Assembly (NCBI GenBank): GCA_963662715.1
Contig: OY759724.1
Coordinates: 2,010,662 to 2,074,661 of the forward strand
Source: Candidatus Omnitrophota bacterium
GTDB taxonomy: Bacteria; Omnitrophota; Gorgyraeia; Zapsychrales; JANLHA01
DNA length: 64,000 nt
Reading direction: 5' to 3'
Positions within the stretch are counted from its first letter, which is position 1; each line of letters starts with the position of its first letter. This document shows positions 1 through 64,000 of the stretch, one piece after another. The notes beneath the pieces were generated by a model that was not told the origin of the DNA, made no database searches, and was given only the letters and a program-made list of their open reading frames with translations. A program made the position numbers and the translations under genes.

Positions 1-219
1 GACGAGGCCGTCCGGTTGGTCATCGAGACCAATCAGGCTTCGGTCTCTATATTACAGCGGCGCATGAGACTGGGGTATACGAGAGCCGCCCGTCTGATCG
101 ACATGATGGAGCAGGACGGCCTGGTAGGCCCTTACTGCGGGAGTAAGCCGAGAGATATTTTAGTCGACCGTGAAGAATGGCTTATGGAACATCTGAACCA
201 GAATGAAAGTGAAGCATAA
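1..219 (+). CDS. ftsK: DNA translocase FtsK, C-terminal (gamma/winged-helix) fragment; 5' end lies outside the window
   Basis: Translation '...[42 protein letters not shown]' matches the conserved FtsK gamma-domain signature. The reading frame is open from base 1. Confidence 0.7.
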
Positions 220-221
220 GC

Positions 222-1070
222 ATGTCTGATGCCCAACAAAAACATCGTCCAAAGGGCGAAATACTCAAGGAAGCCAGGGAAGCCCAGGGGTTATCGTTGC
301 TGTCGGTTCATGAAGCCACAAAAATCCCTTTGGATGTCCTGAAGGCTATTGAAGAGGGCTATACGGTCAGAACCCTGTCGCCGTTTTATCTTAAGGGGTT
401 CGTTAAAATGTATGCCCAGCATTTGGGTGTCGATATCCATCAGGTCATTGATAATTATCACCGGGAAAAATTGCCGAAAAAAATAGAAGAAGAAAAAGAA
501 CGCGTTTCGGTCAGTTTTGATATTCAAAGATTCTGGACAAAGAATATTCAACAGCAGTTTTTTAAAGGGGCTGCCGTTCTCCTGGCCCTTTTCCTGGTTT
601 TCCGGGTCGTCGGGTGTATTAAGAATAACAGGCAGCAGCGGGCTCAGAAGGGAGATACGGAAGTTTCTGGCACAGCTCCTTCTTCCGAAGAGGATGCTTC
701 TCAAGCCGGACAGCAAGAGGAGGGAAAGGAACAACCGAAAACTTCTGCTCCGGCCCCGACAGTTCCGCCCAAGAAGGAAAAAACTCCTCCGGAACCTGTT
801 GCCTCGGTTAAAGAAGTTCGCTTAACGGTAAAAGCGAAAAAGAGCGGTTGGTTGCAAGTTAAGGTGGACGGGAACCTGGTGTTTCAGTCGATATTAAACA
901 GCGGCGCGACTGAGACGTGGGAAGCCGAGCAATCCATAGAACTTTCCGGTAAGAATATTCATTCCCTGGAATATGAAGTGAATGGGAAAGTTCTGGGGGA
1001 ACTCGGACGCACTGACCGTTCAGCCAGACGGGTGGTTATTACTAAAGATGGATTTACCGTTAAGCAGTAA
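222..1070 (+). CDS. RodZ-like cytoskeleton/HTH membrane protein
   Basis: N-terminal XRE-type HTH ('LKEAREAQGLSLLSVHEATKIPLDVLKAIEEG'), a single TM segment, a Pro/Glu/Lys-rich linker and a C-terminal beta-rich domain. This architecture is typical of RodZ/DUF4115 proteins. Confidence 0.55.
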   Translation: MSDAQQKHRPKGEILKEAREAQGLSLLSVHEATKIPLDVLKAIEEGYTVRTLSPFYLKGFVKMYAQHLGVDIHQVIDNYHREKLPKKIEEEKERVSVSFDIQRFWTKNIQQQFFKGAAVLLALFLVFRVVGCIKNNRQQRAQKGDTEVSGTAPSSEEDASQAGQQEEGKEQPKTSAPAPTVPPKKEKTPPEPVASVKEVRLTVKAKKSGWLQVKVDGNLVFQSILNSGATETWEAEQSIELSGKNIHSLEYEVNGKVLGELGRTDRSARRVVITKDGFTVKQ

Positions 1071-1177
1071 TCCTCAAGTTTGCCATTCCAGTCTTTTTTT
1101 CATATTTTAGAAAGAAGGGTCGCCCGTAGCCTCGGGGAAGAAGTCGTAACCAAGAAAACGGCTACAACATACGTCCA

Positions 1178-2470
1178 ATGGATAAAGATTTTTTTACTCA
1201 ACATATTCATCCCGGTGAGAAAGTGGGAATGATTAACCTGGGATGTGCCCGCAATCTGGTTGATGCTCAGGAGATTTTAGGACGGCTGCAGGAGGAAGGC
1301 CGCCTTGTCGTCAGCCCTTCAGACGCGTCGGTGATTATTCTCAACACATGCGGTTTTATTGAAGAGGCCAAAAGAGAGTCGATCGACAAGATCCTTGACC
1401 TGATTGATCTTAAACAAGAGGGTAAAATCCGAAAAATATTTGTTGCCGGCTGTCTGTCCGAGCGGTACCCTCGGGAGTTGTCCAAAGAGTTCGCCGAAGT
1501 TGACGGGATAACAGGGATCCATCCTTTTCAGGCGCAAGGAGCTCCTTCTCAGATATATCTGACTCCTGCTCATTTCGCCTATCTTAAAATATGTGAAAGT
1601 TGTTATAATCATTGCAGCTTTTGTGCTATCCCGCTTATCAAGGGGCCGTTTCGATCGAGAACCCAGGAAGCCGTCATTGAAGAAGTCCGCCGTTTAGACC
1701 AGCGGGGCGTGAAAGAAATTAACATTATCGGCCAGGATATCACAGCGTATGGCATGGATCTTTATGGAGAAAAGGTCCTGGCGTCTTTGCTGCGAAAACT
1801 GTGCCGGGAGACGCGGAATGTCGAGTGGATACGGCTTCTTTATACGTATCCGGCCCATATAACCGATGAGTTGATTGACGTTATCGCAACGGAGAAAAAA
1901 ATATGTAAATATCTGGATATCCCGTTGCAGCATATTCATGACAGGCTTCTCATGCTGATGGGCCGTAAAATGAAAGCAGGCCAGATCCGGGAACTTCTGG
2001 GCAGGGTACGGAAACGCGTCCCCGGGGTTCACCTGCGATCCAGTTTTATCGTGGGGTTCCCGCAGGAAACCGGGGAGGAATTTCAGGCTTTGCAGGATTT
2101 TATCGAAGAAATCCGTTTTGACAGGGTGGGGGCTTTCCTTTTTTCCCCGGAAGACGGGACCCCGGCTGCCCGGCTGCCCGGGCAATTGCCCCTGCGGGTG
2201 AAACGCAAACGTTACGATAGCCTTATGTCCCGGCAGCAAAAGATTTCCCGGGAATTGTCTCAGGAGAAGGTCGGAGCAATTTTTAGGGTTTTGATTGACG
2301 AAAAACAAAAAGCAGGAGAAAATAGTTATATCGGCCGCACAGAATATGACGCCCCGGAAGTGGACGGACTTGTTTATGTCGCTACCCGGCAGTCCGTACA
2401 AGCGGGAAGCTTTGTTCAAGTTAAAATAACAGATTCATTAGAGTACGATTTAGTAGGGGAAGAGGTATGA
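1178..2470 (+). CDS. rimO: MiaB/RimO-family radical-SAM methylthiotransferase, probably ribosomal protein S12 methylthiotransferase RimO
   Basis: N-terminal MTTase domain ('INLGCARNLVDAQ'), the radical-SAM motif 'CYNHCSFCAIP', and a C-terminal TRAM-like segment. About 430 aa. Confidence 0.7.
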   Translation: MDKDFFTQHIHPGEKVGMINLGCARNLVDAQEILGRLQEEGRLVVSPSDASVIILNTCGFIEEAKRESIDKILDLIDLKQEGKIRKIFVAGCLSERYPRELSKEFAEVDGITGIHPFQAQGAPSQIYLTPAHFAYLKICESCYNHCSFCAIPLIKGPFRSRTQEAVIEEVRRLDQRGVKEINIIGQDITAYGMDLYGEKVLASLLRKLCRETRNVEWIRLLYTYPAHITDELIDVIATEKKICKYLDIPLQHIHDRLLMLMGRKMKAGQIRELLGRVRKRVPGVHLRSSFIVGFPQETGEEFQALQDFIEEIRFDRVGAFLFSPEDGTPAARLPGQLPLRVKRKRYDSLMSRQQKISRELSQEKVGAIFRVLIDEKQKAGENSYIGRTEYDAPEVDGLVYVATRQSVQAGSFVQVKITDSLEYDLVGEEV

Positions 2471-3054
2471 ATGTCCCAAACGTATTGACATTGTCACGTA
2501 TTTTTCTGACGTTAGGATTTATTTTCTTTATTAAACAAGGGGATGTTATGTCTGTTTGTCTGGCAGGCTGTTTTTTCGTCTTGGCCTCTGTGACAGATTA
2601 CTATGACGGCTACTTTGCCAAAAAAAGGAACCAGGTGAGCAATTTCGGAAAGATCATGGACCCGATTGCGGACAAATTCCTGATCCTCTCTGCGTTTTAT
2701 ATTTTTATGCGCATGCATATCGTTGCGGGATGGATTTTTTATTTGATCGCGTTAAGAGAAATCCTTTTGACAGGATTCAGGTTGACCGCGATGTTACTGG
2801 GTAAAGTGCTGGCGGCTGAGCGTGCCGGTAAAATTAAGACGGTTTTGCAGATGTCATCGATTTGCGTTATCCTGCTGTCCTTGGTGATGCAGGACCTTAA
2901 CCTGTTCCCTTCATGGAATTCTTACGGGAGCCAATTCTTTACGCAGTTTTGGCAATTGAGTATCGATGTCTTGCTGGTGATGACCGTGATTGCCACCTTG
3001 TATTCCGGTGTCTTGTACCTCCTGAACAACCGGATGAGTTTCGTCAATACATAA
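2467..3054 (+). CDS. pgsA: CDP-diacylglycerol--glycerol-3-phosphate 3-phosphatidyltransferase
   Basis: CDP-alcohol phosphatidyltransferase motif 'DYYDGYFAKKRNQVSNFGKIMDPIADK', a polytopic membrane protein, and a 4-nt overlap with the upstream gene. Confidence 0.8.
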   Translation: MNVPNVLTLSRIFLTLGFIFFIKQGDVMSVCLAGCFFVLASVTDYYDGYFAKKRNQVSNFGKIMDPIADKFLILSAFYIFMRMHIVAGWIFYLIALREILLTGFRLTAMLLGKVLAAERAGKIKTVLQMSSICVILLSLVMQDLNLFPSWNSYGSQFFTQFWQLSIDVLLVMTVIATLYSGVLYLLNNRMSFVNT

Positions 3055-3057
3055 CTC

Positions 3058-3537
3058 TTGTTCCCCATTTCAATAACAATGATGTCTGACCGATTGAGCA
3101 AACTTTTTGCAACCTTTTTTTACTGCGGATATGTCCCCGGTGCTCCCGGGACATTCACCAGCGCCGTCGGGGTGCTGATTTATTTGAGCCTCTTGGGGCA
3201 TCCGTTTCTGTACGTCGTTGTTCTGGCCATCATAACCCTCGTGGGGTTCCCGGCCGGCGGCCGAACTGAAAAGCTAATCGGAAGAAAAGATCCCGGCTGT
3301 GTGGTTATTGACGAAGTTTCCGGGGTGTTGCTGGCCCTTTTTTTGTTGCCGCCGGTTCCGAAAGTCCTCTGGACGGCCTTCTTCCTCTTCCGGGCCTTTG
3401 ATATGTTCAAGGTCTATCCGGCCTGTAAGTTTGAAGAATTCAAGGGCGGCACGGGAATCATGATGGACGATATCGTTGCCGGAATTTATACCAATGTCAT
3501 TATGCATTTGGCCATCCGAATCGCTGGAATTGTATAA
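3058..3537 (+). CDS. pgpA: phosphatidylglycerophosphatase A
   Basis: 'YCGYVPGAPGTFTSAVGVLIYL' and 'GCVVIDEVSGV' match the PgpA family. It sits immediately downstream of pgsA. Confidence 0.75.
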   Translation: MFPISITMMSDRLSKLFATFFYCGYVPGAPGTFTSAVGVLIYLSLLGHPFLYVVVLAIITLVGFPAGGRTEKLIGRKDPGCVVIDEVSGVLLALFLLPPVPKVLWTAFFLFRAFDMFKVYPACKFEEFKGGTGIMMDDIVAGIYTNVIMHLAIRIAGIV

Positions 3538-3703
3538 ACCCTTCCTGTTGAATTTTAGATAATATCTATAAGCTCTTTAAGCCGTCTGTCCCGTCCCGGC
3601 GGGGTAAAACTGTAAGTGGCGCTGCCGATACTTGGCAAAGTGCGGATCCCCGGGCATCGATGGATGCGGTCAAGTTTCTGGGATGGGAGGCGGAGGGTTT
3701 AAT

Positions 3704-4288
3704 TCAAAGGGTTAGCGGAGCGTTTGAAAGGGCTTCATAGATAGGCCCCTGAGGCGTGAGTGTGCTTTTGAATAAAGTGATCATTTTAACCGGCTGTTTA
3801 AGCCCCGGGGGTATCTGAACGCGGCTGATTGTCTCAGCGGGGAATATGTGGTTTGTTGATCGCACCCGGCCGATCGTGATATGTGCCGTAAAGGGGCGTT
3901 TTTCTTTCTTGAATCCCAAGGGCTTCAGGCCTTGTTCCACCTCTGCGGCTAGCTCGGATAAAAGCAGGCTGTTGTCCTTTGATACCCCGACCCAGATGAC
4001 GCGCGGATGTTTCGTGCGGGGGAAAGCCCCTACAGTATCAAGGGTGAAGTCGAAAGGCCGGATTTTCTCAACATAGGAGGGAAGTTGTTCTTTGATAGAC
4101 TGAAGAATGGGGAGGGAAACTTCGCCAAGGAATTTGAGGGTCAGATGAATATTTCCCGGTTTAACCCATCTGATGTCGGGGATATGGCGCTGCATGTCTT
4201 CCTGGACATCATGAAGGTGTGTTTGAATGCTCTTATCCAGTTCTATCGCAATAAATGACCGAAGGGTTTCATTCATAATTCCCGTCAT
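3704..4288 (-). CDS. thpR: RNA 2',3'-cyclic phosphodiesterase (2H phosphoesterase, LigT/ThpR)
   Basis: Two H-x-T-x motifs ('HLTLKFLG' and 'HITIGR') at the spacing characteristic of the 2H family. Confidence 0.7.
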   Translation of the reverse strand: MTGIMNETLRSFIAIELDKSIQTHLHDVQEDMQRHIPDIRWVKPGNIHLTLKFLGEVSLPILQSIKEQLPSYVEKIRPFDFTLDTVGAFPRTKHPRVIWVGVSKDNSLLLSELAAEVEQGLKPLGFKKEKRPFTAHITIGRVRSTNHIFPAETISRVQIPPGLKQPVKMITLFKSTLTPQGPIYEALSNAPLTL

Positions 4289-4324
4289 CGCCTTTTGATT
4301 CGCTGTTCTTGAGATATAGGCTTT

Positions 4325-4876
4325 TTATCCCAGAAATTCCATGAGCAGATTGAGGGCGGTGGCTGTCGCTGCTTTTTTGATTTCAAGCCGTTGTCCCGAA
4401 AACTGACATTTCAGGCATAAGGTTTCGAGCGGGGTGGACACCGCGATATAAGTTAACCCTACGGGTTTGGTCTTGGTTCCTCCGCCGGGGCCGGCAATGC
4501 CGGTAATCCCGATCCCATAATGGGCCTGAAATAATTTGCGGACGTTTTGGGCCAGCAATTCCGCGACAACCTCTGAAACAGCGCCATGGGCCGAGAGGGT
4601 CTTCCCCGGGATCTTCAGGAGTTTTGTTTTGGAAATATTGCTGTAGCAGACCAGATCCGCCAGCAGAAACCGGGAGCTTCCCGGGATGTTGGTTAACCGA
4701 TGTCCCAGAAGCCCTCCGGTGCATGATTCGGCTACAGCCAGGGTTTCTTTTTCAGATAATAGCCGTGAAGCGACTTTTTCTTCTATGAGCATGAGGTTAT
4801 TATAGGGATGTTTATTGATTTTGACAAGATTGTTTTTGGAAGCTTTAAAGTGGTTTGGATGTTTTTTTGTCCCCAT
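4325..4876 (-). CDS. CinA C-terminal domain protein / nicotinamide-nucleotide amidohydrolase PncC-like. The true start is probably internal, around the 'MLIEEK' Met.
   Basis: 'LAVAESCTGGLLGHRLTNIPGSS' is the hallmark of the CinA-C/PncC domain. There is no N-terminal MocF domain. Confidence 0.7.
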   Translation of the reverse strand: MGTKKHPNHFKASKNNLVKINKHPYNNLMLIEEKVASRLLSEKETLAVAESCTGGLLGHRLTNIPGSSRFLLADLVCYSNISKTKLLKIPGKTLSAHGAVSEVVAELLAQNVRKLFQAHYGIGITGIAGPGGGTKTKPVGLTYIAVSTPLETLCLKCQFSGQRLEIKKAATATALNLLMEFLG

Positions 4877-4967
4877 GATATTTATAAATTATTAATTATT
4901 AATGAATTAATAATTTTTTCCCTTTGGGGGCAGCCTTTTATGGCTTGTAGGGTGTGGCACATTTTGT

Positions 4968-4996
4968 TTGCAAATGTCAACAATTTGTATTATATT
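4968..4996 (+). promoter_or_regulatory. candidate sigma70-type promoter (TTGCAA-N17-TATATT) in the cinA/ABC intergenic region, with no ORF downstream
   Basis: -35 'ttgcaa' at 4968-4973, a 17-nt spacer, and -10 'tatatt' at 4991-4996. Confidence 0.3.
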
Positions 4997-5129
4997 TAAC
5001 TAAGAAAGGGTTGATCGCGTAAGCGGTCCACTAATGCACATTTAGCGAAAAAAGCAAACCCGTTGTAAGACGGGGACGCAAAGCCAAGGTTCCTGATAAA
5101 GGAAAGCCCGGCTGCCGAAATAAATGATG

Positions 5130-5170
5130 AAAAACCTATTCTCTGACCGGGAATAGGTTTTTCATTTTTC
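5130..5170 (+). terminator. rho-independent terminator (12-bp perfect stem, 9-nt loop, T-rich tail)
   Basis: AAAAACCTATTC-tctgaccgg-GAATAGGTTTTT is followed by CATTTTTCTTC. Confidence 0.55.
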
Positions 5171-5354
5171 TTCAGCATTCTGCCGTCCAATATTTACCAT
5201 TTCAAAAATAAATCATTTTGCCAGGAGTACGGATGAAAAGAGTTGGCGCTTTCGATTATTTCAGATATGGTCGAAGGAAGCAAGGACGTCTTATCGGGAA
5301 ACACTTCTTTAGCGGTGTTTTGAGAACCGGATGTCAGGAACAAAGGAGAAAGCA

Positions 5355-5384
5355 TTGGCTTTTTAAGTGATTATTTACTATAAT
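5355..5384 (+). promoter_or_regulatory. candidate sigma70 promoter for the ABC transporter operon (TTGGCT-N18-TATAAT)
   Basis: -35 'ttggct' at 5355-5360, an 18-nt spacer, and -10 'tataat' at 5379-5384, about 30 nt upstream of the ATG at 5413. Confidence 0.4.
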
Positions 5385-5412
5385 TTTTCAAAATAAGGTT
5401 TATAAATCAATT

Positions 5413-6330
5413 ATGAAAGCTTTGCATATCAAAAATCTAAGTAAGACTTACGCCAATGGCACGCAGGCTCTTGATCATGTCAGCCTGACGGTCGAAGCGG
5501 GTGACTTTTTTGCCCTTTTGGGGGCCAACGGGGCCGGTAAGACCACGTTGATAGGCATTCTAACCGGTTTGGTTATAAAAAGCAGCGGAGAGGTCAGAAT
5601 ATTTGAGCAGAGCATTGAGTCAGAATTCAGCCGGATCAAGAAGATGGTCGGAGTCGTGCCGCAGGAGATGAATTTTAATATATTTGAAAAAGTGCAGGAT
5701 ATTTTAATGACCCAGGCCGGATATTATGGTATTCCCCGAAAGCAGGCGGTTCATCGTGCAGAGGAACTGCTTCACAGACTCGGTTTGTGGGAGCAGCGGT
5801 ATAAGGTTTCCAGGCAGCTGTCCGGCGGCATGAAGAGGAGACTGATGATTGCCCGGGCGTTGATGCATCAGCCGAAGCTTTTGATCCTTGATGAACCGAC
5901 GGCGGGCGTGGATGTCGAATTAAGGCACGGGATGTGGGATTATCTGAAGCAGTTAAATCAGCAGGGCATTACGATTTTGTTGACGACGCATTATCTGGAA
6001 GAAGTGGAACAAATGTGCCGGCATGCGGCGATGATCAAAGAAGGCCGCCTTGTCAAGTGTGATAAGGTGGATAATCTTCTGAAGATTATTGATAAGGAAC
6101 CGTTTATCCTGACTGTTGACGAAGTCAGGAACACGAACCGTTTAAAAGGATATGCTGTGAGCGTCGTTGACCGGCATACGATGAAAGTTGAGTTGGATAA
6201 GCGGCATTTGCATGCCTTTATCCGGGACCTGGAAAAAAACGGAATGTCCCTGCAGGATATCCGGCCCCAAGGACATAGACTAGAAAGACTGTTTTTGCAA
6301 CTGCTTCGCGAGGATGAAATGGCCGGGTGA
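5413..6330 (+). CDS. ABC transporter ATP-binding protein (ABC-2 type)
   Basis: Walker A 'GANGAGKTT', ABC signature 'LSGGMKRR', and Walker B 'LLILDEPT'. Confidence 0.8.
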   Translation: MKALHIKNLSKTYANGTQALDHVSLTVEAGDFFALLGANGAGKTTLIGILTGLVIKSSGEVRIFEQSIESEFSRIKKMVGVVPQEMNFNIFEKVQDILMTQAGYYGIPRKQAVHRAEELLHRLGLWEQRYKVSRQLSGGMKRRLMIARALMHQPKLLILDEPTAGVDVELRHGMWDYLKQLNQQGITILLTTHYLEEVEQMCRHAAMIKEGRLVKCDKVDNLLKIIDKEPFILTVDEVRNTNRLKGYAVSVVDRHTMKVELDKRHLHAFIRDLEKNGMSLQDIRPQGHRLERLFLQLLREDEMAG

Positions 6331-6376
6331 AGCCCGGCCATGAATATCCTCCCCCGTCAGTCAGGGAAGGTTTTGT

Positions 6377-7147
6377 ATGATCCGCGATCAAATTATAGCT
6401 TATCAAACACTCGTCCGCAGAGAAGTGTTGCGTTTCTTGAGGATCTGGGTGCAGACACTGTTGCCGCCGGTAATTACCCAGACCTTATATTTTGTCATCT
6501 TCGGTTCGTTTATCGGGTCCAGAATCGGAGACGTTCACGGGGTGAGCTACATGGCGTTTATTGTGCCGGGCCTCGTCATGATGGCCGTTATTAACAGCTC
6601 TTACTCGAACGTTGTGAGTTCTTTTTTCAGCGCAAAATTCCAGCGCTGTATTGAGGAACTGCTTGTTTCTCCGACGGCTGACATCGTGATCTTGCTGGGA
6701 TACATTACCGGAGGGATTTTAAGAGGCCTGATCGTCGGCCTGCTGGTGTTTATTGTCTCTGTGTTTTTTGCGCGCCCCGTGATTTGTCATTTTGTGCTTA
6801 TTGTTTTCTTTATTTTTTTAACAGCCGTGGTTTTTGCTCTGGCCGGGCTGCTCAACGCCATATTTGCAAAAAAGTTTGATGATATTTCCATCTTCCCGAC
6901 GTTTATTCTTGTCCCTTTGACTTATTTGGGAGGGGTTTTTTATTCGATCCGCAGCTTGCCGCGGTTTTGGCAAAATCTGTCTCAGTTAAATCCGATCCTT
7001 TATATGGTCAACGGTTTCCGTTACGGATTCTACGGCTTTTCTGACGTGAGTGTTTCTTTCAGCGTACTTATTCTGGTTTTTTTGGTCCTGTTGCTCACAG
7101 GTCTTAATCTGTTCTTTCTCCGGAAGGGGACCGGGTTAAAGACTTAA
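6377..7147 (+). CDS. ABC-2 family transporter permease
   Basis: Six-TM hydrophobic protein immediately downstream of the ABC ATPase; typical ABC-2 permease organisation. Confidence 0.7.
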   Translation: MIRDQIIAYQTLVRREVLRFLRIWVQTLLPPVITQTLYFVIFGSFIGSRIGDVHGVSYMAFIVPGLVMMAVINSSYSNVVSSFFSAKFQRCIEELLVSPTADIVILLGYITGGILRGLIVGLLVFIVSVFFARPVICHFVLIVFFIFLTAVVFALAGLLNAIFAKKFDDISIFPTFILVPLTYLGGVFYSIRSLPRFWQNLSQLNPILYMVNGFRYGFYGFSDVSVSFSVLILVFLVLLLTGLNLFFLRKGTGLKT

Positions 7148-7247
7148 GAGCAGGGGAGAAACGGATTCAGGCCCTGTTGGTTGAGAAGAGGGGGGACAAG
7201 AGGGCTTTCAAAATTCTTATCGGTTGACTTTTCCGGGGAATTCCTCT

Positions 7248-10200
7248 ATGTTGAATGCTATGAATAAAGATACGATACATCCTGTAGAAGCGTTGCTTAA
7301 GGACAGAATTCTGATCCTCGATGGAGCCATGGGCACCATGGTTCAGGAATACAACCTGGATGAAGAGGCTGTCCGGGGCGAACTTTTTGCCGATCATCCT
7401 GTTGACCTCAGGAGAAATAATGATGTGCTGTCTCTCACGCAGCCCCAGATTATTGAGGATATTCATCTGAAATATTTTTCTTCTGGAGCGGATATTATTG
7501 AAACCAATACTTTTAATGCCAATGCCATAAGTCTGGCGGATTATCAGTTGGCGGACCGGGCCTATGAACTGAACGTGGCCTCCGCCCGAATCGCCCGAAA
7601 GGCCGCTGATGCCGTTAGGCAGCAGGATCCGGAGCGCCCCTGTTTTGTTGCCGGATCCATCGGCCCGACCAACCGGACAGCATCCATGTCCCCTGACGTC
7701 AATGATCCCAGTTATCGTGCGGTGACATTTGATCAGCTGGTGGCCGCGTATTCCCAGCAGATTCAGGGCCTGTTAGACGGGGGGGTTGATTTTCTTTTGA
7801 TCGAGACGATTTTCGACACATTGAATTGTAAGGCGGCTCTTTATGCCGCTGAGTGTGTTTTTGAGAGAAATCAGCGGCGGCTTCCTTTGATGATTTCGGG
7901 CACGATCACAGATGAAAGCGGCCGGACATTATCCGGACAAACCGTGGAGGCTTTCTGGATCTCGATCATGCACGCCCGGCCGTTCTCTGTCGGGTTGAAC
8001 TGCGCTTTAGGGGCGGATAAATTACGTCCTTATATCGCGCAATTGTCCCGAATCGCTCCGTGTTACATCAGCTGTTATCCTAATGCCGGCCTGCCGGACG
8101 GCTTCGGCGGCTTTGACCAGACTCCTGAGCAAATGGCAAAGTTTCTGGCTGAGTTTGCCCGGGAAGGTCTTCTAAACATCGTCGGCGGATGCTGCGGAAC
8201 AACTCCGGAGTTTATCCGGAAGATCCGGGATGCGGTCAAACCTTTTAAGCCGCGCATGATTCCTTCTGTCCCCGTACAGTCTTCTTTCAGCGGGCTGGAA
8301 CCCCTCATGGTCCGGCCCGACAGTAATTTTATCAATGTCGGGGAGCGGACGAACGTCGCCGGTTCAAAGAAATTTGCTAATTTGATAAAGGAAGAAAAAT
8401 ACGAAGAGGCTTTGTCCGTGGCGCGCCAGCAGGTTGAAGCCGGAGCCCAGGTTATCGATGTGAGTATGGACGAGGCGATGTTGGATTCAGAAAAGGCCAT
8501 GGTGACCTTTCTCAATCTTGTGGCTGTTGAGCCGGACATCGCCCGTGTACCGGTGATGATTGATTCATCCCGCTGGCCGGTTATTGAAGCCGGGCTGAAA
8601 TGTGTTCAAGGCAAGTCGATCGTCAACTCTATTTCTTTGAAAGAGGGCGAGGGCCCTTTTAAGAAACAGGCTGTTGAATTGAAGAGGTTCGGGGCTGCTG
8701 TTGTGGTTATGGCTTTTGATGAACAGGGACAGGCGGATACGAAAGAGCGCAAAATTGAAATCTGCAGGAGAGCTTATAAAATTTTAACGGAAGAGGTCGG
8801 CTTCCCTCCTCAGGATATCATTTTTGACCCGAATATCTTCGCGGTTGCCACCGGGATTGAAGAGCATAGCCGTTATGCCGTCGATTTTATTGAGGCCACA
8901 CGGACGATCAAGCAAACCTTGCCGCATTGTTTAATCTCCGGAGGAGTCAGTAATATATCTTTTTCTTTCCGGGGCAATAATGCCGTCCGGGAAGCCATGC
9001 ATTCGGTCTTTCTTTATCATGCCATTCAGGCCGGTATGGACATGGGAATCGTCAATGCCGGGATGATCGCCGTTTATGACGATATCCCTAAGAATCTGCT
9101 TGAACGGGTGGAAGACGTTCTTTTTAATAAACGTACGGATGCCACGGAACGCCTGATCGCGTATGCGGAACAGGTGAAGCAGCAGGGGCCGAAATCGGCG
9201 CAGGGGGACCTTTCCTGGAGAACCCTGCCGGTCGAAGAGCGGCTGGCTCATGCTCTGGTCAAAGGGATTGTTGAATATATCGAAGAAGATACGGAAGAGG
9301 CGCGGCAGCAGACCCGGCGTCCGCTTGATGTGATTGAAGGGCCGCTTATGAAAGGAATGAGTGTCGTGGGCGATTTGTTCGGTTCCGGGAAAATGTTCCT
9401 TCCGCAGGTTGTCAAAAGTGCCCGGGTGATGAAAAAATCCGTTGCCTATCTTACCCCTTATATTGAAAAAGAGAAAGACAGCGGGCTTGTTCATAAGCTG
9501 GGGAAGATTCTTTTTGCGACGGTTAAAGGGGATGTCCATGATATCGGGAAGAATATTGTCGGCGTTGTTCTGGCCTGTAATCATTTTGAAGTCCTTGACT
9601 GCGGGGTTATGGTCCCGTATGAAAAGATCATTGAGACAGCTCTGAAGGAACAGGTTGATATGATAGGCTTAAGCGGTTTAATCACCCCGTCTCTCGATGA
9701 GATGGTGCATGTCGCCGAAGAAATGGAGAGGGCCGGCCTGTCCGTCCCGCTTCTCATCGGCGGGGCCACCACGTCTATTCAGCATACGGCGGTTAAAATC
9801 GCGCCTTGCTACAGCGGTCCGGTTGTGCATATTAAAGATGCGTCCCGCTGCGTTCAGATCAGCCGGCAGCTTCTGAACCCCCGGCAGAGACAAGAGATTG
9901 TTAAAGACCTGCAGGCGGAATATCAGCGAGTCCGGGATGAGTTTTATCAGCGGAGGAGCGAGAGCCGGTTCCTCTCTTTATCCGAGGCCCAGGACAAAGG
10001 ATTGAAGACAGACTGGACGCAGCTGCAGATTAAAAAGCCGTCGTTCCTGGGGACACGTGTTTTTTCTGATTTTGATTTAACGGATATCCGTTCCAGGATT
10101 GACTGGTCGCCTTTTTTTATGGCCTGGGAGCTGAAGGGCCATTTCCCCCGTATCCTCGACGACCCCCAGCAGGGGGAAGAAGCCCGCAGGCTTTATGAAG

Positions 10201-10952
10201 ATGCCCAGGCCCTGCTGGATGACATGATCCGGAATCATCAGCTGACGGCCCGCGGTATTATCGGTTTTTTTCCGGCCAACAGCGTAGGACATGATATTGA
10301 AGTCTATGCGGATGATCACCGCAGCAAAGTTTTAACCGTTTTTCATACTCTGCGGCAGCAGGCCGTAAAATTTGATAAACGGCCGTATTATGCTCTGGCC
10401 GATTTTATAGCGCCTAAGGAAAGCGGCCGGAAAGATTACCTGGGCGGATTTGCTGTGAGCGCCGGTTTTGGCGCTTCAGAGCTTGCCCGGAAATACGAAC
10501 AGGAAAACGATCACTACCGCAGTATTCTCGTTAAGGCTTTGGCGGACCGTTTGGCAGAGGCTTTTGCCGAGCGCATGCACGAGCTGGTCAGGAAAGAATA
10601 CTGGGGCTACGCCGCCGGGGAGAAATTATCCAATGAAGAGATGATTCAATGCAAATATCAGGGGATCAGGCCGGCCCCGGGTTATCCGGCCTGTCCGGAT
10701 CATAGCGAGAAGCCATTATTATTCCGCCTGCTTGATGTGGAAGCCCAGACGGGAATACAGCTCACGGAAAATTTTGCGATGATCCCGGCGTCATCGGTAT
10801 GCGGTTTTTATTTCTCCCACCCCGAATCCAAATATTTCTGGTTGGGAAAAATTGTCGCAGACCAGGTTGAAGATCTTGCTGCGAGAAAAAACATGCCTTT
10901 AAAAGAACTGGAAAAATGGCTGGGGCCTAACTTGGGATATGATCCGTCATAA
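7248..10952 (+). CDS. metH: cobalamin-dependent methionine synthase
   Basis: Hcy-binding '[14 protein letters not shown]', pterin-binding, B12-binding ('[11 protein letters not shown]') and AdoMet-activation domains, about 1230 aa. Start set at ATG 7248, which has the SD 'GGGGAA' 7 nt upstream; the ORF track begins at TTG 7224. Confidence 0.9.
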
Positions 10953-11164
10953 CCCGGTTTTGTCTCATGTCCCCGGAACCCCGGCGGTCCTGTCCGGAAG
11001 ACAAACCCCCGGAGTTGGGAAAGAAAACAGGGGACATGGGTGTTGGTGTCCGGTCTTGCCGGACAAACGCTTTCTTGATCAACGGGTTGCAAGGTAAAAG
11101 AGTCTTGCATAATTCCTCATTTTGTCTTGTCTTCGTCCTCTGAAATAGTTAAAATTAATCTACT

Positions 11165-11554
11165 ATGAGTGCGGAAATTCATAAAAGAAAAATTCTTATC
11201 ATTGATGACGATCTGGGTGTTTTACGTCTTGTCGAAACATTGCTGGGAGCCCATGGTTATGCGGTCTCATCGACCAATGATGCCGCACAGGGTTTAGAAA
11301 TGGCGATAAAAACACCTCCGGATCTCATTGTTCTGGATGTGATGATGCCGATCATTAACGGTTTTAATATTTGCCGTCTGCTGAAATCCCAGGAAGAAGC
11401 CAAGGAGATCCCGGTCGTTCTTCTGACATCAAGGTCCGCGGATGAAGATTTTGCGATAGGGCAGGAAGTCGGGGCTAATGCCTATCTTTCCAAACCCATT
11501 GATACGAGTGTATTCCTTAATAAAGTGAAGGAACTGCTGTCCGTCTCAAAATGA
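11165..11554 (+). CDS. single-domain response regulator receiver (CheY-like)
   Basis: 'ILIIDDDLGVLRLVE...DLIVLDVMMP...KPIDT' carries the phospho-acceptor Asp context. There is no output domain. Confidence 0.8.
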   Translation: MSAEIHKRKILIIDDDLGVLRLVETLLGAHGYAVSSTNDAAQGLEMAIKTPPDLIVLDVMMPIINGFNICRLLKSQEEAKEIPVVLLTSRSADEDFAIGQEVGANAYLSKPIDTSVFLNKVKELLSVSK

Positions 11555-11625
11555 CAAATCCGTTTCGGTGTTTTTCAAAATGTCTCGTCATTCATCCTGA
11601 ATTATAAGAAAGCCAGCAGAGAATT

Positions 11626-12423
11626 ATGGATAATTTTTTTGCAAAATTAGGCCGTCCGATCATGGAATGGATCAATGTCCTCAAGGGTTTTATGCATTTG
11701 AGTCTGCAGACTTTTTACTGGATCATCTTCGGCCCTTTTCAGGACAAGCCCGTGAAGCGTCAGACAGCGTTCGAGCAAATGGTTTTTATGGGCATTCAGT
11801 CCATTCTTATCGTTTTTTTCGTGATGTTTTTTACCGGCGTCGTTCTGGCCATGCAGTCGGCGTATCAATTATCGAAACTCGGCGGGACAATTTACGTCGC
11901 GAGTTTAACCTCGGTCTCCATCTGCCGGGAACTGGGACCCGTTTTGACCGCGTTAGTCGTTGCCGGCCGCATCGGGGCAGCCATCACAGCCGAAATCGGT
12001 TCGATGCAGGTCAATGAACAAATAGAAGCCCTGGAAACGATGGCGATTAATCCGATCCGCTTCCTCGTCGCGCCAAAACTTGTGTCCCTGTTCGTCATGC
12101 TGCCCTGCCTGACGATCTTGGGCAACCTTTCCGGGATTTTAGGAGGATATGTGATCGGTGTTTATAACCTGGGGATTAACGCGCACCTTTATGTGCAGAC
12201 GACTTTTAAATATTTAACCTTGAAAGATATTTATACGGGTCTTTCAAAATCCTTCGTTTTTGCCATTATCATCGTTTTGGTCGGCGCCTATCAGGGGCTA
12301 AAAACCAAGGGCGGCGCCGTTGGCGTGGGGAAGCATACGACCATCAGTGTCGTAACGAGTTTTATTCTGATCATTGTGGCGGATTGTATTGTGACCGGGA
12401 TTTATTATTTTCATAATATGTGA
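11626..12423 (+). CDS. mlaE: MlaE-family ABC permease (phospholipid/toluene tolerance)
   Basis: 'GPVLTALVVAGRIGAAITAEIGSMQVNEQIEALETMAINP' is the MlaE/Ttg2B signature. Confidence 0.8.
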   Translation: MDNFFAKLGRPIMEWINVLKGFMHLSLQTFYWIIFGPFQDKPVKRQTAFEQMVFMGIQSILIVFFVMFFTGVVLAMQSAYQLSKLGGTIYVASLTSVSICRELGPVLTALVVAGRIGAAITAEIGSMQVNEQIEALETMAINPIRFLVAPKLVSLFVMLPCLTILGNLSGILGGYVIGVYNLGINAHLYVQTTFKYLTLKDIYTGLSKSFVFAIIIVLVGAYQGLKTKGGAVGVGKHTTISVVTSFILIIVADCIVTGIYYFHNM

Positions 12424-12456
12424 TGTGCGCAAGATACGGGATTCCGGCAGGGGGTA

Positions 12457-13290
12457 TTGGAAACAGGACTTAAAAAAGAGAAAGGTTTTTCCATGACAGA
12501 CAGGCCGATCGCGATATCTGTACAGAATCTGGTTAAGACTTTTGACGGACGGACGGTCTTAGAAAATATTAACCTGGATGTTTATCAGGGGGAAACTTTT
12601 GTCATTATGGGCGGATCGGGATGCGGAAAGAGCACGCTCCTGCGGCATATGACAGGAGCCATTCAGCCGGACTCAGGGAAGGTTTTTTTTCACGGCAAGG
12701 AAGTGACTTCGATGACGGAGCAGGATAAGGAGAGAATTAAGCGACGTTTCGGAATGAGTTTCCAATCAGCGGCTTTGATCGATTATATGACTGTCGCGGA
12801 GAATGTCAGCCTGCCTCTTCTCGAACATACGAAACTGGATCCCAGAATTATCAATATCATTGTAAGAATGAAGCTGAGCCTTGTCGGAATGCAGGGGTTT
12901 GAGCACTTGATGCCGAGCATGTTGTCGGGGGGGATGAAAAAACGCGTGGGGTTAGCCAGGGCGATTGCGATGGATCCGGAAGTTGTTTTCTACGATGAGC
13001 CCACAGCCGGCCTGGACCCGATTGTTTCCGCTGTGGTCGATAAGCTGATTTTGGATTTGAACAAAAAGTTGCTTTTGACATCGGTCGTTGTCACGCATAA
13101 TATGGAAAGCGTATTCAGGATTGCCGATCGTGTCGTCATGCTGCATAACGGACATGTTTTACAGATCGGTACTCCGGAAGAAATCCGAAGCTCGGGTAAT
13201 GCCATCGTTCAGCAGTTTATCCGGGGTGATATCAACGGTCCTATTAATATTATGGACCAGAATTCCCTGGAATCTTTGCCTCAGGCATGA
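12457..13290 (+). CDS. mlaF: MlaF-family ABC ATP-binding protein
   Basis: Walker A 'GGSGCGKST', 'LSGGMKKRVGLARA' and 'VFYDEPTAGLDP'. Probable start at the internal Met 'MTDRPIA'. Confidence 0.8.
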   Translation: METGLKKEKGFSMTDRPIAISVQNLVKTFDGRTVLENINLDVYQGETFVIMGGSGCGKSTLLRHMTGAIQPDSGKVFFHGKEVTSMTEQDKERIKRRFGMSFQSAALIDYMTVAENVSLPLLEHTKLDPRIINIIVRMKLSLVGMQGFEHLMPSMLSGGMKKRVGLARAIAMDPEVVFYDEPTAGLDPIVSAVVDKLILDLNKKLLLTSVVVTHNMESVFRIADRVVMLHNGHVLQIGTPEEIRSSGNAIVQQFIRGDINGPINIMDQNSLESLPQA

Positions 13291-13322
13291 CAGGAGACTC
13301 GGGCCATTAAAAGGGGAATATC

Positions 13323-14033
13323 ATGACAATAAATAATGAAACAAAAGTGGGGATTTTAATCGTCATTGCGCTGGCCATCCTCGGGTACATAACGGTTAAC
13401 GTCGGAGATTTCCATATCACGGAAAAAGGGTATGAACTTAAAGTCCATTTCATGAATATTGACGGCATTGACTTAAACTCCCCGGTCACGCTCAACGGAT
13501 TGGAAATCGGCCGGGTGAAGGATATCCGCATCATTTACGGCGAAAAGCCCAAGGTGGAATTGACGTTATGGATTAAAGATGAAATTAAGGTTCTCCGGGG
13601 AGTTCAGGCGCATGTTAAAAACTTGGGTTTTATGGGAGAAAAGTATGTCGGGTTGACCATGACGGAAGAAAGCCAGGGGTACTTGTCTCCCGGGGAAGTT
13701 GTCGCGGGGATAGAGCCGACCAGCTTTGAGAATTTGCTGAAACAGGGAGAAGTTATTGCTACCAATATTAAAGAAATATCCGGAAACATTAACGAAAGGC
13801 TAAAGGTCAATTCCCAGGCCATTGACGACGTTATTTCGGATATGCGTTCAACGATGAAAAATGTGAATGCCATATCAGAAAATATTAACGAGCGCTTTGC
13901 GGTTAATGAACACTTGGTTGACGAAATGATGCTGCATGCCAATAAGACAACCCAGAACCTGGAAGAGCTCAGTTATGATTTGAAAGAAAATCCGTGGAAG
14001 TTGCTGTATAAATCTAAAAAGGAAAAAGAATAG
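13323..14033 (+). CDS. mlaD: MlaD / MCE-domain protein
   Basis: N-terminal TM, then an MCE fold ('VTLNGLEIGRVKDI') and a C-terminal coiled-coil-like tail. Confidence 0.75.
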   Translation: MTINNETKVGILIVIALAILGYITVNVGDFHITEKGYELKVHFMNIDGIDLNSPVTLNGLEIGRVKDIRIIYGEKPKVELTLWIKDEIKVLRGVQAHVKNLGFMGEKYVGLTMTEESQGYLSPGEVVAGIEPTSFENLLKQGEVIATNIKEISGNINERLKVNSQAIDDVISDMRSTMKNVNAISENINERFAVNEHLVDEMMLHANKTTQNLEELSYDLKENPWKLLYKSKKEKE

Positions 14034-14060
14034 TCAGGGTATTGATGCAAGGGAATTGTT

Positions 14061-14237
14061 ATGGAGTATAAATGTCCGGTTTGCGGTAAGAATTTGAAGG
14101 AAGATTTGCCTGAGTATATGGATCATACAGAAAAACATATCATTGATGTCATTAAAGAAAAACATCCGGAATGGGTCGAAAAGGACGGGCTGTGTCATAA
14201 ATGCCTGGAGTATTATAAAAAAGAGATGTCGGGATAA
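14061..14237 (+). CDS. small (58 aa) zinc-ribbon protein with two CxxC motifs. It is absent from the ORF track because it is under 60 aa.
   Basis: ATG at 14061 reads 'MEYKCPVCGKNLKEDLPEYMDHTEKHIIDVIKEKHPEWVEKDGLCHKCLEYYKKEMSG' to TAA at 14235-14237. It fills the mlaD to next-gene gap exactly. Confidence 0.4.
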   Translation: MEYKCPVCGKNLKEDLPEYMDHTEKHIIDVIKEKHPEWVEKDGLCHKCLEYYKKEMSG

Positions 14238-14282
14238 AATATTTATAAAGGACAACGATACACAAGAGAGGGTTGTAAGACA

Positions 14283-15068
14283 ATGAAAGCCTTTAAATTT
14301 TTATTATTTTTGTTGATATTCATGATCGTTGCAGTTATTTTTACGAAAAATTTTGTCGTTAAAGCAGGTATTGAACAAGGCGTTAAAATTGTTACCGGTC
14401 TGCCGTTGAAGATTCATTATATGAATATCAATCTGAGGGAGTCGTCTGTCCATATCCAGGGATTCCAATTGTATAACCCTCCCGGATTTTTTGACCCGAT
14501 CATGCTTGATGTCCCGGAGGTTTACGTGAATATTGATATGCTCGCATTATTGAACAGGAAAATTCATGTTGAGGAGATTCGGTTCCATCTAAAGGAATTT
14601 GCCGTTATCACAAACAAAGACAAGGAATTGAACCTGAATAAACTGAAAGCTTTGCAGCCGCCGGAAGACCGTTCTCCCGCGGAAGAATCAGCTCCTGCCG
14701 AGAAACAGGAGCTTCCTGATATCCAAATTGATTCCCTTCAGCTGAAAATCGACAAGGTTGTTTCTAAAGATTATTCCAGGGGGGATAAGCCCGTCATTAA
14801 TGAATACACCGTTGGAATAGATGAGACAATTGAGAATATTGATGACCCGTACCGTTTGGTCCAAATTATTGTCTTTAAAAGTTTAATAAAGACTCCGCTG
14901 GCGAATCTTCCGGCATTGAATATGGAGGAGCTGAAGTCAATGGTAGGAGACACCATCGATACGGCGAAAGGCCTTGCACAGGATATCGTGGATTCGACAG
15001 GTGATGCCATCAAAGGCACCGTCAACGAGATTACGGATATTATTCAATTGCCGTTCGGGTCGAAATGA
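14283..15068 (+). CDS. hypothetical membrane-anchored protein, possibly an AsmA-like/DUF748-type lipid-transfer domain
   Basis: N-terminal TM 'FKFLLFLLIFMIVAVIF', followed by 'LPLKIHYMNINLRESSVHIQGFQLYNPPGF', which resembles AsmA-family N-terminal repeats. It is adjacent to the Mla genes. Confidence 0.4.
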   Translation: MKAFKFLLFLLIFMIVAVIFTKNFVVKAGIEQGVKIVTGLPLKIHYMNINLRESSVHIQGFQLYNPPGFFDPIMLDVPEVYVNIDMLALLNRKIHVEEIRFHLKEFAVITNKDKELNLNKLKALQPPEDRSPAEESAPAEKQELPDIQIDSLQLKIDKVVSKDYSRGDKPVINEYTVGIDETIENIDDPYRLVQIIVFKSLIKTPLANLPALNMEELKSMVGDTIDTAKGLAQDIVDSTGDAIKGTVNEITDIIQLPFGSK

Positions 15069-15152
15069 GTTCCGGACGAATTTTAAATTATTGTTAGGAA
15101 ATATTACTTGGATTATTATTGTGCGGTGATGTCCCTTCGTTAGGATATATTT

Positions 15153-15827
15153 ATGCAATTACAGGGCAATTTTTTTGATTATTTTGTCGTGTTTTGGGCC
15201 GGAGTCGTGGTGAGCTTTACACCTTGTGTCTATCCTGTGATCCCTTTGGTTGCCAGCGTTATCGCCGGGGTCAATACAAAAGGGACAAAACTGATGGGAT
15301 TTGTTATCTCCCTTGTTTATGTGTCCGGGATGGCGGTGACCTATTGCGGGCTGGCGGCCGTGGCGTCGTTAACAGGAAAAATTTTTGGCCAAATGCAGAA
15401 TACGCCTTTTATTTTCCTGCTGGTCGGGAATGTCTTGTTATTGTTTGCTTTGGTTATGCTGGATGTGATCCCCTGGCCGGTGTTTGGCATGAACTGGCAG
15501 AGCGGTGTTAAAACTAAAAGTCTCGGGTCGGTCTTGTTGCTGGGATGTGTTTCCGGGTTAGTCGTGGGCCCGTGTACGGCGCCGATTCTCGGCACAATCT
15601 TGCTTTATGTCGCTTCCAAGCAGAATCTGGCCCATGCCATGAGTCTTTTATTCGTTTTCTCTTACGGTGTGGGGGCATCATTAATCATCGTTGGAACATT
15701 CAGCGGCATCCTCAGCCAGATGCCCAGGTCGGGGACGTGGCTCGTGAGAATCAAACAGCTTTGCGCTTTGGTTCTTGTCATTCTGGCAGAATATTATTTC
15801 GTAAAAGCCGGCCGGTTGATGCTTTGA
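15153..15827 (+). CDS. ccdA: cytochrome c-type biogenesis/thiol-disulfide transporter CcdA (DsbD transmembrane domain)
   Basis: 'VSFTPCVYPVIP' and 'VVGPCTAPILG' are the two conserved Cys-containing TM motifs of the DsbD_2 family. Confidence 0.75.
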   Translation: MQLQGNFFDYFVVFWAGVVVSFTPCVYPVIPLVASVIAGVNTKGTKLMGFVISLVYVSGMAVTYCGLAAVASLTGKIFGQMQNTPFIFLLVGNVLLLFALVMLDVIPWPVFGMNWQSGVKTKSLGSVLLLGCVSGLVVGPCTAPILGTILLYVASKQNLAHAMSLLFVFSYGVGASLIIVGTFSGILSQMPRSGTWLVRIKQLCALVLVILAEYYFVKAGRLML

Positions 15828-15922
15828 TTTTTTCTTCCTCCCGGGCTTTGCTCCTTTAGAATATGGTCGCGAATAAAAGACATGCTCCGTTCGAGGGGAA
15901 GACTCCGGACGCCTGAATTTTC

Positions 15923-17740
15923 ATGATGATTTTCAATGAAAAAATTTTCCGCCGCTGTCTTACGGTCCTTTTTCTTGTCCTCTGTCTTCAGGGGGGCTGG
16001 TTTCTCGCCAGAAAAGTCTATATTTCTGCAAAAATGTTCGCCGACGCCGGTTTGGATTATGACACATTACGCCGGCAATCAGAAGTTTCGCTGGCGGCTT
16101 TGCGGACCCGGGAGCTGTTGCCGCCTCGGGCCGATGTGTCGCTCCCCCCGAGTCAACGAACCCTTTCCAAGGTCCTGATTACTTATCTCCTTTTCCCGCA
16201 TCGTATTGTAGAATCGAGTCATTATCTCCTGGACTGGAACCAGCGGGTCACTGTTTATCCTCCCGGATGGGAGAGAATCCCTCTTACTTCGAATATTTTT
16301 TTATATGTGCATGGAAAAGAAGTTAAGCCCTTGTCGCCTTCTCCGTATCCTAAGTTGCCGCTCGCCGTTCTCCTGCCGGGCGTCGTTTGTTTTTTTGCGT
16401 ATAATGTTCTGTTGGGCAGTTTTGTCCTGCAAGCCTTGCATATCGCCCGCTGCCGGTATGATGATGCCTGGTATTACATGACGAGTTATTTGTTGGGATA
16501 TGTCGTATCAACGACGATGATATGGCTGCTTCTTTTAGCCGGGATGAAGTTGACGGCCGGTTCGGTGCTTTTCTGCTGGGGGACGCTGTGTGTGCTTGCG
16601 GGATGGATCCCCTGTTGGCAGCGCACATCCCGGGAAAAACAAATTTTACAGAGTCAGGATAATGTTGCAACGCAGGGCAAAATCTTGACTGCGGTTACGG
16701 GCTGGATATTGTTTTTGGTCCTGAGCGCTATATTTGTGGTAGCTGTTTCAAGCGGCGTTTCGGATTGGGACGGAATGTCACATTGGATCCTTAAATCCAA
16801 AGTATTTTATTATTATCAGGGGCTGAGATTCGATGCCACCCACCTGAATTCTTATCCGCTTTTATGGCCGTTAAACATCGCCTGTCAGTTCGTTTTGATG
16901 GGCGGGATGTTCGATGAACTAGCGAAATGGACGGCGGGTTTTTTCTTCCTGGCCTTCGTTGTGCAGCTTGAAAAATCCCTGCAGTATCTCGGCCTGAAGA
17001 CACATTGGCGCCGTTTGATTCTTGTTTTTTATGTGGTTTCCGCTTTTCACGACATTTTGAAACCCTGGTGGTATGTGCATTTTGTGTTCGCCAATGCCGA
17101 GAACATGTTTTTGGCTTTATGGGCGGCTGTTTTGACGCTCGTGATAAGATGGGTAAAAGACAAAAAACAAACAAATGCCTTGTGGCTGGCGCTTATTTTT
17201 ATGGCCGGCTTAAACCTGACAAAAGTTGAAGGCATGGTCGCGACAGGAATCCTGGGCGTCGTCATGAGTGTCCTTTTCCGTCGGGAAATATTTTGTCGAA
17301 AGGGACGGTTGAGTTTATGGCTGTGTTTGGCTTTTCTGTCCCTGGCCGTTCCGGTAGGCTGGTGGCAATGGCTTAAATGGCAGGGATATTCCCCGAGTTT
17401 TTCCCATATGCAGGAAGGATTGTCCTTGGTCAAACTTTTTTTATTATTTAAGATCAATTTAAAGCATTCTTTTGTCAACAATATGCCTATCCTGACGCTC
17501 CTTCTGGGGATATATGTTCTTGTTTTCCGCCGGGCCAGCCGATGGAGCGAGTCTGATATCCTGTTGGGGCTCATATCTGCGGGGATGATTTTTTTCACCT
17601 GGGGGGCGCATATCGGATATTCTTCAGATGAGATGAAAGTTATTCCCCCGGAAGTTTTTATAAGACTTTTTCTTCACGCAACCCCGCCGCTGGTCCTTTT
17701 CTTTTCAAGCCGGCTGTCTTCCGCACATTTTAAGGATTGA
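15923..17740 (+). CDS. large polytopic integral membrane protein of unknown function (at least 12 TM)
   Basis: 605 aa, hydrophobic throughout, with no recognisable catalytic motif. Confidence 0.6.
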   Translation: MMIFNEKIFRRCLTVLFLVLCLQGGWFLARKVYISAKMFADAGLDYDTLRRQSEVSLAALRTRELLPPRADVSLPPSQRTLSKVLITYLLFPHRIVESSHYLLDWNQRVTVYPPGWERIPLTSNIFLYVHGKEVKPLSPSPYPKLPLAVLLPGVVCFFAYNVLLGSFVLQALHIARCRYDDAWYYMTSYLLGYVVSTTMIWLLLLAGMKLTAGSVLFCWGTLCVLAGWIPCWQRTSREKQILQSQDNVATQGKILTAVTGWILFLVLSAIFVVAVSSGVSDWDGMSHWILKSKVFYYYQGLRFDATHLNSYPLLWPLNIACQFVLMGGMFDELAKWTAGFFFLAFVVQLEKSLQYLGLKTHWRRLILVFYVVSAFHDILKPWWYVHFVFANAENMFLALWAAVLTLVIRWVKDKKQTNALWLALIFMAGLNLTKVEGMVATGILGVVMSVLFRREIFCRKGRLSLWLCLAFLSLAVPVGWWQWLKWQGYSPSFSHMQEGLSLVKLFLLFKINLKHSFVNNMPILTLLLGIYVLVFRRASRWSESDILLGLISAGMIFFTWGAHIGYSSDEMKVIPPEVFIRLFLHATPPLVLFFSSRLSSAHFKD

Positions 17741-17775
17741 GAAAACAACTGCGGGTTCAGCGGAATACAGGGGCA

Positions 17776-17804
17776 TTGCGGTGAGGAATGTTTTTCTGTA
17801 TAAT
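17776..17804 (+). promoter_or_regulatory. candidate promoter for the EndoQ-like/helicase operon (TTGCGG-N17-TATAAT, TG adjacent to -10)
   Basis: -35 'ttgcgg' at 17776-17781, -10 'tataat' at 17799-17804, and TG at 17797-17798. Confidence 0.35.
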
Positions 17805-17900
17805 GTGCTCAATTATAGCGAGCCGTTATGTTAGGCGTACGAGGTTTCCAAATAAAATTATAAGAAAATTCAATGTCATTCAAATTTAGGTGTTGTTCCT

Positions 17901-19190
17901 ATGAAATATTACGCAGACTTTCATATCCATTCTCATTTCTCCCGGGCAACAAGCAAAGAACTCAATCTTGAACATTTATTTGTTTGGGCCCAAATCAAAG
18001 GGATTCAGGTTGTCAGCACCGGGGATTTTGTGCATCCCGGATGGTTGAAGGAGCTGAGGGAAAAACTTGTTCCGGCGGAGGACGGTTTGTACCGGTTAAG
18101 GCCGGATTTAGCCAAGCCCATGCAATCCCGTGTCCCTCCGGCTTGCCAGGGGGAAGTCAGGTTTATTTTATCGGCGGAGATTTCCAATATCTATAAAAGA
18201 ATGGACAAGGTCCGTAAAGTGCATAACGTGATCCTCGCCCCTAATTTATCTGTCGCTGAAGCTGTTCAGGGCCGGTTGGATGAGATAGGGAACATCCGTT
18301 CAGACGGCCGTCCTATCCTGGGGCTGGATTCCCGTAATCTGCTGGAAATTGTCCTGGAATCTGATCCTTTGAGCTTTCTTGTCCCGGCCCACATCTGGAC
18401 GCCGTGGTTTTCAGCCCTGGGCTCCAAAGGCGGCTTTGACCGCATCGAGGATTGTTTCGCCGATTTGACTCCGGAAATTTTTGCCGTGGAAACCGGCCTG
18501 TCTTCCGATCCTCCCATGAATTGGCGTTTGAGCCAATTGGACCCTTTTGTCATGGTTTCTTGTTCGGATGCTCATTCTCCGGCAAAACTGGGGCGCGAGT
18601 CGACCATCCTGGAAACGGATTTATCTTATCCGGCTATGTATAAAGCTTTGAAAGACCGTTCCGATAAAGGGCTGATCGGAACAGTGGAATTTTACCCTGA
18701 AGAAGGGAAGTATCATTATGACGGGCACCGGCAATGTCGGCAGCGCCTTCATCCCAGGCAAACCATAGCGAATAAAGGCCTTTGTCCGGAATGCGGGAAA
18801 CCGGTTACTGTCGGCGTTATGGCCCGCGTCGAGGAATTGGCCGATCACCCGGACGGCCGGAAATCTCCGAATGCCCGTGAATATTTCAGTTTGATCCCTT
18901 TGCCGGAAATCATCTCCGAGGCCCGGGGTGTCGGAGTCAATTCCAAAGCTGTCCAGACTGTTTTTATGGAAATGCTTGCAAAACTCGGTAATGAAATGGC
19001 GATTTTACAACATATCCCTGTTGCGGAAATTCAGAAGGTCAGCGGCAGTGTCATTGCCGAGGGGATACGGAGAATGAGGGAAGGACAAGTTGAGATCGCT
19101 GCGGGCTATGACGGTGAGTATGGAAAAATTAAGCTGTTCTCGGAAGATGAACGGGACAGCATCGACAACCAGCTCACCTTATTTGGGTAA
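17901..19190 (+). CDS. endonuclease Q-like PHP-domain protein (TIGR00375-like) with an internal zinc-finger
   Basis: N-terminal PHP signature 'YADFHIHSHFSRATSK...VVSTGDFVHPGW'. A His/Cys cluster 'HYDGHRQCRQRLHPRQTIANKGLCPECGKP' lies at the position of the EndoQ Zn-finger. Length about 429 aa, close to archaeal EndoQ. Confidence 0.5.
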   Translation: MKYYADFHIHSHFSRATSKELNLEHLFVWAQIKGIQVVSTGDFVHPGWLKELREKLVPAEDGLYRLRPDLAKPMQSRVPPACQGEVRFILSAEISNIYKRMDKVRKVHNVILAPNLSVAEAVQGRLDEIGNIRSDGRPILGLDSRNLLEIVLESDPLSFLVPAHIWTPWFSALGSKGGFDRIEDCFADLTPEIFAVETGLSSDPPMNWRLSQLDPFVMVSCSDAHSPAKLGRESTILETDLSYPAMYKALKDRSDKGLIGTVEFYPEEGKYHYDGHRQCRQRLHPRQTIANKGLCPECGKPVTVGVMARVEELADHPDGRKSPNAREYFSLIPLPEIISEARGVGVNSKAVQTVFMEMLAKLGNEMAILQHIPVAEIQKVSGSVIAEGIRRMREGQVEIAAGYDGEYGKIKLFSEDERDSIDNQLTLFG

Positions 19191-19197
19191 AACTTTG

Positions 19198-20748
19198 ATG
19201 GCGAATTTCCCCCAACCTGAAAATGTCAATGCGGCGCAATGGCGGGCCGTCAGCGCGCCGGGAGGCCGGTTGCTTATTATCGCCGGTCCGGGAACAGGCA
19301 AAACGCACACATTAACCTACCGCATTTTCTGTCGTCTTAAGGATTTAGCTCTCCCGCAAAAATTCTGCGTTATCACCTTCACGAATAAAGCGGCCGGTGA
19401 AATAAAGGAGCGGGTTCGGTCCCTTTGCGGGGAGGAGAAAGCCGGGCGGCAGTTAACCGTGGGCACATTTCATTCTTTCTGCTGGCAGATATTAAATGAG
19501 CATGCTCAAGACGCCGGCTTGCCGGCCCAGCTGCAATGTGCGGCTCCCCCGGATATCGCTGAAATGGCCAAGGCCATTTGGCCGCAAACAACAGCGGCGC
19601 AGCGGAAAAATATTTTGGCGCTGGTTTCATCCTGGAAATCCTGTTCTTACACGGCCCCGGTGCCCGATGAGGTTGTTGTGTACAACAGAGAGCTCAGGCA
19701 GCGGGGATTCCTGGATTTTGATGATTTGTTGTTGGAAACGTTAATTCTTCTCAGAAAAAATCCCGTATTATTACGTGAAATTCAGAACGGTTATCCGGAA
19801 ATTTTTGTCGATGAATATCAGGATATTAATCCTGTCCAGCATGACCTGTTGAAGCTGCTGGTGGGAAACAGCGGCGGGATCACCGCTATCGGGGACCCGA
19901 ACCAGGCGATTTATGGTTTCCGCGGATCGGATACGCGTTTTTTTGAAAGTTTCTCCGGAGACTTCCCGGGCGCACAGGTTATGACCCTGCAGGAAAATTA
20001 CCGCTCGGGAAAGAACATCCTGTCGGCCTCAAGTCAGGTGATTGAAAAGAATCCGGATTGCCAGGTCCCGGCCTTAACGGCGCAGATGTATGTTGACGGA
20101 AGACTCACGATTTATGAAGCGGCAACGGATAAGGCAGAGGCGGAATATGTTGTCCATAATATTGAAAAATTTGTGGGCGGGACAAGCATGTTTTCTCATG
20201 ACTCCGGGAGGGTGGATAGTCATGCGGAAGGGGAGTGGAGTTTCGGAGACATTGCCGTTTTATGCCGGTTAAAAGCCCAGATGAGACTTCTTGTAAAGGC
20301 TTTTGAGCAGTTGGGCATTCCGTCTCATGTGTCAGGACAGGAGGTGTCCGAGGAAGCCGAAGGCCTAGATTTTATCTGCCCCTCGCGGTACGATGATATT
20401 ACGCTGGACGTGGAAAAAGTGACTTTAATGACATTACACGCTTCGAAAGGACTGGAGTTTCCTGTTGTTTTTATCGTGGGCTGCGAGGAATGTCTGCTGC
20501 CGCTGCATTGGGAAAAGATGGTGTCGGACCGGGAAGAAGAACGCCGGTTATTTTATGTCGGGATGACCCGGGCCAAGGAACGGTTGTTTCTTACACGGGC
20601 CAGAAAGCGCGTGCTGTTTGGGAAGACCTATCAGCCGCGGATATCGCCGTTCCTGACAGATATCGAAGACAGCCTGAAGGACTATGAGGAGGCTATTTTG
20701 AGAAGCAAAAAGCGAAAAAAAGAAGACGAGCAGATGAGTCTGTTTTAA
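19198..20748 (+). CDS. compact UvrD/PcrA-family DNA helicase
   Basis: Motif I 'AGPGTGKTHTLT', II 'DEYQDINPVQ', IV 'ENYRSGKNIL', V/VI 'TLHASKGLEFPVVFIVG...YVGMTRAKERL'. Start taken at 'MANFPQPENV', 8 nt after the upstream stop. The ORF-track start at 19090 would overlap the upstream gene. Confidence 0.75.
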   Translation: MANFPQPENVNAAQWRAVSAPGGRLLIIAGPGTGKTHTLTYRIFCRLKDLALPQKFCVITFTNKAAGEIKERVRSLCGEEKAGRQLTVGTFHSFCWQILNEHAQDAGLPAQLQCAAPPDIAEMAKAIWPQTTAAQRKNILALVSSWKSCSYTAPVPDEVVVYNRELRQRGFLDFDDLLLETLILLRKNPVLLREIQNGYPEIFVDEYQDINPVQHDLLKLLVGNSGGITAIGDPNQAIYGFRGSDTRFFESFSGDFPGAQVMTLQENYRSGKNILSASSQVIEKNPDCQVPALTAQMYVDGRLTIYEAATDKAEAEYVVHNIEKFVGGTSMFSHDSGRVDSHAEGEWSFGDIAVLCRLKAQMRLLVKAFEQLGIPSHVSGQEVSEEAEGLDFICPSRYDDITLDVEKVTLMTLHASKGLEFPVVFIVGCEECLLPLHWEKMVSDREEERRLFYVGMTRAKERLFLTRARKRVLFGKTYQPRISPFLTDIEDSLKDYEEAILRSKKRKKEDEQMSLF

Positions 20749-20884
20749 ACGGGGACAGGCCGTCAAGCCGTTTAGAGGCTGTAGGGAGTGAACCTGTTTT
20801 TAAAATCTCTCAGCCAGCACGACGTAAAGCAACAGGCTGATTTAAGATAAAAGAGTTGTTTTTTAACCTGGAAAAGAGAATCAT

Positions 20885-21865
20885 ATGTTCATGAACTTAC
20901 GCAAGAATAAAGAAAATATTATTTATTTCATTGTCTCTCTTTTACTGCTTGAAACTGTGCGGGTCAAATATAATAAACTCGTCCAAAAAGAACAGTTTGA
21001 AAAGCAGGCCGGGGGAAGCGTTGTAAGAAGACAAAAAATGCTTCTTATGAAAGCGTCCTTCCTCTATGCCATATTCCTTTTTTGGCTGATGTTTGATTAT
21101 TTCACGACCCTCTCGGGTAAAATTAGCCTGGTCTACCCGCAGGCCCATTATTTGAAAACGAATATGGCCTTATTTTTAAATGGTATCCTATCCTACGGGC
21201 TCACGGCCTGGCTGATACGGTTTCTCTTGGAACTGTATATCATGAAAATGAATGAAGCGTTCGGTTTCTGGAAAAAACTGGGGCGGTCGGCCATTGACGG
21301 AACAAAGGCGATTGTTCACGCTCCCTTTAAAGCCGGCGGAGTCGTTAAAGATAAACTGGTCGATGGTGTTAAATCGGGGTCAGAAAAAGTCAGGGATACC
21401 GCCTGCGTCAGCGTTTACGCCGCCGGACGGCTTCCGGAGAATATGAAAGAAGCTGCGCAGGACAGTGAAAACTGGAAGTACGATGAACTTATCGCCAAAA
21501 TTTCCCAATTGGGGATTCCGGCTCTTGTTTTGATCATAGCCGTTGAGTTTACGGGACTGGTCGGCGCGGCTGCGATAGCCGAGGCCCTGGCTCTGCTGGG
21601 AGGCCCCTGGGGCATTGTCGGCGGGCTTGGCGTTTTGGGGATATTGGTCGTCATATCGAAGGGAATAGGGCGGTATGGATTTAAAGCCGTATTTGAAGGG
21701 GTTCTGAAAAACCTGTATAAAAAAGGTCATACGAAACAGGAAATTTTTCGGAAAGTCGAAGGATATAAAATGACCCGGAAGATGAAAGCTTCTTTGTTGA
21801 AGTATATTGAAGAATTAAGCGATAAACAAAACAGCGGGATATCCAAAGACAATCCCGGTGTTTAA
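20885..21865 (+). CDS. hypothetical membrane protein
   Basis: Multiple TM segments and a Gly/Ala-rich TM 'AAAIAEALALLGGPWGIVGGLGVLGIL'. No family recognised. Confidence 0.5.
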   Translation: MFMNLRKNKENIIYFIVSLLLLETVRVKYNKLVQKEQFEKQAGGSVVRRQKMLLMKASFLYAIFLFWLMFDYFTTLSGKISLVYPQAHYLKTNMALFLNGILSYGLTAWLIRFLLELYIMKMNEAFGFWKKLGRSAIDGTKAIVHAPFKAGGVVKDKLVDGVKSGSEKVRDTACVSVYAAGRLPENMKEAAQDSENWKYDELIAKISQLGIPALVLIIAVEFTGLVGAAAIAEALALLGGPWGIVGGLGVLGILVVISKGIGRYGFKAVFEGVLKNLYKKGHTKQEIFRKVEGYKMTRKMKASLLKYIEELSDKQNSGISKDNPGV

Positions 21866-22735
21866 TTAACGCAGGGCACTCAGAATCGTGTCGACCGGAT
21901 GGAGTTTGTTCAGGGCATAAAAATGTAAGCCAGGAGCGCCGTGTTGCAAAAGCTCCTGGCATTGCCGGATGGCGAACTCGATGCCTTCTTTGAGACAGCG
22001 GTCAGGATCATCTTGAATCGGTTCGAAAATGTTCTGTACTTCTTCCGGGATGGTTGTCCCGCATGTCCGGCAGAAACGGACAAGAGCATCGTAATTGGTG
22101 ATAGGCAGAATGCCCGGTATGATACGGGCCTGCACGCCAATCTGGCGTAATCTTTCGACGTAATGAAAATATTGCTGGTTGTCGAAAAATAATTGCGTGA
22201 TGACAAAATCGGCCCCGTTATCGATTTTTATCTTGAGATATCGGGCATCCTGATCTTTATCCGGACAGAGCAGATGTCCTTCGGGAAATCCTGCCACCCC
22301 GACACCGAAATCGTCCCCGAAATATTCGCGAATAAACGCACATAACTCACTTGAATATTTAAAATTGTTTTTTCCCGGCTGCCAATCCGGATTGTCTTTC
22401 GGGGGGTCGCCTCTTAAGGCTAGGACATTGCAGATACCCCGCTGCTTGATGTGTTCGAGGATATGTTTGATTTCCTCTTTTGTGTGGCAGACACAGGTCA
22501 GATGGGCAACACTCGGCAAAGCATAGGTGTCTTGGATATGCTGGACAATGTCGAAAGTGCGTTCCCGGTTCCCGCCGCCGGCTCCATAAGTGCAGGAAAT
22601 GAAGTCCGGCTGAAGATTTATGAGCTTTTCTATGGTTGCAAGAAGGTTTTGATACCCTTTTTCTGTTTTGGCAGGAAAAAGTTCGAAAGAAAACGTGCGC
22701 TCTTGCTCCGGGAATAGATCTGTTATCTTTTTCAT
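21866..22735 (-). CDS. metF: 5,10-methylenetetrahydrofolate reductase
   Basis: 'TFSFELFPAKTEKG...FISCTYGAGGG' and the overall MetF-family TIM-barrel pattern; about 289 aa. Confidence 0.85.
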   Translation of the reverse strand: MKKITDLFPEQERTFSFELFPAKTEKGYQNLLATIEKLINLQPDFISCTYGAGGGNRERTFDIVQHIQDTYALPSVAHLTCVCHTKEEIKHILEHIKQRGICNVLALRGDPPKDNPDWQPGKNNFKYSSELCAFIREYFGDDFGVGVAGFPEGHLLCPDKDQDARYLKIKIDNGADFVITQLFFDNQQYFHYVERLRQIGVQARIIPGILPITNYDALVRFCRTCGTTIPEEVQNIFEPIQDDPDRCLKEGIEFAIRQCQELLQHGAPGLHFYALNKLHPVDTILSALR

Positions 22736-22984
22736 TTTGAATATAGGACGGTTCGTTAACTTTTGGATATTGTATCACGGGGCTTTATCTTGGGGTATCG
22801 GAATTTGAAAAAAATAAGCGACATAAACATTGCAAGGGCCGGGGTGAAATACCGGCAGAATCCTGTTGTAAAATGATAAAATGTGTTTTCAGCGGACCTG
22901 GATTTGTAATACAATGGATTCATTCCCAAGAGGCGGTGTGCTGTCGTGAAACCGGAAAAGACTGTTAAAACGAAAATGTAACAT

Positions 22985-23758
22985 ATGGGCCTTATTGATT
23001 ATTTAAAGCTGCCGAATCCGGAGACATTTGATAACCTGGATGATCCGAGAGCAACGCTTTGGCATCGTCAGGTTATTCTCGAAAAAGGGTTCTTAAAGAA
23101 AATCTACCGGGATTTTTATCAGCGTATTGCCCGCAGTCTGTCTGCGGGGCCTGACGGACCGGTGATTGAACTGGGCAGCGGCGGCGGTATTATTAAAGAC
23201 GTTATGCCGCGGGTAACGACCTCGGATATCCTGTTTCTCCCTCATGTGGACTTATGTTTCCGGGCCGATCAAAGTCCTTTTAAAGACGAGTCTGTCAGCG
23301 CTTTTGTCATGCTCAATGTTTTTCATCATGTCAAAGATACAAAGTCCTTTCTCGGGGAACTTGACCGGTGTTTAAAGCGGCACGGAAAAATTATTATGAT
23401 TGAGCCGGCCAATTCCGTTTGGGGCCGCTGTATTTACCAGAATTTACATCACGAAGTCTTTGATCCTTCGGCTGAGTGGGGGGTGGAAGGCGACGGGGCC
23501 CTGTCCTGCGGGAACGGGGCTTTACCCTGGATTGTTTTTCAGCGGGATGCTGAGAAATTCCGTGATATGTTCCCGCGGCTCAAATTGAAAAGAATGTCTC
23601 CGTTCGCCCCTTTCCGGTATTTGCTGAGCGGAGGGGTGTCCTTCCGGCAATTGCTGCCCACAAGTTTTTACGGTCTGGTGAAGGCCGTCGAATGGCTGCT
23701 AAGGCCTTTTAACCGCTGGCTGAGCATGTTTTACTATATTGAGATTGAAAAAGAATGA
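22985..23758 (+). CDS. class I SAM-dependent methyltransferase
   Basis: Motif I 'VIELGSGGGII', post-I 'VTTSDI', and motif II 'FVMLNVFHHV'. Confidence 0.6.
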   Translation: MGLIDYLKLPNPETFDNLDDPRATLWHRQVILEKGFLKKIYRDFYQRIARSLSAGPDGPVIELGSGGGIIKDVMPRVTTSDILFLPHVDLCFRADQSPFKDESVSAFVMLNVFHHVKDTKSFLGELDRCLKRHGKIIMIEPANSVWGRCIYQNLHHEVFDPSAEWGVEGDGALSCGNGALPWIVFQRDAEKFRDMFPRLKLKRMSPFAPFRYLLSGGVSFRQLLPTSFYGLVKAVEWLLRPFNRWLSMFYYIEIEKE

Positions 23759-23921
23759 TTCATGAGATTTTATTGCCCGAGGGATCCGGCCGCGGAGGTC
23801 TTTCCTCTGTGCGCCCAGCGGTTGTCTTGCTTGCGCGGGTGAGCCGCTGTCCTGTGGCTGGCGTAACTGTTAACAATACATTCGGGTTAACTGCGTTGTT
23901 CCGGAAACAGTGGGAGTTGAA

Positions 23922-25001
23922 ATGGATATTGCCCTGATAACCGGCTCAGCCGGACTGATAGGCTCCGAAGCCGTGGAATTCTTCGCGCAAAAAGGGTTCA
24001 AGGTGATCGGAATAGATAATGATATGCGCAGGTATTTTTTTGGTCCCGAAGCTTCAACGCAATGGAATGCTTCCCGCCTGGAACAGGATGTTCTTTCGTA
24101 CGTGCATAAGAATATCGATATCCGGAATTTTTCCGGCCTGGAGCCGTTATTTAAAGAATACACCGCTGACATTAAACTTATTATTCATACGGCCGCGCAG
24201 CCTTCGCACGACTGGGCGGCCCGGGAACCGATAACGGATTTTACGGTCAACGCCAACGGCACCCTGAATCTTCTGGAATTGACGCGGCAGTGCTGCCCGC
24301 AAGCGGTTTTTATCTTTACCAGCACGAACAAGGTCTACGGGGATCTTCCCAACGCTTTGCCTTTGGAAGAGACGGAAACGCGTTGGGAGCTCAGCTCCCG
24401 GCATCCTTTTTTCGAGGGGATTGGCGAGACGATGAGCATTGATCAATCAAAACATTCTTTGTTCGGGGCTTCGAAAGCGGCGGCGGATATCCTGGTGCAG
24501 GAATACGGACGGTATTTTTCTCTGAAGACAGGATGTTTCCGCGGCGGCTGCTTGACCGGGCCCCGGCATTCCGGAACGATGCTGCACGGATTTCTAGCTT
24601 ATCTGATGAAGTGTGTTATGACCGGGACTCCGTATACGGTTTTCGGGTATAAAGGCAAACAGGTCCGGGATAATATTCACAGTTTTGATCTTGTGAATGC
24701 ATTTTATCATTTTTATTTACAACCCCGCCCGGGAGAAGTTTATAATATGGGAGGCGGCCGCAAGAACAACTGCTCCATGCTGGAAGCGATCCGGTACTGC
24801 GAGGATATTGCAGCGAAAAAATTATCCTGGACGCTTTGCGAGCAGCCACGGGCGGGTGACCATATCTGGTATATCAGTAACCTGGGCAAATTTAAAAGGC
24901 ATTATCCCCGGTGGGAGCAGAAATATGATATCCTGGAAACGCTTCAGCAGATCAGGGATATTAACAAGGAAAGATGGACCTTAAAGGAGGAGCCTGAATG
25001 A
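23922..25001 (+). CDS. NAD-dependent epimerase/dehydratase (SDR), CDP-paratose 2-epimerase-like
   Basis: '[19 protein letters not shown]' Rossmann motif and 'YGASKAAAD' catalytic YxxxK. Confidence 0.75.
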
Positions 25002-26398
25002 ACAAGTCAATCGCGGAACATTACGACAGCCTGGCAGACCAGCGGGATGATTTTCATAATAAGCATAAATATTATTATTCCCTCCTGTACAAACAGTATC
25101 ATTATTTGATCCCGGAAGGGAAGAAGGTTTTGGAAGTAGGATGTTCGACGGGAGACCTGCTCAATGAACTCAAACCCTCTTTGGGGGTCGGCATAGATAT
25201 CAGCCGGCAGTCGGTTCAGAAAGCCGCAGAGAAATACCCTCATCTGCAGTTTGAAGCTTGTGCCTTGCAGGATTTTTCGTCCCCGGAAAAATTTGATTTC
25301 ATTGTTCTTTCCGGTGTCTTGGGCGAGCTGGATGATATTCAGCAGTTTTTCCTGGACTTGAAGCCGTTTTGTCACGCACAGACGAGAATCATCATCGAGT
25401 ACTACAGTTATTTATGGCAGTACATTTTAAAATGGGGCGAAAAGACCGGGATGAAGATTCCGCAGAGGATACAAAACTGGATTACGTATCATGACCTCTG
25501 TAACTTTTTAGCTTTGACGGGGTTTGAGCCTGTTAAAACGGAAAGAGCTGTTTTATTCCCGGTGAATATTTGGGGGGTGAGTTATCTTATCAACAGGTTT
25601 ATGGCCCCTTTGCCGATTTTCAATGCTTTAACTCTGAACCATATGGTCATTGCCCGGCCGATTCTGGAGTTTGAACGGGATTTCTCTGTTACGATCCTTG
25701 TCCCCTGCCGCAATGAGAAGGGGAATATTGAGCATGCTATCACCCGAACCCCGGCTTTCGGCCAGCACCAGGAGTTTATTTTTGTGGAAGGCGGTTCCAA
25801 AGACGGGACGTATGAAGAAGTGGAAAGGGTCATCCAGGCCTATCCGGAAAAGGACATTAAACTTTTCCGGCAAAAGGGCAAAGGGAAGGGCGATGCGGTT
25901 CGTTTAGGTTTTAGTGAAGCCTCCGGGGAAATCCTGATGATCCTGGATGCCGATTTGACCGTGCCCCCGGAAGACTTGCCGAAATTTTACGATGCGATCC
26001 GTCACAACCGGGGCGAATTTATTAACGGTTGCCGGCTTGTGTATCCTATGGAAAAACAGGCGATGCGGTTTTTAAATCTTATTGCCAATAAATTTTTTGG
26101 TGTTTTCTTTTCCTGGCTGCTGGGGCAGAGATTTAAGGATACCCTTTGCGGGACGAAAGTCCTTTTTAAGCGGGATTATGAATCCTTGGTGGCCAACCGG
26201 GCTTATTTCGGGCATTTTGACCCGTTTGGGGATTTTGATCTTATTTTCGGAGCTGTGAAGTTGAACCTGAAAGTCCTCGAATTGCCGATCCGTTACAAAG
26301 AAAGGACTTACGGAACCACGCAGATCCAGCGGTTCCGGCACGGCCTGCTGCTTTTCAGGATGTGTTTTTTTGCGATGAAGAAGATTAAATTTCGTTAA
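24998..26398 (+). CDS. bifunctional fusion: N-terminal class I SAM methyltransferase plus C-terminal family-2 glycosyltransferase (DPM1-like)
   Basis: N-terminal '[15 protein letters not shown]'. C-terminal '[18 protein letters not shown]...[10 protein letters not shown]...[12 protein letters not shown]' carries the GT2 DxD. Confidence 0.65.
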
Positions 26399-26470
26399 GT
26401 TCTTTACTATTAATATTTTTTGTTTTTTCAAAAACAATAAAAAGAGACCGTACTAAAGCAAGAAATACAC

Positions 26471-26499
26471 TTGACAATTAATAATATTATTAATAATAT
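26471..26499 (+). promoter_or_regulatory. consensus sigma70 promoter (TTGACA-N17-TAATAT) whose spacer is a perfect 18-bp palindrome ATTAATAATATTATTAAT; likely an operator
   Basis: -35 at 26471-26476, palindrome at 26477-26494, -10 at 26494-26499. It lies 38 nt upstream of the GTG of the wHTH regulator gene. Confidence 0.45.
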
Positions 26500-26536
26500 G
26501 TTCAGGACTTGAACACGTATAACAGAGAGATCCCTT

Positions 26537-27091
26537 GTGATCAAAAATACCCTGAACGATAGAGAATTTGAATTAATTAATATTATTGGGTCAGAGCTTG
26601 CTAATAATCAAAGAGATCTTTCCCGCCATCTGAATATCTCCTTAGGCACAACCAATATGATTATCCGTCGGCTTATTGATAAGGGGTATATTCGCATCCG
26701 ACCTTTAAGAAAACGTAAAGTTGAGTACACATTAACTCCCAAAGGTTTTTCCGAAAGGCTGGAACAATCCATACATTCAACGCTTAAAACCCTTCATTCT
26801 ATTAAGCAGGTTAAACAGAATATCCGGGATATTATCAGAGACTGTTATGCCAGGGGGGAAAGAATGTTTTTTGCTTGCGGGGATGACGATATCTCTTTTT
26901 TAATGGAAACCGTGTTTAAGGAACCTGAATTTCAGGATTGTACGTTCCGTTGCTCATCTCAGGAACCGTTTCCTGAGGCAGAAGGGGTGGTTTTTATTTG
27001 TCAGCCGCAACCTGAATCATGGATGTCAGGGAACGGTAAGAGAATAAATTTAATCGAAATGTTAGCCAAAAAAGTTAATGATGAACAGTGA
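26537..27091 (+). CDS. winged-helix (MarR-like) transcriptional regulator
   Basis: 'NQRDLSRHLNISLGTTNMIIRRLIDKGYIRIRP' is an HTH followed by a wing. GTG start. Confidence 0.5.
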   Translation: MIKNTLNDREFELINIIGSELANNQRDLSRHLNISLGTTNMIIRRLIDKGYIRIRPLRKRKVEYTLTPKGFSERLEQSIHSTLKTLHSIKQVKQNIRDIIRDCYARGERMFFACGDDDISFLMETVFKEPEFQDCTFRCSSQEPFPEAEGVVFICQPQPESWMSGNGKRINLIEMLAKKVNDEQ

Positions 27092-28056
27092 GGTCCGTGG
27101 TGGAAAAGAAATTTATCATCAGAGAGGAAGATAAGATTTTTGTTGCCGGCCATAACGGCATGGTGGGCTCCGCAGTGGTCCGTCAGTTTCAAAAGAGAGG
27201 CTTTACAAATCTTGTCTTGAAATCCAGAAAAGAGTTGAATTTGATAGATACCGGGGCTGTTAAACGGTTTTTTGATGAAGAACAGCCGGATATTGTCATT
27301 GACGCCGCTGCCCGCGTGGGCGGGATTAAAGCCAATAATGAACATAAAGCCGAATTCCTTTTTGAAAATCTGGCGATTCAAAACAACATTATTCACCAGG
27401 CGTTTCTTCATAAGGTGAAAAAACTGTGTTTTTTGGGCAGCTCGTGTATCTACCCCAGAGAGTGCCCTCAGCCGATGAAGGAAGAATATCTGCTTACCGG
27501 GGCTCTGGAGCCGACGAATGAGGGCTATGCCCTGGCCAAGATCGCAGGCTTAAAAATGGTGGAATACTATCACCGGCAGTATGGTTTTCCCGGCATCAGC
27601 CTTATGCCGTGCAACCTTTACGGAACCAATGACTGTTTTGAACTCGATAAATCACACGTTATTTCCGCCTTGATTAAGAAAACCGTTGATGCCGTTGATG
27701 CGGGGAACGACCGTGTGCCCATTTGGGGGACGGGGAAAGCCTTGCGGGAATTATTGCATGTTGATGACGCCGCTGCGGCGATTGTTTTTATGCTGGAATA
27801 TTATGATGAACCGGAATTTATTAATGTCGGTTACGGGGAGGAGATTTCCATAAAAGATCTGGCTGAACTGATCGCCGAAAAAGCAGGGTTCAAAGGGGCG
27901 TTGGAATGGGATGCCAGCAAACCGGACGGTATGCCCCGAAAATGCATGGACGTCAGCCGGATGAAAGCCTTGGGATTTACCCCGCAGATTTCCTTGACCG
28001 AAGGCATCGAAAGGACTATTGCTGAGTACCGGGAGCTCAAGAAATCTTTTTCGTAG
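27088..28056 (+). CDS. fcl: GDP-L-fucose synthase (GDP-4-keto-6-deoxymannose 3,5-epimerase/4-reductase)
   Basis: 'KIFVAGHNGMVGSAVV' together with the 'LGSSCIYP' and 'YALAK' catalytic motifs; about 320 aa. The true start is probably GTG 27097 or 27100, which has a GAGGT SD. Confidence 0.8.
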   Translation: MRSVVEKKFIIREEDKIFVAGHNGMVGSAVVRQFQKRGFTNLVLKSRKELNLIDTGAVKRFFDEEQPDIVIDAAARVGGIKANNEHKAEFLFENLAIQNNIIHQAFLHKVKKLCFLGSSCIYPRECPQPMKEEYLLTGALEPTNEGYALAKIAGLKMVEYYHRQYGFPGISLMPCNLYGTNDCFELDKSHVISALIKKTVDAVDAGNDRVPIWGTGKALRELLHVDDAAAAIVFMLEYYDEPEFINVGYGEEISIKDLAELIAEKAGFKGALEWDASKPDGMPRKCMDVSRMKALGFTPQISLTEGIERTIAEYRELKKSFS

Positions 28057-28100
28057 TTTTATAAGATATAGCATAATTTTATTATTAAGAAGGAGTCTTC

Positions 28101-29084
28101 ATGCTGAATCAAAAAGTCATTTTAGTTACCGGAGGGACAGGGTCGTTCGGAAAGAAGTTCACCGAGACGATACTTAAACAATTCAAGGTCAAGAAACTGA
28201 TCATCTTCAGCCGCGATGAGTATAAGCAGTTTGAGATGGCGAGGCTTTTTCCGGAAAAAAAATACCCTATCCGTTACTTTTTAGGAGATATTCGGGATAG
28301 AAACCGGCTTTACCGGGCCTTTGAAGGCGTTGATTACGTGGTCCACGCGGCCGCGCTCAAACAGGTCCCGGCTTTGGAATACAACCCGACCGAAGCGGTC
28401 AAAACAAATGTCAGCGGCGCTGATAATATTGTTAATGCGGCGATAGACGCCGGGGTTAAAAAAGTTGTCGCTTTGTCTACGGATAAGGCGGTGAACCCCA
28501 TCAACCTTTACGGGGCCACAAAACTGGTGGCTGAGAAAATATTCATCGCGGCCAATGCCTTTGCCGGAGGCCGGGTGAAATTCTCCGCGGTCCGGTACGG
28601 GAACGTCGTGGGCTCCCGGGGCAGCGTTATCCCGCTTTTTCTTCAATTGAAGAGCAAGGGATGCCATGAGTTTCCGCTCACTGATGAACGCATGACCCGT
28701 TTCTGGATTACTTTAGAGCAGGGCGTTAAACTGGTGATTAAAGCTCTGGACACATCAGAAGGCGGAGAAGTTTTTATCCCTAAAGTGCCTTCGATGAAGA
28801 TTGTTGATCTGGCCCGGGCGCTTGACCCGGCATGCCGGTTTAAGACGGTCGGCATCCGGCCGGGCGAAAAAGTCCATGAAACGTTGATTTCGATAGACGA
28901 ATCCCGCAACACCAAGATTGACGGGGATAATTACGTCATCCTTCCCCAGTTTTATGAAACGAAGGATGTCCACCGTCATTATGATAAATTGCCTCCTGTG
29001 CCCGAAGAGTTTTCCTATACGAGTGACAACAACCAGCAGTGGTTGACGGTTGAGCAGTTAAAGAAAATCATTTCAGAGCTCTGA
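28101..29084 (+). CDS. pseB: UDP-N-acetylglucosamine 4,6-dehydratase (inverting), PseB/FlaA1-like
   Basis: 'VILVTGGTGSFGKKF...LIIFSRDEYKQ...YFLGDIRDRNRL...YGATKL' is the PseB/CapD short-form signature. Confidence 0.8.
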   Translation: MLNQKVILVTGGTGSFGKKFTETILKQFKVKKLIIFSRDEYKQFEMARLFPEKKYPIRYFLGDIRDRNRLYRAFEGVDYVVHAAALKQVPALEYNPTEAVKTNVSGADNIVNAAIDAGVKKVVALSTDKAVNPINLYGATKLVAEKIFIAANAFAGGRVKFSAVRYGNVVGSRGSVIPLFLQLKSKGCHEFPLTDERMTRFWITLEQGVKLVIKALDTSEGGEVFIPKVPSMKIVDLARALDPACRFKTVGIRPGEKVHETLISIDESRNTKIDGDNYVILPQFYETKDVHRHYDKLPPVPEEFSYTSDNNQQWLTVEQLKKIISEL

Positions 29085-29090
29085 AGCGAT

Positions 29091-30536
29091 ATGAATGTAG
29101 CCTTTGTTTTCTCTTCTCAAAATGTTTTCTCTCCGGAGAAACCTTTACAATATCAGGAAGAAATGAATTTTGGTATTTCCTACATATCAGCATTTATAAA
29201 AAAACACGGGCATCAAACGCGGCTGTTTATAGTGACCAAAGACACAAAAATGAAGACTTTTCAGGAATTTGTAGACTCTTTTCAGCCTGAGGTTATCTGT
29301 TTTTCCAGCGTGACCAGCGAGTTCCCGTTTATAGTCCGCTGGATCAGAGATATCAAAGGATCCTACCCGCATATTTATTGTGTCGGAGGCGGCTGTCATA
29401 TAACCTTGAATCCTCATGACGGCCTGGAGACATCTCTGGACGCCCTTTGCATCGGAGAGGGGGAATGGCCGATCCTGGAACTTGTGGAGCAACTGGATCA
29501 GGGACGCATTCCGCAGGGAATAAGTAATTTATGGATTAAGCGGGACGGACAGGTTGAAAAGAACCGTATCCGTCCGTTTTTGGAAAACATTGATGATCTG
29601 CCGTTCCCGGACCGGGAGATGTGGCATCCCTGGACATTGGATCTGGACAGCCGGCCGGCGGTTCTTTTAGGCCGCGGATGTCCTTTTCAATGCACGTACT
29701 GTTCAAATCATGCCTTAAAGAAACTGGCATCAGGCACGTATGTCCGCTGCCGTTCCGCGGAGAATATTATTGCCGAACTCAAAGAGATCACGTCCCGGCA
29801 GCCTTCCGCCAGGGAGGTTTACTTTGAGGTGGAAACATTTAATGTGAATCTCCCCTGGGCTATCGGTTTGTGTGAAAGATTGGCAGAATTTAACCGGAAA
29901 AGGGACATCCCTCTGGAGTTTGGCGTGAACATCCGCGTCACGCCTAATACGGATTTTGCTTCGCTTTTTGCGGCCATGAAGAAGAGCCGGTTTTCTTTTA
30001 TCAATATCGGGGTCGAATCCGGCAGCGAACGGATCCGCCGGGATATTATGAAGCGGCGGTATTCCAACGACGATATTATGAAGACCGTTGCCCTGGCCCG
30101 GGAGCATGGATTAAAAGTGCATTTTTTGAACATGATCGGTCTCCCGACGGAAACAGAGGAGGATATCCGTCAGACGATTGCTGTTAACCGTGCCTGCCAG
30201 CCGGATATGTGGCCGTCCCATTCGATTTTTTTCCCGTACCCCGGGACAGAAATTCACCGTATGTGCCGGGAAATGAATTTATTGCCCCCCCAGATGGATG
30301 TCGAACGGGAACGCTCCCGGGCCGTGCTTAATCTGGACGGGTTGTCAAAAAGCAGAATTATGCATTATTTTGTCTGGTTTGACTATTATGTTTATAAAGG
30401 TCACCGCCCTTTATGGAAACTGCTGGCCCGGGTTTTTGTGGCCCGGCTGCATTGCTCGTACCGGTTGATGCGTATTTACCGGGGGCTGACCGAACGGGGC
30501 GTTCTTAAAAAATTGAAGGAGTTTCTCAAAAAATAA
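29091..30536 (+). CDS. B12-binding-domain radical SAM enzyme (copy 1)
   Basis: N-terminal cobalamin-binding Rossmann-like region, then 'LGRGCPFQCTYCSN', the CxxxCxxC radical-SAM cluster motif. Confidence 0.8.
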   Translation: MNVAFVFSSQNVFSPEKPLQYQEEMNFGISYISAFIKKHGHQTRLFIVTKDTKMKTFQEFVDSFQPEVICFSSVTSEFPFIVRWIRDIKGSYPHIYCVGGGCHITLNPHDGLETSLDALCIGEGEWPILELVEQLDQGRIPQGISNLWIKRDGQVEKNRIRPFLENIDDLPFPDREMWHPWTLDLDSRPAVLLGRGCPFQCTYCSNHALKKLASGTYVRCRSAENIIAELKEITSRQPSAREVYFEVETFNVNLPWAIGLCERLAEFNRKRDIPLEFGVNIRVTPNTDFASLFAAMKKSRFSFINIGVESGSERIRRDIMKRRYSNDDIMKTVALAREHGLKVHFLNMIGLPTETEEDIRQTIAVNRACQPDMWPSHSIFFPYPGTEIHRMCREMNLLPPQMDVERERSRAVLNLDGLSKSRIMHYFVWFDYYVYKGHRPLWKLLARVFVARLHCSYRLMRIYRGLTERGVLKKLKEFLKK

Positions 30537-30538
30537 AC

Positions 30539-31702
30539 ATGGCGAACGAAACCAAAAGAAAAGTTATCCCTTACGGACGGCAAAGCATTTCCCAGGAAGA
30601 TATCAAGGCTGTTGTAAATGTTTTGCGTTCGGACTGGATCACTCAAGGGCCCAGGATTCAGGAATTTGAAAAGGCGCTGTGCCGTTATACGGGAGCGAAA
30701 TACGCGGTTGCCGTGGCCAACGGAACCGCGGGCCTGCACCTGGCCTGTTTAGCGGCCGGAGTCGGCCCCGGAGATGAAGTCATCACATCCCCGATGACTT
30801 TTTTGGCTTCTGCCAATTGTGTTTTATATTGCGGAGGGACCCCGGTCTTTGCCGACATCCAGCCGGATACGGGGAATATCGACCCGGAGGAGATTGCTAA
30901 GAAAATCAGCGCAAGAACCAAAGCCGTTATTCCTGTACATTTTGCCGGCCATCCCTGTGATTTGAAAGAGATCCGTCGCATGGCCAGGAAGCACAAACTG
31001 GTTGTGATTGAAGATGCCTGCCATGCGTTAGGGGCTGAATACCAGGGGAAAAAGATCGGCGCCTGCCAGTATTCTGATATGACGGTCTTCAGCTTTCATC
31101 CGGTTAAGAGTATTACGACCGGGGAGGGAGGAGCCGTCTTAACGAATAATAAAAGGATGTATGAAAAACTTGTTCTATTGAGAAACCACGGGATGACGCG
31201 GGACAAGGCCAAAATTAAAAAGGGACAGGGGGACTGGTATTGCGAAATGCAGGCGTTGGGATTTAATTACCGTATCACCGATATCCAGTGCGCCTTGGGT
31301 ATAGGGCAGTTAAGCAGACTGGACCGGTTCCTGGCCAAAAGACGGCAGCTGGTTCAAGTCTATCAGAAGGCTTTGGCGGATACTTCGCACATTCAGCGTC
31401 CGGTTGAGCTCCCCGGGGGGCGTTCGGCCTGGCATATTTATCCCGTTTTTATTCACCCCTCAAGCCTGAAGCCTGTTGTTTTCAAGAAATTAAAGGCGGC
31501 CGGAATCAGACCGCAGGTTCATTATATGCCGGTTTACTGGCATCCTTATTATTATTCCCTGGGGTACAGAAAAGGGTTATGCCCCGGGGCAGAAGAATTT
31601 TATCGCGCGGAAATCACGGTCCCGTTGTATCCTTCGTTGAAATTACGTGAGGTTCATTATGTTGTCCGGACGTTAAAAGATATCTTGGAAGAGGTGAGGT
31701 AA
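30539..31702 (+). CDS. pseC: UDP-4-amino-4,6-dideoxy-N-acetyl-beta-L-altrosamine transaminase (DegT family)
   Basis: 'IPYGRQSISQEDIKAVVNVLRSDWITQGP' is the PseC N-terminal signature. PLP lysine in 'SFHPVKSITTGEGG'. Confidence 0.8.
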   Translation: MANETKRKVIPYGRQSISQEDIKAVVNVLRSDWITQGPRIQEFEKALCRYTGAKYAVAVANGTAGLHLACLAAGVGPGDEVITSPMTFLASANCVLYCGGTPVFADIQPDTGNIDPEEIAKKISARTKAVIPVHFAGHPCDLKEIRRMARKHKLVVIEDACHALGAEYQGKKIGACQYSDMTVFSFHPVKSITTGEGGAVLTNNKRMYEKLVLLRNHGMTRDKAKIKKGQGDWYCEMQALGFNYRITDIQCALGIGQLSRLDRFLAKRRQLVQVYQKALADTSHIQRPVELPGGRSAWHIYPVFIHPSSLKPVVFKKLKAAGIRPQVHYMPVYWHPYYYSLGYRKGLCPGAEEFYRAEITVPLYPSLKLREVHYVVRTLKDILEEVR

Positions 31703-32433
31703 TGAAAACAGTGGCTGTCATACAAGCCCGGATGAATTCTACCCGTCTGCCCGGGAAAGTCCTTATGGATATTGCCGGGCAGCCGATGCTGGCACATGTG
31801 GTCAGACGGTTGACACATAGCAGCCGGATTAATGAAATTGTCGTCGCTTTAACAACAGATACCGCTGATGATGTTGTGGAAATGTTTTGCCGGGACAGTA
31901 AAATCAAAATTTTTCGGGGGGAAAGTCATGACGTGTTGGACCGTTATTATCAAACAGCCCGATCTTTTCAGGCGGATTGTATCGTCCGGATCACCTCAGA
32001 CTGCCCTTTGATCGATCCTCAGGTCGTGGATCACGTTATCCGTGAATTCAAAGATACTTCCGCTGCTCTGGACGGGGCCACGAATTGTCTTCGCCGGACA
32101 TATCCTCGCGGACTCGACTGTGAAGTGTTCGGCTTTTCCGCCCTTGAGCGGTGCTGGAGACTGGCGGAGAAAGATTATTGCCGTGAGCATGTCACGATAT
32201 ATATGTATGAACATCCTGAGCTTTTTAAGATGAAAAATGTTGAATATAAGGAAGATTTGTCTTTTTACCGGTGGACCGTTGATGAAGAGCTTGATTTGAA
32301 ATTGGTGCGGGAGATTTATCTGAGACTGAGATCGGCAAAGGAGATGTTTTTTATGCAGGATATTCTGGAGGTGTTTGAAAGAGACCCGGCCCTTAAACAT
32401 ATCAACGAACATGTCCTTCAGAAACACGTTTAG
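31702..32433 (+). CDS. acylneuraminate cytidylyltransferase-family protein (PseF/SpsF-like CMP-sugar synthetase)
   Basis: 'AVIQARMNSTRLPGKVLMDIAGQPML' matches the cytidylyltransferase motif AR-x-x-S-x-R-x-x-x-K. Confidence 0.65.
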   Translation: MKTVAVIQARMNSTRLPGKVLMDIAGQPMLAHVVRRLTHSSRINEIVVALTTDTADDVVEMFCRDSKIKIFRGESHDVLDRYYQTARSFQADCIVRITSDCPLIDPQVVDHVIREFKDTSAALDGATNCLRRTYPRGLDCEVFGFSALERCWRLAEKDYCREHVTIYMYEHPELFKMKNVEYKEDLSFYRWTVDEELDLKLVREIYLRLRSAKEMFFMQDILEVFERDPALKHINEHVLQKHV

Positions 32434-32445
32434 AGAAATTTATTT

Positions 32446-33459
32446 ATGTCAGAACAGGTTTTGATTTTAACAGAAGGAGGAAAAGACGTCGGCCTGGGGC
32501 ATCTGTCCCGATGCTCCGCCTTGTACCAGGCTTTTGCGCAGAAGGGCGCTTCTCCGGTCCTGGTGGTTAACGGAGAAGAACATATCCTGGATTTTATCCC
32601 TGGTTTGCAATGCCATATTCAGCCCTGGCTGGACAAAGATGTCCTTTTGTCTTTATTGCAAGAAACGCCGGATATCGCGGTGGTCGATTCTTATTTAGCC
32701 GGGGAAGATCTTTATCAGATCATTGCGCGTAAGTGCAAGGTTGCCGTTTATATGGATGATAATAAACGTATGGATTATCCTCCGGGAATCGTGGTGAACA
32801 GCGCCGGAAACGCTGAGGCGTTGGGATATCCTCCCTGTCACGATAAGGTTTATTTGTTAACAGAAAAATATGCGTTGTTAAGAGCCCCGTTTTGGCAAGA
32901 CTCCCCCAGGAGAGCCGGACAGGCGCTTGAAACAATTTTGTTGACAATGGGTGGGAGTGACATGCGCAATCTGACTCCAAAGATTTTACAGGTTTTAACG
33001 CAGGAGTACCCGCAGGCGGAAAAGATTGTCATCGTGGGGCATGGGTTCAGCCGGCAGGAAACGATGTCATCATGGATCGATGATAGAACACAGATTGTAC
33101 AATCTCCAGATGCGGAAGCTCTGAGAGCCTTGATGCTTCAGGCGGATATGGCTGTTTCCGCTGGCGGGCAGACATTATACGAACTGACACGGTGCGGGGT
33201 TCCGGCTTGTGTCGTATGTGTCGCGGATAATCAGGCGTCGCATATCTCCTGGTTTCAAGAGAAAGGTCTGGTAAAGGATTGCGGACGGTATGATGCTTCT
33301 AACCTATCAGCGCGTGTGCGGCAGGCCTTAGGAGAATTGGCTGATGAGGAGCTTCGCAGCCGGATTTCGGCGGCAGGCAGAAAGATTGTCGACGGCCGGG
33401 GCGCGTTACGCCTCGTGGACGAAATATTAAAATATTTGCCTCTGCAACAGCATTATTGA
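32446..33459 (+). CDS. pseG: PseG-like UDP-2,4-diacetamido-2,4,6-trideoxy-L-altropyranose hydrolase (GT28-C-like)
   Basis: 'VLILTEGGKDVGLGHLSRCSAL' and a GT-B C-terminal pattern. Position in a pse cluster. Confidence 0.6.
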   Translation: MSEQVLILTEGGKDVGLGHLSRCSALYQAFAQKGASPVLVVNGEEHILDFIPGLQCHIQPWLDKDVLLSLLQETPDIAVVDSYLAGEDLYQIIARKCKVAVYMDDNKRMDYPPGIVVNSAGNAEALGYPPCHDKVYLLTEKYALLRAPFWQDSPRRAGQALETILLTMGGSDMRNLTPKILQVLTQEYPQAEKIVIVGHGFSRQETMSSWIDDRTQIVQSPDAEALRALMLQADMAVSAGGQTLYELTRCGVPACVVCVADNQASHISWFQEKGLVKDCGRYDASNLSARVRQALGELADEELRSRISAAGRKIVDGRGALRLVDEILKYLPLQQHY

Positions 33460-33488
33460 ATTTTACATTAAAAGGGGAAGAATGAGTT

Positions 33489-34130
33489 ATGGAAAAAGTC
33501 AAGATAGCTATATATGGCGCTTCCTTAGGGGGTGAGACCGTTAAAGAATGTCTTGCTCTGGAAGATACCTGTGATATTGCTTGTTTCCTGGATGATGACC
33601 CCCGGAAGTCGGGAATGGAATTTTGCGGTTTACCTATCCGGTCCTCGGATGATCTGGAGAAATTAAGCGCAGAGGGCGTGTCCCGGGTTGCCCTGGCCGT
33701 TGCCAATGCCTCGAAGAGACTGGAACTCCGGGGCCGGCTCATGGCATGCCGCCTGGAGCCGATGAATGTGATACATCCGCGCACTTATATAGCCCCGTCT
33801 GTAAAGATCGGGAAAGGAAACTATATTAAAGCCGGCGCGGTTATTGAGACAAATAGCACTGTTGGTGATTGCTGTATTATCGATAACGGTGTCATTGTCG
33901 CTCATGACAATGTCATTGAAGACGCCTGTCATCTTGCACCGGGTGTCGTTTTGGGAAGCAGTATTGTGGTCGGATCAGGGAGCATTATCGGAATAGGGGC
34001 CAGTATATCAACAAAGATCCGTATCGGAAAAAATGTGATTGTCAGCGTGGGAACCAGTGTCACCAGAGACGTTCCGGATAACAGTATTGTAGAAGGCGTT
34101 CCGGGAAAAATCATTGGAAGACGAAAATAA
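33489..34130 (+). CDS. NeuD/PglD-family sugar O-/N-acetyltransferase (hexapeptide LbH)
   Basis: N-terminal Rossmann-like 'IAIYGASLGGETV', then hexapeptide repeats 'IGKGNYIKAGAVIETNSTVGDCCIIDNGVIVAHDNVI'. Confidence 0.7.
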   Translation: MEKVKIAIYGASLGGETVKECLALEDTCDIACFLDDDPRKSGMEFCGLPIRSSDDLEKLSAEGVSRVALAVANASKRLELRGRLMACRLEPMNVIHPRTYIAPSVKIGKGNYIKAGAVIETNSTVGDCCIIDNGVIVAHDNVIEDACHLAPGVVLGSSIVVGSGSIIGIGASISTKIRIGKNVIVSVGTSVTRDVPDNSIVEGVPGKIIGRRK

Positions 34131-34186
34131 AAAATGCTTCCTGTCCCCGGGCCGCGGAAGCGGGTGAGGGCTTACAGTTAGGGTGT

Positions 34187-35104
34187 ATGATGAAAACAGA
34201 AGTGTTGTATGAAAAGATGTTGTTAATAAGGCTCTTCGAGGAGCAGGTGGGTCTTTTGTTTACCCGGGGAGATTTATTCGGGACGACACACGCCTGTATC
34301 GGGCAGGAAGCCGTTGCTGTGGGTGTTACGCAGGGGCTCCATCAAGATGATATCATCACGAGCAATCACCGCGGCCACGGCCATTATATTGCTTTCACCG
34401 GAGATGTCGAAGGCCTGCTGGCGGAACTGATGGGCAAAAAGACCGGAGTTTGCGCCGGTCGCAGCGGCAGCCAGCATTTGTGTTATAAAAATTTCTTTTC
34501 CAACGGAATAACCGGAGGCATGATCCCGGTGGCAACGGGCATGGCTTTGGCGGAAAAGAAAAAGAAGAGCGGAAAAATCGTTGTTTGTTTCTTGGGAGAC
34601 GGTGCCTTGGGAGAAGGCCCGCTTTATGAGTCTTTGAACATGGCCTCTTTATGGGGGCTGCCGATTATTTTTGTTGTTGAGAATAACAGTTATGCCATGA
34701 GCACGCATATTTCCGAGGCCGTGGCCGGAAAGATTTTAGAGCGCGGGAAAGCCTTCTCGATCAAAACAGAAGAGTTTTATACTCAGGATGCCGGGAAAAT
34801 TTTCTCCGGGTTTGAAAAAATTATCAGCCATGTCCGGACACAGGTTCAGCCGTATTTTTGTCTTTTTCATACATACCGGTTTTGCGGGCACAGCAAGAGC
34901 GATGATTGCTGTTACCGCGATAAGAATGAAGAACTGGAATGGCGTAAGAAAGATCCGCTGCTTATTTTAGAACAGCGTTTAGAGCCGCAAACCGTAAAAA
35001 GGATTCAGGAAAAATGCCGCCGTCAAATTGAGGAAGCTTTAAGCCAGGCGGCGGAAGCTCCCTTTCCTGACCCGGCTTGCTTGTCTCAGGGATTATGGGG
35101 TTGA
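34187..35104 (+). CDS. TPP-dependent 2-oxoacid dehydrogenase E1 component, alpha subunit
   Basis: 'ITSNHRGHGHYIA' and the TPP-binding 'GDGALGEG...NN'. Confidence 0.8.
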   Translation: MMKTEVLYEKMLLIRLFEEQVGLLFTRGDLFGTTHACIGQEAVAVGVTQGLHQDDIITSNHRGHGHYIAFTGDVEGLLAELMGKKTGVCAGRSGSQHLCYKNFFSNGITGGMIPVATGMALAEKKKKSGKIVVCFLGDGALGEGPLYESLNMASLWGLPIIFVVENNSYAMSTHISEAVAGKILERGKAFSIKTEEFYTQDAGKIFSGFEKIISHVRTQVQPYFCLFHTYRFCGHSKSDDCCYRDKNEELEWRKKDPLLILEQRLEPQTVKRIQEKCRRQIEEALSQAAEAPFPDPACLSQGLWG

Positions 35105-35113
35105 GGAAGATGT

Positions 35114-36127
35114 ATGAAAACATTTGCGCAATCGATTAATACCGCGTTGGAGGAAAAATTAGCTGAAGATCCCCGGGTGCTTTTGCTGGGCGAAGATCTC
35201 CGGGATCCTTACGGCGGTGCCTTTAAAATCACAAAAGGACTGTCTTCCCGGTATCCGGACCGGGTTCTCAACACGCCGATGAGCGAGTTTTCATTAGCCG
35301 GAGTGGCTGCGGGGCTGGCCATACGGGGTTTGCGGCCGGTCTTGGAGATCATGTTCGGTGATTTTATGACATTTTGCGCGGATCAGCTGATCAACCATGC
35401 CGTGAAGTTTCGCTGGATGTACAACGGACAAGTGGATGTCCCGCTTGTGATCCGGACTCCCATGGGAGGGGGACGCGGTTACGGTCCGACCCACAGCCAG
35501 TCTCTGGAGAAGATTTTTATGGGCATTCCGGGGCTGAAGATCATTGCTGCGAGTCATTTTCATGATGCCGGGACATTGTTAAAAGACGCTATTGATGACG
35601 ACAATCCGGTTTTATTTATAGAACATAAACTTTTATATCCCCGTAAGATCGGCCAGCCGGTGGACGGTTACATTTCGGACTTTGCCGTTAAATTTTCTGA
35701 CGGCAGGTATAAAACATTGAGATTATCTAACACGGACTTTGACGATCCTCAGCTTACGGTGCTTGTTTATGGCGGAATGTTGCCTTGGGTGACAGAGGCT
35801 GTTAATGAACTGCTCGTTGAAGAGGAGGTCGGAGCGGAGATTGTTGTCCCGAGTTATATTAACCAATCTTTCATCCCGGAGATGATGGAATCCGTTAAGA
35901 CAACAGGGAGGCTGGTGATTGTGGAAGAAGGGACTCTGTCGTTCGGCTGGGGGGCAGAAATGGCCGCCAGGATTGTGACACATGAAAGCATAGGGTCCTT
36001 GAAGGCGCCTGTCAGGCGGGTGGCCGCGAAAGATCTGCCTTTGGCGAATTCACGTGTTTTAGAAGAAGCCACATTGCCGCAGGTCAGGGATATCAAAAAG
36101 GCTGTTCAGGAGGTCTTAGCGTCATGA
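35114..36127 (+). CDS. 2-oxoacid dehydrogenase E1 component, beta subunit (transketolase-like C-terminal)
   Basis: 'VLLLGEDL...GGAFKITKGL...RVLNTPMSE' and the overall E1-beta pattern. Confidence 0.8.
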   Translation: MKTFAQSINTALEEKLAEDPRVLLLGEDLRDPYGGAFKITKGLSSRYPDRVLNTPMSEFSLAGVAAGLAIRGLRPVLEIMFGDFMTFCADQLINHAVKFRWMYNGQVDVPLVIRTPMGGGRGYGPTHSQSLEKIFMGIPGLKIIAASHFHDAGTLLKDAIDDDNPVLFIEHKLLYPRKIGQPVDGYISDFAVKFSDGRYKTLRLSNTDFDDPQLTVLVYGGMLPWVTEAVNELLVEEEVGAEIVVPSYINQSFIPEMMESVKTTGRLVIVEEGTLSFGWGAEMAARIVTHESIGSLKAPVRRVAAKDLPLANSRVLEEATLPQVRDIKKAVQEVLAS

Positions 36128-36561
36128 TACACGATATCCTTGTGCCGCAGTTGGGCGTTAATGATGAGTTCGTCACCATTGTTGAGTGGCGTGTTAACGA
36201 CGGGGACAAAGTTGAGGTTGGGACGCCGTTATGCATCATTGAGACAACGAAGGCGGTCGTAGACCTGTTAGCTGAAAATCCCGGGGTTATCGTCAGGATA
36301 CGCTGTGAAAAGGAGCGGGTAGCCATAAAAGATCTTTTGGGATACATCGGCGATTCTTGGGAGGAGATCCAGCGCCTTATCCCGGAGAAACAGGCGACCG
36401 GAAAAAAGTCTGTGGGCGGCGAAGCCGATATTAAAGCCACGCAGAAAGCCCGGGCCCTGGCTGAATCCCTGGGAGTGGATATCGGTCTGATTCTTAAGAA
36501 AGGGATCATCCGCGAAAAGGATGTGCAGGAATTTTATGCTTCCCGGCAAAAGGAATTTTAA
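36124..36561 (+). CDS. stand-alone lipoyl/biotinyl carrier domain protein with a peripheral-subunit-binding domain (E2 lacking the acyltransferase catalytic domain)
   Basis: 'GTPLCIIETTKAVVDL' carries the lipoyl-Lys in a TTKA context. 'TQKARALAESLGVDIGLI' is a PSBD. There is no C-terminal CAT domain. Confidence 0.7.
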   Translation: MIHDILVPQLGVNDEFVTIVEWRVNDGDKVEVGTPLCIIETTKAVVDLLAENPGVIVRIRCEKERVAIKDLLGYIGDSWEEIQRLIPEKQATGKKSVGGEADIKATQKARALAESLGVDIGLILKKGIIREKDVQEFYASRQKEF

Positions 36562-36562
36562 G

Positions 36563-37618
36563 GTGAAAAGGACGAACGAGACAACCGGAAAAAGATTTTT
36601 TCACGAGGATAATTCGGTCTTTATTATCGCGGAGGTCTCTGCTAATCATGGGCAGGATTTTAAGCGGGCCGTCCAAATGATCAAGACGGCCAAAAAGTGC
36701 GGCGCGGATGCCGTGAAATTTCAGGCGTACACTCCTGATACGATGACGATGGACGTCAACACCCGTTATTTTCAGGTCCGTCATGCTCAATGGAGCGGAC
36801 AGTCTTTGTATCAGCTGTATCAAAAGGCGTATACGCCTTTTGCATGGTTTAAGAAATTGAAAAAAGTGGCTGATGATATCGGTATTTTGTTTTTTGCCAC
36901 GGCGTTTGATAAAACGGCCGTTGATTTGCTGGAAGAAATCCGGGTGCCGGTACACAAGATTGCATCGTTTGAACTTAACGACATCCCTTTGATCCGGTAC
37001 ATGGCCAGGACGAAGAAGCCGCTGATATTATCCACGGGGATGGCAACGCTGGCTGAGATTCAGGCGGCCGTTGATGCCGCCTGTCAAAACGGAACCCGTG
37101 ATATATCTTTACTAAAATGTGTCAGTGATTACCCGGCTTCCCCGGAAGAGATGAATTTAGCGACCATCCCGGATATGAAAAAAAGATTTCCTGCCGTTAT
37201 CGGCCTTTCGGACCATTCTTTGGGCATAGGGGTGTCTGTGGCCGGAGTATCGTTAGGGGCGAAGATTATTGAAAAGCATTTTACCCTTTCAAGAAAGCAC
37301 AGGACGGCAGACAACTTTTTTTCCCTGGAGCCGGACGAGTTAAAGGATCTGGTGGATAATATACGGGTGGTAGAAAAGGCTGTGGGGCAGATTCATTACG
37401 GATTGACCAAAAAGGAAAAGGCGAGCCGAATTTACCGGCGTTCGTTGTTTGCGGTTCAGGATATTCGGAAAGGGGAGAAGCTGACCGAGCACAATGTGAG
37501 GTCGATCAGGCCTGCTTACGGTCTGGACCCCGAGGCTATCGACGAGGTGCTGGACAAAACGGCCAGCAGGCATATCCGGAAAGGGGTTCCTTTAAGATGG
37601 GACATGATTGAAACATGA
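36563..37618 (+). CDS. pseI: pseudaminic acid synthase / NeuB-family nonulosonate synthase with C-terminal SAF domain
   Basis: 'VFIIAEVSANHGQDFKRAVQMIKTAKKCGADAVKFQ' plus a C-terminal SAF region 'VAVQDIRKGEKLTEHNVRSIRP'. GTG start at 36563 has an AAAGGAA SD; the ORF track begins at ATG 36521. Confidence 0.8.
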   Translation: MKRTNETTGKRFFHEDNSVFIIAEVSANHGQDFKRAVQMIKTAKKCGADAVKFQAYTPDTMTMDVNTRYFQVRHAQWSGQSLYQLYQKAYTPFAWFKKLKKVADDIGILFFATAFDKTAVDLLEEIRVPVHKIASFELNDIPLIRYMARTKKPLILSTGMATLAEIQAAVDAACQNGTRDISLLKCVSDYPASPEEMNLATIPDMKKRFPAVIGLSDHSLGIGVSVAGVSLGAKIIEKHFTLSRKHRTADNFFSLEPDELKDLVDNIRVVEKAVGQIHYGLTKKEKASRIYRRSLFAVQDIRKGEKLTEHNVRSIRPAYGLDPEAIDEVLDKTASRHIRKGVPLRWDMIET

Positions 37619-38580
37619 TTTCACTGAAAAATAAACATCAGAATCAGCGTGCTCTTGTCATTTTCGGAGGGCCTTCTATTGTCGCGAACCGGTATCCTCT
37701 GCAGAGCATTGACAAAAGCCGGTATACGGTCTTCCTGGAATCAAAGGCTTTAACGCCGTATTTCTTGAAATCAGGCCTGGTCCCGGATTATTATTTAATG
37801 TTTTTCCTTGAGAAATGCAAGTCGAATGCGTTCCAACACGTGGTTTTCCAGTCGTTCCTGGCCGACATAAAATTGGATGACCTGCTCCGGGAACAATTCC
37901 TGGCAGAGTATCACTTTATGAAAGATCATTTTGACATGTTCTTTGAGCCTTTCCGGCCGCATAAAGGCCCGCATAAGAAATACCGCTATAGACCCGATGT
38001 GTTCCTGAAAAACAGTCCTTTGGATCTGCTGGCAAATTTTCCCGGGGTGGCAGGGCTGTCTATAGAAAGTAATTTCCAGGACTACGCCGGAAGTTTTTCT
38101 TATCAGAATCCGGTCCATAAATTTCATGTCAGGAAAGCGGAAAAGCAGTTTGATCTTGATGATTATTTTCATGTTGATGACGAGGGCGACATCCCGTCTC
38201 TTAAAGATTACAGTTTCTTAAACTCGGCGGCGATAGCCTTGTTCCCCATCCTGAAGTATCTGGGATTCGACAGTGTTTTTTTTCTGGGGATGGATATGTC
38301 CATGCTGGGGAGCATGGAGTTTGCCGCCTGCTATACTTTTAAATCCATGAAGCATTATGAAAAATTTTTCAAAAAGGCGCAACGGGTTTTCAATGCTTCG
38401 TTCAGGGAGAATAAGAGAAAATTCATGCGTCCGCCTTATGACTTTGAGGCGGTAGAGCAAATTCTCTCTTACCGGGGAATGACATTTCTCAATATCTATG
38501 AACCATTTGAATATGCGATGCCTGTGCCGGGTATTCGCAGTATCTCATTTAAGGAATTTCTTAATGGAACAGTCCAATAA
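37615..38580 (+). CDS. hypothetical protein, possibly a DUF115/MptE-like (Maf/PseE-like nonulosonate transferase) domain
   Basis: 'ALVIFGGPSIV' and 'VFFLGMDMS' resemble the DUF115 motifs of motility-accessory-factor glycosyltransferases. Confidence 0.35.
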   Translation: MISLKNKHQNQRALVIFGGPSIVANRYPLQSIDKSRYTVFLESKALTPYFLKSGLVPDYYLMFFLEKCKSNAFQHVVFQSFLADIKLDDLLREQFLAEYHFMKDHFDMFFEPFRPHKGPHKKYRYRPDVFLKNSPLDLLANFPGVAGLSIESNFQDYAGSFSYQNPVHKFHVRKAEKQFDLDDYFHVDDEGDIPSLKDYSFLNSAAIALFPILKYLGFDSVFFLGMDMSMLGSMEFAACYTFKSMKHYEKFFKKAQRVFNASFRENKRKFMRPPYDFEAVEQILSYRGMTFLNIYEPFEYAMPVPGIRSISFKEFLNGTVQ

Positions 38581-39247
38581 TCATTCGGTTGGCGTTTTTT
38601 CTTTCGCAAGGGTGCAAAGCGAACGATGTTCGCAGAAAATGATCCGCCCCTTTGGCGACACGACATTAACTGATATCGTTCTGAAGAAATTGAGGGAAAT
38701 CGGGCCGGACACCTTTTTCGCCGGCTACGAAAAGGTGTTCGCCGATAAATGTCAGGAGGCCGGGGTCTCTTTTGTCCGCCGGAGTGAGCACTCTGTTCAT
38801 ATCGATGGTCCTATTACTGAAATCCTCTCATTTCTGAAAGACCTCCCGTATGATTACTTTCTGATCATCAATGCCTGTCTGCCCTTTCTGCCGGTCCGGA
38901 CCATTAAGGATTTTCTGCAGTACTGTCAGCAGGATTTTCGTCCCGTCTTTGCTGTTATAAAAAGGCATAATTTTTATTTTGATCATAAACAGCAGCCGCT
39001 TAATTTCAATTTATCTTTAAAAACGATCAACACAAAAACCGTGACCCCGGTGTTTGAATTTGCTCACGCGTTATATTTTTTTAAAAAAGACTATTTTTTT
39101 GAAACGGGACGCTACTGGGACTGGCAGGAAGTGCGCCTGTTTGAACTGCAGAGCAAATTGGAATTGTTCGACATTGATACGGAGGAAGATTTTTTGATAG
39201 CAGAGGGAATGAGGAGAACTTATGAAAGTCGTATTCTTGGTTCATAG
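38564..39247 (+). CDS. second cytidylyltransferase-like protein (divergent NeuA/PseF family)
   Basis: 'VFSFARVQSERCSQKMIRPFGDTTL' fits the AR-x-x-S-x-R-x-x-x-K-x(n)-G-x-x-L pattern. Start at the internal Met 'MEQSNNH'. Confidence 0.45.
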   Translation: MEQSNNHSVGVFSFARVQSERCSQKMIRPFGDTTLTDIVLKKLREIGPDTFFAGYEKVFADKCQEAGVSFVRRSEHSVHIDGPITEILSFLKDLPYDYFLIINACLPFLPVRTIKDFLQYCQQDFRPVFAVIKRHNFYFDHKQQPLNFNLSLKTINTKTVTPVFEFAHALYFFKKDYFFETGRYWDWQEVRLFELQSKLELFDIDTEEDFLIAEGMRRTYESRILGS

Positions 39248-40574
39248 AACGAATTACTACCGGTATTTGACTCCGGTTATCCAGGAAGCCCTGAACCGTG
39301 GCCATGAGGTGGAATGCTGGCATGATTACAGCGCCCCTCGTCATGGCCTGAAAGGGTATAGTTTCCCTTTCTTGGAGCATATGCCGGTCTTTTCCGGAAC
39401 CCGGCAGCCGACGCCTAAAGCCTTTGCCGGCATCGCCGAACTGGAGCCTTTGCTGTATTCCCGGCAGATCGATGTTGTTTGTTCCATTTATCCGCTGAAG
39501 TTGTCTTTGCCGCATGCCTCTTTAGACAGTTTTTCTTTTACTTGGGTGACGCTGATGACCGGCCCGGACAGTTTTTTCCAGATCCCCAAATTTGAATTAT
39601 TAAAGAAGCGGGAAAACAAAGAACTGTTCATGGCTTACAGTGATTTCTTTGTTGAAAAAGGCCGGGTATTTCTGGAAAAATATTATCCCTCGCATAAAAA
39701 TTATCTTGATAGTGATTATACAAAAGTTTTTGTTCCGGGCAACCCGGAGTTTGATGCCTTTCGTGATATTCAGGAAGAACATGTCCGTGATAAATACGGC
39801 CTGCCTTCGGGGAAAAAGATTTTGCTGTATCTGCCGTTCCCTTATTGCAACCGCAATAGACATTCTGCCTGGGAGAGGGCTTTTTGCGGACGGTTAACAG
39901 ATACGGCGGTCAGTCCGGGAGGTTTGCTGGTCCATGATAAAAGAAGAGCTCCTCTGAAACGTTTTATGACGGATGTCAGTCATTTCCTTCGGATTTGCCG
40001 TGATCCTTTGAGCCTGGACTATCTGCTCAGGAAGATTGATGAAGCGGGAGTCTTTAAATCGATTAGGAAATTTTGCGACAGGAACGATCTTTATCTCGTT
40101 GTCAAACCCCGGTTGAAATTCCCGGTTGCCGAATATGTTAAGGAAACAGCCGATTTGGTTGTTTGGGATAATGAACAGGAAGAGAATCCTCCTATATTGA
40201 AAGAACTGTTGTCCGTGACGAAAATCTGCGCCATGTATTTCAGCTTTGCGTCTCTGGCGTCTATATATCATCAGGTGTTTTGTCTCAACATCAATCTGCC
40301 TGACGAATTCTTCGTGAATGACGCCCAGCGGTTTTGGTTTTCCAATACTTTGGGGGGGAGTTTTAATTATCCCGGAGTTATAGAGACGTGGGAAATGGTC
40401 GATGTTATACAAAAATTGCCGCAGACGCCCTTAGAAACATTTGATGTCGATGCCGGACAGCATAGGGAATTTGTCAGGAAATTTGTTACCCATGATGACA
40501 CCCTTTCCAGCCGGCGGGTATGGAATATTGTCGAATCAGAAGTATCCCAAAAAAAGGATATTGTGGCCGTATGA
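39222..40574 (+). CDS. hypothetical protein, possibly a TagF/capsule-type glycosyl/glycerophosphotransferase
   Basis: 450 aa soluble protein in the glycan operon with no clear motif. The assignment is speculative. Confidence 0.4.
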   Translation: MKVVFLVHRTNYYRYLTPVIQEALNRGHEVECWHDYSAPRHGLKGYSFPFLEHMPVFSGTRQPTPKAFAGIAELEPLLYSRQIDVVCSIYPLKLSLPHASLDSFSFTWVTLMTGPDSFFQIPKFELLKKRENKELFMAYSDFFVEKGRVFLEKYYPSHKNYLDSDYTKVFVPGNPEFDAFRDIQEEHVRDKYGLPSGKKILLYLPFPYCNRNRHSAWERAFCGRLTDTAVSPGGLLVHDKRRAPLKRFMTDVSHFLRICRDPLSLDYLLRKIDEAGVFKSIRKFCDRNDLYLVVKPRLKFPVAEYVKETADLVVWDNEQEENPPILKELLSVTKICAMYFSFASLASIYHQVFCLNINLPDEFFVNDAQRFWFSNTLGGSFNYPGVIETWEMVDVIQKLPQTPLETFDVDAGQHREFVRKFVTHDDTLSSRRVWNIVESEVSQKKDIVAV

Positions 40575-42493
40575 GAAACAATGTTGCTGTTGTTTTGTGT
40601 TGCCATCATAAGCCGTGGTTGATCATGTCAACGTTGATCACTTTGGCGGTGCAGGATTATCAGGATTATGATATCTTTGTCCTTTTTCAAGAGGGTGACG
40701 GGAAATGTCTTGATAAGCCGTCTTATAGAGAATATTTTCATTTGGCGGAGAAACACGGGGTGAATATTCAACTGAGCCCGCATGACAGGCGGGTTCGGGA
40801 TATTGTCCGTCAAGTCAGTGGTAAGAATGTCCAGGAGATCTTCTTGGAAAATGATCATGCTCTTGATTCCGGTGCTTGGTATAAGTTTATCCGCACGAGG
40901 AAATGGGAGGAGTATGATTATATTTTTATGATCCAGGAAGGGACATTGCTGACGCGGGATAACGTTTTATCCTCATCTTTAGGGTTTGTCCGGGAGCGCG
41001 GTATTCATTTCCTTTCCGCAGGGCATGAAAAGCGGAAAATGTCTAAGAACCATTTTTTGAATTATAATACCCAGGGGGAGCATTCGAGCGAATTTGACCT
41101 TTACCATGATGAACAGATTAAAAAGGTTTTTCAGATGTTTTGTCGCGACCCTGAATTTAAGGAAATCTTTTTGTCCTGGCGCCCTGATTGTCCTTTGACA
41201 ACGCAGAATCACGTGCCGGATGTTTTTGTCCCTTGGAGAATGAAATGTTACCAGATTTTACAAACTGTTAAGCACTTCGGGGAAATTTCTGCTTTCGGGC
41301 CGGCTATTCATGAAGACACTTATCGCCGTTCTTTGAAAAATATTGTCCGTGATTTTAGTGTCTGGGACAACATCATTTTTCACAAGGATAATGCCCCCGA
41401 ATGGTTCGGGTGTTCTTGCCAGCATCTTTTCAGCCGTGAGTTCCTGGAAAAGTTTTCCGCAAAGCTGGAAAATTATGATATTTATGATGTCCTGGATATC
41501 CCTTTTGCCGGGACCCCTCTGGAGCCTATTTGGGGATTTTTGCCGCAATGGCTGGGGTATGACAAATGGTTTTTTGACGGCATTCACCGTATCAGGAAGA
41601 ATTTTGTGACCTATGCCAGAGAGGATGATCCTGCGGGTATGTGCCGGTATATTCATGCTTATTACCGGGACAGGATAAGATTAAAAGTGGAGGGGGATTA
41701 TTTAAGAATAGGGACACTGCATAAGAAGTATTGTCATGCTCGACATATGCTGGGGGCACATTTTTGGAGCGATGTTGAGCACAATGGAAAATCGAAAGTC
41801 GAGGGTGCCAAAAATTATTGGAGAAATCTGGCTATCCCGGCAAGAAATGCTTCTCTCATTTTTGATGCTGTCCAGAAATATTATGCTCGGCCGCTTCATC
41901 GAGTGCTGGAGTTCGGCTGTGGAGGAGGTGGAAATTTAAAATATTTTATGGATAAAATCCCCGGGCTTAATACTTGGGGGATAGATGTCAACAGCCGGGT
42001 CAATGAGTTGAGGGAGCAATATCCAAATTTTACGGGAATAGTTGGGGATGAAAAGAGTCTGGCTCTGTTTGACCGGAACGAATTTGATGTGGCTTTTACG
42101 ATTTCCGTCTTAGATCACATTCCTTCTGATTTTTTAGTCAAACAGGCTATCACTGATTTGACGCGCGTGGCACGGTTCGTGATATTGCTCGAACCTTATA
42201 TTGAAGGGGTGCATGGCGATGTCTCGGATAAGAAGAGAGGGCAAGTCAAGAAAGGACTTATCAGGCCGGACAAGAAATTTGCGAAGCATTCTTATATTTG
42301 GAATTATGATGATATGTTAAAATCTATCGGCGTTACCTACATAAAGTATCCTATGTCGCTACACGTCTCTTCGTTAGGGCCATTTTATTATCTTTATGTA
42401 ATAGAGGCATTCTCCTTAGGAGAAGAAGGTCCAACCAGAGATTCTCATCTGACAGATGCCATAGGGGCCACTAATTTAGAAGAGTCCAATTAA
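40571..42493 (+). CDS. hypothetical protein with a C-terminal class I SAM methyltransferase domain
   Basis: C-terminal 'VLEFGCGGGGNLKYF...DVAFTISVLDHIP'. N-terminal about 450 aa unassigned. Confidence 0.5.
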   Translation: MRNNVAVVLCCHHKPWLIMSTLITLAVQDYQDYDIFVLFQEGDGKCLDKPSYREYFHLAEKHGVNIQLSPHDRRVRDIVRQVSGKNVQEIFLENDHALDSGAWYKFIRTRKWEEYDYIFMIQEGTLLTRDNVLSSSLGFVRERGIHFLSAGHEKRKMSKNHFLNYNTQGEHSSEFDLYHDEQIKKVFQMFCRDPEFKEIFLSWRPDCPLTTQNHVPDVFVPWRMKCYQILQTVKHFGEISAFGPAIHEDTYRRSLKNIVRDFSVWDNIIFHKDNAPEWFGCSCQHLFSREFLEKFSAKLENYDIYDVLDIPFAGTPLEPIWGFLPQWLGYDKWFFDGIHRIRKNFVTYAREDDPAGMCRYIHAYYRDRIRLKVEGDYLRIGTLHKKYCHARHMLGAHFWSDVEHNGKSKVEGAKNYWRNLAIPARNASLIFDAVQKYYARPLHRVLEFGCGGGGNLKYFMDKIPGLNTWGIDVNSRVNELREQYPNFTGIVGDEKSLALFDRNEFDVAFTISVLDHIPSDFLVKQAITDLTRVARFVILLEPYIEGVHGDVSDKKRGQVKKGLIRPDKKFAKHSYIWNYDDMLKSIGVTYIKYPMSLHVSSLGPFYYLYVIEAFSLGEEGPTRDSHLTDAIGATNLEESN

Positions 42494-42543
42494 CGGCATT
42501 GGGAACGATTTTTTGATTGGCCTTATCAAGCAAGGAGGGGCAC

Positions 42544-43317
42544 ATGAAGGTTGTTATTCTGGCCGGGGGGCTTGGTTCGCGGTTAAGTGAGGAAACCTAT
42601 TTGAAACCCAAGCCGATGATTGATGTCGGGGGCCGGCCGATTCTTTGGCATATTATGAAGTTTTATTCCAGTTACGGGTTTAACGATTTTGTTATCTGCC
42701 TGGGGTATAAGGGATATATGATTAAAGAATATTTCGCGAATTATTTCCTTCATGAAACGGATGTGACCATTGATTTGAACTTTAATAATATGCTGTTTCA
42801 CGATTCGAAAGCCGAACCCTGGAAGATCACTCTGGTGGATACCGGCCTGGATACCATGACCGGGGGAAGAATCAAACGCATACGGAATCATATCGATAAT
42901 ACAACATTTATGCTGACATACGGCGACGGCCTGGGGGATGTTCCTCTGAAAGAATTGCTGTCCTTCCATCAGTCGCACAAAAAGATGGCCACGCTCACAG
43001 CCGTACAGCCTATCGGACGCTTCGGTGCTTTGGACATGGCCGGCCAGGCCGTTAAGTCTTTTATTGAAAAGCCTAAAGGGGACGGGGGATGGATCAACGG
43101 CGGGTTTTTTGTCCTGGAACCGAAAGTTTTTGATTATATTGAAAATGACCAGTCTATCTGGGAAAAAAAACCGCTGGAAGCCATTGCCGCCGAACGGCAG
43201 CTGAATGCCTATCAGCATACAGGTTTTTGGAAGCCCATGGACACTCTTCGGGATAAAAGGGAGCTGGAAGAGTTATGGAATACCGGCAAAGCTCCCTGGA
43301 AAGTTTGGAATGATTAA
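42544..43317 (+). CDS. rfbF: glucose-1-phosphate cytidylyltransferase
   Basis: 'MKVVILAGGLGSRLSEETYLKPKPMIDVGGRPILWHIM' is nearly the canonical RfbF/DdhA N-terminus. Confidence 0.85.
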   Translation: MKVVILAGGLGSRLSEETYLKPKPMIDVGGRPILWHIMKFYSSYGFNDFVICLGYKGYMIKEYFANYFLHETDVTIDLNFNNMLFHDSKAEPWKITLVDTGLDTMTGGRIKRIRNHIDNTTFMLTYGDGLGDVPLKELLSFHQSHKKMATLTAVQPIGRFGALDMAGQAVKSFIEKPKGDGGWINGGFFVLEPKVFDYIENDQSIWEKKPLEAIAAERQLNAYQHTGFWKPMDTLRDKRELEELWNTGKAPWKVWND

Positions 43318-44407
43318 TTCGTTTAACAATATTTACCGCGGAAAGAAGGTCCTTATCACCGGGCATACGGGTTTTAAAGGGTCCTGGTTAAGTCTTTGGC
43401 TGAGAGAATTGGGGGCGGATATTGTCGGTTATGCTTTGGCCCCTGCCACGCAGCCGAACCATTTTGAGCTTTTAGACCTGGATATGGTTTCTGTCATTGA
43501 CGATATCCGTCATCAGGAGAGCCTTGCAGCCGTTTTCGCTCAACACCGGCCGGAAATGGTTTTCCATATGGCCGCCCAGTCCCTTGTCCGGTATTCCTAT
43601 CCCCACCCGGCGGAGACCTTTGAAACAAACGTTATGGGAACGGTACATGTTCTGGAAGCCGTAAGGCGGTGCGCTTCGGTTAAGGCGATTGTGAATGTGA
43701 CCAGCGATAAGTGCTATGATAATAAAGAGTGGGTCTGGGGATACCGGGAAACAGATCCTTTGGGGGGATATGATCCTTACAGCGCTTCCAAAGGGTGTGC
43801 GGAAATCGTTACAAACGCTTATCGCAATTCTTTCTTCCCCCTTCACCGGTATGGAGAGGAGCATCATGTTCTGCTGGCCAGCGTCCGAGCCGGAAATGTT
43901 ATCGGGGGAGGGGACTGGGCCGAGGACAGGCTTGTCCCGGACATCATGCGGGCAGTGGCAGACCATAAACAAGCTGTGATCAGAAATCCTCAGGCGACAC
44001 GTCCCTGGCAGCATGTTTTGGATCCTTTAAGCGGGTATCTTTTGCTGGGACAGCAGTTGCTCGAGGGGCGGAAAGAGTTTGCCGAAGCCTGGAACTTCGG
44101 ACCGGCCGATGACGCTGTTCTGACCGTAGAGGATGTTGTTCTTGCGGCCCGTTCTTCCTGGGACAGGATATCTTTGAAAATGAATGGCCCGGAAGAACAA
44201 CCTCACGAGGCGCATGATTTGAAGCTGGACTGTTCCAAAGCGCACCGTAAACTTCAATGGCAGGGGCTGTGGGAGACCTCCCGGGCGATACAGCAGACGG
44301 TTGAGTGGTATAGGGCTTATTTTGAAGACAAGACAATACTGAGTCGTGAACAGTTGAAATCCTATATGAATTCGGGCAGGCAGAAGAAAGCTGTGTGGGG
44401 GGAATAA
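43310..44407 (+). CDS. rfbG: CDP-glucose 4,6-dehydratase
   Basis: 'KKVLITGHTGFKGSWLSLWL' and 'YSASKGCAE' are the RfbG/DdhB signatures. Start at the internal Met 'MINSF', overlapping the rfbF stop. Confidence 0.85.
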   Translation: MINSFNNIYRGKKVLITGHTGFKGSWLSLWLRELGADIVGYALAPATQPNHFELLDLDMVSVIDDIRHQESLAAVFAQHRPEMVFHMAAQSLVRYSYPHPAETFETNVMGTVHVLEAVRRCASVKAIVNVTSDKCYDNKEWVWGYRETDPLGGYDPYSASKGCAEIVTNAYRNSFFPLHRYGEEHHVLLASVRAGNVIGGGDWAEDRLVPDIMRAVADHKQAVIRNPQATRPWQHVLDPLSGYLLLGQQLLEGRKEFAEAWNFGPADDAVLTVEDVVLAARSSWDRISLKMNGPEEQPHEAHDLKLDCSKAHRKLQWQGLWETSRAIQQTVEWYRAYFEDKTILSREQLKSYMNSGRQKKAVWGE

Positions 44408-44965
44408 ATGCAATTTTCTGAAACTAGAATTCCCGGTGTTTATATCATTGAGCCCAGGGTTTTTACGGATGAGCGCGGGGCTTTCATCAAGATTTTTCAT
44501 AAAGAAGAGTTTCAGAATCACGGCCTGGCATGCGAATTTAAGGAGTCATTTTACTCGATCTCCCAAAAGGGCGTTATCCGGGGCATGCATTTTCAGACCC
44601 CGCCGCATGAACATGCCAAATTGATTTATGTGACCCGGGAAGCCATCAGGGACGTTATTGTCGATATCCGCCGCGGATCGCCGGCCTACGGGGAATATGT
44701 TTCGGTTGAACTGTCTGAAGAAAACCGGAAGATGCTTTATGTCCCGGCAGGCTGTGCTCATGGTTTTTCCGCTTTGCAGGACGGCGCCTGTGTGATTTAC
44801 TCGCTGACGTCGGTCTATGCCGAGGATCATGATAAGGGCATCCGCTACGATTCATTCGGTTTTGACTGGGGGAGGATTGAAGCTCCCATCGTGTCTTTAA
44901 GAGACCAGGGGTTCCCTCCTTTGAAAGATTTTCAGTCCCCTTTCCGGTACGGGGGATCATCATGA
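44408..44965 (+). CDS. RfbC-family cupin sugar-nucleotide 3,5-(or 5-)epimerase
   Basis: 'IPGVYIIEPRVFTDERGAFIKIF...RGMHFQ...KLIYV' matches the dTDP-4-dehydrorhamnose 3,5-epimerase fold. Confidence 0.75.
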   Translation: MQFSETRIPGVYIIEPRVFTDERGAFIKIFHKEEFQNHGLACEFKESFYSISQKGVIRGMHFQTPPHEHAKLIYVTREAIRDVIVDIRRGSPAYGEYVSVELSEENRKMLYVPAGCAHGFSALQDGACVIYSLTSVYAEDHDKGIRYDSFGFDWGRIEAPIVSLRDQGFPPLKDFQSPFRYGGSS

Positions 44966-45870
44966 AAGTTTTTATAACAGGCGCAACGGGGTTCATCGGA
45001 AGGCACTTGACGGAAACGCTGATACGTCGTCATACCGGTGTTGTCGCGCTTGTCCGTCCGTCCACGGACGTTGATCTCCTGGTCCCGGGAACAACCTATT
45101 ATTGTGACCAGGGGGACACTTCGGCTTTGGTGTCATATGTTCAGGAACAGAAATTTGACGGTATGATTCATTTGGCGTCCCTGTTCCTGCCGCAGCATAA
45201 CCCGGGAGATGTTGAGCCTTTGATTCAGTCCAATATCACGTTTGCCGCCAGGGTCCTTGAAGCGGCGGTACAGGCGGAGGTCCCCTGGTTTATTAACACG
45301 GGAACATTTTGGCAGCATTACCGTAATCAGGATTATAGCCCGGTGAATTTTTATGCGGCCACCAAACAGGCGTTTGAAGTGATAGCCCAGTATTATTTAG
45401 AGACAGCCGGAATTAATTTTGTTACTCTTAAACTTAATGATACATTCGGCCCCGGTGACCGGCGGCCTAAAATATTCCACTCCTGGATGAAGATGGCCGA
45501 AAACGGGGAAGCCCTGGACATGTCCGGCGGGGAGCAGGTGATGGATGTCAGTTACATTGACAATGTTATTGATGCCTACGTTCAGATGGTAGACCTGCTG
45601 GCCCGGGATCAGGAACGGAAATTCAAAGGCCGGTCTTTTGCGGTCCGTTCCCAGGAAAGAATGACTTTAAAAGAGTTGGCCGCGGTTTTTGAAGAGGTCA
45701 CCGGCAAATCCTTGAATATCCGCTGGGGACAACGCGACTACCGTGAACGCGAGGTGTTTAATCCCTGGGATCAAGGGCCGACCGTCCCGGGCTGGCAGCC
45801 GAGGGTGTCGTTGCGGGAGGGTATTGTAAAGACATTCAAGCAAGGAGTTGAACATGATCATTATCGCTGA
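44962..45870 (+). CDS. NAD(P)-dependent epimerase/reductase (SDR), likely a 4-ketoreductase of the CDP-sugar branch
   Basis: 'MKVFITGATGFIGRHL' Rossmann and 'YAATKQAFE' YxxxK. Confidence 0.7.
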   Translation: MKVFITGATGFIGRHLTETLIRRHTGVVALVRPSTDVDLLVPGTTYYCDQGDTSALVSYVQEQKFDGMIHLASLFLPQHNPGDVEPLIQSNITFAARVLEAAVQAEVPWFINTGTFWQHYRNQDYSPVNFYAATKQAFEVIAQYYLETAGINFVTLKLNDTFGPGDRRPKIFHSWMKMAENGEALDMSGGEQVMDVSYIDNVIDAYVQMVDLLARDQERKFKGRSFAVRSQERMTLKELAAVFEEVTGKSLNIRWGQRDYREREVFNPWDQGPTVPGWQPRVSLREGIVKTFKQGVEHDHYR

Positions 45871-46576
45871 AATAGGGATTAATCATAACGGAAACATTCA
45901 TCTGGCCCACGAACTGATCAAACAGGCCAAATTATGCGGGGCGGATATCGCCAAATTTCAGTTTTATGATCCGGACAAGATTTTCGGCCCTAAAGGCGCC
46001 TACCCGGATAAAGATAATTACGAATTTGCATTGACGGTGCAGTTCGGTTTTGAGGAAGCGAAAAGGCTTAAGGCCTGGTGTGATGAGGAAGGCATAGAGT
46101 TCATGGCGTCTGTTTTTGACGAAGAGAGGTTTGAGTGGATGGAGGCCCTGGGGATGAAAAGGTATAAGGTCGCCAGCCGCACCGTGCAGGAAGAGAGTCT
46201 TTGTAAAAGAATTTTTTCCACTCAAAAAGAAGTTTTCATTTCTTTGGGATTCTGGGAGAATGCGGATGTGCCTTATGATTATGAGAACGCCAAATACCTT
46301 TATTGCGTGGCGAAATATCCGGCGGAATATAAGGACATCCATCTGCCGGTGTCTTTTAAAGCCACGCCCTATGACGGCTTCAGCGACCATACGATCGGCA
46401 TTGAAGCCGCGCTTGTCGCTGTTGCCAGGGGCGCGAATATTATCGAAAAGCATTTTACGCTAAATAAGGGCCTTGTCGGTCCGGATCATGTTTGCAGTGC
46501 GACTCCGGAAGAGCTGAGCATCTTGTGCCAGCAGTCGCGGGAGATGGAGAAATTTATTAATGTGGCCGAAGATTAG
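45848..46576 (+). CDS. NeuB-family TIM-barrel protein lacking the SAF domain (sialic-acid-synthase-like)
   Basis: 'IIIAEIGINHNGNIHLAHELIKQAKLCGADIAKFQ' is NeuB-like, but the protein is only 242 aa with no C-terminal SAF domain. Confidence 0.6.
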   Translation: MNMIIIAEIGINHNGNIHLAHELIKQAKLCGADIAKFQFYDPDKIFGPKGAYPDKDNYEFALTVQFGFEEAKRLKAWCDEEGIEFMASVFDEERFEWMEALGMKRYKVASRTVQEESLCKRIFSTQKEVFISLGFWENADVPYDYENAKYLYCVAKYPAEYKDIHLPVSFKATPYDGFSDHTIGIEAALVAVARGANIIEKHFTLNKGLVGPDHVCSATPEELSILCQQSREMEKFINVAED

Positions 46577-46633
46577 TCCGCAAGAATCATTCGTGGAAAA
46601 TCGGGCCCCGGTCAGCTGTGAGGGAGTAAGATT

Positions 46634-47287
46634 ATGCGCTTAATTGATATTTCGGTTATTGTTGTGAATCATAATTATGGCACGCTTATCCGCCGGTGCA
46701 TCCGGTCGCTGCTCAATCAGGACCTGGATAAATCTCATTATGAAATTATTGTTGTCGATGACGGCAGTACGGATGACTCCATAAAAGCTTTGGATACCTT
46801 TGTCAGGGCCGGGGATATTAAGGTCATTAAAAACGAGGAGAATTTAGGCATCGGGGCCAGTGCCCAGATCGGGGTGGCGAACTCCCGCGGGAAATATTTT
46901 GTCCGGGTTGACTCGGACGATTATGTGCAGCCTCCTTTTTTGTACATGCTTTATAATTTTCTGAAATTTAACCCGAAATACGTCGGTGTTTCCTGCGATT
47001 ATTATATGACGGATAATGAAGAGCGGATCATTTCCAAGGAATCCTTCAAGGATAACGGCATTGCCTGCGGTCTTATGTTCAGGACATCTTACCTGGAAAT
47101 CATCGGCTCCTATAATTCCGAGAAAAAAGTCTTTGAGGACAAAGATTTATCTAGGCGGATGGAGAAAGATAAAATTTTTCACCTTCCCGTTCCGCTTTAT
47201 AATTATGTCAAACACGGGAATTCCATGACCGATAAACATGTCGTATCTGTCTATAAGATAGGAGAATCGGATGAGTCAAAATCATAG
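46634..47287 (+). CDS. family-2 glycosyltransferase
   Basis: 'ISVIVVNHNYG...IIVVDDGSTDDS...RVDSDD'. Confidence 0.7.
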   Translation: MRLIDISVIVVNHNYGTLIRRCIRSLLNQDLDKSHYEIIVVDDGSTDDSIKALDTFVRAGDIKVIKNEENLGIGASAQIGVANSRGKYFVRVDSDDYVQPPFLYMLYNFLKFNPKYVGVSCDYYMTDNEERIISKESFKDNGIACGLMFRTSYLEIIGSYNSEKKVFEDKDLSRRMEKDKIFHLPVPLYNYVKHGNSMTDKHVVSVYKIGESDESKS

Positions 47288-49190
47288 CCATAAAGCCACA
47301 TTATTTTCCTTATTAAGCCATTATGCCAGACCGGTTTGGAAAGAAATTTCCGTTTTGGTTTTTATCACACTAATTGCGAACTTTTTTACAGTCGCACAAC
47401 CTGTTATTGTGTCAGGCATCATTAATGTGATTACAGAGTACAAATCAGGAACTGTCTTGGCTTCCAGAGAGATGAACTCTTCTGTAGTGCAGACTAATTT
47501 TTTTAACTTAAATAATATCGGGGGCCGGGTTAAAGACTTTATGCAGGGGGTTATCCCTTATGAAGGAGCGGGAATTTGGACGATGTTGCTTTTTATGCTG
47601 ACAGCCTTTTTGCTGTGTGTCCTATTGTCTGCGGCTTTGAATTACCTTGCTCTGGTTATTACCCGCTGGGTTCGCACCCGCTGTACTCATCTTATTCGGA
47701 GAGACGCTTTACAACATCTCCTCAACCTTAACTTGGGGTTTTACCATAATCAGAAGTCAGGAGAATTGATTTCCCGGATCATTCAGGATTCGCATAATAC
47801 CGGGCAGGGGTTAGGCCCTCTCGTGCGGGGATATCTTCATCATTCTGTATTAATTGTAATGTACAGCACTTATCTGATCAGCACGAGTCTGTGGATGACG
47901 GTCTGTACTTTTTTTATGATTATGCTTCATTTTGGCCTTACGGAATTAATCAAACGTCCGGTCAGACGGACGACAAGGAAATTTTTTGATAAAGTGGCTG
48001 ATTTGACATCGACATTACAGGAAACCTTAACAAGTATCCGCGTTGTGAAATCGTTCGGTGTCGAAGACTATGAGATGGAAAAATTAGATAAGGATTTGAA
48101 TAATGTCCGGAAGGCCGGTTTTAAAGAGGGGGTTATCCGCCATATTGAACCCCACGTTCGTGAATTCCTCGATGCCGTAGCTTTCGTCGGGATTTTTTTG
48201 GTTGCGGCAATTCAATTGATGAACGAAAGCCTTTCCCTGCAAGGATTTCTTTTGTATATTTACGTCGGCCGTTTGTTGATTCAGCCGGTTAATAAATTTG
48301 CTGTTGCTGTGACCTGGACTCAAGCTCTTTTAGCTTCTTATGAACGGTTGAATGAATTGTTTGCCCATACATCACAGGTGAAAGACGGCCCTGTTTTTAA
48401 GCCAGATTTTAGGGAAAGCATACAATTTCAAAATGTAAGTTTCACATACGATATCTATAGTGAGTTTTCGCTCAAGAATCTTAATATTAATTTCAAAAAG
48501 GGCGAAAGCATTGCTTTAGTAGGCCCGAGCGGGGCCGGGAAATCCACATTAACGGACTTGATTTTGAGGTTCTATGATCCCCAGGCCGGGGAAATTCTGA
48601 TGGACGGGATGGACCTTAAGAAACTGAGAATTTCTTCCTACCGTAAATTATTCGGCGTTGTCCCTCAGGAGAGTCTGTTGTTTAATGATACCGTTGCCAA
48701 TAATATTGTTTTCGGCAGGGACGGACTCACCCGTGCAGATGTGATGGAAGCCGCTCAGCTGGCCAATGCGCATGAGTTTATCCAGGATCTCCCTGAAGGC
48801 TATGACACGTATGTCGGAGACCGGGGGGTGCGCCTTTCCGGCGGCCAGCGGCAGCGTATTGCGATTGCCCGGGCCATCGTGGCTAAACCGGAAATCTTGA
48901 TCTTTGATGAAGCGACGAGTTCGCTGGACAGTCATTCTGAAAAGCAGGTGCAAAAGGCGATTGACAGCGTTTTGGAACGCTGCAGCGCTATCGTTATCGC
49001 TCACCGCTTATCCACGATACTGCATGCTGATAAAATCATTGTCCTTAACAAGGGCCGTATCGAAGCTATCGGGACGCACCCGGAACTGCTGAAGATTTCC
49101 AGCTTATATCAGCAGCTTTATCACCTGCAGTTTGAAATGCAGAAGAATATTTTTGAGGGGCAGAATGAAGAATTGTCTGTTAAATCTTAA
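47271..49190 (+). CDS. fused TMD-NBD ABC exporter (MsbA/PglK-like lipid or lipid-linked-glycan flippase)
   Basis: Six-TM N-terminal half, then Walker A 'GPSGAGKST', 'LSGGQRQRIAIARA' and 'ILIFDEATSSLD'. Confidence 0.85.
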   Translation: MSQNHSHKATLFSLLSHYARPVWKEISVLVFITLIANFFTVAQPVIVSGIINVITEYKSGTVLASREMNSSVVQTNFFNLNNIGGRVKDFMQGVIPYEGAGIWTMLLFMLTAFLLCVLLSAALNYLALVITRWVRTRCTHLIRRDALQHLLNLNLGFYHNQKSGELISRIIQDSHNTGQGLGPLVRGYLHHSVLIVMYSTYLISTSLWMTVCTFFMIMLHFGLTELIKRPVRRTTRKFFDKVADLTSTLQETLTSIRVVKSFGVEDYEMEKLDKDLNNVRKAGFKEGVIRHIEPHVREFLDAVAFVGIFLVAAIQLMNESLSLQGFLLYIYVGRLLIQPVNKFAVAVTWTQALLASYERLNELFAHTSQVKDGPVFKPDFRESIQFQNVSFTYDIYSEFSLKNLNINFKKGESIALVGPSGAGKSTLTDLILRFYDPQAGEILMDGMDLKKLRISSYRKLFGVVPQESLLFNDTVANNIVFGRDGLTRADVMEAAQLANAHEFIQDLPEGYDTYVGDRGVRLSGGQRQRIAIARAIVAKPEILIFDEATSSLDSHSEKQVQKAIDSVLERCSAIVIAHRLSTILHADKIIVLNKGRIEAIGTHPELLKISSLYQQLYHLQFEMQKNIFEGQNEELSVKS

Positions 49191-50046
49191 AAGAACATGC
49201 GGTAAAAAGGTTAAGCGGTATCTACGTTCCCAAAGACGCAAATACAAAGAAGCGATTTATTCTCGCTACCCCAGGAACCATATTTTTCATATCTGCGTGG
49301 ACGAAACGGCTTTCCAGATGACCTTTTTAGATTATCGGCTGGATTACGCGATCATCGAGCGTATCGAAGGGCTGCGGGAACCGGTAACAACGGCGGTTAT
49401 TAAATCTCTCGTTCAGCGGGGGAGCCGCGTTCTGGAAATCGGAGGATGCTACGGATATTTTACAGCTATTATGGCGCAATGCGCAGGAGAGGAAGGCCGG
49501 GTTGTTTCTGTTGAAGGAACGCCCAACAACTATAATATCCTGAGGGAAAATATCCGTATCAATAATTTTTCCCGGGTTGAGTGCTATAATTTTTTTATAG
49601 CCGCGGGACCGGACCAGATCCTCTTTGATGAGGGGGATACCAGCCCTTATAAAGCCATGGAAAGGTTGCAGCAAAAGGAGGATTCTCTTGAGCGGTCCGT
49701 CAAAGTCCCGGTCAGGACAATAACAGCGTTCTTAAAGGAAATCGATTTCTCCCCGGACTATATTTTTATGGATATTGAAGGATATGAGGCGGACATTTTT
49801 GCGGACTTTTTAGCACAAAAATATTTGCAGCATCACCGGCCGGTCATTGTCTTTGAGCTGCACCCGGATTATTATCGTCCTGAGAAGGATCTGGTTTATA
49901 TCGAACGGATACTGACCGACCATAACTATACTTTCAGAAAGATTGCGACGAATTATATTTGTTTCCCCCAGCAAAACATAAACAGGAATAAAAACCTTTT
50001 TTCAAATGTCGTGCATTCATTCTCTCAGAGCCCGTCTCCTGATTAA
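49132..50046 (+). CDS. FkbM-family SAM methyltransferase. The start is uncertain and likely internal, since the ORF overlaps the ABC gene.
   Basis: 'RVLEIGGCYGYFTAIMAQ' and 'IFMDIEGYE' are FkbM hallmarks. Confidence 0.6.
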   Translation: MKCRRIFLRGRMKNCLLNLKRTCGKKVKRYLRSQRRKYKEAIYSRYPRNHIFHICVDETAFQMTFLDYRLDYAIIERIEGLREPVTTAVIKSLVQRGSRVLEIGGCYGYFTAIMAQCAGEEGRVVSVEGTPNNYNILRENIRINNFSRVECYNFFIAAGPDQILFDEGDTSPYKAMERLQQKEDSLERSVKVPVRTITAFLKEIDFSPDYIFMDIEGYEADIFADFLAQKYLQHHRPVIVFELHPDYYRPEKDLVYIERILTDHNYTFRKIATNYICFPQQNINRNKNLFSNVVHSFSQSPSPD

Positions 50047-50097
50047 ATCATGAAAGACAGGGGAAGAAGACACCTGTCTGATGTTTAAAACATTATT

Positions 50098-50754
50098 ATG
50101 ATAGAAAATTTAAAGAAAAAAATCGGATGTTTTTATTCCCGTTCATTGCACAGACAATACCTGGATGCTGTTATCTCCCGAAAAGCTCCGCTGGTGTCCC
50201 GGACCGTGCTGGATGTCGGCTCTAAAAACAGACGTTATGATCATCTTTTTCCCCTGGCCGACCCCCTTGTGGCGATTGACCGCCGTCCGGGGCAAGACAA
50301 TGTTATGGCCGCCGATGCCCTGCAACTGCCTTTTAAGAATCATAGTTTTGATGTTGTGCTATCATTTGAAGTCCTGGAATATATCCCTTCCACGGATGTG
50401 GCTTTAAGCGAAATCGCCCGGGTCCTTAAACCGCGGGGGGTTTTTATTTTTTCTGTCCCGTTCCTGGACCCGGTTCACGGGGACATCGATTATGTGCGGC
50501 ACACGTACAGGTCCTGGGAGCGTTTGTTGGCCCCTTATTTTAGCGTTCAGGAGATGATTCAGCTCGGAGGCCGTTTTGCGTGTATCTGGGATTTTTATTT
50601 CGAAAAAGTGCGGAACCATTATGGGAAATTTGCTAAACTGATTGTCCTGCCTTTTTTGTATGTGACAAAAAAGATTGTGTTATGGCTGGATCAGAGAGAG
50701 AAAAGCTGGAGGTATCCCATGGGGTATTTTTATGTTTGCCGGTCCCGTCATTGA
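50098..50754 (+). CDS. class I SAM-dependent methyltransferase (Methyltransf_11-like)
   Basis: 'VLDVGSKNR...LPFKNHSFDVVLSFEVLEYIP...LKPRGVFIFS'. Confidence 0.6.
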   Translation: MIENLKKKIGCFYSRSLHRQYLDAVISRKAPLVSRTVLDVGSKNRRYDHLFPLADPLVAIDRRPGQDNVMAADALQLPFKNHSFDVVLSFEVLEYIPSTDVALSEIARVLKPRGVFIFSVPFLDPVHGDIDYVRHTYRSWERLLAPYFSVQEMIQLGGRFACIWDFYFEKVRNHYGKFAKLIVLPFLYVTKKIVLWLDQREKSWRYPMGYFYVCRSRH

Positions 50755-50792
50755 GTTGGTAATCGGAATGAATTTAAGGAAGAAATATAAGA

Positions 50793-51872
50793 ATGCAACA
50801 AAGCAAATTAGCACAATCGGTTCAAATTATTAAGCAGCGAGGCGTCAGGGATTTTTTAAGAATTGCCAGCAATTATTATCTTTATAATTCTCATACCCGG
50901 AAAAATCTTCCTGCCCGCTGTCTGACAAAACCGATTCATTTGCAGGTCGAAACAACAAGGTTATGTAATCTTCGCTGCAAAATGTGTGAATACTCATATC
51001 GTAACGGCGAGAGAAGTTTCATGTCTCTTGAGACGTTCAAGAAAGTTTTCGGCCAGTTCCCCCAGCTTCGTTCGATGGACTTAACCGGCATTGGGGAACC
51101 GTTCTGCAACCCTGATTTCATGAAAATCGTACGCTACGGGAAAAAACATGGCGTAAAGATCGAATTTTCGACCAACGGACTTCTTTTAACAGAAGCTCAT
51201 ATGGATGAACTGATAGAACTGGATGTGGATAAAATATCTTTTTCCGTCGATGCCTCAACCCGGGAAACGCATGAAAAGATCCGGCAGGGGTCCTCTTTTG
51301 AAAAATTAACAAGTCATATTAAATTGTTAAGCCGGAAGAAGCGGGGTTTGAGACGGCAGAAACCGGTTGTTTATTTGAGTTACATCGTTTCGCTTGAGAA
51401 TATCCTGGAGGCCGAGGCGTTTCTTGATCTGGCCGGGGAGGTCGGGGCCCAAACCGTTGTTTTCCGTGATCTGCTGGTTTTTGAGTCCGGGGATTATTCG
51501 GACAAGGATAAGGTTGAGAGTCTGTCCTTGCAATGGCGGCAAGATTTGGGGAGGAAAATATTGGATAAGGCACGGCATCTGGATATTGAGGCAGCTTTGC
51601 CTGATTCCCTGTCCATCTCTGGTCCGAAGAAAAAAATATTCTGTTTCCGCCCCTGGCGTTCAGCTTTTGTGGATGTTTTCGGCCATATGTATCCCTGTTG
51701 TCGTTTGACGCAAAAGAATGTTAATATCATGGATTATTCTTTCGGCCACCTGCTTTCCCAGGATGTCAATGAGATATGGAATAATCCCCGATATGGCGCG
51801 TTGCGGAAGACCCTGGTTCATCCCACCGCGATCCCCCGTTTGTGTGAAGGGTGCGGTTGCCTGAGAAAATAA
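50793..51872 (+). CDS. radical SAM enzyme with C-terminal SPASM/twitch Cys cluster
   Basis: 'TTRLCNLRCKMCEY' gives the CxxxCxxC motif. The C-terminus reads 'CFRPW...YPCCRLTQKN...RLCEGCGC'. Confidence 0.75.
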   Translation: MQQSKLAQSVQIIKQRGVRDFLRIASNYYLYNSHTRKNLPARCLTKPIHLQVETTRLCNLRCKMCEYSYRNGERSFMSLETFKKVFGQFPQLRSMDLTGIGEPFCNPDFMKIVRYGKKHGVKIEFSTNGLLLTEAHMDELIELDVDKISFSVDASTRETHEKIRQGSSFEKLTSHIKLLSRKKRGLRRQKPVVYLSYIVSLENILEAEAFLDLAGEVGAQTVVFRDLLVFESGDYSDKDKVESLSLQWRQDLGRKILDKARHLDIEAALPDSLSISGPKKKIFCFRPWRSAFVDVFGHMYPCCRLTQKNVNIMDYSFGHLLSQDVNEIWNNPRYGALRKTLVHPTAIPRLCEGCGCLRK

Positions 51873-51905
51873 CTCCGGCCGGAAGAACTCTTCATAAGGA
51901 ATTTT

Positions 51906-53333
51906 ATGAAATTATTTTTTATAGAGCCGCCGCTTATCAATGCTTCCAACGAGGCGTGTCTTGCCCGCGGAGAACTGGCCGCCCCGGATGTTGCGCCTTT
52001 CCCCAATTTAGGCATCGCCTATTTGGTGGCGGTTGCCGAACAACTGGGGCATCAATGTCGCGTTGTTGACATGAACGTCTCCCCGGGCGGCTTTGAGCAA
52101 AAGGTCCTTGGCTTCTCTCCTGATATTTTGTTTTTAACCGCCCTGACGACGCAATACCGGGCTGTTAAAATTATCATCAATACGTTTAAAGGGCGAATTC
52201 CCATTGTCCTGGGCGGGCCGCATGCCAGCATTTTTGAGGAAAGACTTTTAGACGACGGGGTGGATATTGTTGTCGTGGGAGAAGGGGAAGAGACCTTGCG
52301 TTCCCTGCTGGCCCGTTTCCCTGACCAGCTGGGCAGTGTGCCGGGAGTAATCTTTAAGAAGGAAGGACAGGTTGTCAAAACCGGCCGGCCGGAGCGCGTG
52401 TTAAATCTTGACGATCTGCCGTTCCCGGCCTGGCATCATTATCATCTTGATTTATACGACAATATGTACGGCGGCCGGAAATGTTTGCCGGTGATATCGA
52501 GCCGTGGCTGTCCCTTCCATTGCGTTTATTGTTTTAAAGGGGTTTTTGGCGATAAGATCCGGATGAGAAGCGCGGCTAACGTTGTTGAGGAAATAATGTT
52601 TTTTAAAAATAAATATGATATCGGAGCCGTGCTTTTTTGCGATGATTTGTTCACTGTTAAACGGAAACGCGTTGAGGAATTCTGTCATCTTCTCCTGGAG
52701 AAAAAAATGGATATTATCTGGCGGTGTCTGGGGAGAGCGGACCAGGTTGATTACGATCTTTTATCCCTTATGAAAAAGGCCGGATGTCGCTCGATTGCTT
52801 TAGGTATTGAATCCGGCAATCAGGAAGTTCTGGATAAAGTGGGGAAGCGGATCAGCCTGAAGCGCGTTGCGGAAGCGATTCAGGCGTGCCGCCGTGTGGG
52901 GATTGTTTCCAAAGGTTATTACATTATCGGCCTGCCCTGGGATACCCATAAAACGGTGCAGGATACGATCAATTTTGCTAAAAAGAACCGGACGACGCAA
53001 TCGCAGTTTACGCTTCCTCTGGCTTATCCGGGAACGGAATTGTGGGACATTGGAAAGCAAAAAGGGCTTCCGGTTGAAGACTATGTCGAAACTTTTTCCT
53101 GGGATAAGAATCTGCCCCCGTATTCATTCTCGGATGATTTGAGCGAGAAAGATATTGAATATTATATCCGGACGGCCCGCAGGATTGATGCGTGGGCGTA
53201 TGTCGTTAAAAGATTGCGGAAAATGAAGTGGCAAGAATATCCTGGTTTTATAAAATGGATTTGTATTAAAAGTTATGCCCTGCTCAGAGCCAAATTGGCT
53301 ATGATGTTCAGATTAGCTAAACATCATGCCTGA
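51906..53333 (+). CDS. B12-binding-domain radical SAM enzyme (copy 2)
   Basis: N-terminal B12-binding region 'IVLGGPHAS...VVVGEGE', then 'SSRGCPFHCVYC'. Confidence 0.8.
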   Translation: MKLFFIEPPLINASNEACLARGELAAPDVAPFPNLGIAYLVAVAEQLGHQCRVVDMNVSPGGFEQKVLGFSPDILFLTALTTQYRAVKIIINTFKGRIPIVLGGPHASIFEERLLDDGVDIVVVGEGEETLRSLLARFPDQLGSVPGVIFKKEGQVVKTGRPERVLNLDDLPFPAWHHYHLDLYDNMYGGRKCLPVISSRGCPFHCVYCFKGVFGDKIRMRSAANVVEEIMFFKNKYDIGAVLFCDDLFTVKRKRVEEFCHLLLEKKMDIIWRCLGRADQVDYDLLSLMKKAGCRSIALGIESGNQEVLDKVGKRISLKRVAEAIQACRRVGIVSKGYYIIGLPWDTHKTVQDTINFAKKNRTTQSQFTLPLAYPGTELWDIGKQKGLPVEDYVETFSWDKNLPPYSFSDDLSEKDIEYYIRTARRIDAWAYVVKRLRKMKWQEYPGFIKWICIKSYALLRAKLAMMFRLAKHHA

Positions 53334-53353
53334 TAATCTTTGGCGGGGAGGGT

Positions 53354-55075
53354 GTGGGAAGTCAACATAAAGGACCTTATAAGGAGTTTCTGGTGGAAAT
53401 AAAGGTTGGTCATATTTGTCGGCTGAAAGATCCCGAGCGCATTTGCGCGGAGACGCCCGTGGACGCGGTTTTGATTGTCGATATCCTGGCTTTTAATAGT
53501 TATGTTTTTATCCCCCTGGTGCCGGCCGGCGCCCTGCCAGGGGACAAAGATATCATTCTTGAAAGCCGGGAAAGTCTTAAGGGCTCCCTGCCGCAGGTGA
53601 AGGCCGCCTGTGCCTGCATGTCCTCGCTTAAAGGGGAGGATATCGCGGAGGTGGTGGATGAGCTTAAGAAGCCGGCGTTGGAAAAAATTCTAAAGATATG
53701 TATTAAACGTTCAACGGAGAATTATTATGAATCCGTCCACGCTCCTGCTCAGTCTTCGGCTTTTGTCCCGGGGCAGTCCCGGATTCCCTATGCGGGCAGG
53801 GTTTATACCGCAGAAGAGATCGGGAACCTGGTGGATTCTTCCCTGGAATTTTATCTGACCGCCAGGCGTTATGACAAAGCCTTTTGTGAAAATTTCAATA
53901 ATTTTTTATCAGGAGCCGGGCTTCCTGGGGCGGTCCGGAGCTTGACGGTTAATTCCGGGTCATCGGCCAATCTGTTGGCCTTGGGCGCGCTCACCTCTTA
54001 TAAGCTGGATGATTTGAGCCTGAAGGAGGGGGATGAAGTCATTACGGCTGCCGCCGGATTCCCGACAACGATTGCGCCGATCATCCAGCATAAACTGACG
54101 CCGGTTTTTGTGGATGTTGATTTGGGGAGTTATAATATAAAGACCTCACGGCTTGAGGAGGCGGTCACGGAAAAAACCAAGGCGATTTGCGTGGCGCATA
54201 CTTTGGGTATCCCGTTTGATTTAGAACGTGTGCTGGAGCTGGCCGAAAAACATCGTCTTTGGATCATTGAAGATAATTGTGACGCGCTCGGGGCCGAGTT
54301 TCAACTGAAGAAGGAATATCATCTTATCAAAGGGCGGTGCGTTTCCGGGAAAAGATACACCGGGACCTTTGGACACATAGGAACATCGAGTTTTTATCCG
54401 GCGCATCATATTACAATGGGAGAAGGCGGGGCTGTTTACACTCAGGATCTGGAGCTTTATCGGATTTTATTGTCCCTGAGGGACTGGGGCCGGGACTGCT
54501 GGTGCGAGCCCGGACAGGATAATACGTGTCAAAAACGTTTCGGCTGGCGGTTGGGAGATTTGCCGGTCGGCTATGATCATAAATACATATATTCCCATTT
54601 GGGATATAATCTGAAGATTACGGATTTGCAGGCGGCGGTTGGTTTGGCTCAATTGAAAAAGCTGCCGTCTTTCATCGAAGCCCGGAGACGACACTGGCAA
54701 CTGCTCTGCGACGGACTGAAAGATTTGGCGGATTATTTTATCCTGCCGAGCTGTCCCGTTCAGGCTACGCCGTCCCCCTTTGGTTTTGCGCTAACGGTGC
54801 AGCCCGGGGCCGGTTTCAAGCGAGACGATATCACTCAGTATCTGGAGAGCCAGGGCATTCAGACCCGGACGGTTTTTGCCGGGAATATTTTAAAACAGCC
54901 GGCTTTTGTTTACACCCGGCCCGGGCACCGTGTTGTCGGAGACTTGGCCAACACGGACCGTGTCATGAACGATACGTTCTGGCTGGGCGTTTATCCCGGG
55001 TTAAATGACGAGAAACTGGAATATGTTATGGACCATGTCCGGAGGTTTATCAAGTGCAAGATCAAAGTCTGTTAA
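53354..55075 (+). CDS. rfbH: CDP-6-deoxy-D-xylo-4-hexulose-3-dehydrase (E1; RfbH/DdhC/AscC), PMP-dependent, with an N-terminal extension of about 115 aa
   Basis: 'VNSGSSANLLALGAL' is RfbH-type. 'SFYPAHHITMGEGGAV' has His in place of the PLP Lys, the E1 hallmark. 'DCWCEPGQDNTC' matches the E1 [2Fe-2S] C-X1-C-X7-C motif. Confidence 0.8.
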   Translation: MGSQHKGPYKEFLVEIKVGHICRLKDPERICAETPVDAVLIVDILAFNSYVFIPLVPAGALPGDKDIILESRESLKGSLPQVKAACACMSSLKGEDIAEVVDELKKPALEKILKICIKRSTENYYESVHAPAQSSAFVPGQSRIPYAGRVYTAEEIGNLVDSSLEFYLTARRYDKAFCENFNNFLSGAGLPGAVRSLTVNSGSSANLLALGALTSYKLDDLSLKEGDEVITAAAGFPTTIAPIIQHKLTPVFVDVDLGSYNIKTSRLEEAVTEKTKAICVAHTLGIPFDLERVLELAEKHRLWIIEDNCDALGAEFQLKKEYHLIKGRCVSGKRYTGTFGHIGTSSFYPAHHITMGEGGAVYTQDLELYRILLSLRDWGRDCWCEPGQDNTCQKRFGWRLGDLPVGYDHKYIYSHLGYNLKITDLQAAVGLAQLKKLPSFIEARRRHWQLLCDGLKDLADYFILPSCPVQATPSPFGFALTVQPGAGFKRDDITQYLESQGIQTRTVFAGNILKQPAFVYTRPGHRVVGDLANTDRVMNDTFWLGVYPGLNDEKLEYVMDHVRRFIKCKIKVC

Positions 55076-55920
55076 CGGTTCTCATCACAAATTATAACAC
55101 CCTGGACTTTGTTAAGGTCTCACTTCTGGCCCTTCAGAAGCTTACGATCAACCCGTATAAAGTTTTTATTAATGACAACGGTTCCCGTCCGCGGGAAACG
55201 GCGGAGCTGAAAAATATTGCAAAGGACAATCCTCATGTTTGGGTGAATTTTAGAAAGAGTTCGCGCAAACAGACATCTTACGCCCATGCCGAGGCCCTGG
55301 ATTTGCTGATCAGCCGTGTTGAAACAAAATATGCTGTTGTCCTGGACAGTGACTGCACGTTCCTTATGAAAGGGTGGGACGAGTATATGATCCGTCAAGT
55401 CGATGATGCGGTGAAGATTGTCGGTTCTCCGCTGGCCAAAGGGCGAAGCGGTCTGAAACCCGATGATTTTCCTTTTCAGTTTGCGGTTTTATTTGATACG
55501 GCTGTTTATAAAAGCCTTAACATCAGCTGTATGCCGGTGGATATCGCCGGAGGAAAAGACACCTGCTGGGAATGGAAACATAAGTTTACAAACGGAGGAT
55601 ATAAAGGGAAAGTCTTTTCCGCGCTTTGCACCCGGGATTATAAGGAAGGGCCGTTCAGGAGCATCACCGGGGTTGCTGAATATTACACCGAGGACGGACG
55701 TCTCATCGGGTCCCATTACGGGAGAGGCTCCACACAGGGCATTACGAAATTCCGGGCCGGAATATACCGTATCCCGTATCTTTCGAAACTGTTGAACATT
55801 TATGTCGGGTTAAAAGAGAAAAAGGACTGGTTAGGAATTTGCCGGCGGATTATTGAAGAACAAGCGGACCTTTGTCCCGCCAGCACCCCGGCCGCCCGGC
55901 CCGTCATGGCAGGAAGATAA
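55054..55920 (+). CDS. putative glycosyltransferase (GT2-like N-terminus)
   Basis: 'LTVLITNYNTLDFVKVSLLAL...FINDNGS'. Confidence 0.45.
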   Translation: MQDQSLLTVLITNYNTLDFVKVSLLALQKLTINPYKVFINDNGSRPRETAELKNIAKDNPHVWVNFRKSSRKQTSYAHAEALDLLISRVETKYAVVLDSDCTFLMKGWDEYMIRQVDDAVKIVGSPLAKGRSGLKPDDFPFQFAVLFDTAVYKSLNISCMPVDIAGGKDTCWEWKHKFTNGGYKGKVFSALCTRDYKEGPFRSITGVAEYYTEDGRLIGSHYGRGSTQGITKFRAGIYRIPYLSKLLNIYVGLKEKKDWLGICRRIIEEQADLCPASTPAARPVMAGR

Positions 55921-55926
55921 AAATTT

Positions 55927-57228
55927 TTGTTTAAAGGTGAGATCATGAAAAAAAGAATCGCCAACCTTGTCGCCGGTAACAGCTGTTTGTTTGGGGCGGC
56001 ATCGGCTTTGAAATTTGTTAATTTCAGAAAATTTAATAAACTGCATTGTTTCCGCTCAGCACGGAAAAATGAAGTGAAAGCGACCTGTTTGCCCTGCCGG
56101 GGGGTTTTGAATTTAACAGATATGTGCAATTACCGCTGCGCCTTTTGTGAAATTCATTATTTTCATGATAAGTTTCCGGAGCTGCACAAAAATTTTATCG
56201 ATATAGAAGTGGTCAAAAAGTATGAAGATTGGATTAAAAACCTGGACAGCCTGGCTTTCTACGGTTCTGTGGGCGAACCCATGATGAACAAGCAATTCGC
56301 ACACATCGCCCGGTACTTAAAGACCAGATATCCGTCCCTGCAATTAAGCGTGACGACAAACGGATATTTTCTGAATCAGGAGACGGCGGATATCCTGATC
56401 GATTGCGGTTTTGACCATGTCCTGGTTTCTCTGCACGCGGCGAAAGGGGAGACGTATAAAAGACTTTTAGGCGGAAATTTGGACAGGATCCTGAAAAATA
56501 TCCTCTATTATACAAAGCATAAGAAGCCGCAACAGGAAGTGGCCGTGAATTTTATGCTGAACCGGATTAACGCGCAGGATATTTATTCAGTTGTCGACCT
56601 GATCCTGGACCTGCAGTGTGATTACCTTGTTGTTAATAATTATTATGACGTCCGCAATAAATTGGAGCGGGAAATTTCTTATTATTTCAGCCCGGAGGAG
56701 GGGAATCATATCCTGGACAACCTCTACTCCTATGCCCGTAAACAGGGGCTCCGTCTGATGCCCCTTGCCCCGCCGTATTATTATGAGCTGAAGGACTATA
56801 GCGATCTTGATTATGATGACTTGACCGTTTCGCAAGGTGTCTGCCCGGAGCCCTGGCGTTCGGTTCAGTTTAAAGGAACCTTGGAACACGCGGATTCGCA
56901 TTATATTTCTGTCTGCAACCGCATTGAATTGATGCGTTTGAACTATAAAGAGTTTTTTGCGGACGGGACAAAAACTTTTTCCGATATCTGGAACCATCCT
57001 ATCCTGCAGTTTTTGAGAGAGACAGTGAATTCAGAAAACATGAACCTGATATGCCGGTTATGTAAATCCCAGGAATACAAAGTCATCCGGTGTCTGGATA
57101 ATGACCGTTATCGCATCCTGCGGGACCATGCGGTGAATGAATTTTACCGGAATTTCAAAAAGCATTGCGCCGGGGCCTATCAGCCTGTCAAGGGGCTGTA
57201 TCTGCTGGATGAAATTCCTTTTAGTTAA
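55927..57228 (+). CDS. radical SAM enzyme with C-terminal Cys-rich (SPASM-like) region
   Basis: 'CNYRCAFCE' radical-SAM motif. The C-terminus reads 'CPEPW...CNRIE...CRLCKSQE'. Confidence 0.7.
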   Translation: MFKGEIMKKRIANLVAGNSCLFGAASALKFVNFRKFNKLHCFRSARKNEVKATCLPCRGVLNLTDMCNYRCAFCEIHYFHDKFPELHKNFIDIEVVKKYEDWIKNLDSLAFYGSVGEPMMNKQFAHIARYLKTRYPSLQLSVTTNGYFLNQETADILIDCGFDHVLVSLHAAKGETYKRLLGGNLDRILKNILYYTKHKKPQQEVAVNFMLNRINAQDIYSVVDLILDLQCDYLVVNNYYDVRNKLEREISYYFSPEEGNHILDNLYSYARKQGLRLMPLAPPYYYELKDYSDLDYDDLTVSQGVCPEPWRSVQFKGTLEHADSHYISVCNRIELMRLNYKEFFADGTKTFSDIWNHPILQFLRETVNSENMNLICRLCKSQEYKVIRCLDNDRYRILRDHAVNEFYRNFKKHCAGAYQPVKGLYLLDEIPFS

Positions 57229-57247
57229 ATTTTTTGGGTAAGGATTT

Positions 57248-58765
57248 TTGATTGTTGAGAAAGGACAGATGTTAGAACGCACAAAAGATCAAGTGAAAAT
57301 TTTGTTGATGTACCCCCCGACCGGATCGATCGGGACCTACAATACGCCGACAGGATTGCTTTATATCGCAACGGTCCTTCAGCATCATGGATATTTCGTC
57401 CGGCTTGTCGACTGTTCGGTCGAGCCGCGCTATCAGGATATTTTAGACCGGGAAATACCGGACACGGATTTGCTCGGCATTTACGCGATGAGCGTGCATA
57501 TCCGTTATCTTCTCCCGGAGCTCAGGCGACTGAAGGCCTTGAATCCACGGCTCAAAATTATCTGGGGCGGCCCGCATGCGATCCTTTTCCCCGAACAGAC
57601 GGCCAGCAGCCCTTTGGCGGATATCGTGACCCGGGGAGAGGGGGAAGACTTGATGCTGGAAATTGTCCGGGAATATGAAGCCGGCACCCTGGATTACCGC
57701 AAGATCAAAGGAATTTATTTTAAGGATAACGGGCAGATCACTTCAACCCCTCCGCGGCCTTTTGTCGACGTCAATCAACTTCCGTTTCTGGACTGGTCTT
57801 TTTTAAAGAAAGACGTCCTTGATACGGTGCGTAAAGGAATTATCCGGGTGCAGGCCAGCCGGGGTTGCCCTTACCGATGCGCCTTCTGTATTAATGTGCT
57901 TACGAATAACAGAAAGATGCGGTATCGGGATCCGGAAAAGGTCGTTGATGAAATCGAATACTTAACCCGGGAATATCATATCCACCGGGTCGGCTTCCGG
58001 GATGAGGTCTTTATGTCCAACCGTAAACAGGTGAAGGATATTGCCCAGGGGATTCTTGACCGGGATATCCATATTACCTGGCTGGCTAATCCCCGGGTCG
58101 AGTATCTCAGGGAATCCTATATCGACGATGCTTATTTAAAACTGCTGGCCGATTCCGGCTGCAACAAGCTGCAGTGCGGAGGAGAATCCGGGTCCCAGCG
58201 GATTCTGGATATGCTGCATAAAGGGATTAAAGTGGATGATATCCTTAATTTTGTCCGGAGAACCAAAAAATATAATATTTATCCGCTGGTCGCTTTTATG
58301 ACCGGGATTCCCACCGAGACAAAAGCGGAGCAGATGCAGACGCTGAGGCTTATCAGGGATATTTTACGTATACAGCCGGTAGCTTTTATCAACGGCCCGG
58401 CGAATTACCGCCCTTATCCCGGAGGGGAACTGTATGATATGTGCGTGAAGGAGTATCATTTGAAGATGCCGGATTCCCTGGAAGGCTGGGAGAAAGCGGA
58501 AATTCTGGGGGGGAGTGCGCCTCCGTGGGTCGAAGACGTCTGTTTCAACCAGTTTTTGTGGACCAGCACGAAGGCGGCGACCTATTCTTTCTCCTATTTG
58601 TGGAAACAGATCCGCCGGAATCCTTTGAAAGGGTTGGCGATTTCCTTTTTAAGCATAATTTCGAGGATGCGTTTACGCTGGCTTTTTTACCGTTTCCCTT
58701 TTGAATTTTATCTGTTGAATTTTTATTATCAAAGAATCCTTAAAAAAGTCCCGGAATACAGTTAA
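57248..58765 (+). CDS. B12-binding-domain radical SAM enzyme (copy 3)
   Basis: 'IIWGGPHAILFPEQ...TRGEGED', then 'ASRGCPYRCAFC'. Confidence 0.8.
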   Translation: MIVEKGQMLERTKDQVKILLMYPPTGSIGTYNTPTGLLYIATVLQHHGYFVRLVDCSVEPRYQDILDREIPDTDLLGIYAMSVHIRYLLPELRRLKALNPRLKIIWGGPHAILFPEQTASSPLADIVTRGEGEDLMLEIVREYEAGTLDYRKIKGIYFKDNGQITSTPPRPFVDVNQLPFLDWSFLKKDVLDTVRKGIIRVQASRGCPYRCAFCINVLTNNRKMRYRDPEKVVDEIEYLTREYHIHRVGFRDEVFMSNRKQVKDIAQGILDRDIHITWLANPRVEYLRESYIDDAYLKLLADSGCNKLQCGGESGSQRILDMLHKGIKVDDILNFVRRTKKYNIYPLVAFMTGIPTETKAEQMQTLRLIRDILRIQPVAFINGPANYRPYPGGELYDMCVKEYHLKMPDSLEGWEKAEILGGSAPPWVEDVCFNQFLWTSTKAATYSFSYLWKQIRRNPLKGLAISFLSIISRMRLRWLFYRFPFEFYLLNFYYQRILKKVPEYS

Positions 58766-58770
58766 GGACA

Positions 58771-59739
58771 ATGATTATGCTGAACGGCTTGCGGCTCGCT
58801 TTGGGTAACGAAATCAAAGAAGGCCCCTGGGGAGGAGGCAATCAGTTCCTGTCTTCTTTTAAAACGCATTTAGAGAGTAAGGGAGCCAAGGTTTTCTTCC
58901 GTTTAGAAGATGATCTGGATGTGATTATTTTGTTTAATCCCCGCAGAGAGAGCGGGACGTTCCACCATAAGGATGTTAAACGGTATAAAAAACGTTTTCC
59001 TAAAGCGAGAGTGATTCACCGGATCAACGAAACCGATAAGGCTAAAAACACCCGGTTTATCGACCGTTTACGCCTTGAGGCCAATAAAGTGGCCGATGCC
59101 GTTATTTTTATCAGCGAATGGGTCAGAGACTATTATATCAGCAAAGGTTTTGACCAGAGGATCCCTTCCTTCGTCATCCGCAACGGACCTGATGAAAATA
59201 TTTTCAACTCGCGGGGATACACCCCGTGGCAGCCCAACGGGTCCCTGAGAGTTGTTACGCATCATTGGTCGGATAATCCCATGAAAGGTATTGATATTTA
59301 TCAATATTTTGATAGACTTCTGAATGATCCCTGGATGAAGAGGTTATTCAACTTTACGTATATTGGCCGTTACCCTAAAGGGGTTCAATTGCAGCAGACA
59401 CAGTGCGTCCCCCCTTTATTCGGTGCGGATCTGGCGCGTGAACTGAAAAAGCATCATGTTTATTTGACGGCGGCCCGATGGGAATCCTGCGGTATGCATC
59501 AGCTGGAAGGCGCCTGTTGCGGCCTGCCGGTTCTTTATATTGATGAAGGCGGGGGCGTCGTTGAGACCTGCCGGGATGCCGGGATTAAATTTACCGTTGA
59601 GACCTTCCCGGTCAGCCTTTTCAAAATGAGGGAAGAATATCCTTCCTTGCAGCCGAAGTTAAACGCGTTCCCTTTTAATGCCCGCTTGATGTGTCAGGAA
59701 TATGAGAATGTTATCGAGAAAATTCTTATGAGCTCCTAG
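58771..59739 (+). CDS. putative GT-B glycosyltransferase (GT1/GT4-like C-terminal domain)
   Basis: 'ARWESCGMHQLEGACCGLPVLYID' resembles the GT4 E-x7-E donor-binding motif. Confidence 0.45.
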   Translation: MIMLNGLRLALGNEIKEGPWGGGNQFLSSFKTHLESKGAKVFFRLEDDLDVIILFNPRRESGTFHHKDVKRYKKRFPKARVIHRINETDKAKNTRFIDRLRLEANKVADAVIFISEWVRDYYISKGFDQRIPSFVIRNGPDENIFNSRGYTPWQPNGSLRVVTHHWSDNPMKGIDIYQYFDRLLNDPWMKRLFNFTYIGRYPKGVQLQQTQCVPPLFGADLARELKKHHVYLTAARWESCGMHQLEGACCGLPVLYIDEGGGVVETCRDAGIKFTVETFPVSLFKMREEYPSLQPKLNAFPFNARLMCQEYENVIEKILMSS

Positions 59740-59803
59740 CGAAAGGAGATTCAGTTGAAGAAAATAAAAGAAGGTTAATTGTTACCTGAAAGGAGATCGG
59801 CCT

Positions 59804-60523
59804 GTGAGTGCTAAAGCCTATAATACGGGAGATAATATTAATGTCGGTAATGCGCAATGGAATTTTTCGGCTGCCGCAAAGAATTTTGATGAACATGTCA
59901 AAAAGTCGGTTCCGTTTTATGAAGCCGGGCACGATTATATTGCCCAGCTGGCCAGTTTCTTTTTGCGGGATCAGGCCGTTGTTTATGAAATCGGCTGTTC
60001 GACAGGGGAACTGGCTCATCGAGTCCTGCGGCACAATTCAGAGAAAAAAGTCAAATATGTCGCTATTGACAATGTGGCGCCTATGGTCACACAGGCGAAG
60101 AAACGGCTCAAAGACGATAAAAGGGCCCGGGTTGTTCTGGGAGACGCTCTGACCCATTCTTATAAACCCTGTTGCCTTTATCTTTCTTATTATACGATTC
60201 AGTTTATTAAGCCCTGCGTGAGACAGGAACTTATCAATAAAATTTACAATGCCTTGGAATGGGGCGGGGCTGCCATTATTTATGAAAAAGTCAGGGGCAC
60301 GGATGCCCGTTTCCAGGATATCCTGACCCAGCTTTACACGGACTACAAGTTGGCCCAGGGATTTACGGAAGCAGAAATTATTCATAAGACACGGAGTTTG
60401 AAAGGAGTTCTGGAACCGTTTAGCACGGCCGGGAACATGGATTTATTTAAAAGGGCCGGTTTTGTGGATATTATGATGATTCAGAAATATCTCTGTTTTG
60501 AAGGGTATTTGTGTATTAAATGA
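59804..60523 (+). CDS. CmoA-like class I SAM-dependent methyltransferase
   Basis: 'FDEHVKKSVPFYEAGHDYIAQLA...VYEIGCSTGE' parallels the CmoA N-terminal pattern F-D-x-x-V-x-x-S-V-P-x-Y. GTG start preceded by the SD GAAAGGAGAT. Confidence 0.55.
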   Translation: MSAKAYNTGDNINVGNAQWNFSAAAKNFDEHVKKSVPFYEAGHDYIAQLASFFLRDQAVVYEIGCSTGELAHRVLRHNSEKKVKYVAIDNVAPMVTQAKKRLKDDKRARVVLGDALTHSYKPCCLYLSYYTIQFIKPCVRQELINKIYNALEWGGAAIIYEKVRGTDARFQDILTQLYTDYKLAQGFTEAEIIHKTRSLKGVLEPFSTAGNMDLFKRAGFVDIMMIQKYLCFEGYLCIK

Positions 60524-60632
60524 TGGAAAGAGGAAAGGGGGTAGGGGTATTTTTCCCCTCCGATGAATTGGCCTGGGATAATGAAAATGTATTTAAAATC
60601 ATTTTCATGAGCTCCTAAAGAAAGGAGATCTG

Positions 60633-61322
60633 ATGCAAACTTTTACAGAAAAACAAACTCGGCAGGAATACTGGGATATTCAAATCCAGTATTCAAGATT
60701 GAAATTCGCTTTCTGTAAAGTGAGCATCCCGTGTGTCAAGCATTGGAAAAGAATTATCACTCGCTGCCAAAAAGGATCGGCTATCAAGGGGCCGATCCTG
60801 TGCCTGGCGACCCGTAACGGCAGGGAAATCGATGTTTTTCGTAATGTTTTTTTCGGGCACCCTATGAGGGTCGCTTTCATGGGGCTTTTGGAACAACATA
60901 AAAACGCTTTTTCTTCCCGCTGGCGTTTTCTGGAAACGATTAATAAAAGTAACATTAATAATATTAAAGAAGGCAGTGTTGTCGGAGTCGAGATAAATCC
61001 AGATGGGAGAAGACAGGATGTGTTAATCGCGAGCTTTGACGAACTTCCGGCAGAATGGGGGGGGAAGTTTCAGGTCGTGTACTCAAATTCTTTGGATCAT
61101 GCCCAGGACCCTTATCGGGCGTCTCAAGAATGGTTCCGTGTTCTTCAGCCCGGCGGCTATTTGATCCTCGGTTCTCCGGGGGAAAATATTAATCCTTCCA
61201 AGGTTGATATCGTCGGGAATATTGGGCTTGCCGATATTCAGGAATTATTCCCCGGGGAACTGCTTTATCATAATAAGTACGGGAATGCTTTCCAGGACAC
61301 CATTATTAGAAAGCGGAAATAA
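60633..61322 (+). CDS. hypothetical protein, SAM-methyltransferase-like
   Basis: 'ILCLATRNGREIDVF', 'FQVVYSNSLDHAQDP' and 'VLQPGGYLILGSP' are arranged like MTase motifs I, II and III. Confidence 0.4.
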   Translation: MQTFTEKQTRQEYWDIQIQYSRLKFAFCKVSIPCVKHWKRIITRCQKGSAIKGPILCLATRNGREIDVFRNVFFGHPMRVAFMGLLEQHKNAFSSRWRFLETINKSNINNIKEGSVVGVEINPDGRRQDVLIASFDELPAEWGGKFQVVYSNSLDHAQDPYRASQEWFRVLQPGGYLILGSPGENINPSKVDIVGNIGLADIQELFPGELLYHNKYGNAFQDTIIRKRK

Positions 61323-61395
61323 CTGAGGCAGAAAATGTCTGCTCATTCAGTACGAATTTACTTTTTAGCCTGTATGATTTTTCTGTGAATATCAT

Positions 61396-62484
61396 ATGAA
61401 TCTTCAGCAAACGACGAAATATTACTGGCGGTTTCTTCAGGAGGGAATTAAAAACCGTTTGGTCAAAAAACCGACGGTTTTTTATATTACGGAATCAGCG
61501 GACTGGGTCGTTAAAAGAATCGGCGATATCCTGAGTGCGGGTACGGTTCCCGGTTTCCGGACAGCTGTTTCAACAGCAGGGATCAGGAATTCGGTCATTC
61601 ACTACGGGACCCCCTACGGATTGTGGGGCCCCCAACAGATACGCCTGCCCCACCCCTCTAATGCCCTTGTTGTCACCTGGTTTCATATCCCCCCTGATGA
61701 CGGACGTCTTCCGGTATTGCCCCAAGTCATCCCCCATGTGTCGCTCTGGCATACGGCCTGTACGCTCACCCAAGAGAAGCTCATTCAATTGGGCGTCCCT
61801 CCGGAAAAAATAGTCCTGATCCCTTTAGGCGTTGACACCAGATTGTTCAGACCCGTGAACGACGCAGAGAAAAAAGAGATACGGCAGGCGATGGGATTGC
61901 CTTTGGATAAGACCGTTATCGGCTCTTTTCAAAAAGACGGTGTGGGATGGGGCGAAGGGCAGGAGCCGAAACTCATTAAAGGGCCGGATGTGTTTTGTGA
62001 CGTTGTGGAACGATTAGCCCGGCGGCAAGATGTCTTCGTCCTTTTGACCGGACCTTCCCGGGGCTATGTCAAACAACGCTTAAAGGAAAAAGGGATCCCT
62101 TTTCAGCATTATTATTTTGATCGATATGAAGAAATCGTGCGCTGTTATCAGGCCTTGGATTTATATCTGGTCTCTTCTCGTGAAGAGGGCGGGCCTTTGG
62201 CTGTGCTTGAGTCCATGTCCGCGGGAATCCCTGTCGTCTCGACCCGGGTGGGATTGGCCCCGGATATCATACGGGACGGAGCTAATGGGTTTCTTGCCGA
62301 AGTGGAAGACCGAAGCGCCCTGGAATCGAACATAATGACTTTGCTCGAACAAAACTCCTTGCGCGAGGCGTTTGTCGAGCAAGGGAGACAAACTGTTCTT
62401 GCATATGACTGGGGGGAAATTGTCGGTCTTTATGAAAAACAGATTTATCGGGTGTTGATGGGCAGATCAACCTGCTGTCATTGA
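61396..62484 (+). CDS. family-1 (GT4) glycosyltransferase
   Basis: 'SSREEGGPLAVLESMSAGIPVVSTRVG' is the GT4 E-x7-E motif. Confidence 0.75.
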   Translation: MNLQQTTKYYWRFLQEGIKNRLVKKPTVFYITESADWVVKRIGDILSAGTVPGFRTAVSTAGIRNSVIHYGTPYGLWGPQQIRLPHPSNALVVTWFHIPPDDGRLPVLPQVIPHVSLWHTACTLTQEKLIQLGVPPEKIVLIPLGVDTRLFRPVNDAEKKEIRQAMGLPLDKTVIGSFQKDGVGWGEGQEPKLIKGPDVFCDVVERLARRQDVFVLLTGPSRGYVKQRLKEKGIPFQHYYFDRYEEIVRCYQALDLYLVSSREEGGPLAVLESMSAGIPVVSTRVGLAPDIIRDGANGFLAEVEDRSALESNIMTLLEQNSLREAFVEQGRQTVLAYDWGEIVGLYEKQIYRVLMGRSTCCH

Positions 62485-62563
62485 CCGCCCCGCATGACAT
62501 ACTGGCGGCTCCTTGACAGATTTTGGGGGAGCGTGAACGCTCCGTGGAACCCGGGGGGAAGTT

Positions 62564-63370
62564 TTGAAAAAACAACAGATGGCCTTACGTTTAGATGACG
62601 TGTTTGCTTCAACGAAAATGTTTGAAATTTACGGAAAAGAAACTGTCTCCGTAGGAGGCAGGGTTATCCCTGTTTCCATGATCTCTAATTTTTTATTCAT
62701 GAAATATGTCCCGGGTTTCAGGCGGAGGCTCCCTTACCGGGAAATGACGGCTGAAGAATGGGAGAGTGTTTTCCGGTTGCTGGAACGATATAACGCGAAA
62801 TTAACCATAGGTGTTACCGCGACTTGGGTCGAACGGGACGGGGCACAGACCCCGTTCTTTGAAAAGTTCCCTCAAGAGGCGGCCATACTTAAAGAAGGCG
62901 TTAAGGCCGGCCTTGTTGAAATTGCCAACCATGGGCTGACCCATTGCGTTGAAGGACGCCATTTGCCGCAATGGTTTTCATCCAACCGGAAATTCCATAG
63001 GGAATTCTGGCCTTGGATTCCTGAAGACGTGCAGAGGGATCATATTCAAAGAGCCCAGGCTCTTTTAAGCCACTATTTTGAAATTGATGTTGTGACTTTT
63101 GTCCCGCCTGGAAATGTCTGGACAGAGCAGACGGAACGCATGGCTTTTCATCACGGGCTCCGTGTCCTTTCTTCTCTGGAGACCAAGTGCCCTACCGGGG
63201 AAAAAAATCATGGTTTAGTATATATCGGGGATGCCGCTGTCTGCGCTTTTCATGATAGGGAACTCGTTTTGTGCGGGATAAAATGGTTTGAAGATTTGCT
63301 GAAGCAGCATGGCGATTATGATATTATAACTATCAAAGAATTAGCGGCGGGCTTTGACGCGCCTTGTTAA
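62564..63370 (+). CDS. hypothetical protein, polysaccharide-deacetylase-like (DUF2334/NodB-like)
   Basis: 'LRLDDVFAS' and 'EIANHGLTHC' resemble Asp/His metal-ligand motifs of carbohydrate esterase family 4-like proteins. Weak. Confidence 0.35.
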   Translation: MKKQQMALRLDDVFASTKMFEIYGKETVSVGGRVIPVSMISNFLFMKYVPGFRRRLPYREMTAEEWESVFRLLERYNAKLTIGVTATWVERDGAQTPFFEKFPQEAAILKEGVKAGLVEIANHGLTHCVEGRHLPQWFSSNRKFHREFWPWIPEDVQRDHIQRAQALLSHYFEIDVVTFVPPGNVWTEQTERMAFHHGLRVLSSLETKCPTGEKNHGLVYIGDAAVCAFHDRELVLCGIKWFEDLLKQHGDYDIITIKELAAGFDAPC

Positions 63371-63388
63371 ACGTGGACTTAATTCCAT

Positions 63389-64000
63389 ATGCATATTCTG
63401 GTGTTTCTAACATTTAATATTTCATTGAAAAAATGGGATGTTTATGGCCTTTTAGACCGGGAAATCGCTCTTTACCGGCAGCTCGTTGAAGATGGTCTTA
63501 AGGTGAGCTTGTTAACCTACGGAGATGAAGAAGATCTGGACTATCAGGAACGTTTGGGCGGCATCGGGATAATTCCCGTTTATCAGTTTGCCTCCAGGCC
63601 AAAATCCACGCTTTTACGTTTCCTGCAGAGTCTGATCCTTCCGTTTCGTTTAAAAGCCCAATTGCGCCAGGCAGATATTTATAAAACGAATCAGATGTGG
63701 GGTAGCTGGGTTGCTGTTGTGGCCAAGATCCTTTACCGGAAGACACTGGTCATACGGTGTGGATATGAACAGTTTCGCTTTGGCCTTTTGATGAAAATGC
63801 CGTGGACTTTTAAGATTTTCACCTACCTTAATTCTTTCATCTCGTATCGGGTTGCAGATAAGATTGTTATTTCATCCGAGATCGGGAAAAATTTTATAAT
63901 AAAATTTTTTAAAATACAGGAAAATAAGATTAAAATACAATATAATTATGTTGAAACGCAAAAGTTTAAGCCTCTGCCGGAAACAAGGCACCCGGACCGT
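63389..64000 (+). CDS. GT1/GT4-family glycosyltransferase, N-terminal part (runs off the window end). Not in the ORF track.
   Basis: ATG at 63389 is in frame to base 64000. Translation 'MHILVFLTFNISLKKWDVYGLLDREIALYRQLVEDGLKVSLLTYGDEED...' has a GT-B N-domain character. Confidence 0.5.
   Translation, partial: MHILVFLTFNISLKKWDVYGLLDREIALYRQLVEDGLKVSLLTYGDEEDLDYQERLGGIGIIPVYQFASRPKSTLLRFLQSLILPFRLKAQLRQADIYKTNQMWGSWVAVVAKILYRKTLVIRCGYEQFRFGLLMKMPWTFKIFTYLNSFISYRVADKIVISSEIGKNFIIKFFKIQENKIKIQYNYVETQKFKPLPETRHPDR

Follow-up and report, generated by a model that had tools for sequence, protein, structure and literature searches.

An adjacent Endonuclease Q gene and 2B-less UvrD-like helicase gene in Candidatus Omnitrophota: an apparent split form of a widespread bacterial fusion protein

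UvrD has its classical role in MMR and NER, in which it unwinds DNA from a repair nick after MutH/MutL or UvrC nicks. Endonuclease Q (EndoQ) of archaea (PfuEndoQ/TkoEndoQ; PDB 5ZB8 and 7K30) stands alone; its C-terminal PIP box binds PCNA, which stimulates the enzyme (PMC4858679), and the Pfu lesion-pocket residues H139, G169 and S171 exclude T and A (PMC8307549). The bacterial EndoQs that have been assayed are exclusively Bacillus-type, stand-alone proteins, and those of B. pumilus and B. subtilis act at dU, dI and AP sites (PMC5961232). Shiraishi et al. 2016 (PMC4858679, Suppl. Fig. S1) also included long bacterial "EndoQ homologs" of ~945-1244 aa, from Desulforapulum autotrophicum (WP_015906045, "PcrA2"), Desulfovibrio, Sorangium, Caldilinea and Rhodothermus.

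The locus compared here with these systems lies in a 64,000-nt stretch of a Candidatus Omnitrophota bacterium (GCA_963662715.1 OY759724.1:2010662-2074661), called the window below. Table 1 lists its features. The EndoQ protein begins MKYYADFHIHSHFS, and its gene ends in a TAA (19188-19190) that is separated by 7 nt (19191-19197) from the ATG of the helicase gene at 19198, leaving two ORFs. A preliminary description made from the sequence alone had recognized this tight coupling, the multi-TM protein downstream and the convergent MetF gene; its figures needed small corrections, as it gave a gap of 8 nt, a helicase of 517 aa and 137 nt between the helicase and the membrane ORF. The public annotation of the helicase (P0121) is 533 aa long and starts at an upstream ATG, 19147, overlapping the EndoQ gene. 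We favor the start at 19198 because homologs are ~500-520 aa long and the N-terminus is conserved in alignment A2. A scan for the sigma-70 consensus did not call the candidate promoter element, because it has no matching -35 hexamer.

Table 1. Positions of features at the EndoQ-helicase locus, in window coordinates
Feature	Coordinates	Strand	Remarks
Candidate promoter, TGTATAAT extended -10-like element	17797..17804	+	read from sequence; ~97 nt upstream of EndoQ start
EndoQ-family lesion-specific endonuclease gene	17901..19190	+	429 aa; PHP catalytic domain, Zn finger, C-terminal helical domain (PF27218, MJ0043_C)
Zn-finger knuckle H276-R-Q-C279 ... C295-P-E-C298 (HCCC variant)	18726..18794	+	alignments
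QLTLF, beta-clamp-binding-motif-like pentapeptide (EndoQ residues 424-428)	19170..19184	+	homolog conservation
UvrD/PcrA-like SF1A helicase gene	19198..20748	+	516 aa; subdomains 1A, 1B, 2A, without 2B
Predicted-disordered linker at 2B insertion site (helicase residues 383-403)	20344..20406	+	21 residues, pLDDT <50
QMSLF, beta-clamp-binding-motif-like pentapeptide (helicase residues 512-516)	20731..20745	+	basic linker precedes
Multi-TM membrane ORF	20885..21865	+	326 aa; 136 nt after helicase gene
MetF/MTHFR gene	21866..22735	-	convergent; PF02219, E=3.5e-95

The product of the first gene is a full-length EndoQ-family nuclease. It shares with archaeal EndoQ the three-domain fold, the metal ligands, the pocket residues, the Zn finger and the placement of a sliding-clamp-interaction peptide at the extreme C-terminus. 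In a phmmer search of the PDB it matched PfuEndoQ (5zb8) with E=1.7e-49, residues 5-418 aligning on 5-388. Its AF2 model (pLDDT 79, pTM 0.83) was matched by Foldseek to 5zb8 with TMq 0.78, TMt 0.83 and E=1.9e-30; TM values against 5zb8/7k30 range from 0.75 to 0.84, and the next PHP structure reaches a TMq of only 0.32. Structure prediction thus bears out the EndoQ likeness first proposed for this PHP protein, with the Zn finger present and no other PHP type close. The Pfu metal ligands H8, H10, E76, H84, H139, D193 and H195 correspond to H8, H10, E93, H108, H164, D223 and H225 in the window protein, and the Pfu lesion-pocket residues to H164, G199 and S201; all of these, together with D6, are invariant in alignment A1, which includes the Pfu sequence. 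The His/Cys knuckle noted earlier within this 429-aa protein is also conserved: C279, C295 and C298 are invariant in the alignments and H276 does not vary in the bacterial clade, whereas the first Zn ligand is Cys in PfuEndoQ. PF27218 (MJ0043_C) is a precomputed assignment on P0001 and its homologs.

The window protein also differs from the archaeal enzymes. Identity is ~30-34%, the bacterial clade has insertions at ~66-86 and 97-104, QLTLF, a beta-clamp motif, stands where archaeal EndoQ has its PIP box, and the window EndoQ is coupled to a helicase. Bacillus-type EndoQ is ~30% identical over 59% of the query. The window protein scores 184.1 bits on TIGR00375, under the curated cut-off of 326.6, and its substrates may therefore differ; it belongs to a divergent subfamily of the EndoQ family, although NCBI names its close homologs "endonuclease Q family protein".

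The coupling to a helicase is widespread. Among the best 150 50%-cluster representatives, 127 are at least 950 aa long, with EndoQ at residues 1-428, and all eight long representatives scanned with Pfam have EndoQ N-terminal and UvrD C-terminal. Of 80 species genomes spanning over 15 phyla, 60 encode the two modules as a fusion and 10 as a split pair whose helicase gene comes directly after EndoQ in the same orientation; a fused or split pair is present in 70 of the 76 determinable loci, with EndoQ always preceding the helicase. The EndoQ family occurs in at least 598 species genomes, and its module is 50-66% identical between phyla. The long homologs of Shiraishi et al. resemble the window pair in their EndoQ (50-66% identical), in an orthologous helicase (44-54%), in module order and in a C-terminal QLxLF, but the window has two genes 7 nt apart and a terminal clamp motif on each product. 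The window pair thus appears to represent, as separate genes, an EndoQ-UvrD fusion protein that is widespread in bacteria.

Exceptions exist. Five or six relatives (L008, L041, L063, L078 and L083, and L046) have no adjacent helicase, which implies that EndoQ can work without one, and three genes separate EndoQ from the helicase in the close relative L002. The Brevibacillus homolog WP_031414379 stands alone beside NUDIX and spoIIM genes and lacks the C-terminal QxxLF. The statement that EndoQ normally stands alone consequently holds for archaea and for this one Bacillales homolog but fails for the bacterial clade of the window gene. A neighborhood survey of homologous loci revealed no conserved partner besides EndoQ and the helicase, and the gene order around it (Mla-DsbD ... 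MTHFR) belongs to the core genome and recurs in relatives. The preliminary description had named absence of conserved PHP-UvrD pairing as grounds for rejecting its reading of a repair or restriction-like module; the pairing is instead conserved in over 15 phyla, for the most part on a single polypeptide, and together with the EndoQ identity this makes the repair-module reading well supported.

The helicase has the 1A/1B/2A architecture and all the helicase motifs (Q, I, Ia, II-VI) of UvrD, PcrA and Rep, and is shorter than UvrD, both as described earlier. Pfam matches are PF00580 (E=1e-61) and PF13361 (E=1.8e-37), and GPGTGKT (30-36), DEYQD (205-209), GDPNQAIYGFRG (232-243) and VGMTRA (454-459) are invariant in alignment A2. 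Foldseek places UvrD, PcrA and Rep as best matches to the AF2 model (pLDDT 81; TMq 0.66-0.76). The equivalog scores all fall far below their cut-offs, at 345.8 against 911.2 bits for TIGR01073 (pcrA), 290.3 against 1144.5 for TIGR01075 (uvrD) and 290.3 against 951.5 for TIGR01074 (rep). The protein aligns with PcrA residues 11-379 and 556-645 and has no counterpart for 2B (~380-555), which accounts for its short length. The disordered linker occupies the site at which UvrD, PcrA and Rep insert 2B and at which most long fusions hold ~135-170 additional residues, a 2B domain that the window helicase has lost; the C-terminal Tudor-like domain is also missing, and a clamp-binding-type peptide is found instead. 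Identity to fusion P0241 is 44% over residues 471-848 and 54% over 985-1110, and the window helicase, encoded by a gene of its own, is orthologous to the corresponding half of the EndoQ-UvrD fusions.

The beta-clamp-binding consensus is QL[S/D]LF (PMC9690074), and the same C-terminal motif has been noted in bacterial EndoQ homologs (PMC4858679, Suppl. Fig. S1). QxxLF lies in the final 9 residues of 99 of 120 EndoQ homologs and of 97 of 120 helicase homologs. EndoQ Q424 is invariant and F428 nearly so (alignment A3), and helicase Q512 and F516 are invariant (A2). In its strict form, QxxLF is found in the last 9 residues of 63 of 85 family ORFs, compared to none of the 808 other ORFs of the same loci. 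Split systems with the motif on both halves come from Omnitrophota, Planctomycetales, Myxococcales, the candidate phyla radiation (CPR) and an uncultured deltaproteobacterial MAG (L061); fusions have retained a motif between the two modules in 28 of 53 cases and a terminal one in 49 of 53. From this short linear motif only, both window proteins are predicted to bind DnaN.

We consider it fairly probable that the two genes work as a single unit, a clamp-tethered nick-and-unwind DNA repair device. The analysis establishes the family assignment, the retention of catalytic, pocket and Zn residues, the fused or paired state across phyla, the presence of clamp-type motifs and the lack of 2B; clamp binding, substrate range, order of action and strand polarity are inferred. 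The beta clamp dimer has two pockets, and both polypeptides would dock on the clamp (DnaN) through their C-terminal QLxLF. The EndoQ module would flip out a deaminated or abasic nucleotide (presumptively dU, dI, dX or AP) and nick immediately 5' of it. The SF1A helicase would then load at the nick, travel 3'->5' on the intact strand and peel off the lesion strand, which a polymerase on the same clamp would resynthesize before ligase seals it. The role proposed for the helicase would be that of classical UvrD, unwinding from a repair nick. Since the autoinhibitory 2B is absent, the helicase probably works as a monomer, with the tether taking over the restraint that 2B would otherwise provide. 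Deleting 2B from UvrD1 confers helicase activity, but the same work shows that helicases lacking 2B can be harmful and non-functional in NER (PMC13646824); for that reason the loss could instead signal a translocase or protein-displacement role.

An alternative is that the pair acts as a clamp-associated caretaker of the replication fork. The helicase-translocase would clear proteins or R-loops or process nascent strands, and the PHP nuclease would cut embedded ribonucleotides, flaps or blocked 3' ends, substrates unlike those of archaeal EndoQ. UvrD, PcrA and Rep are known both to assist replication as accessory helicases and to suppress R-loops. The clamp motifs on both proteins fit such a role, as do the TIGR00375 score under cut-off, the insertions of the bacterial clade relative to Pfu, and the 3'-5' exonuclease action of other PHP domains (PMC3820547). 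We regard it as rather unlikely: the uracil/hypoxanthine-discriminating pocket and all EndoQ-specific domains are conserved, and the assayed Bacillus and archaeal enzymes have the same dU/dI/AP specificity despite their low identity (PMC8438529).

The suggestion that the pair is restriction-like or anti-phage, with EndoQ nicking foreign DNA in which uracil or other non-canonical bases occur and the helicase driving its degradation or unwinding, fares less well. Defense systems repeatedly use nuclease-helicase pairs, a role against uracil-DNA phages has been proposed for Bacillus EndoQ because Ugi does not inhibit it (PMC8307549), and one IMG/VR viral contig (L084) has a distant EndoQ adjoining an SF2 helicase. 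The window helicase is compact and UvrD-like, as is the ~500-aa Gabija GajB, and it matches the PADLOC GajB and RTasHel models with E values down to 1.9e-78. These GajB matches, however, reflect generic UvrD similarity: solved GajB matches only residues 182-278 (E ~1e-15), whereas PcrA/UvrD match over the full length with E=1e-66 to 1e-69 (PcrA in the PDB, E=1.7e-69; TIGR01073, 346 bits). The EndoQ protein has no PADLOC match. No GajA (OLD-family ATPase-TOPRIM nuclease) or other conserved partner is adjacent, the neighbors being EndoQ, the membrane ORF and MTHFR, and the setting is conserved core synteny, in contrast to Gabija, rather than a variable island. The identity and breadth of the family across phyla are unlike those of fast-evolving, patchy defense genes, no homolog is present among 50,697 phage records and a single one among 72,556 plasmid records, and the clamp-binding-type motifs suggest host replication or repair. 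With core-genome synteny, no conserved third partner, absence from phages and near-absence from plasmids, a defense role is unlikely, and we give it little credence.

That the downstream membrane protein works with the nuclease and helicase, for instance as an effector or anchor in a three-gene cassette, is very improbable. Its gene follows on the same strand after a 136-nt gap, and the protein has weak PADLOC matches to BnzA and LeoBC (E ~3e-4 to 7e-4), but these lie in a Gly/Ala-rich transmembrane region. A search of 5.8 billion proteins gave only 9 homologs, confined to the nearest Omnitrophota relatives; two Band_7 genes take its position in L002 and L003, MTHFR directly follows the helicase in L009, and none of the other 70 fused or split loci has the gene. 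The missing co-conservation effectively refutes the cassette envisaged earlier, and the membrane gene is lineage-specific and outside the module. Two independent genes, adjacent by chance or inherited synteny only, would fit the three inserted genes tolerated in a close relative and the relatives without an adjacent helicase, but this is scarcely credible and chance adjacency is refuted by the fusion data, given a single ORF of constant order in most genomes surveyed, a window helicase orthologous to the fusion half and a clamp motif common to both proteins.

Returning to the proposed split EndoQ-UvrD repair device, bacterial EndoQ homologs, both short and long, that end in clamp motifs had already been listed (Shiraishi et al. 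2016, PMC4858679). What is new is that the helicase partnership is made explicit, that the helicase has a clamp motif of its own and has naturally lost 2B, and how broadly the family is distributed among phyla. The conserved synteny and the 50-66% identity between phyla point to a housekeeping character for the module.

The nuclease has PfuEndoQ as its sole family match in a phmmer search of all PDB sequences (E=1.7e-49, residues 5-418 against 5-388). In a residue alignment of the window EndoQ, ten bacterial relatives, and PfuEndoQ, the EndoQ metal ligands H8, H10, E93, H108, H164, D223, and H225 are all invariant, as are three Zn-finger cysteines and the pocket residues H164, G199, and S201; the first Zn ligand is a histidine in the bacterial clade. 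The corresponding pocket residues shut out thymine and adenine (PMC8307549). The AlphaFold2 model (pLDDT 79, pTM 0.83) superposes on 5zb8 and 7k30 with TM-scores of 0.75 to 0.84, and the next-best PHP structure reaches a TMq of only 0.32, which supports the preliminary description of an EndoQ-like protein over a histidinol-phosphatase or Pol-X-type PHP protein. Its score of 184 bits lies under the curated TIGR00375 cut-off of 327 bits, and the protein is a member of a divergent bacterial subfamily. A Pfam scan gave no match because PF27218 is newer than the Pfam copy scanned, and exact-sequence look-ups of this protein (P0001) and of the membrane ORF downstream (ORF3) returned no record for either.

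The helicase matches Pfam UvrD-helicase and UvrD_C, with motif residues invariant in an alignment of homologs, and so falls in superfamily SF1A. It aligns with PcrA residues 11-379 and 556-645, and in its AlphaFold2 model (pLDDT 81) residues 383-403 form a disordered linker, 21 residues long, exactly at the insertion point of the 2B subdomain in UvrD, PcrA, and Rep, which are also its best Foldseek matches (query-normalised TM 0.66-0.76). There is no space for a C-terminal Tudor-like domain, and the protein falls under every equivalog cut-off. The gap in the PcrA alignment and the linker at the 2B site thus mark it as a natural 2B-less UvrD-like helicase. Removal of the 2B subdomain reveals a helicase activity in UvrD1 (PMC13646824), and by analogy the window helicase is probably an unrestrained monomer, held in check by tethering. 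Being 2B-less by nature, it offers a ready-made test for the 2B autoinhibition model.

Gene layout around the EndoQ-helicase pair in the window
Feature	Positions	Strand	Remarks
Multi-TM protein	15923-17740		605 aa, immediately upstream of EndoQ
Promoter-like element TGTATAAT	17797-17804		candidate only; read in raw sequence
EndoQ ORF	17901-19190	+	429 aa; start MKYYADFHIHSHFS, TAA stop; ORF map, raw sequence
Helicase ORF	19198-20748	+	516 aa; ATG 7 nt past EndoQ stop; ORF map, raw sequence
ORF3	20885-21865	+	326 aa, multi-TM; ORF map
MTHFR gene	21866-22735	convergent	PF02219

The window comes from a Candidatus Omnitrophota bacterium. The ORF map and raw sequence agree with the arrangement of genes described previously; the counts then given (8 nt, 517 aa, and 137 nt) are each off by one. 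In the public annotation, the helicase (P0121, 533 aa) starts at ATG 19147, giving a 44-nt overlap with the 3' end of EndoQ. ATG 19198 is the better supported start, on homolog lengths and on N-terminal conservation, and the genes are tightly packed whichever start holds. A promoter and terminator consensus scan gave no signal exceeding shuffled expectation. GC skew is positive in all 2-kb bins of the window (0.06-0.18 over 1-64000), so the + strand, which bears both genes, is probably the leading strand over its full length. The 605-aa multi-TM protein has no Pfam or NCBIfam match; the syntenic locus of an Omnitrophota relative (L002) is without it and has an 88-aa ORF in its place.

An HMMER search of 1.84 billion cluster representatives with the nuclease found 3,888 relatives, counted as clusters at 50% identity. 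The best 150 are 50-68% identical to it, and 127 of these are at least 950 aa long, their residues 1-428 forming the EndoQ module, a proportion to which representatives that favour long members may contribute. UvrD domains lie downstream of the module in all eight long proteins that were Pfam-scanned. Compared with the helicase region of one such fusion, the window helicase shows identities of 44% and 54% across the region's two halves and is without the roughly 135 residues found between them. With each species represented by one genome, a confirmed relative is present in at least 598 species-level genomes; the best 80 span more than 15 phyla, and their named isolates include Desulfonema magnum, Sorangium sp., Actinoallomurus soli, Streptomonospora halophila, and Pseudoflavonifractor sp. 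A gene-neighborhood survey, proposed earlier as a check on the PHP-UvrD pairing, upheld it in these 80 loci, which are the closest relatives and give fractions for this clade rather than for EndoQ as a whole: 60 have a single fused ORF and 10 a helicase directly downstream on the same strand, with 4 cut by a contig end, 5 without an adjacent helicase, and 1 with a helicase-like gene upstream on the opposite strand. The order is constant, EndoQ first and helicase second. When 893 ORFs from 82 loci were clustered all-versus-all, no third partner conserved across phyla emerged; a response-regulator cluster was rejected as generic and a 10-locus cluster as antisense shadow ORFs. The one Bacillales-type EndoQ examined, a Brevibacillus homolog, stands alone. 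The two window genes form a functionally linked module, the split version, lacking 2B, of a known, uncharacterised bacterial EndoQ-helicase family.

Several individual loci depart from the common arrangement. The lone Omnitrophota "fusion" (P0194, 862 aa, locus L001) was left out of the evidence because it lies on a 3.4-kb contig and has its EndoQ N-terminus in a separate ORF. In an Omnitrophota relative with an EndoQ of 70% identity (L002:9521-11370; also L003:1693-3542), three genes, encoding a 160-aa protein, a 104-aa TfoX_N-domain protein, and a 320-aa protein, lie between EndoQ and the helicase; the pair stays on the same strand as neighbors, and translational coupling is not always present. 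An EndoQ gene with no helicase in the downstream flank examined occurs at five loci, from Thermodesulfovibrionales, Limisphaerales, a Planctomycetales MAG, and a Desulfobacterales MAG; that flank covered 8 kb for L078 and L083, about 6 kb for L063, and, for L008 and L041, the roughly 1.5 kb before the contig ends; L063, L083, and L008 keep a QxxLF-type end. The Omnitrophota EndoQ module is 50-66% identical to those of Chloroflexota, Actinomycetota, Firmicutes, Myxococcota, and others, unusually high between phyla, which implies that the module may be under strong constraint and/or spread horizontally.

Both window proteins end in a short peptide, ...NQLTLFG in EndoQ and ...DEQMSLF in the helicase, that matches the beta-clamp consensus QL[S/D]LF (PMC9690074). 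Among 120 homologs of each protein, QxxLF occurs within the last nine residues of 99 for EndoQ and of 97 for the helicase, behind charged tails whose sequence otherwise varies. Little or no variation is seen at Q424 and F428 in EndoQ or at Q512 and F516 in the helicase. As a control, a strict C-terminal QxxLF was found in 63 of 85 family ORFs and in 0 of 808 unrelated ORFs from the same loci. The terminal motif is present in 49 of 53 complete fusions from genomes, and 28 of the 53 have an extra recognisable copy at the module junction, at about residues 420-430 where the EndoQ module ends (L004-L083), with 40-100 aa of low-complexity linker after it. Junction peptides include QLDLF and QKSLF and the degenerate GASLF and GGLLF, so that each such fusion polypeptide has two potential clamp contacts. 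The bacterial EndoQ terminus has a parallel in archaeal EndoQ, whose C-terminal PIP box mediates both binding to PCNA and stimulation by it (PMC4858679), and both window proteins are predicted to bind the clamp.

ORF3, previously taken as a possible cassette member, lies outside the EndoQ-helicase module. A search of 5.8 billion proteins gave nine homologs, each from one of the closest Omnitrophota relatives; in other Omnitrophota its position holds Band_7 genes or is empty. Pfam and NCBIfam gave no match for it, and PADLOC gave weak matches in a Gly/Ala-rich transmembrane region (BnzA, E=3e-4; LeoBC, E=7e-4). Its stop codon abuts the convergent MTHFR stop (21865/21866), with no terminator-like hairpin between the two genes.

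The two-gene module is most likely a repair system, not a defence system. An anti-phage or restriction-like role, as first suggested for this nuclease-helicase pair, is unlikely: PADLOC returned nothing for EndoQ, and its GajB and RTasHel matches to the helicase were rejected as generic similarity, PcrA and UvrD matching far better. The locus sits in a synteny common to other Omnitrophota (MlaE, MlaF, MlaD, DsbD-like, EndoQ, helicase, MTHFR), and tblastn found an EndoQ homolog in 0 of 50,697 phage records and in 1 of 72,556 plasmid records, a 733-kb replicon with a Bacillus-type protein. A scan of IMG/VR gave one distant stand-alone homolog. At L084:3033-6005 (IMGVR_UViG_3300043540_000188), a viral EndoQ-like protein of 417 aa (28% identity, without a C-terminal QxxLF) is encoded immediately downstream of a 524-aa SF2 DEAD/DinG-like helicase (Walker A APTGSGKS, motif DEAD), which is of a different superfamily from that of the window pair.

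Alongside the observed family membership, conserved residues, coupling, motifs, and absence of 2B, we infer a repair scheme that predicts clamp binding, the substrates, the order in which the two proteins act, and the polarity. Clamp-tethered EndoQ would nick 5' of a deaminated or abasic nucleotide; the helicase, also clamp-tethered, would enter at the nick and translocate 3'->5' along the intact strand, displacing the lesion-bearing strand, which would be replaced by resynthesis. UvrD acts following MutH/MutL or UvrC nicks, an analogue of the proposed helicase step. A broader reading, which we put forward as speculative and rather doubtful, is that EndoQ-UvrD, fused or split, forms a self-contained beta-clamp-tethered excision pathway. 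It would run parallel to glycosylase-initiated BER as a widespread, replication-coupled means by which bacteria clear deaminated or abasic nucleotides. The two motifs would seat nickase and helicase on both pockets of one DnaN dimer, and the versions in Omnitrophota, Planctomycetales, and Elusimicrobia would be UvrD helicases that naturally lack 2B, constitutively active and regulated by tethering alone.

EndoQ was discovered in 2015. Shiraishi et al. 2016 noted beta-clamp motifs on bacterial EndoQ homologs and listed short (405-464 aa) and long (945-1244 aa) forms (PMC4858679, Suppl. Fig. S1), among them D. autotrophicum WP_015906045, which belongs to one of our fusion clusters; the clade and the EndoQ clamp motif were therefore already known. 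Miyazono et al. 2018 distinguish three EndoQ families "based on domain organization," citing a 2017 paper; Shiraishi et al. 2017 (Biosci Biotechnol Biochem; PMID 28095753), which makes the same division, may already describe the fusion. In the other literature searched, no explicit EndoQ-helicase fusion and no named helicase domain or partner was found. The explicit helicase partnership, a second clamp motif carried by the helicase, the junction motif retained in fusions, the loss of 2B, and the phylogenetic breadth all appear to be unreported. Reviews to 2021 place EndoQ in a few bacteria (PMC8438529), a view corrected by the 3,888 clusters and by the species-level genomes and phyla counted here. 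Published models invoke an unnamed helicase after the EndoQ nick (PMC4357722; PMC8438529); a bacterial EndoQ physically joined to a UvrD-type helicase, both with a predicted clamp peptide, names this missing partner, and the post-nick pathway of EndoQ is now directly testable in cultivable hosts.

What the first reader, a model, noticed from the sequence alone, without database searches (positions are those of the whole stretch)
23910..64000. 40-kb glycan island combining two nucleotide-sugar pathways with six radical-SAM enzymes, a TPP/lipoyl module and about eight methyltransferases
Seen in sequence: from 27.1 to 59.7 kb about 30 genes are co-directional with gaps under 60 nt or overlapping stops.

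The block combines:
- A Pse-type nonulosonate pathway: pseB, pseC, a pseG-like gene, a NeuD-type acetyltransferase, pseI and two cytidylyltransferases.
- A CDP-3,6-dideoxyhexose pathway: rfbF, rfbG, an rfbC-like epimerase, a reductase and rfbH.
- fcl.
- Three GT2 and three or four GT1/GT-B glycosyltransferases.
- An MsbA/PglK-like ABC exporter.
- Four B12-binding radical-SAM and two SPASM radical-SAM enzymes.
- An E1 alpha/beta pair with a lipoyl carrier.
- Seven or eight SAM methyltransferases, two of them fused to other domains.

Ordinary O-antigen or capsule loci rarely carry this density of radical chemistry. That points to a heavily C-/O-methylated, possibly C-branched, glycan. Inference: it may be linked to protein glycosylation (flagellin, S-layer or pilin), because of the Maf-like DUF115 gene and the PglK-like exporter.
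Basis: partly seen in the sequence, partly recalled or inferred. Interest (0 to 1): 0.85.

Follow-up and report, generated by a model that had tools for sequence, protein, structure and literature searches.

The report
Surface-sugar island with lipoyl-driven acylation
This is a real surface-sugar gene island of at least 40 kb from an uncultivated Omnitrophota-like bacterium, and its unusual part is a pyruvate-dehydrogenase-like unit that has lost its own acyltransferase core and is paired instead with a sugar N-acyltransferase, apparently to decorate a sialic-acid-like sugar.

Summary
From 22,985 to the window end, 39 complete genes plus one cut ORF lie on the + strand. Thirty-one of them (27,088-59,739) have no gap above 57 nt.

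Confirmed by curated HMM cut-offs:
- PseB, PseC, PseI and a NeuD-type acyltransferase.
- RfbF, RfbG, RfbH and an RmlC-like epimerase.

Radical-SAM genes number five, not six: three B12-binding, one SPASM, and one with a Cys-rich tail that has no SPASM hit.

The island is a composite of two modules:
- The Pse half is syntenic with Omnitrophota relatives.
- The CDP-dideoxyhexose/rSAM/ABC half recurs, with 14 orthologues in one block, in an unrelated metagenome contig.

The main finding is the E1α/E1β/lipoyl unit. The 145-aa carrier is a lipoyl domain plus a peripheral-subunit-binding domain, that is, an E2 without its catalytic core. In at least 11 other lineages the carrier is fused in frame to the NeuD/PglD-type transferase, always next to E1αβ, in nonulosonate or amino-sugar loci. 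In close relatives the module is replaced by PIG-L + GNAT.

I infer, without a biochemical test, that a 2-oxo-acid-derived acyl group passes from E1 to the lipoyl arm and then to the sugar amine, replacing PseH.

The parts
22985..23758 (+).
   Evidence: Pfam Methyltransf_11. Orthologues sit at the same position in L001/L002 (67-68% identity) and next to an MT-GT2 orthologue in L113.
23910..25001 (+). SDR-family NDP-sugar epimerase/dehydratase, specificity unassigned
   Evidence: Pfam Epimerase 1.6e-34. No NCBIfam equivalog is reached.
24998..26398 (+). Fusion of a SAM methyltransferase (N-terminal) and a GT2 glycosyltransferase (C-terminal)
   Evidence: Pfam Methyltransf_23 on residues 36-180 and Glycos_transf_2 on 232-362. 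Orthologues of 51-86% identity occur in L001, L002, L113, L030 and L049.
26537..27091 (+). Winged-helix (MarR-like) putative regulator
   Evidence: Pfam HTH_24/MarR_2. Conserved in L001/L002.
27088..28056 (+). GDP-L-fucose-synthase-like 3,5-epimerase/4-reductase
   Evidence: NCBIfam GDPFucSynFcl at 425 bits, below the 500 cut-off. No Gmd gene in the window.
28101..29084 (+). PseB, UDP-GlcNAc 4,6-dehydratase (inverting)
   Evidence: TIGR03589 at 497 bits against a cut-off of 408.
29091..30536 (+). B12-binding radical-SAM enzyme 1, nested between PseB and PseC
   Evidence: Pfam B12-binding + Radical_SAM. CPFQCTYC motif. About 50% identical orthologues occur across many phyla, always in glycan loci. 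Nested between PseB and PseC only in L001/L002.
30539..31702 (+). PseC aminotransferase
   Evidence: TIGR03588 at 524 bits against a cut-off of 423.
31702..32433 (+). CMP-nonulosonate-synthetase-type cytidylyltransferase (PseF role inferred)
   Evidence: Pfam CTP_transf_3 2.9e-32. No curated equivalog is reached.
32446..33459 (+). PseG-like UDP-sugar hydrolase
   Evidence: TIGR03590 at 133 bits, below the 154 cut-off and the only hit. Pfam Glyco_tran_28_C.
33489..34130 (+). NeuD/PglD-type left-handed-β-helix (LbH) N-acyltransferase; proposed acceptor-side enzyme of the acyl-delivery module
   Evidence: TIGR03570 at 177 bits against a cut-off of 161; Pfam PglD_N + Hexapep. 57-66% identical to the LbH part of the lipoyl-LbH fusions in L082, L084 and L088.
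34187..35104 (+). ThDP-dependent E1α subunit
   Evidence: Pfam E1_dh 2.5e-56. GDG...NN ThDP motif. Orthologues of 49-63% identity lie in amino-sugar or nonulosonate loci.
35114..36127 (+). E1β subunit
   Evidence: Pfam Transket_pyr + Transketolase_C.
36124..36561 (+). Lipoyl domain plus peripheral-subunit-binding domain (PSBD): an E2 without its catalytic core
   Evidence: Pfam Biotin_lipoyl. Conserved IETTK lysine motif. A profile of the C-terminal segment hits PDH E2 PSBDs: 1w4i at E 6.7e-8 and 2eq9_C at 1.2e-5.
36521..37618 (+). PseI, pseudaminic acid synthase
   Evidence: TIGR03586 at 453 bits against a cut-off of 340; Pfam NeuB + SAF.
37615..38580 (+). Maf/sialyltransferase-fold protein; probable CMP-nonulosonate transferase
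38498..39247 (+). Second nucleotidyltransferase (CTP_transf_3/NTP_transf_3), substrate unknown
   Evidence: Pfam CTP_transf_3 7.4e-9. No NCBIfam hit. Conserved in L001/L002.
39222..40574 (+). Conserved 450-aa protein of unknown function
   Evidence: Only a sub-threshold Glyphos_transf hit. No PDB hit. Single-sequence AF2 failed. 58% identical orthologues in L001/L002.
40520..42493 (+). 657-aa protein: unknown N-terminal region of about 440 aa plus a C-terminal SAM methyltransferase
   Evidence: Pfam Methyltransf_25/11 on residues 447-550. Weak hit to the Pse-associated methylase TIGR03587. No PDB hit for the N-terminal region.
42517..43317 (+). RfbF/DdhA, glucose-1-phosphate cytidylyltransferase
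   Evidence: TIGR02623 at 440 bits against a cut-off of 300.
43205..44407 (+). RfbG/DdhB, CDP-glucose 4,6-dehydratase. The true start is probably near 43,320.
   Evidence: TIGR02622 at 495 bits against a cut-off of 278, matching residues 43-388.
44408..44965 (+). RmlC-type 3,5-epimerase (AscE-like role inferred)
   Evidence: TIGR01221 at 182 bits against a cut-off of 156.
44962..45870 (+). SDR 4-reductase candidate
   Evidence: Pfam Epimerase 4.6e-32. No equivalog.
45848..46576 (+). Short NeuB-family enzyme (TIM barrel only, no SAF domain)
   Evidence: Pfam NeuB 7.7e-50. NCBIfam NeuB at 184 bits, below the 400 cut-off. SDHT and EKHF motifs are kept.
46634..47287 (+). GT2 glycosyltransferase
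   Evidence: Pfam Glycos_transf_2 1.3e-30.
47271..49190 (+). Fused TMD-NBD ABC exporter (MsbA/HepA/PglK-like)
   Evidence: Pfam ABC_membrane + ABC_tran. All NCBIfam hits are below cut-off. 49% identical orthologue in L114.
49132..50046 (+). FkbM-family methyltransferase
   Evidence: Pfam Methyltransf_21 and TIGR01444.
50098..50754 (+). SAM methyltransferase
   Evidence: Pfam Methyltransf_11. 46% identical orthologue in L114.
50793..51872 (+). Radical-SAM/SPASM enzyme, paired with B12-rSAM 2
   Evidence: Pfam Radical_SAM + SPASM. CNLRCKMC motif. Sits next to the B12-rSAM 2 orthologue in L114 (40% identity) and L115 (53%).
51906..53333 (+). B12-binding radical-SAM enzyme 2
   Evidence: Pfam B12-binding + Radical_SAM. 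A rare family: about 12 orthologues at 46-65% identity, then a drop to 43% or less.
53354..55075 (+). RfbH/DdhC, CDP-4-keto-6-deoxyglucose 3-dehydrase (E1). The start codon is uncertain (53,354 or about 53,651).
   Evidence: NF011936 at 647 bits against a cut-off of 423, on residues 110-568. SFYPAHH and DCWCEPGQDNTC motifs. Alignment to the 439-aa L114 orthologue starts at residue 129.
55054..55920 (+). GT2 glycosyltransferase
   Evidence: Pfam Glycos_transf_2. 55% identical orthologue in L114.
55927..57228 (+). Radical-SAM enzyme with a Cys-rich C-terminus (no Pfam SPASM hit)
   Evidence: Pfam Radical_SAM only. CNYRCAFC motif plus C376/C379/C389.
57248..58765 (+). B12-binding radical-SAM enzyme 3
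   Evidence: Pfam B12-binding + Radical_SAM. CPYRCAFC motif.
58771..59739 (+). GT1-like glycosyltransferase (weak in this copy)
   Evidence: Pfam Glycos_transf_1 at 25.4 bits, below the 26.4 cut-off. 60% identical to part of a 657-aa GT1 in L114.
59804..60523 (+). SAM methyltransferase
   Evidence: Pfam Methyltransf_25. 68% identical orthologue in L114.
60633..61322 (+). SAM methyltransferase
   Evidence: Pfam Methyltransf_11. Orthologues in L113 (52%) and L114 (42%).
61396..62484 (+). GT1/GT4 glycosyltransferase
   Evidence: Pfam Glycos_transf_1 1.8e-25.
62564..63370 (+). Polysaccharide deacetylase
   Evidence: Pfam Polysacc_deac_1. 43% identical orthologue in L114.
63383..64000 (+). Further + strand ORF of at least 206 aa cut by the window end, so the island continues beyond the window
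   Evidence: Open frame from 63,383 to the end of the window. Not annotated further.

Best explanation
The region is one co-directional surface-glycan biosynthesis island of at least 40 kb. Its source is an Omnitrophota-like bacterium. It is assembled from two modules that are conserved independently of each other.

**Module A (about 27.1-42.5 kb)** makes and transfers a modified CMP-pseudaminic-acid-type nonulosonate.
- Proposed order: PseB, then PseC, then N-acylation, then the PseG-like hydrolase, then PseI, then the cytidylyltransferase.
- A 321-aa Maf/sialyltransferase-fold enzyme is the likely transferase.
- The usual GNAT PseH is missing. In its place stand a NeuD/PglD-type LbH N-acyltransferase, a ThDP-dependent E1αβ pair, and a 145-aa lipoyl+PSBD protein, which is an E2 that lacks only its catalytic core.
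- Proposed mechanism (inferred, not shown):
  1. E1 decarboxylates a 2-oxo acid and reductively acylates the lipoyl arm. Pyruvate is the default guess for the substrate; 2-oxobutyrate, hydroxypyruvate or a ketose donor are not excluded.
  2. The PSBD tethers the carrier to E1.
  3. The trimeric LbH transferase, standing where the E2 core would be, moves the acyl group from S-acyl-dihydrolipoyl onto the 4-amino group of the UDP-sugar, which becomes N7 of Pse.
- A B12-binding radical-SAM enzyme inserted between PseB and PseC adds a further modification of unknown chemistry. C-methylation is the default guess.

**Module B (about 42.5-63.4 kb and beyond)**
- It makes a CDP-3,6-dideoxyhexose, using RfbF, RfbG, RfbH, an RmlC-like epimerase and an SDR reductase.
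- It tailors this sugar or the growing glycan with a conserved SPASM-rSAM/B12-rSAM pair, two more rSAMs and four methyltransferases.
- It assembles the glycan with GT2 and GT1 enzymes and exports it with an MsbA/PglK-type ABC transporter.

The final acceptor (lipid A-core, capsule anchor or protein) is not determined.
For: **Shown.**
- Curated-cut-off hits for PseB, PseC, PseI, NeuD, RfbF, RfbG, RfbH and RmlC.
- Operon-like packing.
- Module A is syntenic with the Omnitrophota loci L001/L002 from UvrD/MTHFR through PseB-rSAM-PseC-...-PseI and the next four genes.
- In L001, the slot between the PseG-like gene and PseI holds PIG-L + GNAT instead of NeuD+E1α+E1β+lipoyl. The two blocks therefore occupy the same N-acylation position.
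- The carrier has the IETTK lipoyl-lysine motif and a C-terminal PSBD: its profile hits PDH E2 PSBDs at E 6.7e-8.
- The carrier is fused in frame, in the order lipoyl-PSBD-LbH, to the NeuD/PglD-type transferase in L082/83, L085, L087, L088/89, L095, L102, L103, L105, L109, L116 and L117.
- A search seeded only with the carrier found 27 metagenome loci. E1α or E1β (both, where the contig extends far enough) lies beside the carrier in 25 of them; the other two are too short to tell.
- A lipoate-protein ligase gene sits inside the module in L082, L086 and L107.
- No E2 catalytic domain appears in any of the annotated neighbourhoods.
- A NeuB-family gene is adjacent in L082-85, L088/89, L102, L107, L109 and L116. 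L117 is a bacillosamine-like locus (DegT/PglC-like) instead.
- Module B: L114 carries 14 orthologues in one block, including RfbF, RfbG, RfbH, GT2, SPASM, B12-rSAM 2, MTs, ABC, PDA and GT1s. The SPASM/B12-rSAM 2 pair is also adjacent in L115.
- RfbH keeps the His-for-Lys motif and the Fe-S cysteine motif.

**From the literature.** ThDP-E1 + lipoyl + acyltransferase cassettes that hand a C2 acyl unit to a biosynthetic acceptor are known: QncN/L/M and SclQ1-4 (PMC6335953).
Against: - No biochemical evidence exists for any step.
- The acyl group is unknown. If it is plain acetyl, the advantage over acetyl-CoA is unclear.
- No E3 (dihydrolipoamide dehydrogenase) is encoded in the window or in the neighbourhoods inspected, so re-oxidation of the lipoyl arm is unexplained.
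- LbH transferases of this family normally use acyl-CoA. Use of an acyl-lipoyl donor has no precedent that I could find.
- The window has no lipoate ligase.
- The radical-SAM enzymes reach no curated equivalog. The closest solved structure to B12-rSAM 1 is the dehydratase AprD4, so 'methylation' is only a default.
- PseG and Fcl are below curated cut-offs, and the PseF role is assigned by family only.
- An E3/RfbI reductase for RfbH is absent from the window.
Confidence: 0.68

Rival explanations
1. The E1αβ pair is an AviB1/AviB2- or Pau11/Pau12-type enzyme. [quoted passage not shown] On this reading the lipoyl protein is accessory.
For: PDH-like E1αβ pairs, and the ThDP enzyme YerE, are the two described routes to two-carbon branched sugars (eurekanate, paulomycose, yersiniose; PMC4425429). 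The island makes two 4-keto-6-deoxy nucleotide sugars that could serve as acceptors.
Against: - As described in PMC4425429, those systems consist of the α and β subunits only.
- Here a lipoyl+PSBD carrier always accompanies E1αβ and is usually fused to an N-acyltransferase.
- A lipoate ligase is embedded in the module in three lineages.
- A lipoyl arm implies oxidation of the ThDP intermediate to an acyl thioester, not carboligation.
- In L001 the module is swapped for PIG-L + GNAT, which is N-acyl chemistry.
Confidence: 0.12
2. The island is a flagellin, pilin or S-layer protein glycosylation island. The Maf-fold enzyme would put the Pse derivative directly on a protein.
Against: - The protein is half the length of Maf, with 195 residues aligned, so it covers roughly the catalytic part only.
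- Sialyltransferases that act on lipo-oligosaccharides share the same fold.
- The window has no flagellar, pilin, S-layer, oligosaccharyltransferase or O-OTase gene.
- Relatives of module B carry Wzy_C, Bac_transf, Wzx and polysaccharide deacetylase, which is typical of polysaccharide loci.
- The ABC exporter scores no better against PglK than against MsbA or HepA, and all are below cut-off.
Confidence: 0.3
3. The E1α/E1β/lipoyl genes are a remnant or paralogue of a housekeeping pyruvate or acetoin dehydrogenase that happens to lie inside the island and has no role in glycan synthesis.
For: The best NCBIfam matches are PDH E1α/β and the acetoin-dehydrogenase E2 lipoyl region.
Against: - All scores are below the curated cut-offs.
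- There is no E2 core and no E3.
- The same arrangement recurs inside nonulosonate or amino-sugar loci in many unrelated lineages, and the carrier is fused to a sugar N-acyltransferase.
Confidence: 0.03
4. The radical-SAM enzymes are not sugar C-methylases. They would carry out other sugar chemistry, such as AprD4-like dehydration or deoxygenation, BtrN-like oxidation, epimerisation or decarboxylation, or they would modify a peptide or lipid acceptor.
For: - The top solved-structure hit for B12-rSAM 1 is AprD4.
- Structurally characterised B12-dependent methylases (CysS, TokK) score much lower.
- The SPASM enzymes' best NCBIfam hits are cofactor or peptide maturases and BlsE, all far below cut-off.
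Against: - Pfam B12-binding domains are present above cut-off in three of them, whereas AprD4, to my knowledge, does not use cobalamin.
- Immediate neighbours of B12-rSAM 1 orthologues are overwhelmingly glycan enzymes.
Confidence: 0.35

Closest known systems
Pseudaminic acid pathway (PseB, PseC, PseH, PseG, PseI, PseF) of Campylobacter and Helicobacter
   Same: PseB, PseC and PseI orthologues pass curated cut-offs. A PseG-like hydrolase and a CMP-sugar-synthetase-family gene are present, all in one operon-like block.
   Different: - There is no GNAT PseH. A NeuD/PglD-type LbH transferase with E1αβ and a lipoyl+PSBD carrier occupies that step.
- A B12-radical-SAM gene sits between pseB and pseC.
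- PseG is below cut-off, and PseF is assigned by family only.
2-oxo-acid (pyruvate or acetoin) dehydrogenase complexes, E1-E2-E3
   Same: - Heterodimeric ThDP E1α/E1β.
- A lipoyl domain with the conserved lysine motif.
- A PSBD in the canonical order lipoyl-PSBD-(acyltransferase).
   Different: - The E2 catalytic (CAT-like) core is absent everywhere inspected. In most lineages a left-handed-β-helix sugar N-acyltransferase is fused in its place.
- No E3 is encoded nearby.
- The genomic context is glycan biosynthesis, not central metabolism.
QncN/QncL/QncM and SclQ1-4 glycolicacyl-unit cassettes (quinocarcin, scleric acid)
   Same: A ThDP E1-like enzyme loads a C2 acyl unit on a lipoyl domain, and a dedicated acyltransferase passes it to a biosynthetic acceptor instead of CoA (PMC6335953).
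   Different: - Those cassettes keep an E2-type acyltransferase catalytic domain and deliver the unit to an ACP for an NRPS.
- Here the transferase is an LbH (NeuD/PglD) enzyme and the presumed acceptor is a nucleotide-sugar amine.
- No sequence comparison with Qnc or Scl proteins was run.
AviB1/AviB2, Pau11/Pau12 and YerE two-carbon-branching enzymes of deoxysugar pathways
   Same: PDH-like E1αβ (or a ThDP enzyme) encoded inside a deoxysugar pathway that contains 4-keto sugars. YerE acts on a CDP-3,6-dideoxy-4-keto sugar, the type of sugar made by RfbF/G/H (PMC4425429).
   Different: Those systems are described without a lipoyl carrier and build C-C bonds. Here the carrier, its fusion to an N-acyltransferase and the embedded lipoate ligase point to acyl transfer.
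CDP-3,6-dideoxyhexose pathways of Salmonella and Yersinia O-antigens (rfb/ddh, asc)
   Same: RfbF, RfbG and RfbH pass curated cut-offs. RfbH keeps the His-for-Lys and Fe-S motifs. An RmlC-like epimerase and an SDR reductase follow, as in the ascarylose branch.
   Different: - No E3 (RfbI/DdhD/AscD) reductase is present in the window or in L114.
- The pathway is interleaved with a conserved SPASM-rSAM/B12-rSAM pair and a short NeuB-family gene.
Maf (motility-associated factor) flagellin nonulosonate transferases; GT42/GT29 sialyltransferases
   Different: - 321 aa against 632 for Maf, with 195 residues aligned.
- 14% identity.
- The family is very small: 56 cluster representatives among 1.84 billion.
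- The Pfam MptE-like hit is below cut-off in this copy.
- No flagellin gene is nearby.
Cobalamin-dependent (class B) radical-SAM enzymes acting on sugars (GenK, GenD1, Fom3 from my own knowledge; AprD4 as a structural neighbour)
   Same: An N-terminal B12-binding domain plus a CxxxCxxC radical-SAM core, encoded in sugar pathways.
   Different: - No curated equivalog is matched.
- The context is primary cell-surface glycan loci of uncultivated anaerobic phyla rather than antibiotic clusters.
- Substrate and chemistry are unknown.

Membership tests
Pseudaminic acid biosynthesis pathway | PseB (inverting UDP-GlcNAc 4,6-dehydratase) | tested here: met
   TIGR03589 at 497 bits against a cut-off of 408.
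Pseudaminic acid biosynthesis pathway | PseC aminotransferase | tested here: met
   TIGR03588 at 524 bits against a cut-off of 423.
Pseudaminic acid biosynthesis pathway | PseH GNAT N-acetyltransferase | tested here: not met
   No GNAT gene is found in the island. A NeuD-type LbH transferase occupies the step. L001 has a GNAT at this position.
Pseudaminic acid biosynthesis pathway | PseG UDP-sugar hydrolase | tested here: inconclusive
   TIGR03590 is the only hit but scores 133 bits, below the 154 cut-off.
Pseudaminic acid biosynthesis pathway | PseI synthase | tested here: met
   TIGR03586 at 453 bits against a cut-off of 340.
Pseudaminic acid biosynthesis pathway | PseF CMP-Pse synthetase | tested here: inconclusive
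   Pfam CTP_transf_3 2.9e-32, but no PseF equivalog is reported.
CDP-3,6-dideoxyhexose pathway | Glucose-1-P cytidylyltransferase and CDP-glucose 4,6-dehydratase | tested here: met
   TIGR02623 at 440 bits against 300; TIGR02622 at 495 against 278.
CDP-3,6-dideoxyhexose pathway | E1 3-dehydrase (RfbH/DdhC) with His in place of the PLP lysine and Fe-S cysteines | tested here: met
   NF011936 at 647 bits against 423. SFYPAHH and DCWCEPGQDNTC motifs are seen in the sequence; their assignment rests on my knowledge of E1.
CDP-3,6-dideoxyhexose pathway | E3 reductase (RfbI/DdhD/AscD) | tested here: not met
   No ferredoxin-reductase-type gene is found among the island's ORFs or in L114. It could be encoded elsewhere in the genome.
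2-oxo-acid dehydrogenase complex | ThDP-dependent E1α/E1β | tested here: met
   Pfam E1_dh and Transket_pyr + Transketolase_C. GDG...NN motif. NCBIfam PDH E1 models are below cut-off.
2-oxo-acid dehydrogenase complex | Lipoyl domain with the modifiable lysine, followed by a PSBD | tested here: met
   Pfam Biotin_lipoyl. IETTK is conserved. The PSBD profile hits 1w4i at E 6.7e-8. Lipoylation itself is not testable here.
2-oxo-acid dehydrogenase complex | E2 catalytic (2-oxoacid_dh) acyltransferase core | tested here: not met
   The carrier ends after the PSBD at 145 aa. No 2-oxoacid_dh domain occurs in the window or in L082-L085, L116 or L117.
2-oxo-acid dehydrogenase complex | E3 dihydrolipoamide dehydrogenase | tested here: not met
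   No Pyr_redox_2/E3 gene occurs in the window or in the inspected neighbourhoods.
Maf flagellin glycosyltransferase | MptE-like/DUF115 catalytic domain (sequence level) | tested here: inconclusive
   The window copy scores 20.2 bits, below the 34.6 cut-off. 14 of 23 family members hit the model, with a best E of 1.9e-11.
Maf flagellin glycosyltransferase | Maf catalytic fold | tested here: met
Maf flagellin glycosyltransferase | Full-length architecture of about 600 aa with flanking domains, and linkage to flagellar genes | tested here: not met
   The protein has 321 aa against 632 for 5mu5_A. There are no flagellar genes in the 64-kb window.
Class B (cobalamin-dependent) radical-SAM methyltransferases | N-terminal B12-binding domain plus a CxxxCxxC radical-SAM core | tested here: met
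   Pfam hits are above cut-off for 29,091, 51,906 and 57,248. Motifs are present.
Class B (cobalamin-dependent) radical-SAM methyltransferases | Methyl transfer to an unactivated carbon | not testable with these tools
   No equivalog is matched. The nearest solved structure, AprD4, is a dehydratase.
AviB1/AviB2-type two-carbon sugar-branching system | PDH-like E1αβ acting without a lipoyl carrier on a keto sugar | tested here: not met
   A lipoyl+PSBD carrier is always present and is often fused to an N-acyltransferase. The definition is taken from PMC4425429.

The most novel reading that the evidence does not exclude
A previously undescribed way of N-acylating amino sugars. It would be an E2-core-less 2-oxo-acid dehydrogenase in which a trimeric left-handed-β-helix transferase (NeuD/PglD type) has taken the place of the E2 catalytic core. 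Acyl groups made from 2-oxo acids would pass directly from a lipoyl arm to the amine of a nucleotide sugar, bypassing acyl-CoA. In this island that chemistry would combine with B12-radical-SAM alkylation of the Pse precursor. The product would be a nonulosonic acid of a type not yet seen, widespread in uncultivated anaerobic phyla (Omnitrophota, Saganbacteria and others).
Probability: 0.4. Interest if true: 0.85.

Novelty: new variant of a known kind. Interest (0 to 1): 0.72.

Why it matters
**Biological background.** Nonulosonic acids (sialic, pseudaminic and legionaminic acids) are major determinants of bacterial surface recognition. Their many N-acyl variants are known from chemistry, but the enzymes that supply the acyl groups are mostly unassigned.

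**What a lipoyl-arm route would give.**
- A new biochemical logic: the domain order of a central-metabolism complex reused with a swapped catalytic core.
- A testable source for unusual N-acyl groups.
- A simple genomic marker, the lipoyl-PSBD-LbH fusion next to E1αβ, for finding such glycans in metagenomes.

**Radical-SAM enzymes.** B12-radical-SAM enzymes recur in these loci, which suggests that carbon-alkylated or otherwise radical-modified surface sugars are common in anaerobic candidate phyla whose cell envelopes are essentially unstudied.

**Why it is directly testable.** All proteins involved are small and soluble, and the sugar substrate, the PseC product, can be made enzymatically.

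Tried and rejected
1. **Exact look-up of window proteins.** This failed for the carrier, for B12-rSAM 1 and even for the 100% identical hit P0001. The source genome (a 3.36-Mb contig) could therefore not be inspected for E3, lipoate ligase, flagellin, WaaL or an oligosaccharyltransferase.
2. **Is B12-rSAM 1 a dedicated Pse enzyme?** Rejected. Among 80 genome loci with orthologues, only the two close Omnitrophota relatives have it between PseB and PseC. Elsewhere its immediate neighbours are assorted GT1, GT2, Wzx, MT and deacetylase genes.
3. **PSBD by Pfam.** There is no E3_binding hit at E ≤ 0.1. The domain was only recovered with a profile of 14 homologous segments searched against the PDB.
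5. **The 450-aa unknown and the N-terminal 440 aa of the 657-aa protein.**
   - No PDB sequence hits.
   - The single-sequence AF2 model was unusable, with pLDDT 37.7.
6. **My recollection that the Legionella pneumophila LPS locus encodes PDH-like E1 genes.** I checked this against PMC3766260 and found no support, so I dropped it.
7. **Literature searches.**
   - 'nonulosonic' + 'radical SAM' and 'nonulosonic' + 'dehydrogenase E1' returned no papers.
   - 'pseudaminic' + 'lipoyl', 'legionaminic' + 'thiamine' and 'radical SAM' + 'pseudaminic acid' returned only irrelevant papers.
   - This covers an open-access library only.
8. **Horizontal-transfer signature.** GC content of the island (43-51%) is no different from the flanks, and there is no tRNA in the window. 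The left boundary (UvrD-hyp-hyp-MTHFR) is conserved in relatives.

Full report
**1. The observation**

ORF listing shows an unbroken run of + strand genes from 22,985 to 63,370. One further + strand ORF is open from 63,383 to the end of the window.

With my gene coordinates, the 31 genes between 27,088 and 59,739 are separated by at most 57 nt, and about half overlap. The minus-strand ORFs in the region are short shadows inside these genes.

GC content (43-51%) does not differ from the flanks. There are no tRNA genes in the window.

The upstream 22 kb is housekeeping:
- RodZ, a MiaB-like rSAM, PgsA, PgpA, CinA and MetH;
- MlaE/F/D, DsbD and UvrD;
- MTHFR on the minus strand, directly abutting the island.

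**2. Gene calls**

Above curated cut-offs:
- PseB, PseC and PseI;
- a NeuD/PglB/VioB-family acetyltransferase;
- glucose-1-phosphate cytidylyltransferase;
- CDP-glucose 4,6-dehydratase;
- RfbH;
- an RmlC-type epimerase.

Best hit, but below cut-off:
- PseG;
- GDP-fucose synthase.

RfbH keeps the SFYPAHH motif (His in place of the PLP lysine) and the DCWCEPGQDNTC cysteine motif.

- There are five radical-SAM genes, not six.
  - Three carry a B12-binding domain (29,091; 51,906; 57,248).
  - One has a SPASM domain (50,793).
  - One (55,927) has a Cys-rich tail only.
- All five have a CxxxCxxC motif.
- The three B12 enzymes are only 26-28% identical to each other.
- There are six methyltransferase domains inside the given coordinates, plus one at 22,985 that belongs to the island.
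- A short NeuB-family gene without a SAF domain (45,848) had been missed.

Absent from the window: Gmd, the E3 reductase partner of RfbH, a priming phosphoglycosyltransferase, Wzx/Wzy/WaaL, any oligosaccharyltransferase, and any flagellar gene.

**3. Source and relatives**

A 100% identical copy of the first B12-rSAM lies on a 3.36-Mb contig, but that record could not be fetched.

The closest loci, at 77-78% identity, are an ENA contig (L001) and a Candidatus Omnitrophota MAG (L002).

Both are syntenic with the window from UvrD, two hypothetical genes and MTHFR. The shared order then runs MT, SDR, MT-GT2, HTH, Fcl-like, PseB, B12-rSAM, PseC, cytidylyltransferase, PseG-like, PseI, and the three or four genes that follow PseI.

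So the left boundary is stable in this lineage and there is no sign of recent transfer.

**4. The island is a composite**

The last protein search used the B12-rSAM next to RfbH. It found only about a dozen close orthologues (46-65% identity) before a drop to 43% or less.

One of them, L114 (JGI 3300045411), carries 14 orthologues of the window's right half in a single block:
- MT239 (68%), ABC exporter (49%), MT229;
- RfbF, RfbG, an RmlC-like gene, RfbH (51%);
- GT2 (55%), SPASM-rSAM (40%), B12-rSAM 2 (59%);
- MT218, polysaccharide deacetylase, and two GT1s.

No Pse genes appear in the 21 kb seen there.

The SPASM/B12-rSAM 2 pair is also adjacent in L115, two genes from an STT3/AglB-type oligosaccharyltransferase.

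L113 has the B12-rSAM with orthologues of MT-GT2, MT_a and MT229, together with Bac_transf and Wzy_C.

So module A (Pse) and module B (CDP-dideoxyhexose/rSAM/ABC) are conserved separately and are joined here.

**5. The E1/lipoyl unit**

This is the part that repays attention.

*The slot is an N-acylation slot.* In L001 the position between the PseG-like gene and PseI holds PIG-L + GNAT (a PseH-like acetyltransferase) instead of NeuD + E1α + E1β + lipoyl.

*E1α orthologues sit in the same kind of locus in every case inspected.* These orthologues are 49-63% identical.
- L082/L083 (Candidatus Saganbacteria)...CTP_transf_3, PseG-like, a 365-aa Biotin_lipoyl+PglD_N+Hexapep fusion, E1α, a lipoate-protein-ligase-like gene, E1β, NeuB.
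- L084: PIG-L, LbH transferase, E1α, E1β, a 155-aa lipoyl protein, NeuB. This is the same order as in the window.
- L085: a legionaminic-type set, then E1α, an IS element, E1β, and a 385-aa lipoyl-LbH fusion.
- L116: PseB-like, DegT, NeuB, CTP_transf_3, GNAT, E1α, E1β, and a 360-aa fusion.
- L117: a DegT/Bac_transf locus with E1α, E1β and a 361-aa fusion.

*The fusions align to both window proteins.* BLASTP gives 41-48% identity to the carrier and 33-57% to the transferase.

*A scan seeded only with the carrier recovers E1 every time.* A metagenome scan with carrier-derived patterns returned 27 loci.
- E1α or E1β (both, where the contig extends far enough) lies next to the carrier in all 25 that have enough flank.
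- In-frame lipoyl-LbH fusions of 354-386 aa occur in L088/89, L095, L102, L103, L105 and L109. L087 carries a truncated one, and L086 carries a fusion to a different hexapeptide-repeat domain.

*A second arrangement exists.* In it the order is E1β-E1α-carrier, followed by a KAS III-like and a FabG-like gene. A hexapeptide transferase, a deacetylase and NDP-sugar enzymes lie nearby. This also looks like acyl supply for sugar decoration.

*The carrier is an E2 minus its catalytic core.*
- It keeps the lipoyl-lysine motif IETTK.
- Pfam does not call a PSBD at E ≤ 0.1.
- A profile of the C-terminal 42 residues from 14 lineages hits peripheral-subunit-binding domains of PDH E2 proteins: 1w4i at E 6.7e-8, 2eq9_C at 1.2e-5, and the PSBD position of full-length E2 chains.

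*No E2 core or E3 is nearby.* No 2-oxoacid_dh catalytic domain and no E3 appear in any neighbourhood.

*Inference.* E1 reductively acylates the lipoyl arm from a 2-oxo acid. The PSBD tethers the carrier to E1. The LbH transferase then moves the acyl group to the 4-amino group of the UDP-sugar, replacing PseH. From general knowledge, both E2 cores and LbH transferases are trimers, which makes the domain swap structurally plausible.

*Nearest precedent.* The QncN/L/M and SclQ1-4 cassettes use a ThDP E1, a lipoyl domain and an E2-type acyltransferase to deliver a glycolicacyl unit to an ACP (PMC6335953).

*Main rival.* An AviB1/B2- or Pau11/12-type two-carbon branching reaction (PMC4425429). It does not explain the carrier, its fusion partner or the ligase.

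*Open problems.*
- The identity of the acyl group.
- Re-oxidation of the arm without a local E3.
- The lack of any precedent for an LbH enzyme using an acyl-lipoyl donor.

**6. The radical-SAM enzymes**

B12-rSAM 1 belongs to a large, well conserved family. There are 2,346 hits at E ≤ 1e-20, and sequences from Omnitrophota, Planctomycetota, Actinomycetota, Patescibacteria and archaea are about 50% identical to it.

Among 116 immediate neighbours in 79 genomes, the commonest families are GT1 (14), GT2 (7), other radical-SAM (7), Wzx (5), methyltransferases (4) and polysaccharide deacetylases (4). The family is therefore glycan-associated. Its position between PseB and PseC is specific to this Omnitrophota lineage.

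A different B12-rSAM sits in front of the cytidylyltransferase/PseG pair in both L001 and the Saganbacteria locus, and the two copies are 54% identical. B12-rSAMs also occur in the L085 and L109 nonulosonate loci. The association of B12-rSAMs with nonulosonate loci therefore recurs across phyla.

The chemistry cannot be assigned:
- No curated equivalog is approached.
- The nearest solved structures to B12-rSAM 1 are AprD4 (a sugar diol dehydratase) and an unnamed protein. The B12-dependent enzymes CysS and TokK are far weaker hits.

I found no paper in the library linking radical SAM to nonulosonate biosynthesis.

**7. The 'Maf-like' gene**

- The 321-aa protein belongs to a tiny family, with 56 cluster representatives among 1.84 billion.
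- The Pfam MptE-like hit is below cut-off in this copy, but 14 of 23 members match, with a best E of 1.9e-11.
- The AF2 model is confident, with pLDDT 94.6.
- Foldseek finds nothing.

It is therefore very probably a CMP-nonulosonate transferase. It is half the length of Maf, and nothing ties it to flagellin.

**8. Verdict**

- The finding is real and unusual.
- Its 'C-methylated/C-branched' reading is unproven.
- Its protein-glycosylation reading is possible but weak.
- The most valuable result is the conserved E1αβ + lipoyl-PSBD + LbH N-acyltransferase module. I could not find it described, and it makes a concrete, testable biochemical prediction.

Noticed in passing
window 5044-5120 (+): A c-di-GMP-I-GGC riboswitch (RF03167, 62.6 bits against a gathering score of 59). 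It lies about 290 nt upstream of an ABC-2-type exporter pair (5413-6330 ATPase, 6377-7147 permease).
   Followed up: no
window 45848-46576 (+): A short NeuB-family gene (242 aa, TIM barrel only, no SAF domain). It sits at the end of the CDP-sugar genes, not in the Pse block.
- Together with the second nucleotidyltransferase (38,498), it could mean that a second ulosonic acid is made.
- Short NeuB-only proteins also occur in L116, where a 292-aa one is the only NeuB of a nonulosonate cluster.
- Another example is SfmA of Shewanella (PMC3765264).
   Followed up: partly
window 53354-53680 (+): The RfbH ORF has about 100 codons upstream of where RfbH homology starts.
- The L114 orthologue has a normal length of 439 aa.
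- Both the GTG at 53,354 and the GTG at 53,651 have a GGAGG-like sequence upstream.
- The start, or a real N-terminal extension, is therefore unresolved.
   Followed up: partly
window 7224-10952 (+) and 21866-22735 (-): B12-dependent methionine synthase MetH lies about 12 kb upstream of the island. Methylenetetrahydrofolate reductase directly abuts its left edge on the opposite strand, a juxtaposition conserved in L001. This is suggestive of methyl-cycle support for an island with seven SAM methyltransferases and five radical-SAM enzymes, but it may be coincidence.
   Followed up: no
L090-L100, L106, L108, L110-L112 (for example L100 6118-10236): A second arrangement of the module: E1β, E1α, a 135-142-aa lipoyl+PSBD-like carrier, then a KAS III (FabH-like) and a FabG-like SDR. 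A hexapeptide transferase, a polysaccharide deacetylase, an FdtA-like isomerase and NDP-sugar dehydratase/epimerase genes are nearby. It may build a 3-hydroxyacyl group for sugar N-acylation from a lipoyl-bound primer.
   Followed up: partly
L115 1-8231: Orthologues of the SPASM-rSAM (53%) and B12-rSAM 2 (63%) pair lie next to a GT2 and two genes from an 895-aa STT3/AglB-type oligosaccharyltransferase carrying a DnaJ domain. This is the only hint of a link to protein N-glycosylation.
   Followed up: no
L001 12603-13973 and L082 5780-7153: A second nonulosonate-associated B12-radical-SAM family. The Omnitrophota and Saganbacteria copies are 54% identical, and in both loci the gene lies directly upstream of the cytidylyltransferase/PseG-like pair. 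It is absent from the window.
   Followed up: partly
L082 13578-19142 and L084 2258-6989: A conserved five-gene set next to a NeuB gene in two lineages: Acetyltransf_9, glyoxalase, AMP-binding ligase, inositol-monophosphatase-like and PdxA-like. It looks like another acyl- or side-chain-building cassette for nonulosonates.
   Followed up: no
window 15923-17740, 17901-19190, 20885-21865 (+): Three sizeable ORFs (605, 429 and 326 aa) between DsbD and the island have no Pfam hit. Two hypothetical genes occupy the same position between UvrD and MTHFR in L001.
   Followed up: no
window 63383-64000 (+): An ORF of at least 206 aa runs off the window end directly after the polysaccharide deacetylase. 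The island is therefore truncated by the window, and its right boundary is unknown.
   Followed up: no

Follow-up and report, generated by a model that had tools for sequence, protein, structure and literature searches.

What do five radical-SAM enzymes do in the midst of genes for surface sugars? The question arises from a 64,000-nucleotide stretch of an Omnitrophota genome (contig OY759724.1; hereafter the window), for which an earlier, sequence-only reading had proposed radical methylation or epimerisation of a deoxysugar. What we observed are the domain content and fold of these enzymes, the genes that surround them, and the reappearance of this setting in further organisms; on these grounds, it is well supported that the five enzymes tailor a glycan.

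A glycan cluster with two activated-sugar pathways

All five radical-SAM genes lie inside a 30-kb span that is part of a single tightly packed, one-strand gene cluster (widest intergenic gap 151 bp; Table 1), which may extend beyond the window end. We interpret this ~40-kb cluster of an uncultivated anaerobe as dedicated to the biosynthesis of a cell-surface glycan, i.e., a sugar coat. It also encodes ~9 methyltransferases, glycosyltransferases, and an ABC exporter, the latter with ~400 bits against NCBIfam HepA and MsbA (under their cut-offs) and orthologues at 49–57% identity in two related loci, L086 and L090. Pfam/NCBIfam annotation placed sugar genes on all sides of the five radical-SAM genes, which are thus interleaved with them as had been proposed. 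A six-frame scan of the window detected six CxxxCxxC motifs, of which five belong to these genes and the sixth to RimO (1178-2470).

Table 1 Features of the glycan cluster, in window coordinates.
Feature	Position	Strand	Evidence
Co-directional glycan cluster	22985..63370	+	Every ORF annotated with Pfam and NCBIfam
Pseudaminic acid operon	28101..37618	+	NCBIfam, Pfam
B12-binding radical-SAM enzyme 1, between pseB and pseC	29091..30536	+	Pfam B12-binding 57.7 bits, Radical_SAM 86.7 bits
rfbF, rfbG, rmlC-like epimerase, SDR reductase (rest of the CDP-dideoxyhexose pathway)	42517..45870	+	NCBIfam/Pfam
Fused ABC exporter (MsbA/HepA/PglK-like)	47271..49190	+	Pfam ABC_membrane and ABC_tran
Radical-SAM enzyme with BtrN-like Twitch (short SPASM) tail, Twitch enzyme 1	50793..51872	+	Pfam Radical_SAM and SPASM, 51 bits
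B12-binding radical-SAM enzyme 2, downstream of Twitch enzyme 1, upstream of rfbH	51906..53333	+	Pfam B12-binding 74.4 bits, Radical_SAM 85 bits
RfbH (E1, CDP-6-deoxy-4-keto-hexose 3-dehydrase)	53354..55075	+	NCBIfam RfbH equivalog
Family-2 glycosyltransferase directly after rfbH	55054..55920	+	Pfam Glycos_transf_2
Radical-SAM enzyme with four-Cys Twitch-like tail, Twitch enzyme 2	55927..57228	+	Pfam Radical_SAM only
B12-binding radical-SAM enzyme 3, directly 3' of Twitch enzyme 2	57248..58765	+	Pfam B12-binding 56.6 bits, Radical_SAM 78.2 bits

Around B12 gene 1, the pseudaminic acid operon consists of pseB, pseC, a cytidylyltransferase, a pseG-like gene, a NeuD-type acetyltransferase, and pseI, along with genes for TPP E1 alpha and beta subunits and a lipoyl protein. 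NCBIfam cut-offs were exceeded for PseB (497 bits), PseC (524), PseI (453), and NeuD (177), and PseG scored under its own (133 vs 153.6 bits). In the dideoxyhexose pathway, the glucose-1-phosphate cytidylyltransferase (440 bits), CDP-glucose 4,6-dehydratase (495), and RmlC (182) all passed NCBIfam cut-offs, the SDR reductase being recognized solely through Pfam Epimerase. RfbH, which lies immediately downstream of B12 gene 2 as had been noted, matched its equivalog over residues 110-568 (647 bits, cut-off 423) and displays an iron-sulfur motif (CWCx7C at residue 382); its N-terminal extension is ~95–110 aa, and its orthologues in L086 and L090 are 439–440 aa long. In both of these loci, the rfbH orthologue is directly followed by an orthologue of the family-2 glycosyltransferase (55–61% identity). 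The normal partner of RfbH in 3-deoxygenation is an E3 reductase; no such FNR-type gene was found in the window annotation, L086, or L090.

Three B12-type enzymes from separate subfamilies

Four B12-radical-SAM ORFs had originally been counted, whereas we found three, the only further B12-binding domain in the window being that of MetH (7224-10952), which may itself speak for cobalamin use by this genome. The three combine B12-binding and radical-SAM domains as anticipated, all above the Pfam B12-binding cut-off of 32.1 bits, and contain the motifs GRGCPFQCTYC, SRGCPFHCVYC, and SRGCPYRCAFC exactly as quoted (CPFQCTYC of enzyme 1 at position 29679). Their description as paralogous holds insofar as they share a superfamily; however, with pairwise identities of 26–28% and closer relatives elsewhere (46–78% identical in other organisms for genes 1 and 2, 67% on L087 for gene 3), they are old superfamily relatives from different subfamilies rather than local duplicates. 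Enzyme 1 has 2346 relatives at E ≤ 1e-20, the top 120 being ~50% identical and spread across bacteria and archaea, and enzyme 2 belongs to a small orthologue group (46–65% identity) beyond which identity falls to ~40%. None of the five radical-SAM enzymes reached an NCBIfam cut-off (top scores 127–178 bits vs cut-offs of 480–750).

Absence of a cobalamin-binding fold had been named beforehand as a result that would refute the proposal. The AlphaFold model of enzyme 1 (pLDDT 92.6) does not refute it: it comprises a Rossmann domain and a radical-SAM barrel, and its fold matches MgmA, TsrM, CysS, OxsB, and TokK, as well as AprD4. The N-terminal domains of the B12 enzymes align with those of the cobalamin binders MgmA, CysS, and TokK, and the three are best viewed, from their sequences, as putative class-B radical-SAM proteins of uncharacterised subfamilies.

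Every characterised group of B12-radical-SAM enzymes includes C-methyltransferases, e.g., the sugar methylases GenK, GenD1, and MoeK5, and methylation is the commonest known activity of the superfamily (PMC12931638). The same 2026 review notes that non-methylating members are indistinguishable from methylases by sequence (PMC12931638). At least some of the B12-type enzymes here might tailor sugars by other means, be it deoxygenation through 1,2-diol dehydration as in AprD4, contraction of a ring as in HpnJ or OxsB, or BchE-like cyclisation. AprD4 (6FD2), a sugar diol dehydratase that binds no cobalamin (PMC12931638), was indeed among the top three solved matches of all three enzymes by sequence and of enzyme 1, the sole one modelled, by fold, but it aligned over the radical-SAM core only, whereas the N-terminal domains align with cobalamin binders and pass the Pfam cut-off. 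Similarly, HpnJ was the best NCBIfam match of enzymes 1 and 2 and BchE that of enzyme 3, yet with scores far under cut-off. Even with the lack of an E3 reductase counted in its favor, we regard a non-methylating role as possible but doubtful.

Two enzymes with BtrN-like Twitch tails

The two other radical-SAM enzymes, ~23% identical to each other, do have cysteine-containing C-terminal tails, but their designation as SPASM enzymes stands in part: only Twitch enzyme 1 passes the Pfam SPASM model, with no match for Twitch enzyme 2 even at E 0.1, and four or five tail cysteines are conserved in either family, not seven, the four-Cys tail being the pattern of BtrN's Twitch domain, which has a single cluster, instead of a complete SPASM domain. 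For Twitch enzyme 1, which has only 17 relatives at ≥42% identity, BtrN was the best solved match of the family profile (E 1e-19), its four auxiliary-cluster cysteines aligning with the invariant C284, C302/303, C351, and C354. Twitch enzyme 2, whose true start is probably codon 7 (55945), matched 40 representative clusters at E ≤ 1e-30 among 1.84 billion, with invariant tail cysteines spaced C-x23-C-x45-C-x2-C. By sequence, both enzymes come nearest to BtrN, which acts as a carbohydrate dehydrogenase, and the suggestion of a sugar dehydrogenase or epimerase is consistent with this.

Pairs of SPASM/Twitch and B12 radical-SAM enzymes are typical of RiPP clusters, which raises the question of whether these genes modify a peptide or protein (a RiPP or a glycosylated target protein) and are merely co-located with sugar genes. 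Foldseek matches of the Twitch enzyme 1 model (pLDDT 90.4) mixed peptide- and sugar-modifying enzymes, with SuiB and SkfB among the best, and ApyD and other RiPP models appeared among weak NCBIfam matches. However, the model has just two short helices ahead of the radical-SAM core, too small for a peptide-recognition domain, and sugar genes neighbor the relatives in every context looked at. A missed precursor gene had been named as grounds for abandoning the sugar hypothesis: the gaps of 5–38 bp beside the radical-SAM genes leave no room for one, and the few small ORFs elsewhere in the cluster are not precursor-like. Overall, we consider a peptide or protein substrate very improbable.

Recurrence of the gene context across phyla

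Relatives of all five radical-SAM proteins were found within glycan clusters of other phyla, in agreement with their proposed place in sugar biosynthesis rather than in the making of a peptide. Enzyme 1 relatives occupy 349 loci in species-representative genomes; glycan genes lay within 10 kb in 35 of the 49 non-actinobacterial loci, and the most frequent immediate neighbors were glycosyltransferases, although no single partner gene was conserved across 80 loci. At least two B12-radical-SAM genes co-occurred in 20 of 46 related loci (loci ≥17 kb).

Two other contexts of enzyme 1 relatives open the possibility that, at least for enzyme 1, the substrate is no sugar ring but an acyl or alkyl group, or a small group activated by a nucleotide, that is bound for the glycan. 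Examples would be a CMP-linked alcohol of the Fom3 type or an N-acyl substituent whose synthesis involves the neighboring TPP E1/lipoyl genes. First, 31 Actinomycetota loci are found beside thiolase, KAS-III-like/DUF35, SDR, and ETF genes instead of glycan genes, so that the enzyme 1 family is not tied to sugars everywhere; these represent one monophyletic clade. Second, the genes ahead of the orthologue in L001 encode a Fom1-like cytidylyltransferase-PEP mutase fusion, a phosphonopyruvate decarboxylase-like protein, an Fe-ADH, and a TagF-like protein, which puts it in the position held by Fom3 in fosfomycin synthesis, but this phosphonate context was seen in 1 of 80 loci. While the TPP E1, lipoyl, and NeuD genes of the window operon fit such a substrate, the enzyme 1 gene has pseB and pseC as its immediate flanking genes, an order retained in its 76–77% identical relatives in L005 and L006, and we deem this scenario unlikely.

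Twitch enzyme 1, B12 enzyme 2 (once with B12 enzyme 3), and dideoxyhexose genes recur together. L086 displays the order rfbF-rfbG-rmlC-SDR-rfbH-GT2, Twitch enzyme 1 orthologue, B12 enzyme 2 orthologue, methyltransferase, deacetylase, and GT1; in L090, the Twitch enzyme 1 orthologue is directly 5' of rfbF...rfbH-GT2; and in L087, orthologues of Twitch enzyme 1 and of B12 enzymes 2 and 3 are adjacent. Relatives of Twitch enzyme 2 reside in glycan clusters L092 and L094.

A possible route to modified surface sugars

Given this context, the B12-type and BtrN-like enzymes probably introduce unusual carbon modifications into surface sugars. Our favored reading, which we hold to be somewhat better than evenly supported, is that the cluster makes CMP-pseudaminic acid and a CDP-3,6-dideoxyhexose, decorated by C-methylation (B12-type) and BtrN-like chemistry (Twitch). 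From the features above we infer the reaction type (C-methylation as opposed to dehydration, ring contraction, oxidation, or epimerisation), the substrates, and cobalamin use. Specifically, at least these two activated sugars, or the assembled glycan, would be modified by five oxygen-independent radical-SAM enzymes and ~9 ordinary SAM methyltransferases. In the B12 enzymes, a [4Fe-4S] cluster would cleave SAM to a 5'-deoxyadenosyl radical, which would take a hydrogen off a sugar or sugar substituent at an unactivated carbon, and methylcobalamin would then deliver a methyl group to this position. The Twitch enzymes would most likely resemble BtrN in mechanism: once hydrogen is abstracted from a carbinol carbon, an electron would leave via the auxiliary cluster to yield a keto-sugar or, if a hydrogen is returned, an epimer. 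The idea of sequential action on one deoxysugar finds no support: whereas gene 1 is embedded among the pseudaminic acid genes, genes 2 and 3 belong to the dideoxyhexose part, which makes different building blocks more likely. Enzyme 1 would thus act on a pseudaminic acid intermediate, and enzymes 2 and 3 in the dideoxyhexose branch.

Comparison with known systems

We regard the cluster as an enzyme-discovery lead rather than a new kind of system. The closest known systems are the sugar class-B methyltransferases GenK and GenD1 (gentamicin) and MoeK5 (moenomycin), together with the solved relatives MgmA/QCMT (9CCB), TokK, CysS, and TsrM. The window enzymes share with this class a B12-binding Rossmann domain at the N-terminus, a radical-SAM barrel with CxxxCxxC motif after it, and a position among sugar-nucleotide genes. 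Among solved structures, MgmA is their top match in sequence and, for enzyme 1, in fold. However, their identity to solved members is just 14–20%, they fall under every curated family cut-off, and their genes belong to a primary cell-envelope glycan cluster (pseudaminic acid, dideoxyhexose) instead of an antibiotic pathway. The 1,2-diol dehydratase AprD4 of the apramycin pathway, likewise a radical-SAM enzyme, is similar in length and two-domain fold and has a sugar substrate, but differs in its core-only alignment and lack of cobalamin binding (PMC12931638), in contrast to window N-terminal domains above the Pfam B12-binding cut-off.

BtrN, the Twitch-domain 2-deoxy-scyllo-inosamine dehydrogenase of butirosin synthesis (PDB 4M7T), aligns with the Twitch enzyme 1 family over core and cysteine tail, and its four-Cys spacing pattern is also found in Twitch enzyme 2. 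Yet the match is remote, the fold search does not set BtrN apart from peptide-modifying SPASM enzymes, the window proteins are longer (359 and 433 aa vs ~250), and their genes are paired with B12-radical-SAM genes, unlike that of BtrN. Finally, the ascarylose-type pathway (Ep/RfbF, Eod/RfbG, E1/RfbH, E3, epimerase, reductase) is matched by RfbF, RfbG, and RfbH above equivalog cut-offs, by the CxCx7C iron-sulfur motif of RfbH, and by an rmlC-like epimerase and an SDR reductase; the window-type pathway differs by the absence of an E3 reductase gene, as also in L086 and L090, the additional N-terminal stretch on the window RfbH, and the Twitch and B12-radical-SAM genes that accompany it.

Radical-SAM gene content and surrounding glycan genes

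We evaluated radical-SAM gene content through a six-frame CxxxCxxC scan of the whole 64-kb window and Pfam searches of cluster ORFs ≥100 aa. Overall, six motifs were detected: five in radical-SAM ORFs of the surface-glycan cluster (22985–63370) and one in the housekeeping enzyme RimO. Three of these ORFs encode B12-binding radical-SAM proteins (enzymes 1, 2, and 3), each with the CxxxCxxC motif, a Radical_SAM score of 78–87 bits, and a B12-binding domain above the 32.1-bit cut-off. The only other B12-binding domain in the window is that of MetH. While the motif strings quoted in the sequence-only reading match the ORF sequences exactly, its count of four B12-radical-SAM ORFs falls to three, since a fourth such gene appeared neither in the scan nor among the Pfam matches. 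The remaining two ORFs encode radical-SAM enzymes with Cys-containing tails (Twitch enzymes 1 and 2), and form two gene pairs in the order tailed then B12-binding, i.e., Twitch enzyme 1 with enzyme 2 and Twitch enzyme 2 with enzyme 3. For Twitch enzyme 2, the true start is probably codon 7, as in the database copy (55927–55944 in excess).

Main features of the glycan cluster and its surroundings (start or range, window positions).
Feature	Position	Strand	Evidence
RimO	1178–2470		NCBIfam above cut-off
Methionine synthase MetH	7224–10952		B12-binding domain
Methylenetetrahydrofolate reductase	21866–22735		
PseB	28101	+	NCBIfam above cut-off
Enzyme 1	29091–30536	+	Pfam B12-binding, 57.7 bits
PseC	30539	+	NCBIfam above cut-off
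NeuD-type acetyltransferase	33489	+	NCBIfam above cut-off
E1 alpha, E1 beta, lipoyl-domain protein	34187–36561	+	Under NCBIfam cut-offs
PseI	36521	+	NCBIfam above cut-off
Near-unannotated conserved ORFs (three)	37615–42493	+	
Cytidylyltransferase-like gene	38498–39247	+	
Glucose-1-phosphate cytidylyltransferase RfbF	42517	+	NCBIfam above cut-off
CDP-glucose 4,6-dehydratase RfbG	43205	+	NCBIfam above cut-off
RmlC-type epimerase	44408	+	NCBIfam above cut-off
Short NeuB-like ORF	45848–46576	+	Under NCBIfam cut-offs
Twitch enzyme 1	50793–51872	+	Pfam Radical_SAM; SPASM, 51 bits (cut-off 21.5)
Enzyme 2	51906–53333	+	Pfam B12-binding, 74.4 bits
RfbH	53354	+	NCBIfam equivalog, 647 bits (cut-off 423)
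Twitch enzyme 2	55927–57228	+	Pfam Radical_SAM alone
Enzyme 3	57248–58765	+	Pfam B12-binding, 56.6 bits

Pairwise identities were 26–28% among the three B12 proteins and ~23% between the two tailed proteins, and recent local duplication was rejected on this basis. The closest kin of enzymes 1 and 2 were found in other organisms, at identities well above 26–28%. By these comparisons, the B12 proteins are separate subfamilies rather than local duplicates. None of the five proteins reached the cut-off of a named NCBIfam family, the best scores against HpnJ, BchE, PhpK, ApyD, HpnR, BzaD, ladderane, MgmA, and other families being 127–178 bits vs cut-offs of 480–750.

Beginning at ~22985 and through to the window end, all sizeable ORFs share the + strand, with a largest intergenic gap of 151 bp. 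With PseB, PseC, PseI, and an acetyltransferase above cut-off, the cluster is predicted to encode a pseudaminic acid pathway. The PseG-like gene scored 133 bits, under its cut-off of 153.6, and the sole support for a PseF candidate was a CTP_transf_3 cytidylyltransferase match. Pfam identified two cytidylyltransferases, the pseG-like gene, SDR reductases, a polysaccharide deacetylase, a fused ABC exporter, four or five glycosyltransferases, and ~9 class-I or FkbM methyltransferases. Gene 1 follows pseB after 6 bp and is itself followed by pseC after 2 bp. The same operon holds, between the NeuD-type acetyltransferase gene and pseI, a TPP-dependent E1 alpha and beta pair and a stand-alone 145-aa lipoyl-domain protein, which resemble pyruvate/acetoin dehydrogenase components and come without an E2 catalytic domain; this set may supply, in an unusual way, the N-acyl group or a two-carbon branch. 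MetH and methylenetetrahydrofolate reductase genes lie just upstream of the cluster, showing cobalamin use and methyl-group recycling by this organism.

Several neighboring ORFs are of separate interest. Three near-unannotated conserved ORFs and a cytidylyltransferase-like gene recur in three other loci (L005, L006, and L090). A 321-aa member shows a weak MptE/Maf-like match (E 6e-4), a 450-aa member a weak TagF-like match (E 7e-4), and a 657-aa member a C-terminal methyltransferase domain and nothing else; from these matches, the three are candidate nonulosonate or phospho-alcohol transferases. Directly 3′ of the dideoxyhexose reductase gene lies a second, short NeuB-like ORF of 242 aa without a SAF domain.

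Cobalamin-binding domains and fold

The profile-based AlphaFold model of enzyme 1 (pLDDT 92.6, pTM 0.90) had MgmA (9CCB), TsrM, AprD4, CysS, OxsB, and TokK as best solved fold matches, with Foldseek E-values of 1e-17 to 3e-22 against TokK, TsrM, OxsB, and MgmA for this one modeled B12 protein. In sequence, the N-terminal domains of all three B12 proteins align with MgmA, CysS, and TokK, while alignment with AprD4 is confined to the radical-SAM core. Since AprD4 has the class-B fold and does not bind cobalamin (PMC12931638), this fold alone is no proof of cobalamin binding. Taken together, the N-terminal alignments and the enzyme 1 fold indicate that a cobalamin-binding fold, the absence of which would have counted against the sequence-only reading, is present. 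Each characterized B12-radical-SAM group includes C-methyltransferases, e.g., the sugar methylases GenK, GenD1, and MoeK5, and non-methylating members cannot be recognized by sequence (PMC12931638). By analogy, enzymes 1–3 are most likely C-methyltransferases.

Auxiliary-cluster enzymes and the peptide alternative

Both tailed enzymes had been described as SPASM-like, and the domain search was divided on this: Twitch enzyme 1 passes the Pfam SPASM cut-off, while the tail of Twitch enzyme 2 gave no match even at E 0.1. Neither family displays the seven-Cys SPASM motif. The family of Twitch enzyme 1 is rare (17 proteins at ≥42% identity among 5.8 billion clusters) and has five invariant tail Cys (C284, C302, C303, C351, and C354), whereas that of Twitch enzyme 2 (~40 representative clusters at E ≤ 1e-30) has exactly four conserved tail Cys, spaced C-x23-C-x45-C-x2-C. 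BtrN was the top solved match of the Twitch enzyme 1 family profile (E 1e-19, two aligned stretches), and its four tail Cys fall on invariant Cys of this family in the second stretch. The BtrN-like Twitch pattern comprises one auxiliary cluster and four Cys, C-x(about 17)-C-x(about 45)-C-x2-C; the Twitch enzyme 2 family shares this spacing, although no direct match to BtrN was found. Both enzymes fit a Twitch-type description, with a single auxiliary cluster, better than a full SPASM one, and their most probable activity is BtrN-like oxidation or epimerization. More distant relatives of Twitch enzyme 2 occur as domains within 1100–2000-aa proteins (P0307, P0323, P0325, P0347, P0389, and others); in giant proteins of Omnitrophota, radical-SAM domains are reported to group with sugar-metabolism domains (2026 preprint).

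The Twitch enzyme 1 model (pLDDT 90.4) matched both sugar-modifying and peptide-modifying enzymes, i.e., the fold does not separate substrate classes, and these genes could in principle belong to a RiPP cluster with a precursor peptide that the sequence-only reading had missed. We regard this as unlikely: a precursor search of the cluster was negative, gaps beside the radical-SAM genes (5–38 bp) leave no room for a precursor gene, and three small ORFs elsewhere were unconvincing. The model also displays no peptide-recognition domain, two helices (residues 2–38) alone preceding the core.

Enzyme 1 relatives across taxa

Relatives of enzyme 1 numbered 2346 at E ≤ 1e-20, the best 120 all being ~50% identical and of equal length, and a scan of species-representative genomes yielded 349 family loci. 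The family spans Omnitrophota, Planctomycetota, Elusimicrobia, the candidate phyla radiation, Actinomycetota, and DPANN and Asgard archaea. Exact-sequence queries with the proteins of the window matched no database record. In the nearest relatives (76–78% identity; labeled Candidatus Omnitrophota, and one Planctomycetales), the pseB–gene 1–pseC order is kept, while in more distant ones the pse association is lost and the glycan association retained. Immediate neighbors were most commonly glycosyltransferases, followed by other B12-radical-SAM genes and methyltransferases. Glycan genes were found within 10 kb in 35 of 49 non-actinobacterial loci, and 20 of 46 long loci contained ≥2 B12-radical-SAM genes. 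Clustering of 1140 neighbor proteins from 80 loci revealed no universal partner gene, none being present in >17 loci.

All 31 sequences from Actinomycetota fall into one clade, surrounded by thiolase, KAS-III-like/DUF35, SDR, and ETF genes rather than glycan genes, a context of acyl, lipid, or mevalonate-like type. This context counts as one evolutionary event, although it does show the gene 1 family not to be tied to sugars of necessity. In Actinomycetota loci (including L025, L027, L038, L044, L047, L051, L059, L061, L063, L066, and L075), a conserved 109-aa protein and then a KAS-III-like/ChsH2 (DUF35) fusion come after the gene 1 relative.

Separately, in a Planctomycetota MAG (L001, 3252–9458), the gene 1 orthologue follows a cytidylyltransferase–PEP mutase fusion, a TPP decarboxylase, an Fe-alcohol dehydrogenase, and a TagF-like transferase, a layout similar to that of fosfomycin synthesis (the Fom1, Fom2, FomC, and Fom3 steps). 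As a PEP-mutase context was seen in 1 of 80 loci, phosphonate (Fom3-like) chemistry was rejected as a general function of enzyme 1.

A recurrent Twitch, B12, and dideoxyhexose module

As the sequence-only reading had it, gene 2 lies immediately upstream of rfbH, which starts 20 bp after it. RfbH carries a CWCx7C motif (CWCEPGQDNTC, residue 382), the iron-sulfur motif known from AscC, an E1 dehydrase. None of the cluster ORFs contains an FNR-type or Fer2 domain, as expected of an E3 (AscD/RfbI-type flavin and iron-sulfur reductase), and an E3 gene is likewise missing from the related clusters L086 and L090. The annotated RfbH has an N-terminal extension of ~95–110 aa (53354–53700) with no Pfam match, while the L086 and L090 orthologues are shorter, at 439–440 aa; a good AAGGAG-N6-GTG start occurs at 53393. 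The annotated rfbG start (43205–43330) is probably also too far 5′, with a 113-bp overlap with rfbF and a family match from residue 43.

We evaluated the co-occurrence of Twitch enzyme 1 orthologues with rfbH and with gene 2 orthologues in six contexts. The gene 2 orthologue group is small (46–65% identity). One member locus, L086, is a compact version of the window's right half, in the order ABC exporter, rfbF, rfbG, rmlC-like, SDR, rfbH, GT2, Twitch, gene 2, methyltransferase, deacetylase, and GT1. In L090, the Twitch orthologue lies directly 5′ of rfbF…rfbH-GT2, and this contig also carries the gene 2 orthologue, at a distance of ~33 kb. A third locus, L087, has adjacent orthologues of Twitch enzyme 1 (50%), enzyme 2 (59%), and enzyme 3 (67%). 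On this 10.5-kb contig, five consecutive radical-SAM genes (1424–10466; one Twitch, four B12 type) are interrupted just by a TagF-like gene and one gene without known function. The two nearest relatives of Twitch enzyme 2 sit among GT1, methyltransferase, NeuB, and DegT genes, and a metagenome scan with enzyme 3 returned a single match, 30% identical.

Discussion

Their domain content, fold, and recurring glycan context, together with the tight packing of the operon, lead us to infer that the five radical-SAM enzymes tailor surface-glycan building blocks without oxygen. The sequential modification of one deoxysugar, as initially proposed, is not favored because gene 1 sits in the pseudaminic acid operon and genes 2 and 3 with dideoxyhexose genes, i.e., in different sugar pathways.

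A broader reading, which we advance tentatively and regard as rather doubtful, would combine two elements. The first is an envelope module, conserved and horizontally spread in uncultivated anaerobes, in which a BtrN-like Twitch enzyme, one or two cobalamin radical-SAM enzymes, an E3-less CDP-3,6-dideoxyhexose pathway, and a dedicated glycosyltransferase would yield a carbon-branched or otherwise radical-modified 3,6-dideoxyhexose. The second is the very widespread enzyme 1 family, with ~50% identity across Omnitrophota, DPANN, and Asgard archaea, as a general surface-glycan radical C-methylase. Should the tailoring role inferred above hold, many uncultivated anaerobes, among them Omnitrophota, Planctomycetota, candidate phyla radiation bacteria, and DPANN and Asgard archaea, would modify surface sugars by an oxygen-independent radical chemistry studied so far almost solely in antibiotic pathways. 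This would predict sugars new to glycan databases and give a role to one large unexplored B12-radical-SAM group.

The value lies in enzyme discovery, i.e., C–H methylation or oxidation of nucleotide sugars, rather than in a new biological principle, and as an enzyme-discovery lead the finding is solid. With its 12 genes, the condensed L086 version is a module compact enough to express for product discovery. In the incomplete full-text literature that we searched, cobalamin radical-SAM enzymes were nowhere described from clusters for pseudaminic acid, O-antigen, capsule, or Omnitrophota glycans. While the enzymes belong to known superfamilies, the Twitch, B12, and E3-less dideoxyhexose module is a so far uncharacterized variant, as is the B12 gene within a pse operon. 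Under the broader reading, cobalamin-dependent radical C-methylation would be shown for the first time in the primary synthesis of cell-surface glycans rather than in that of antibiotics.
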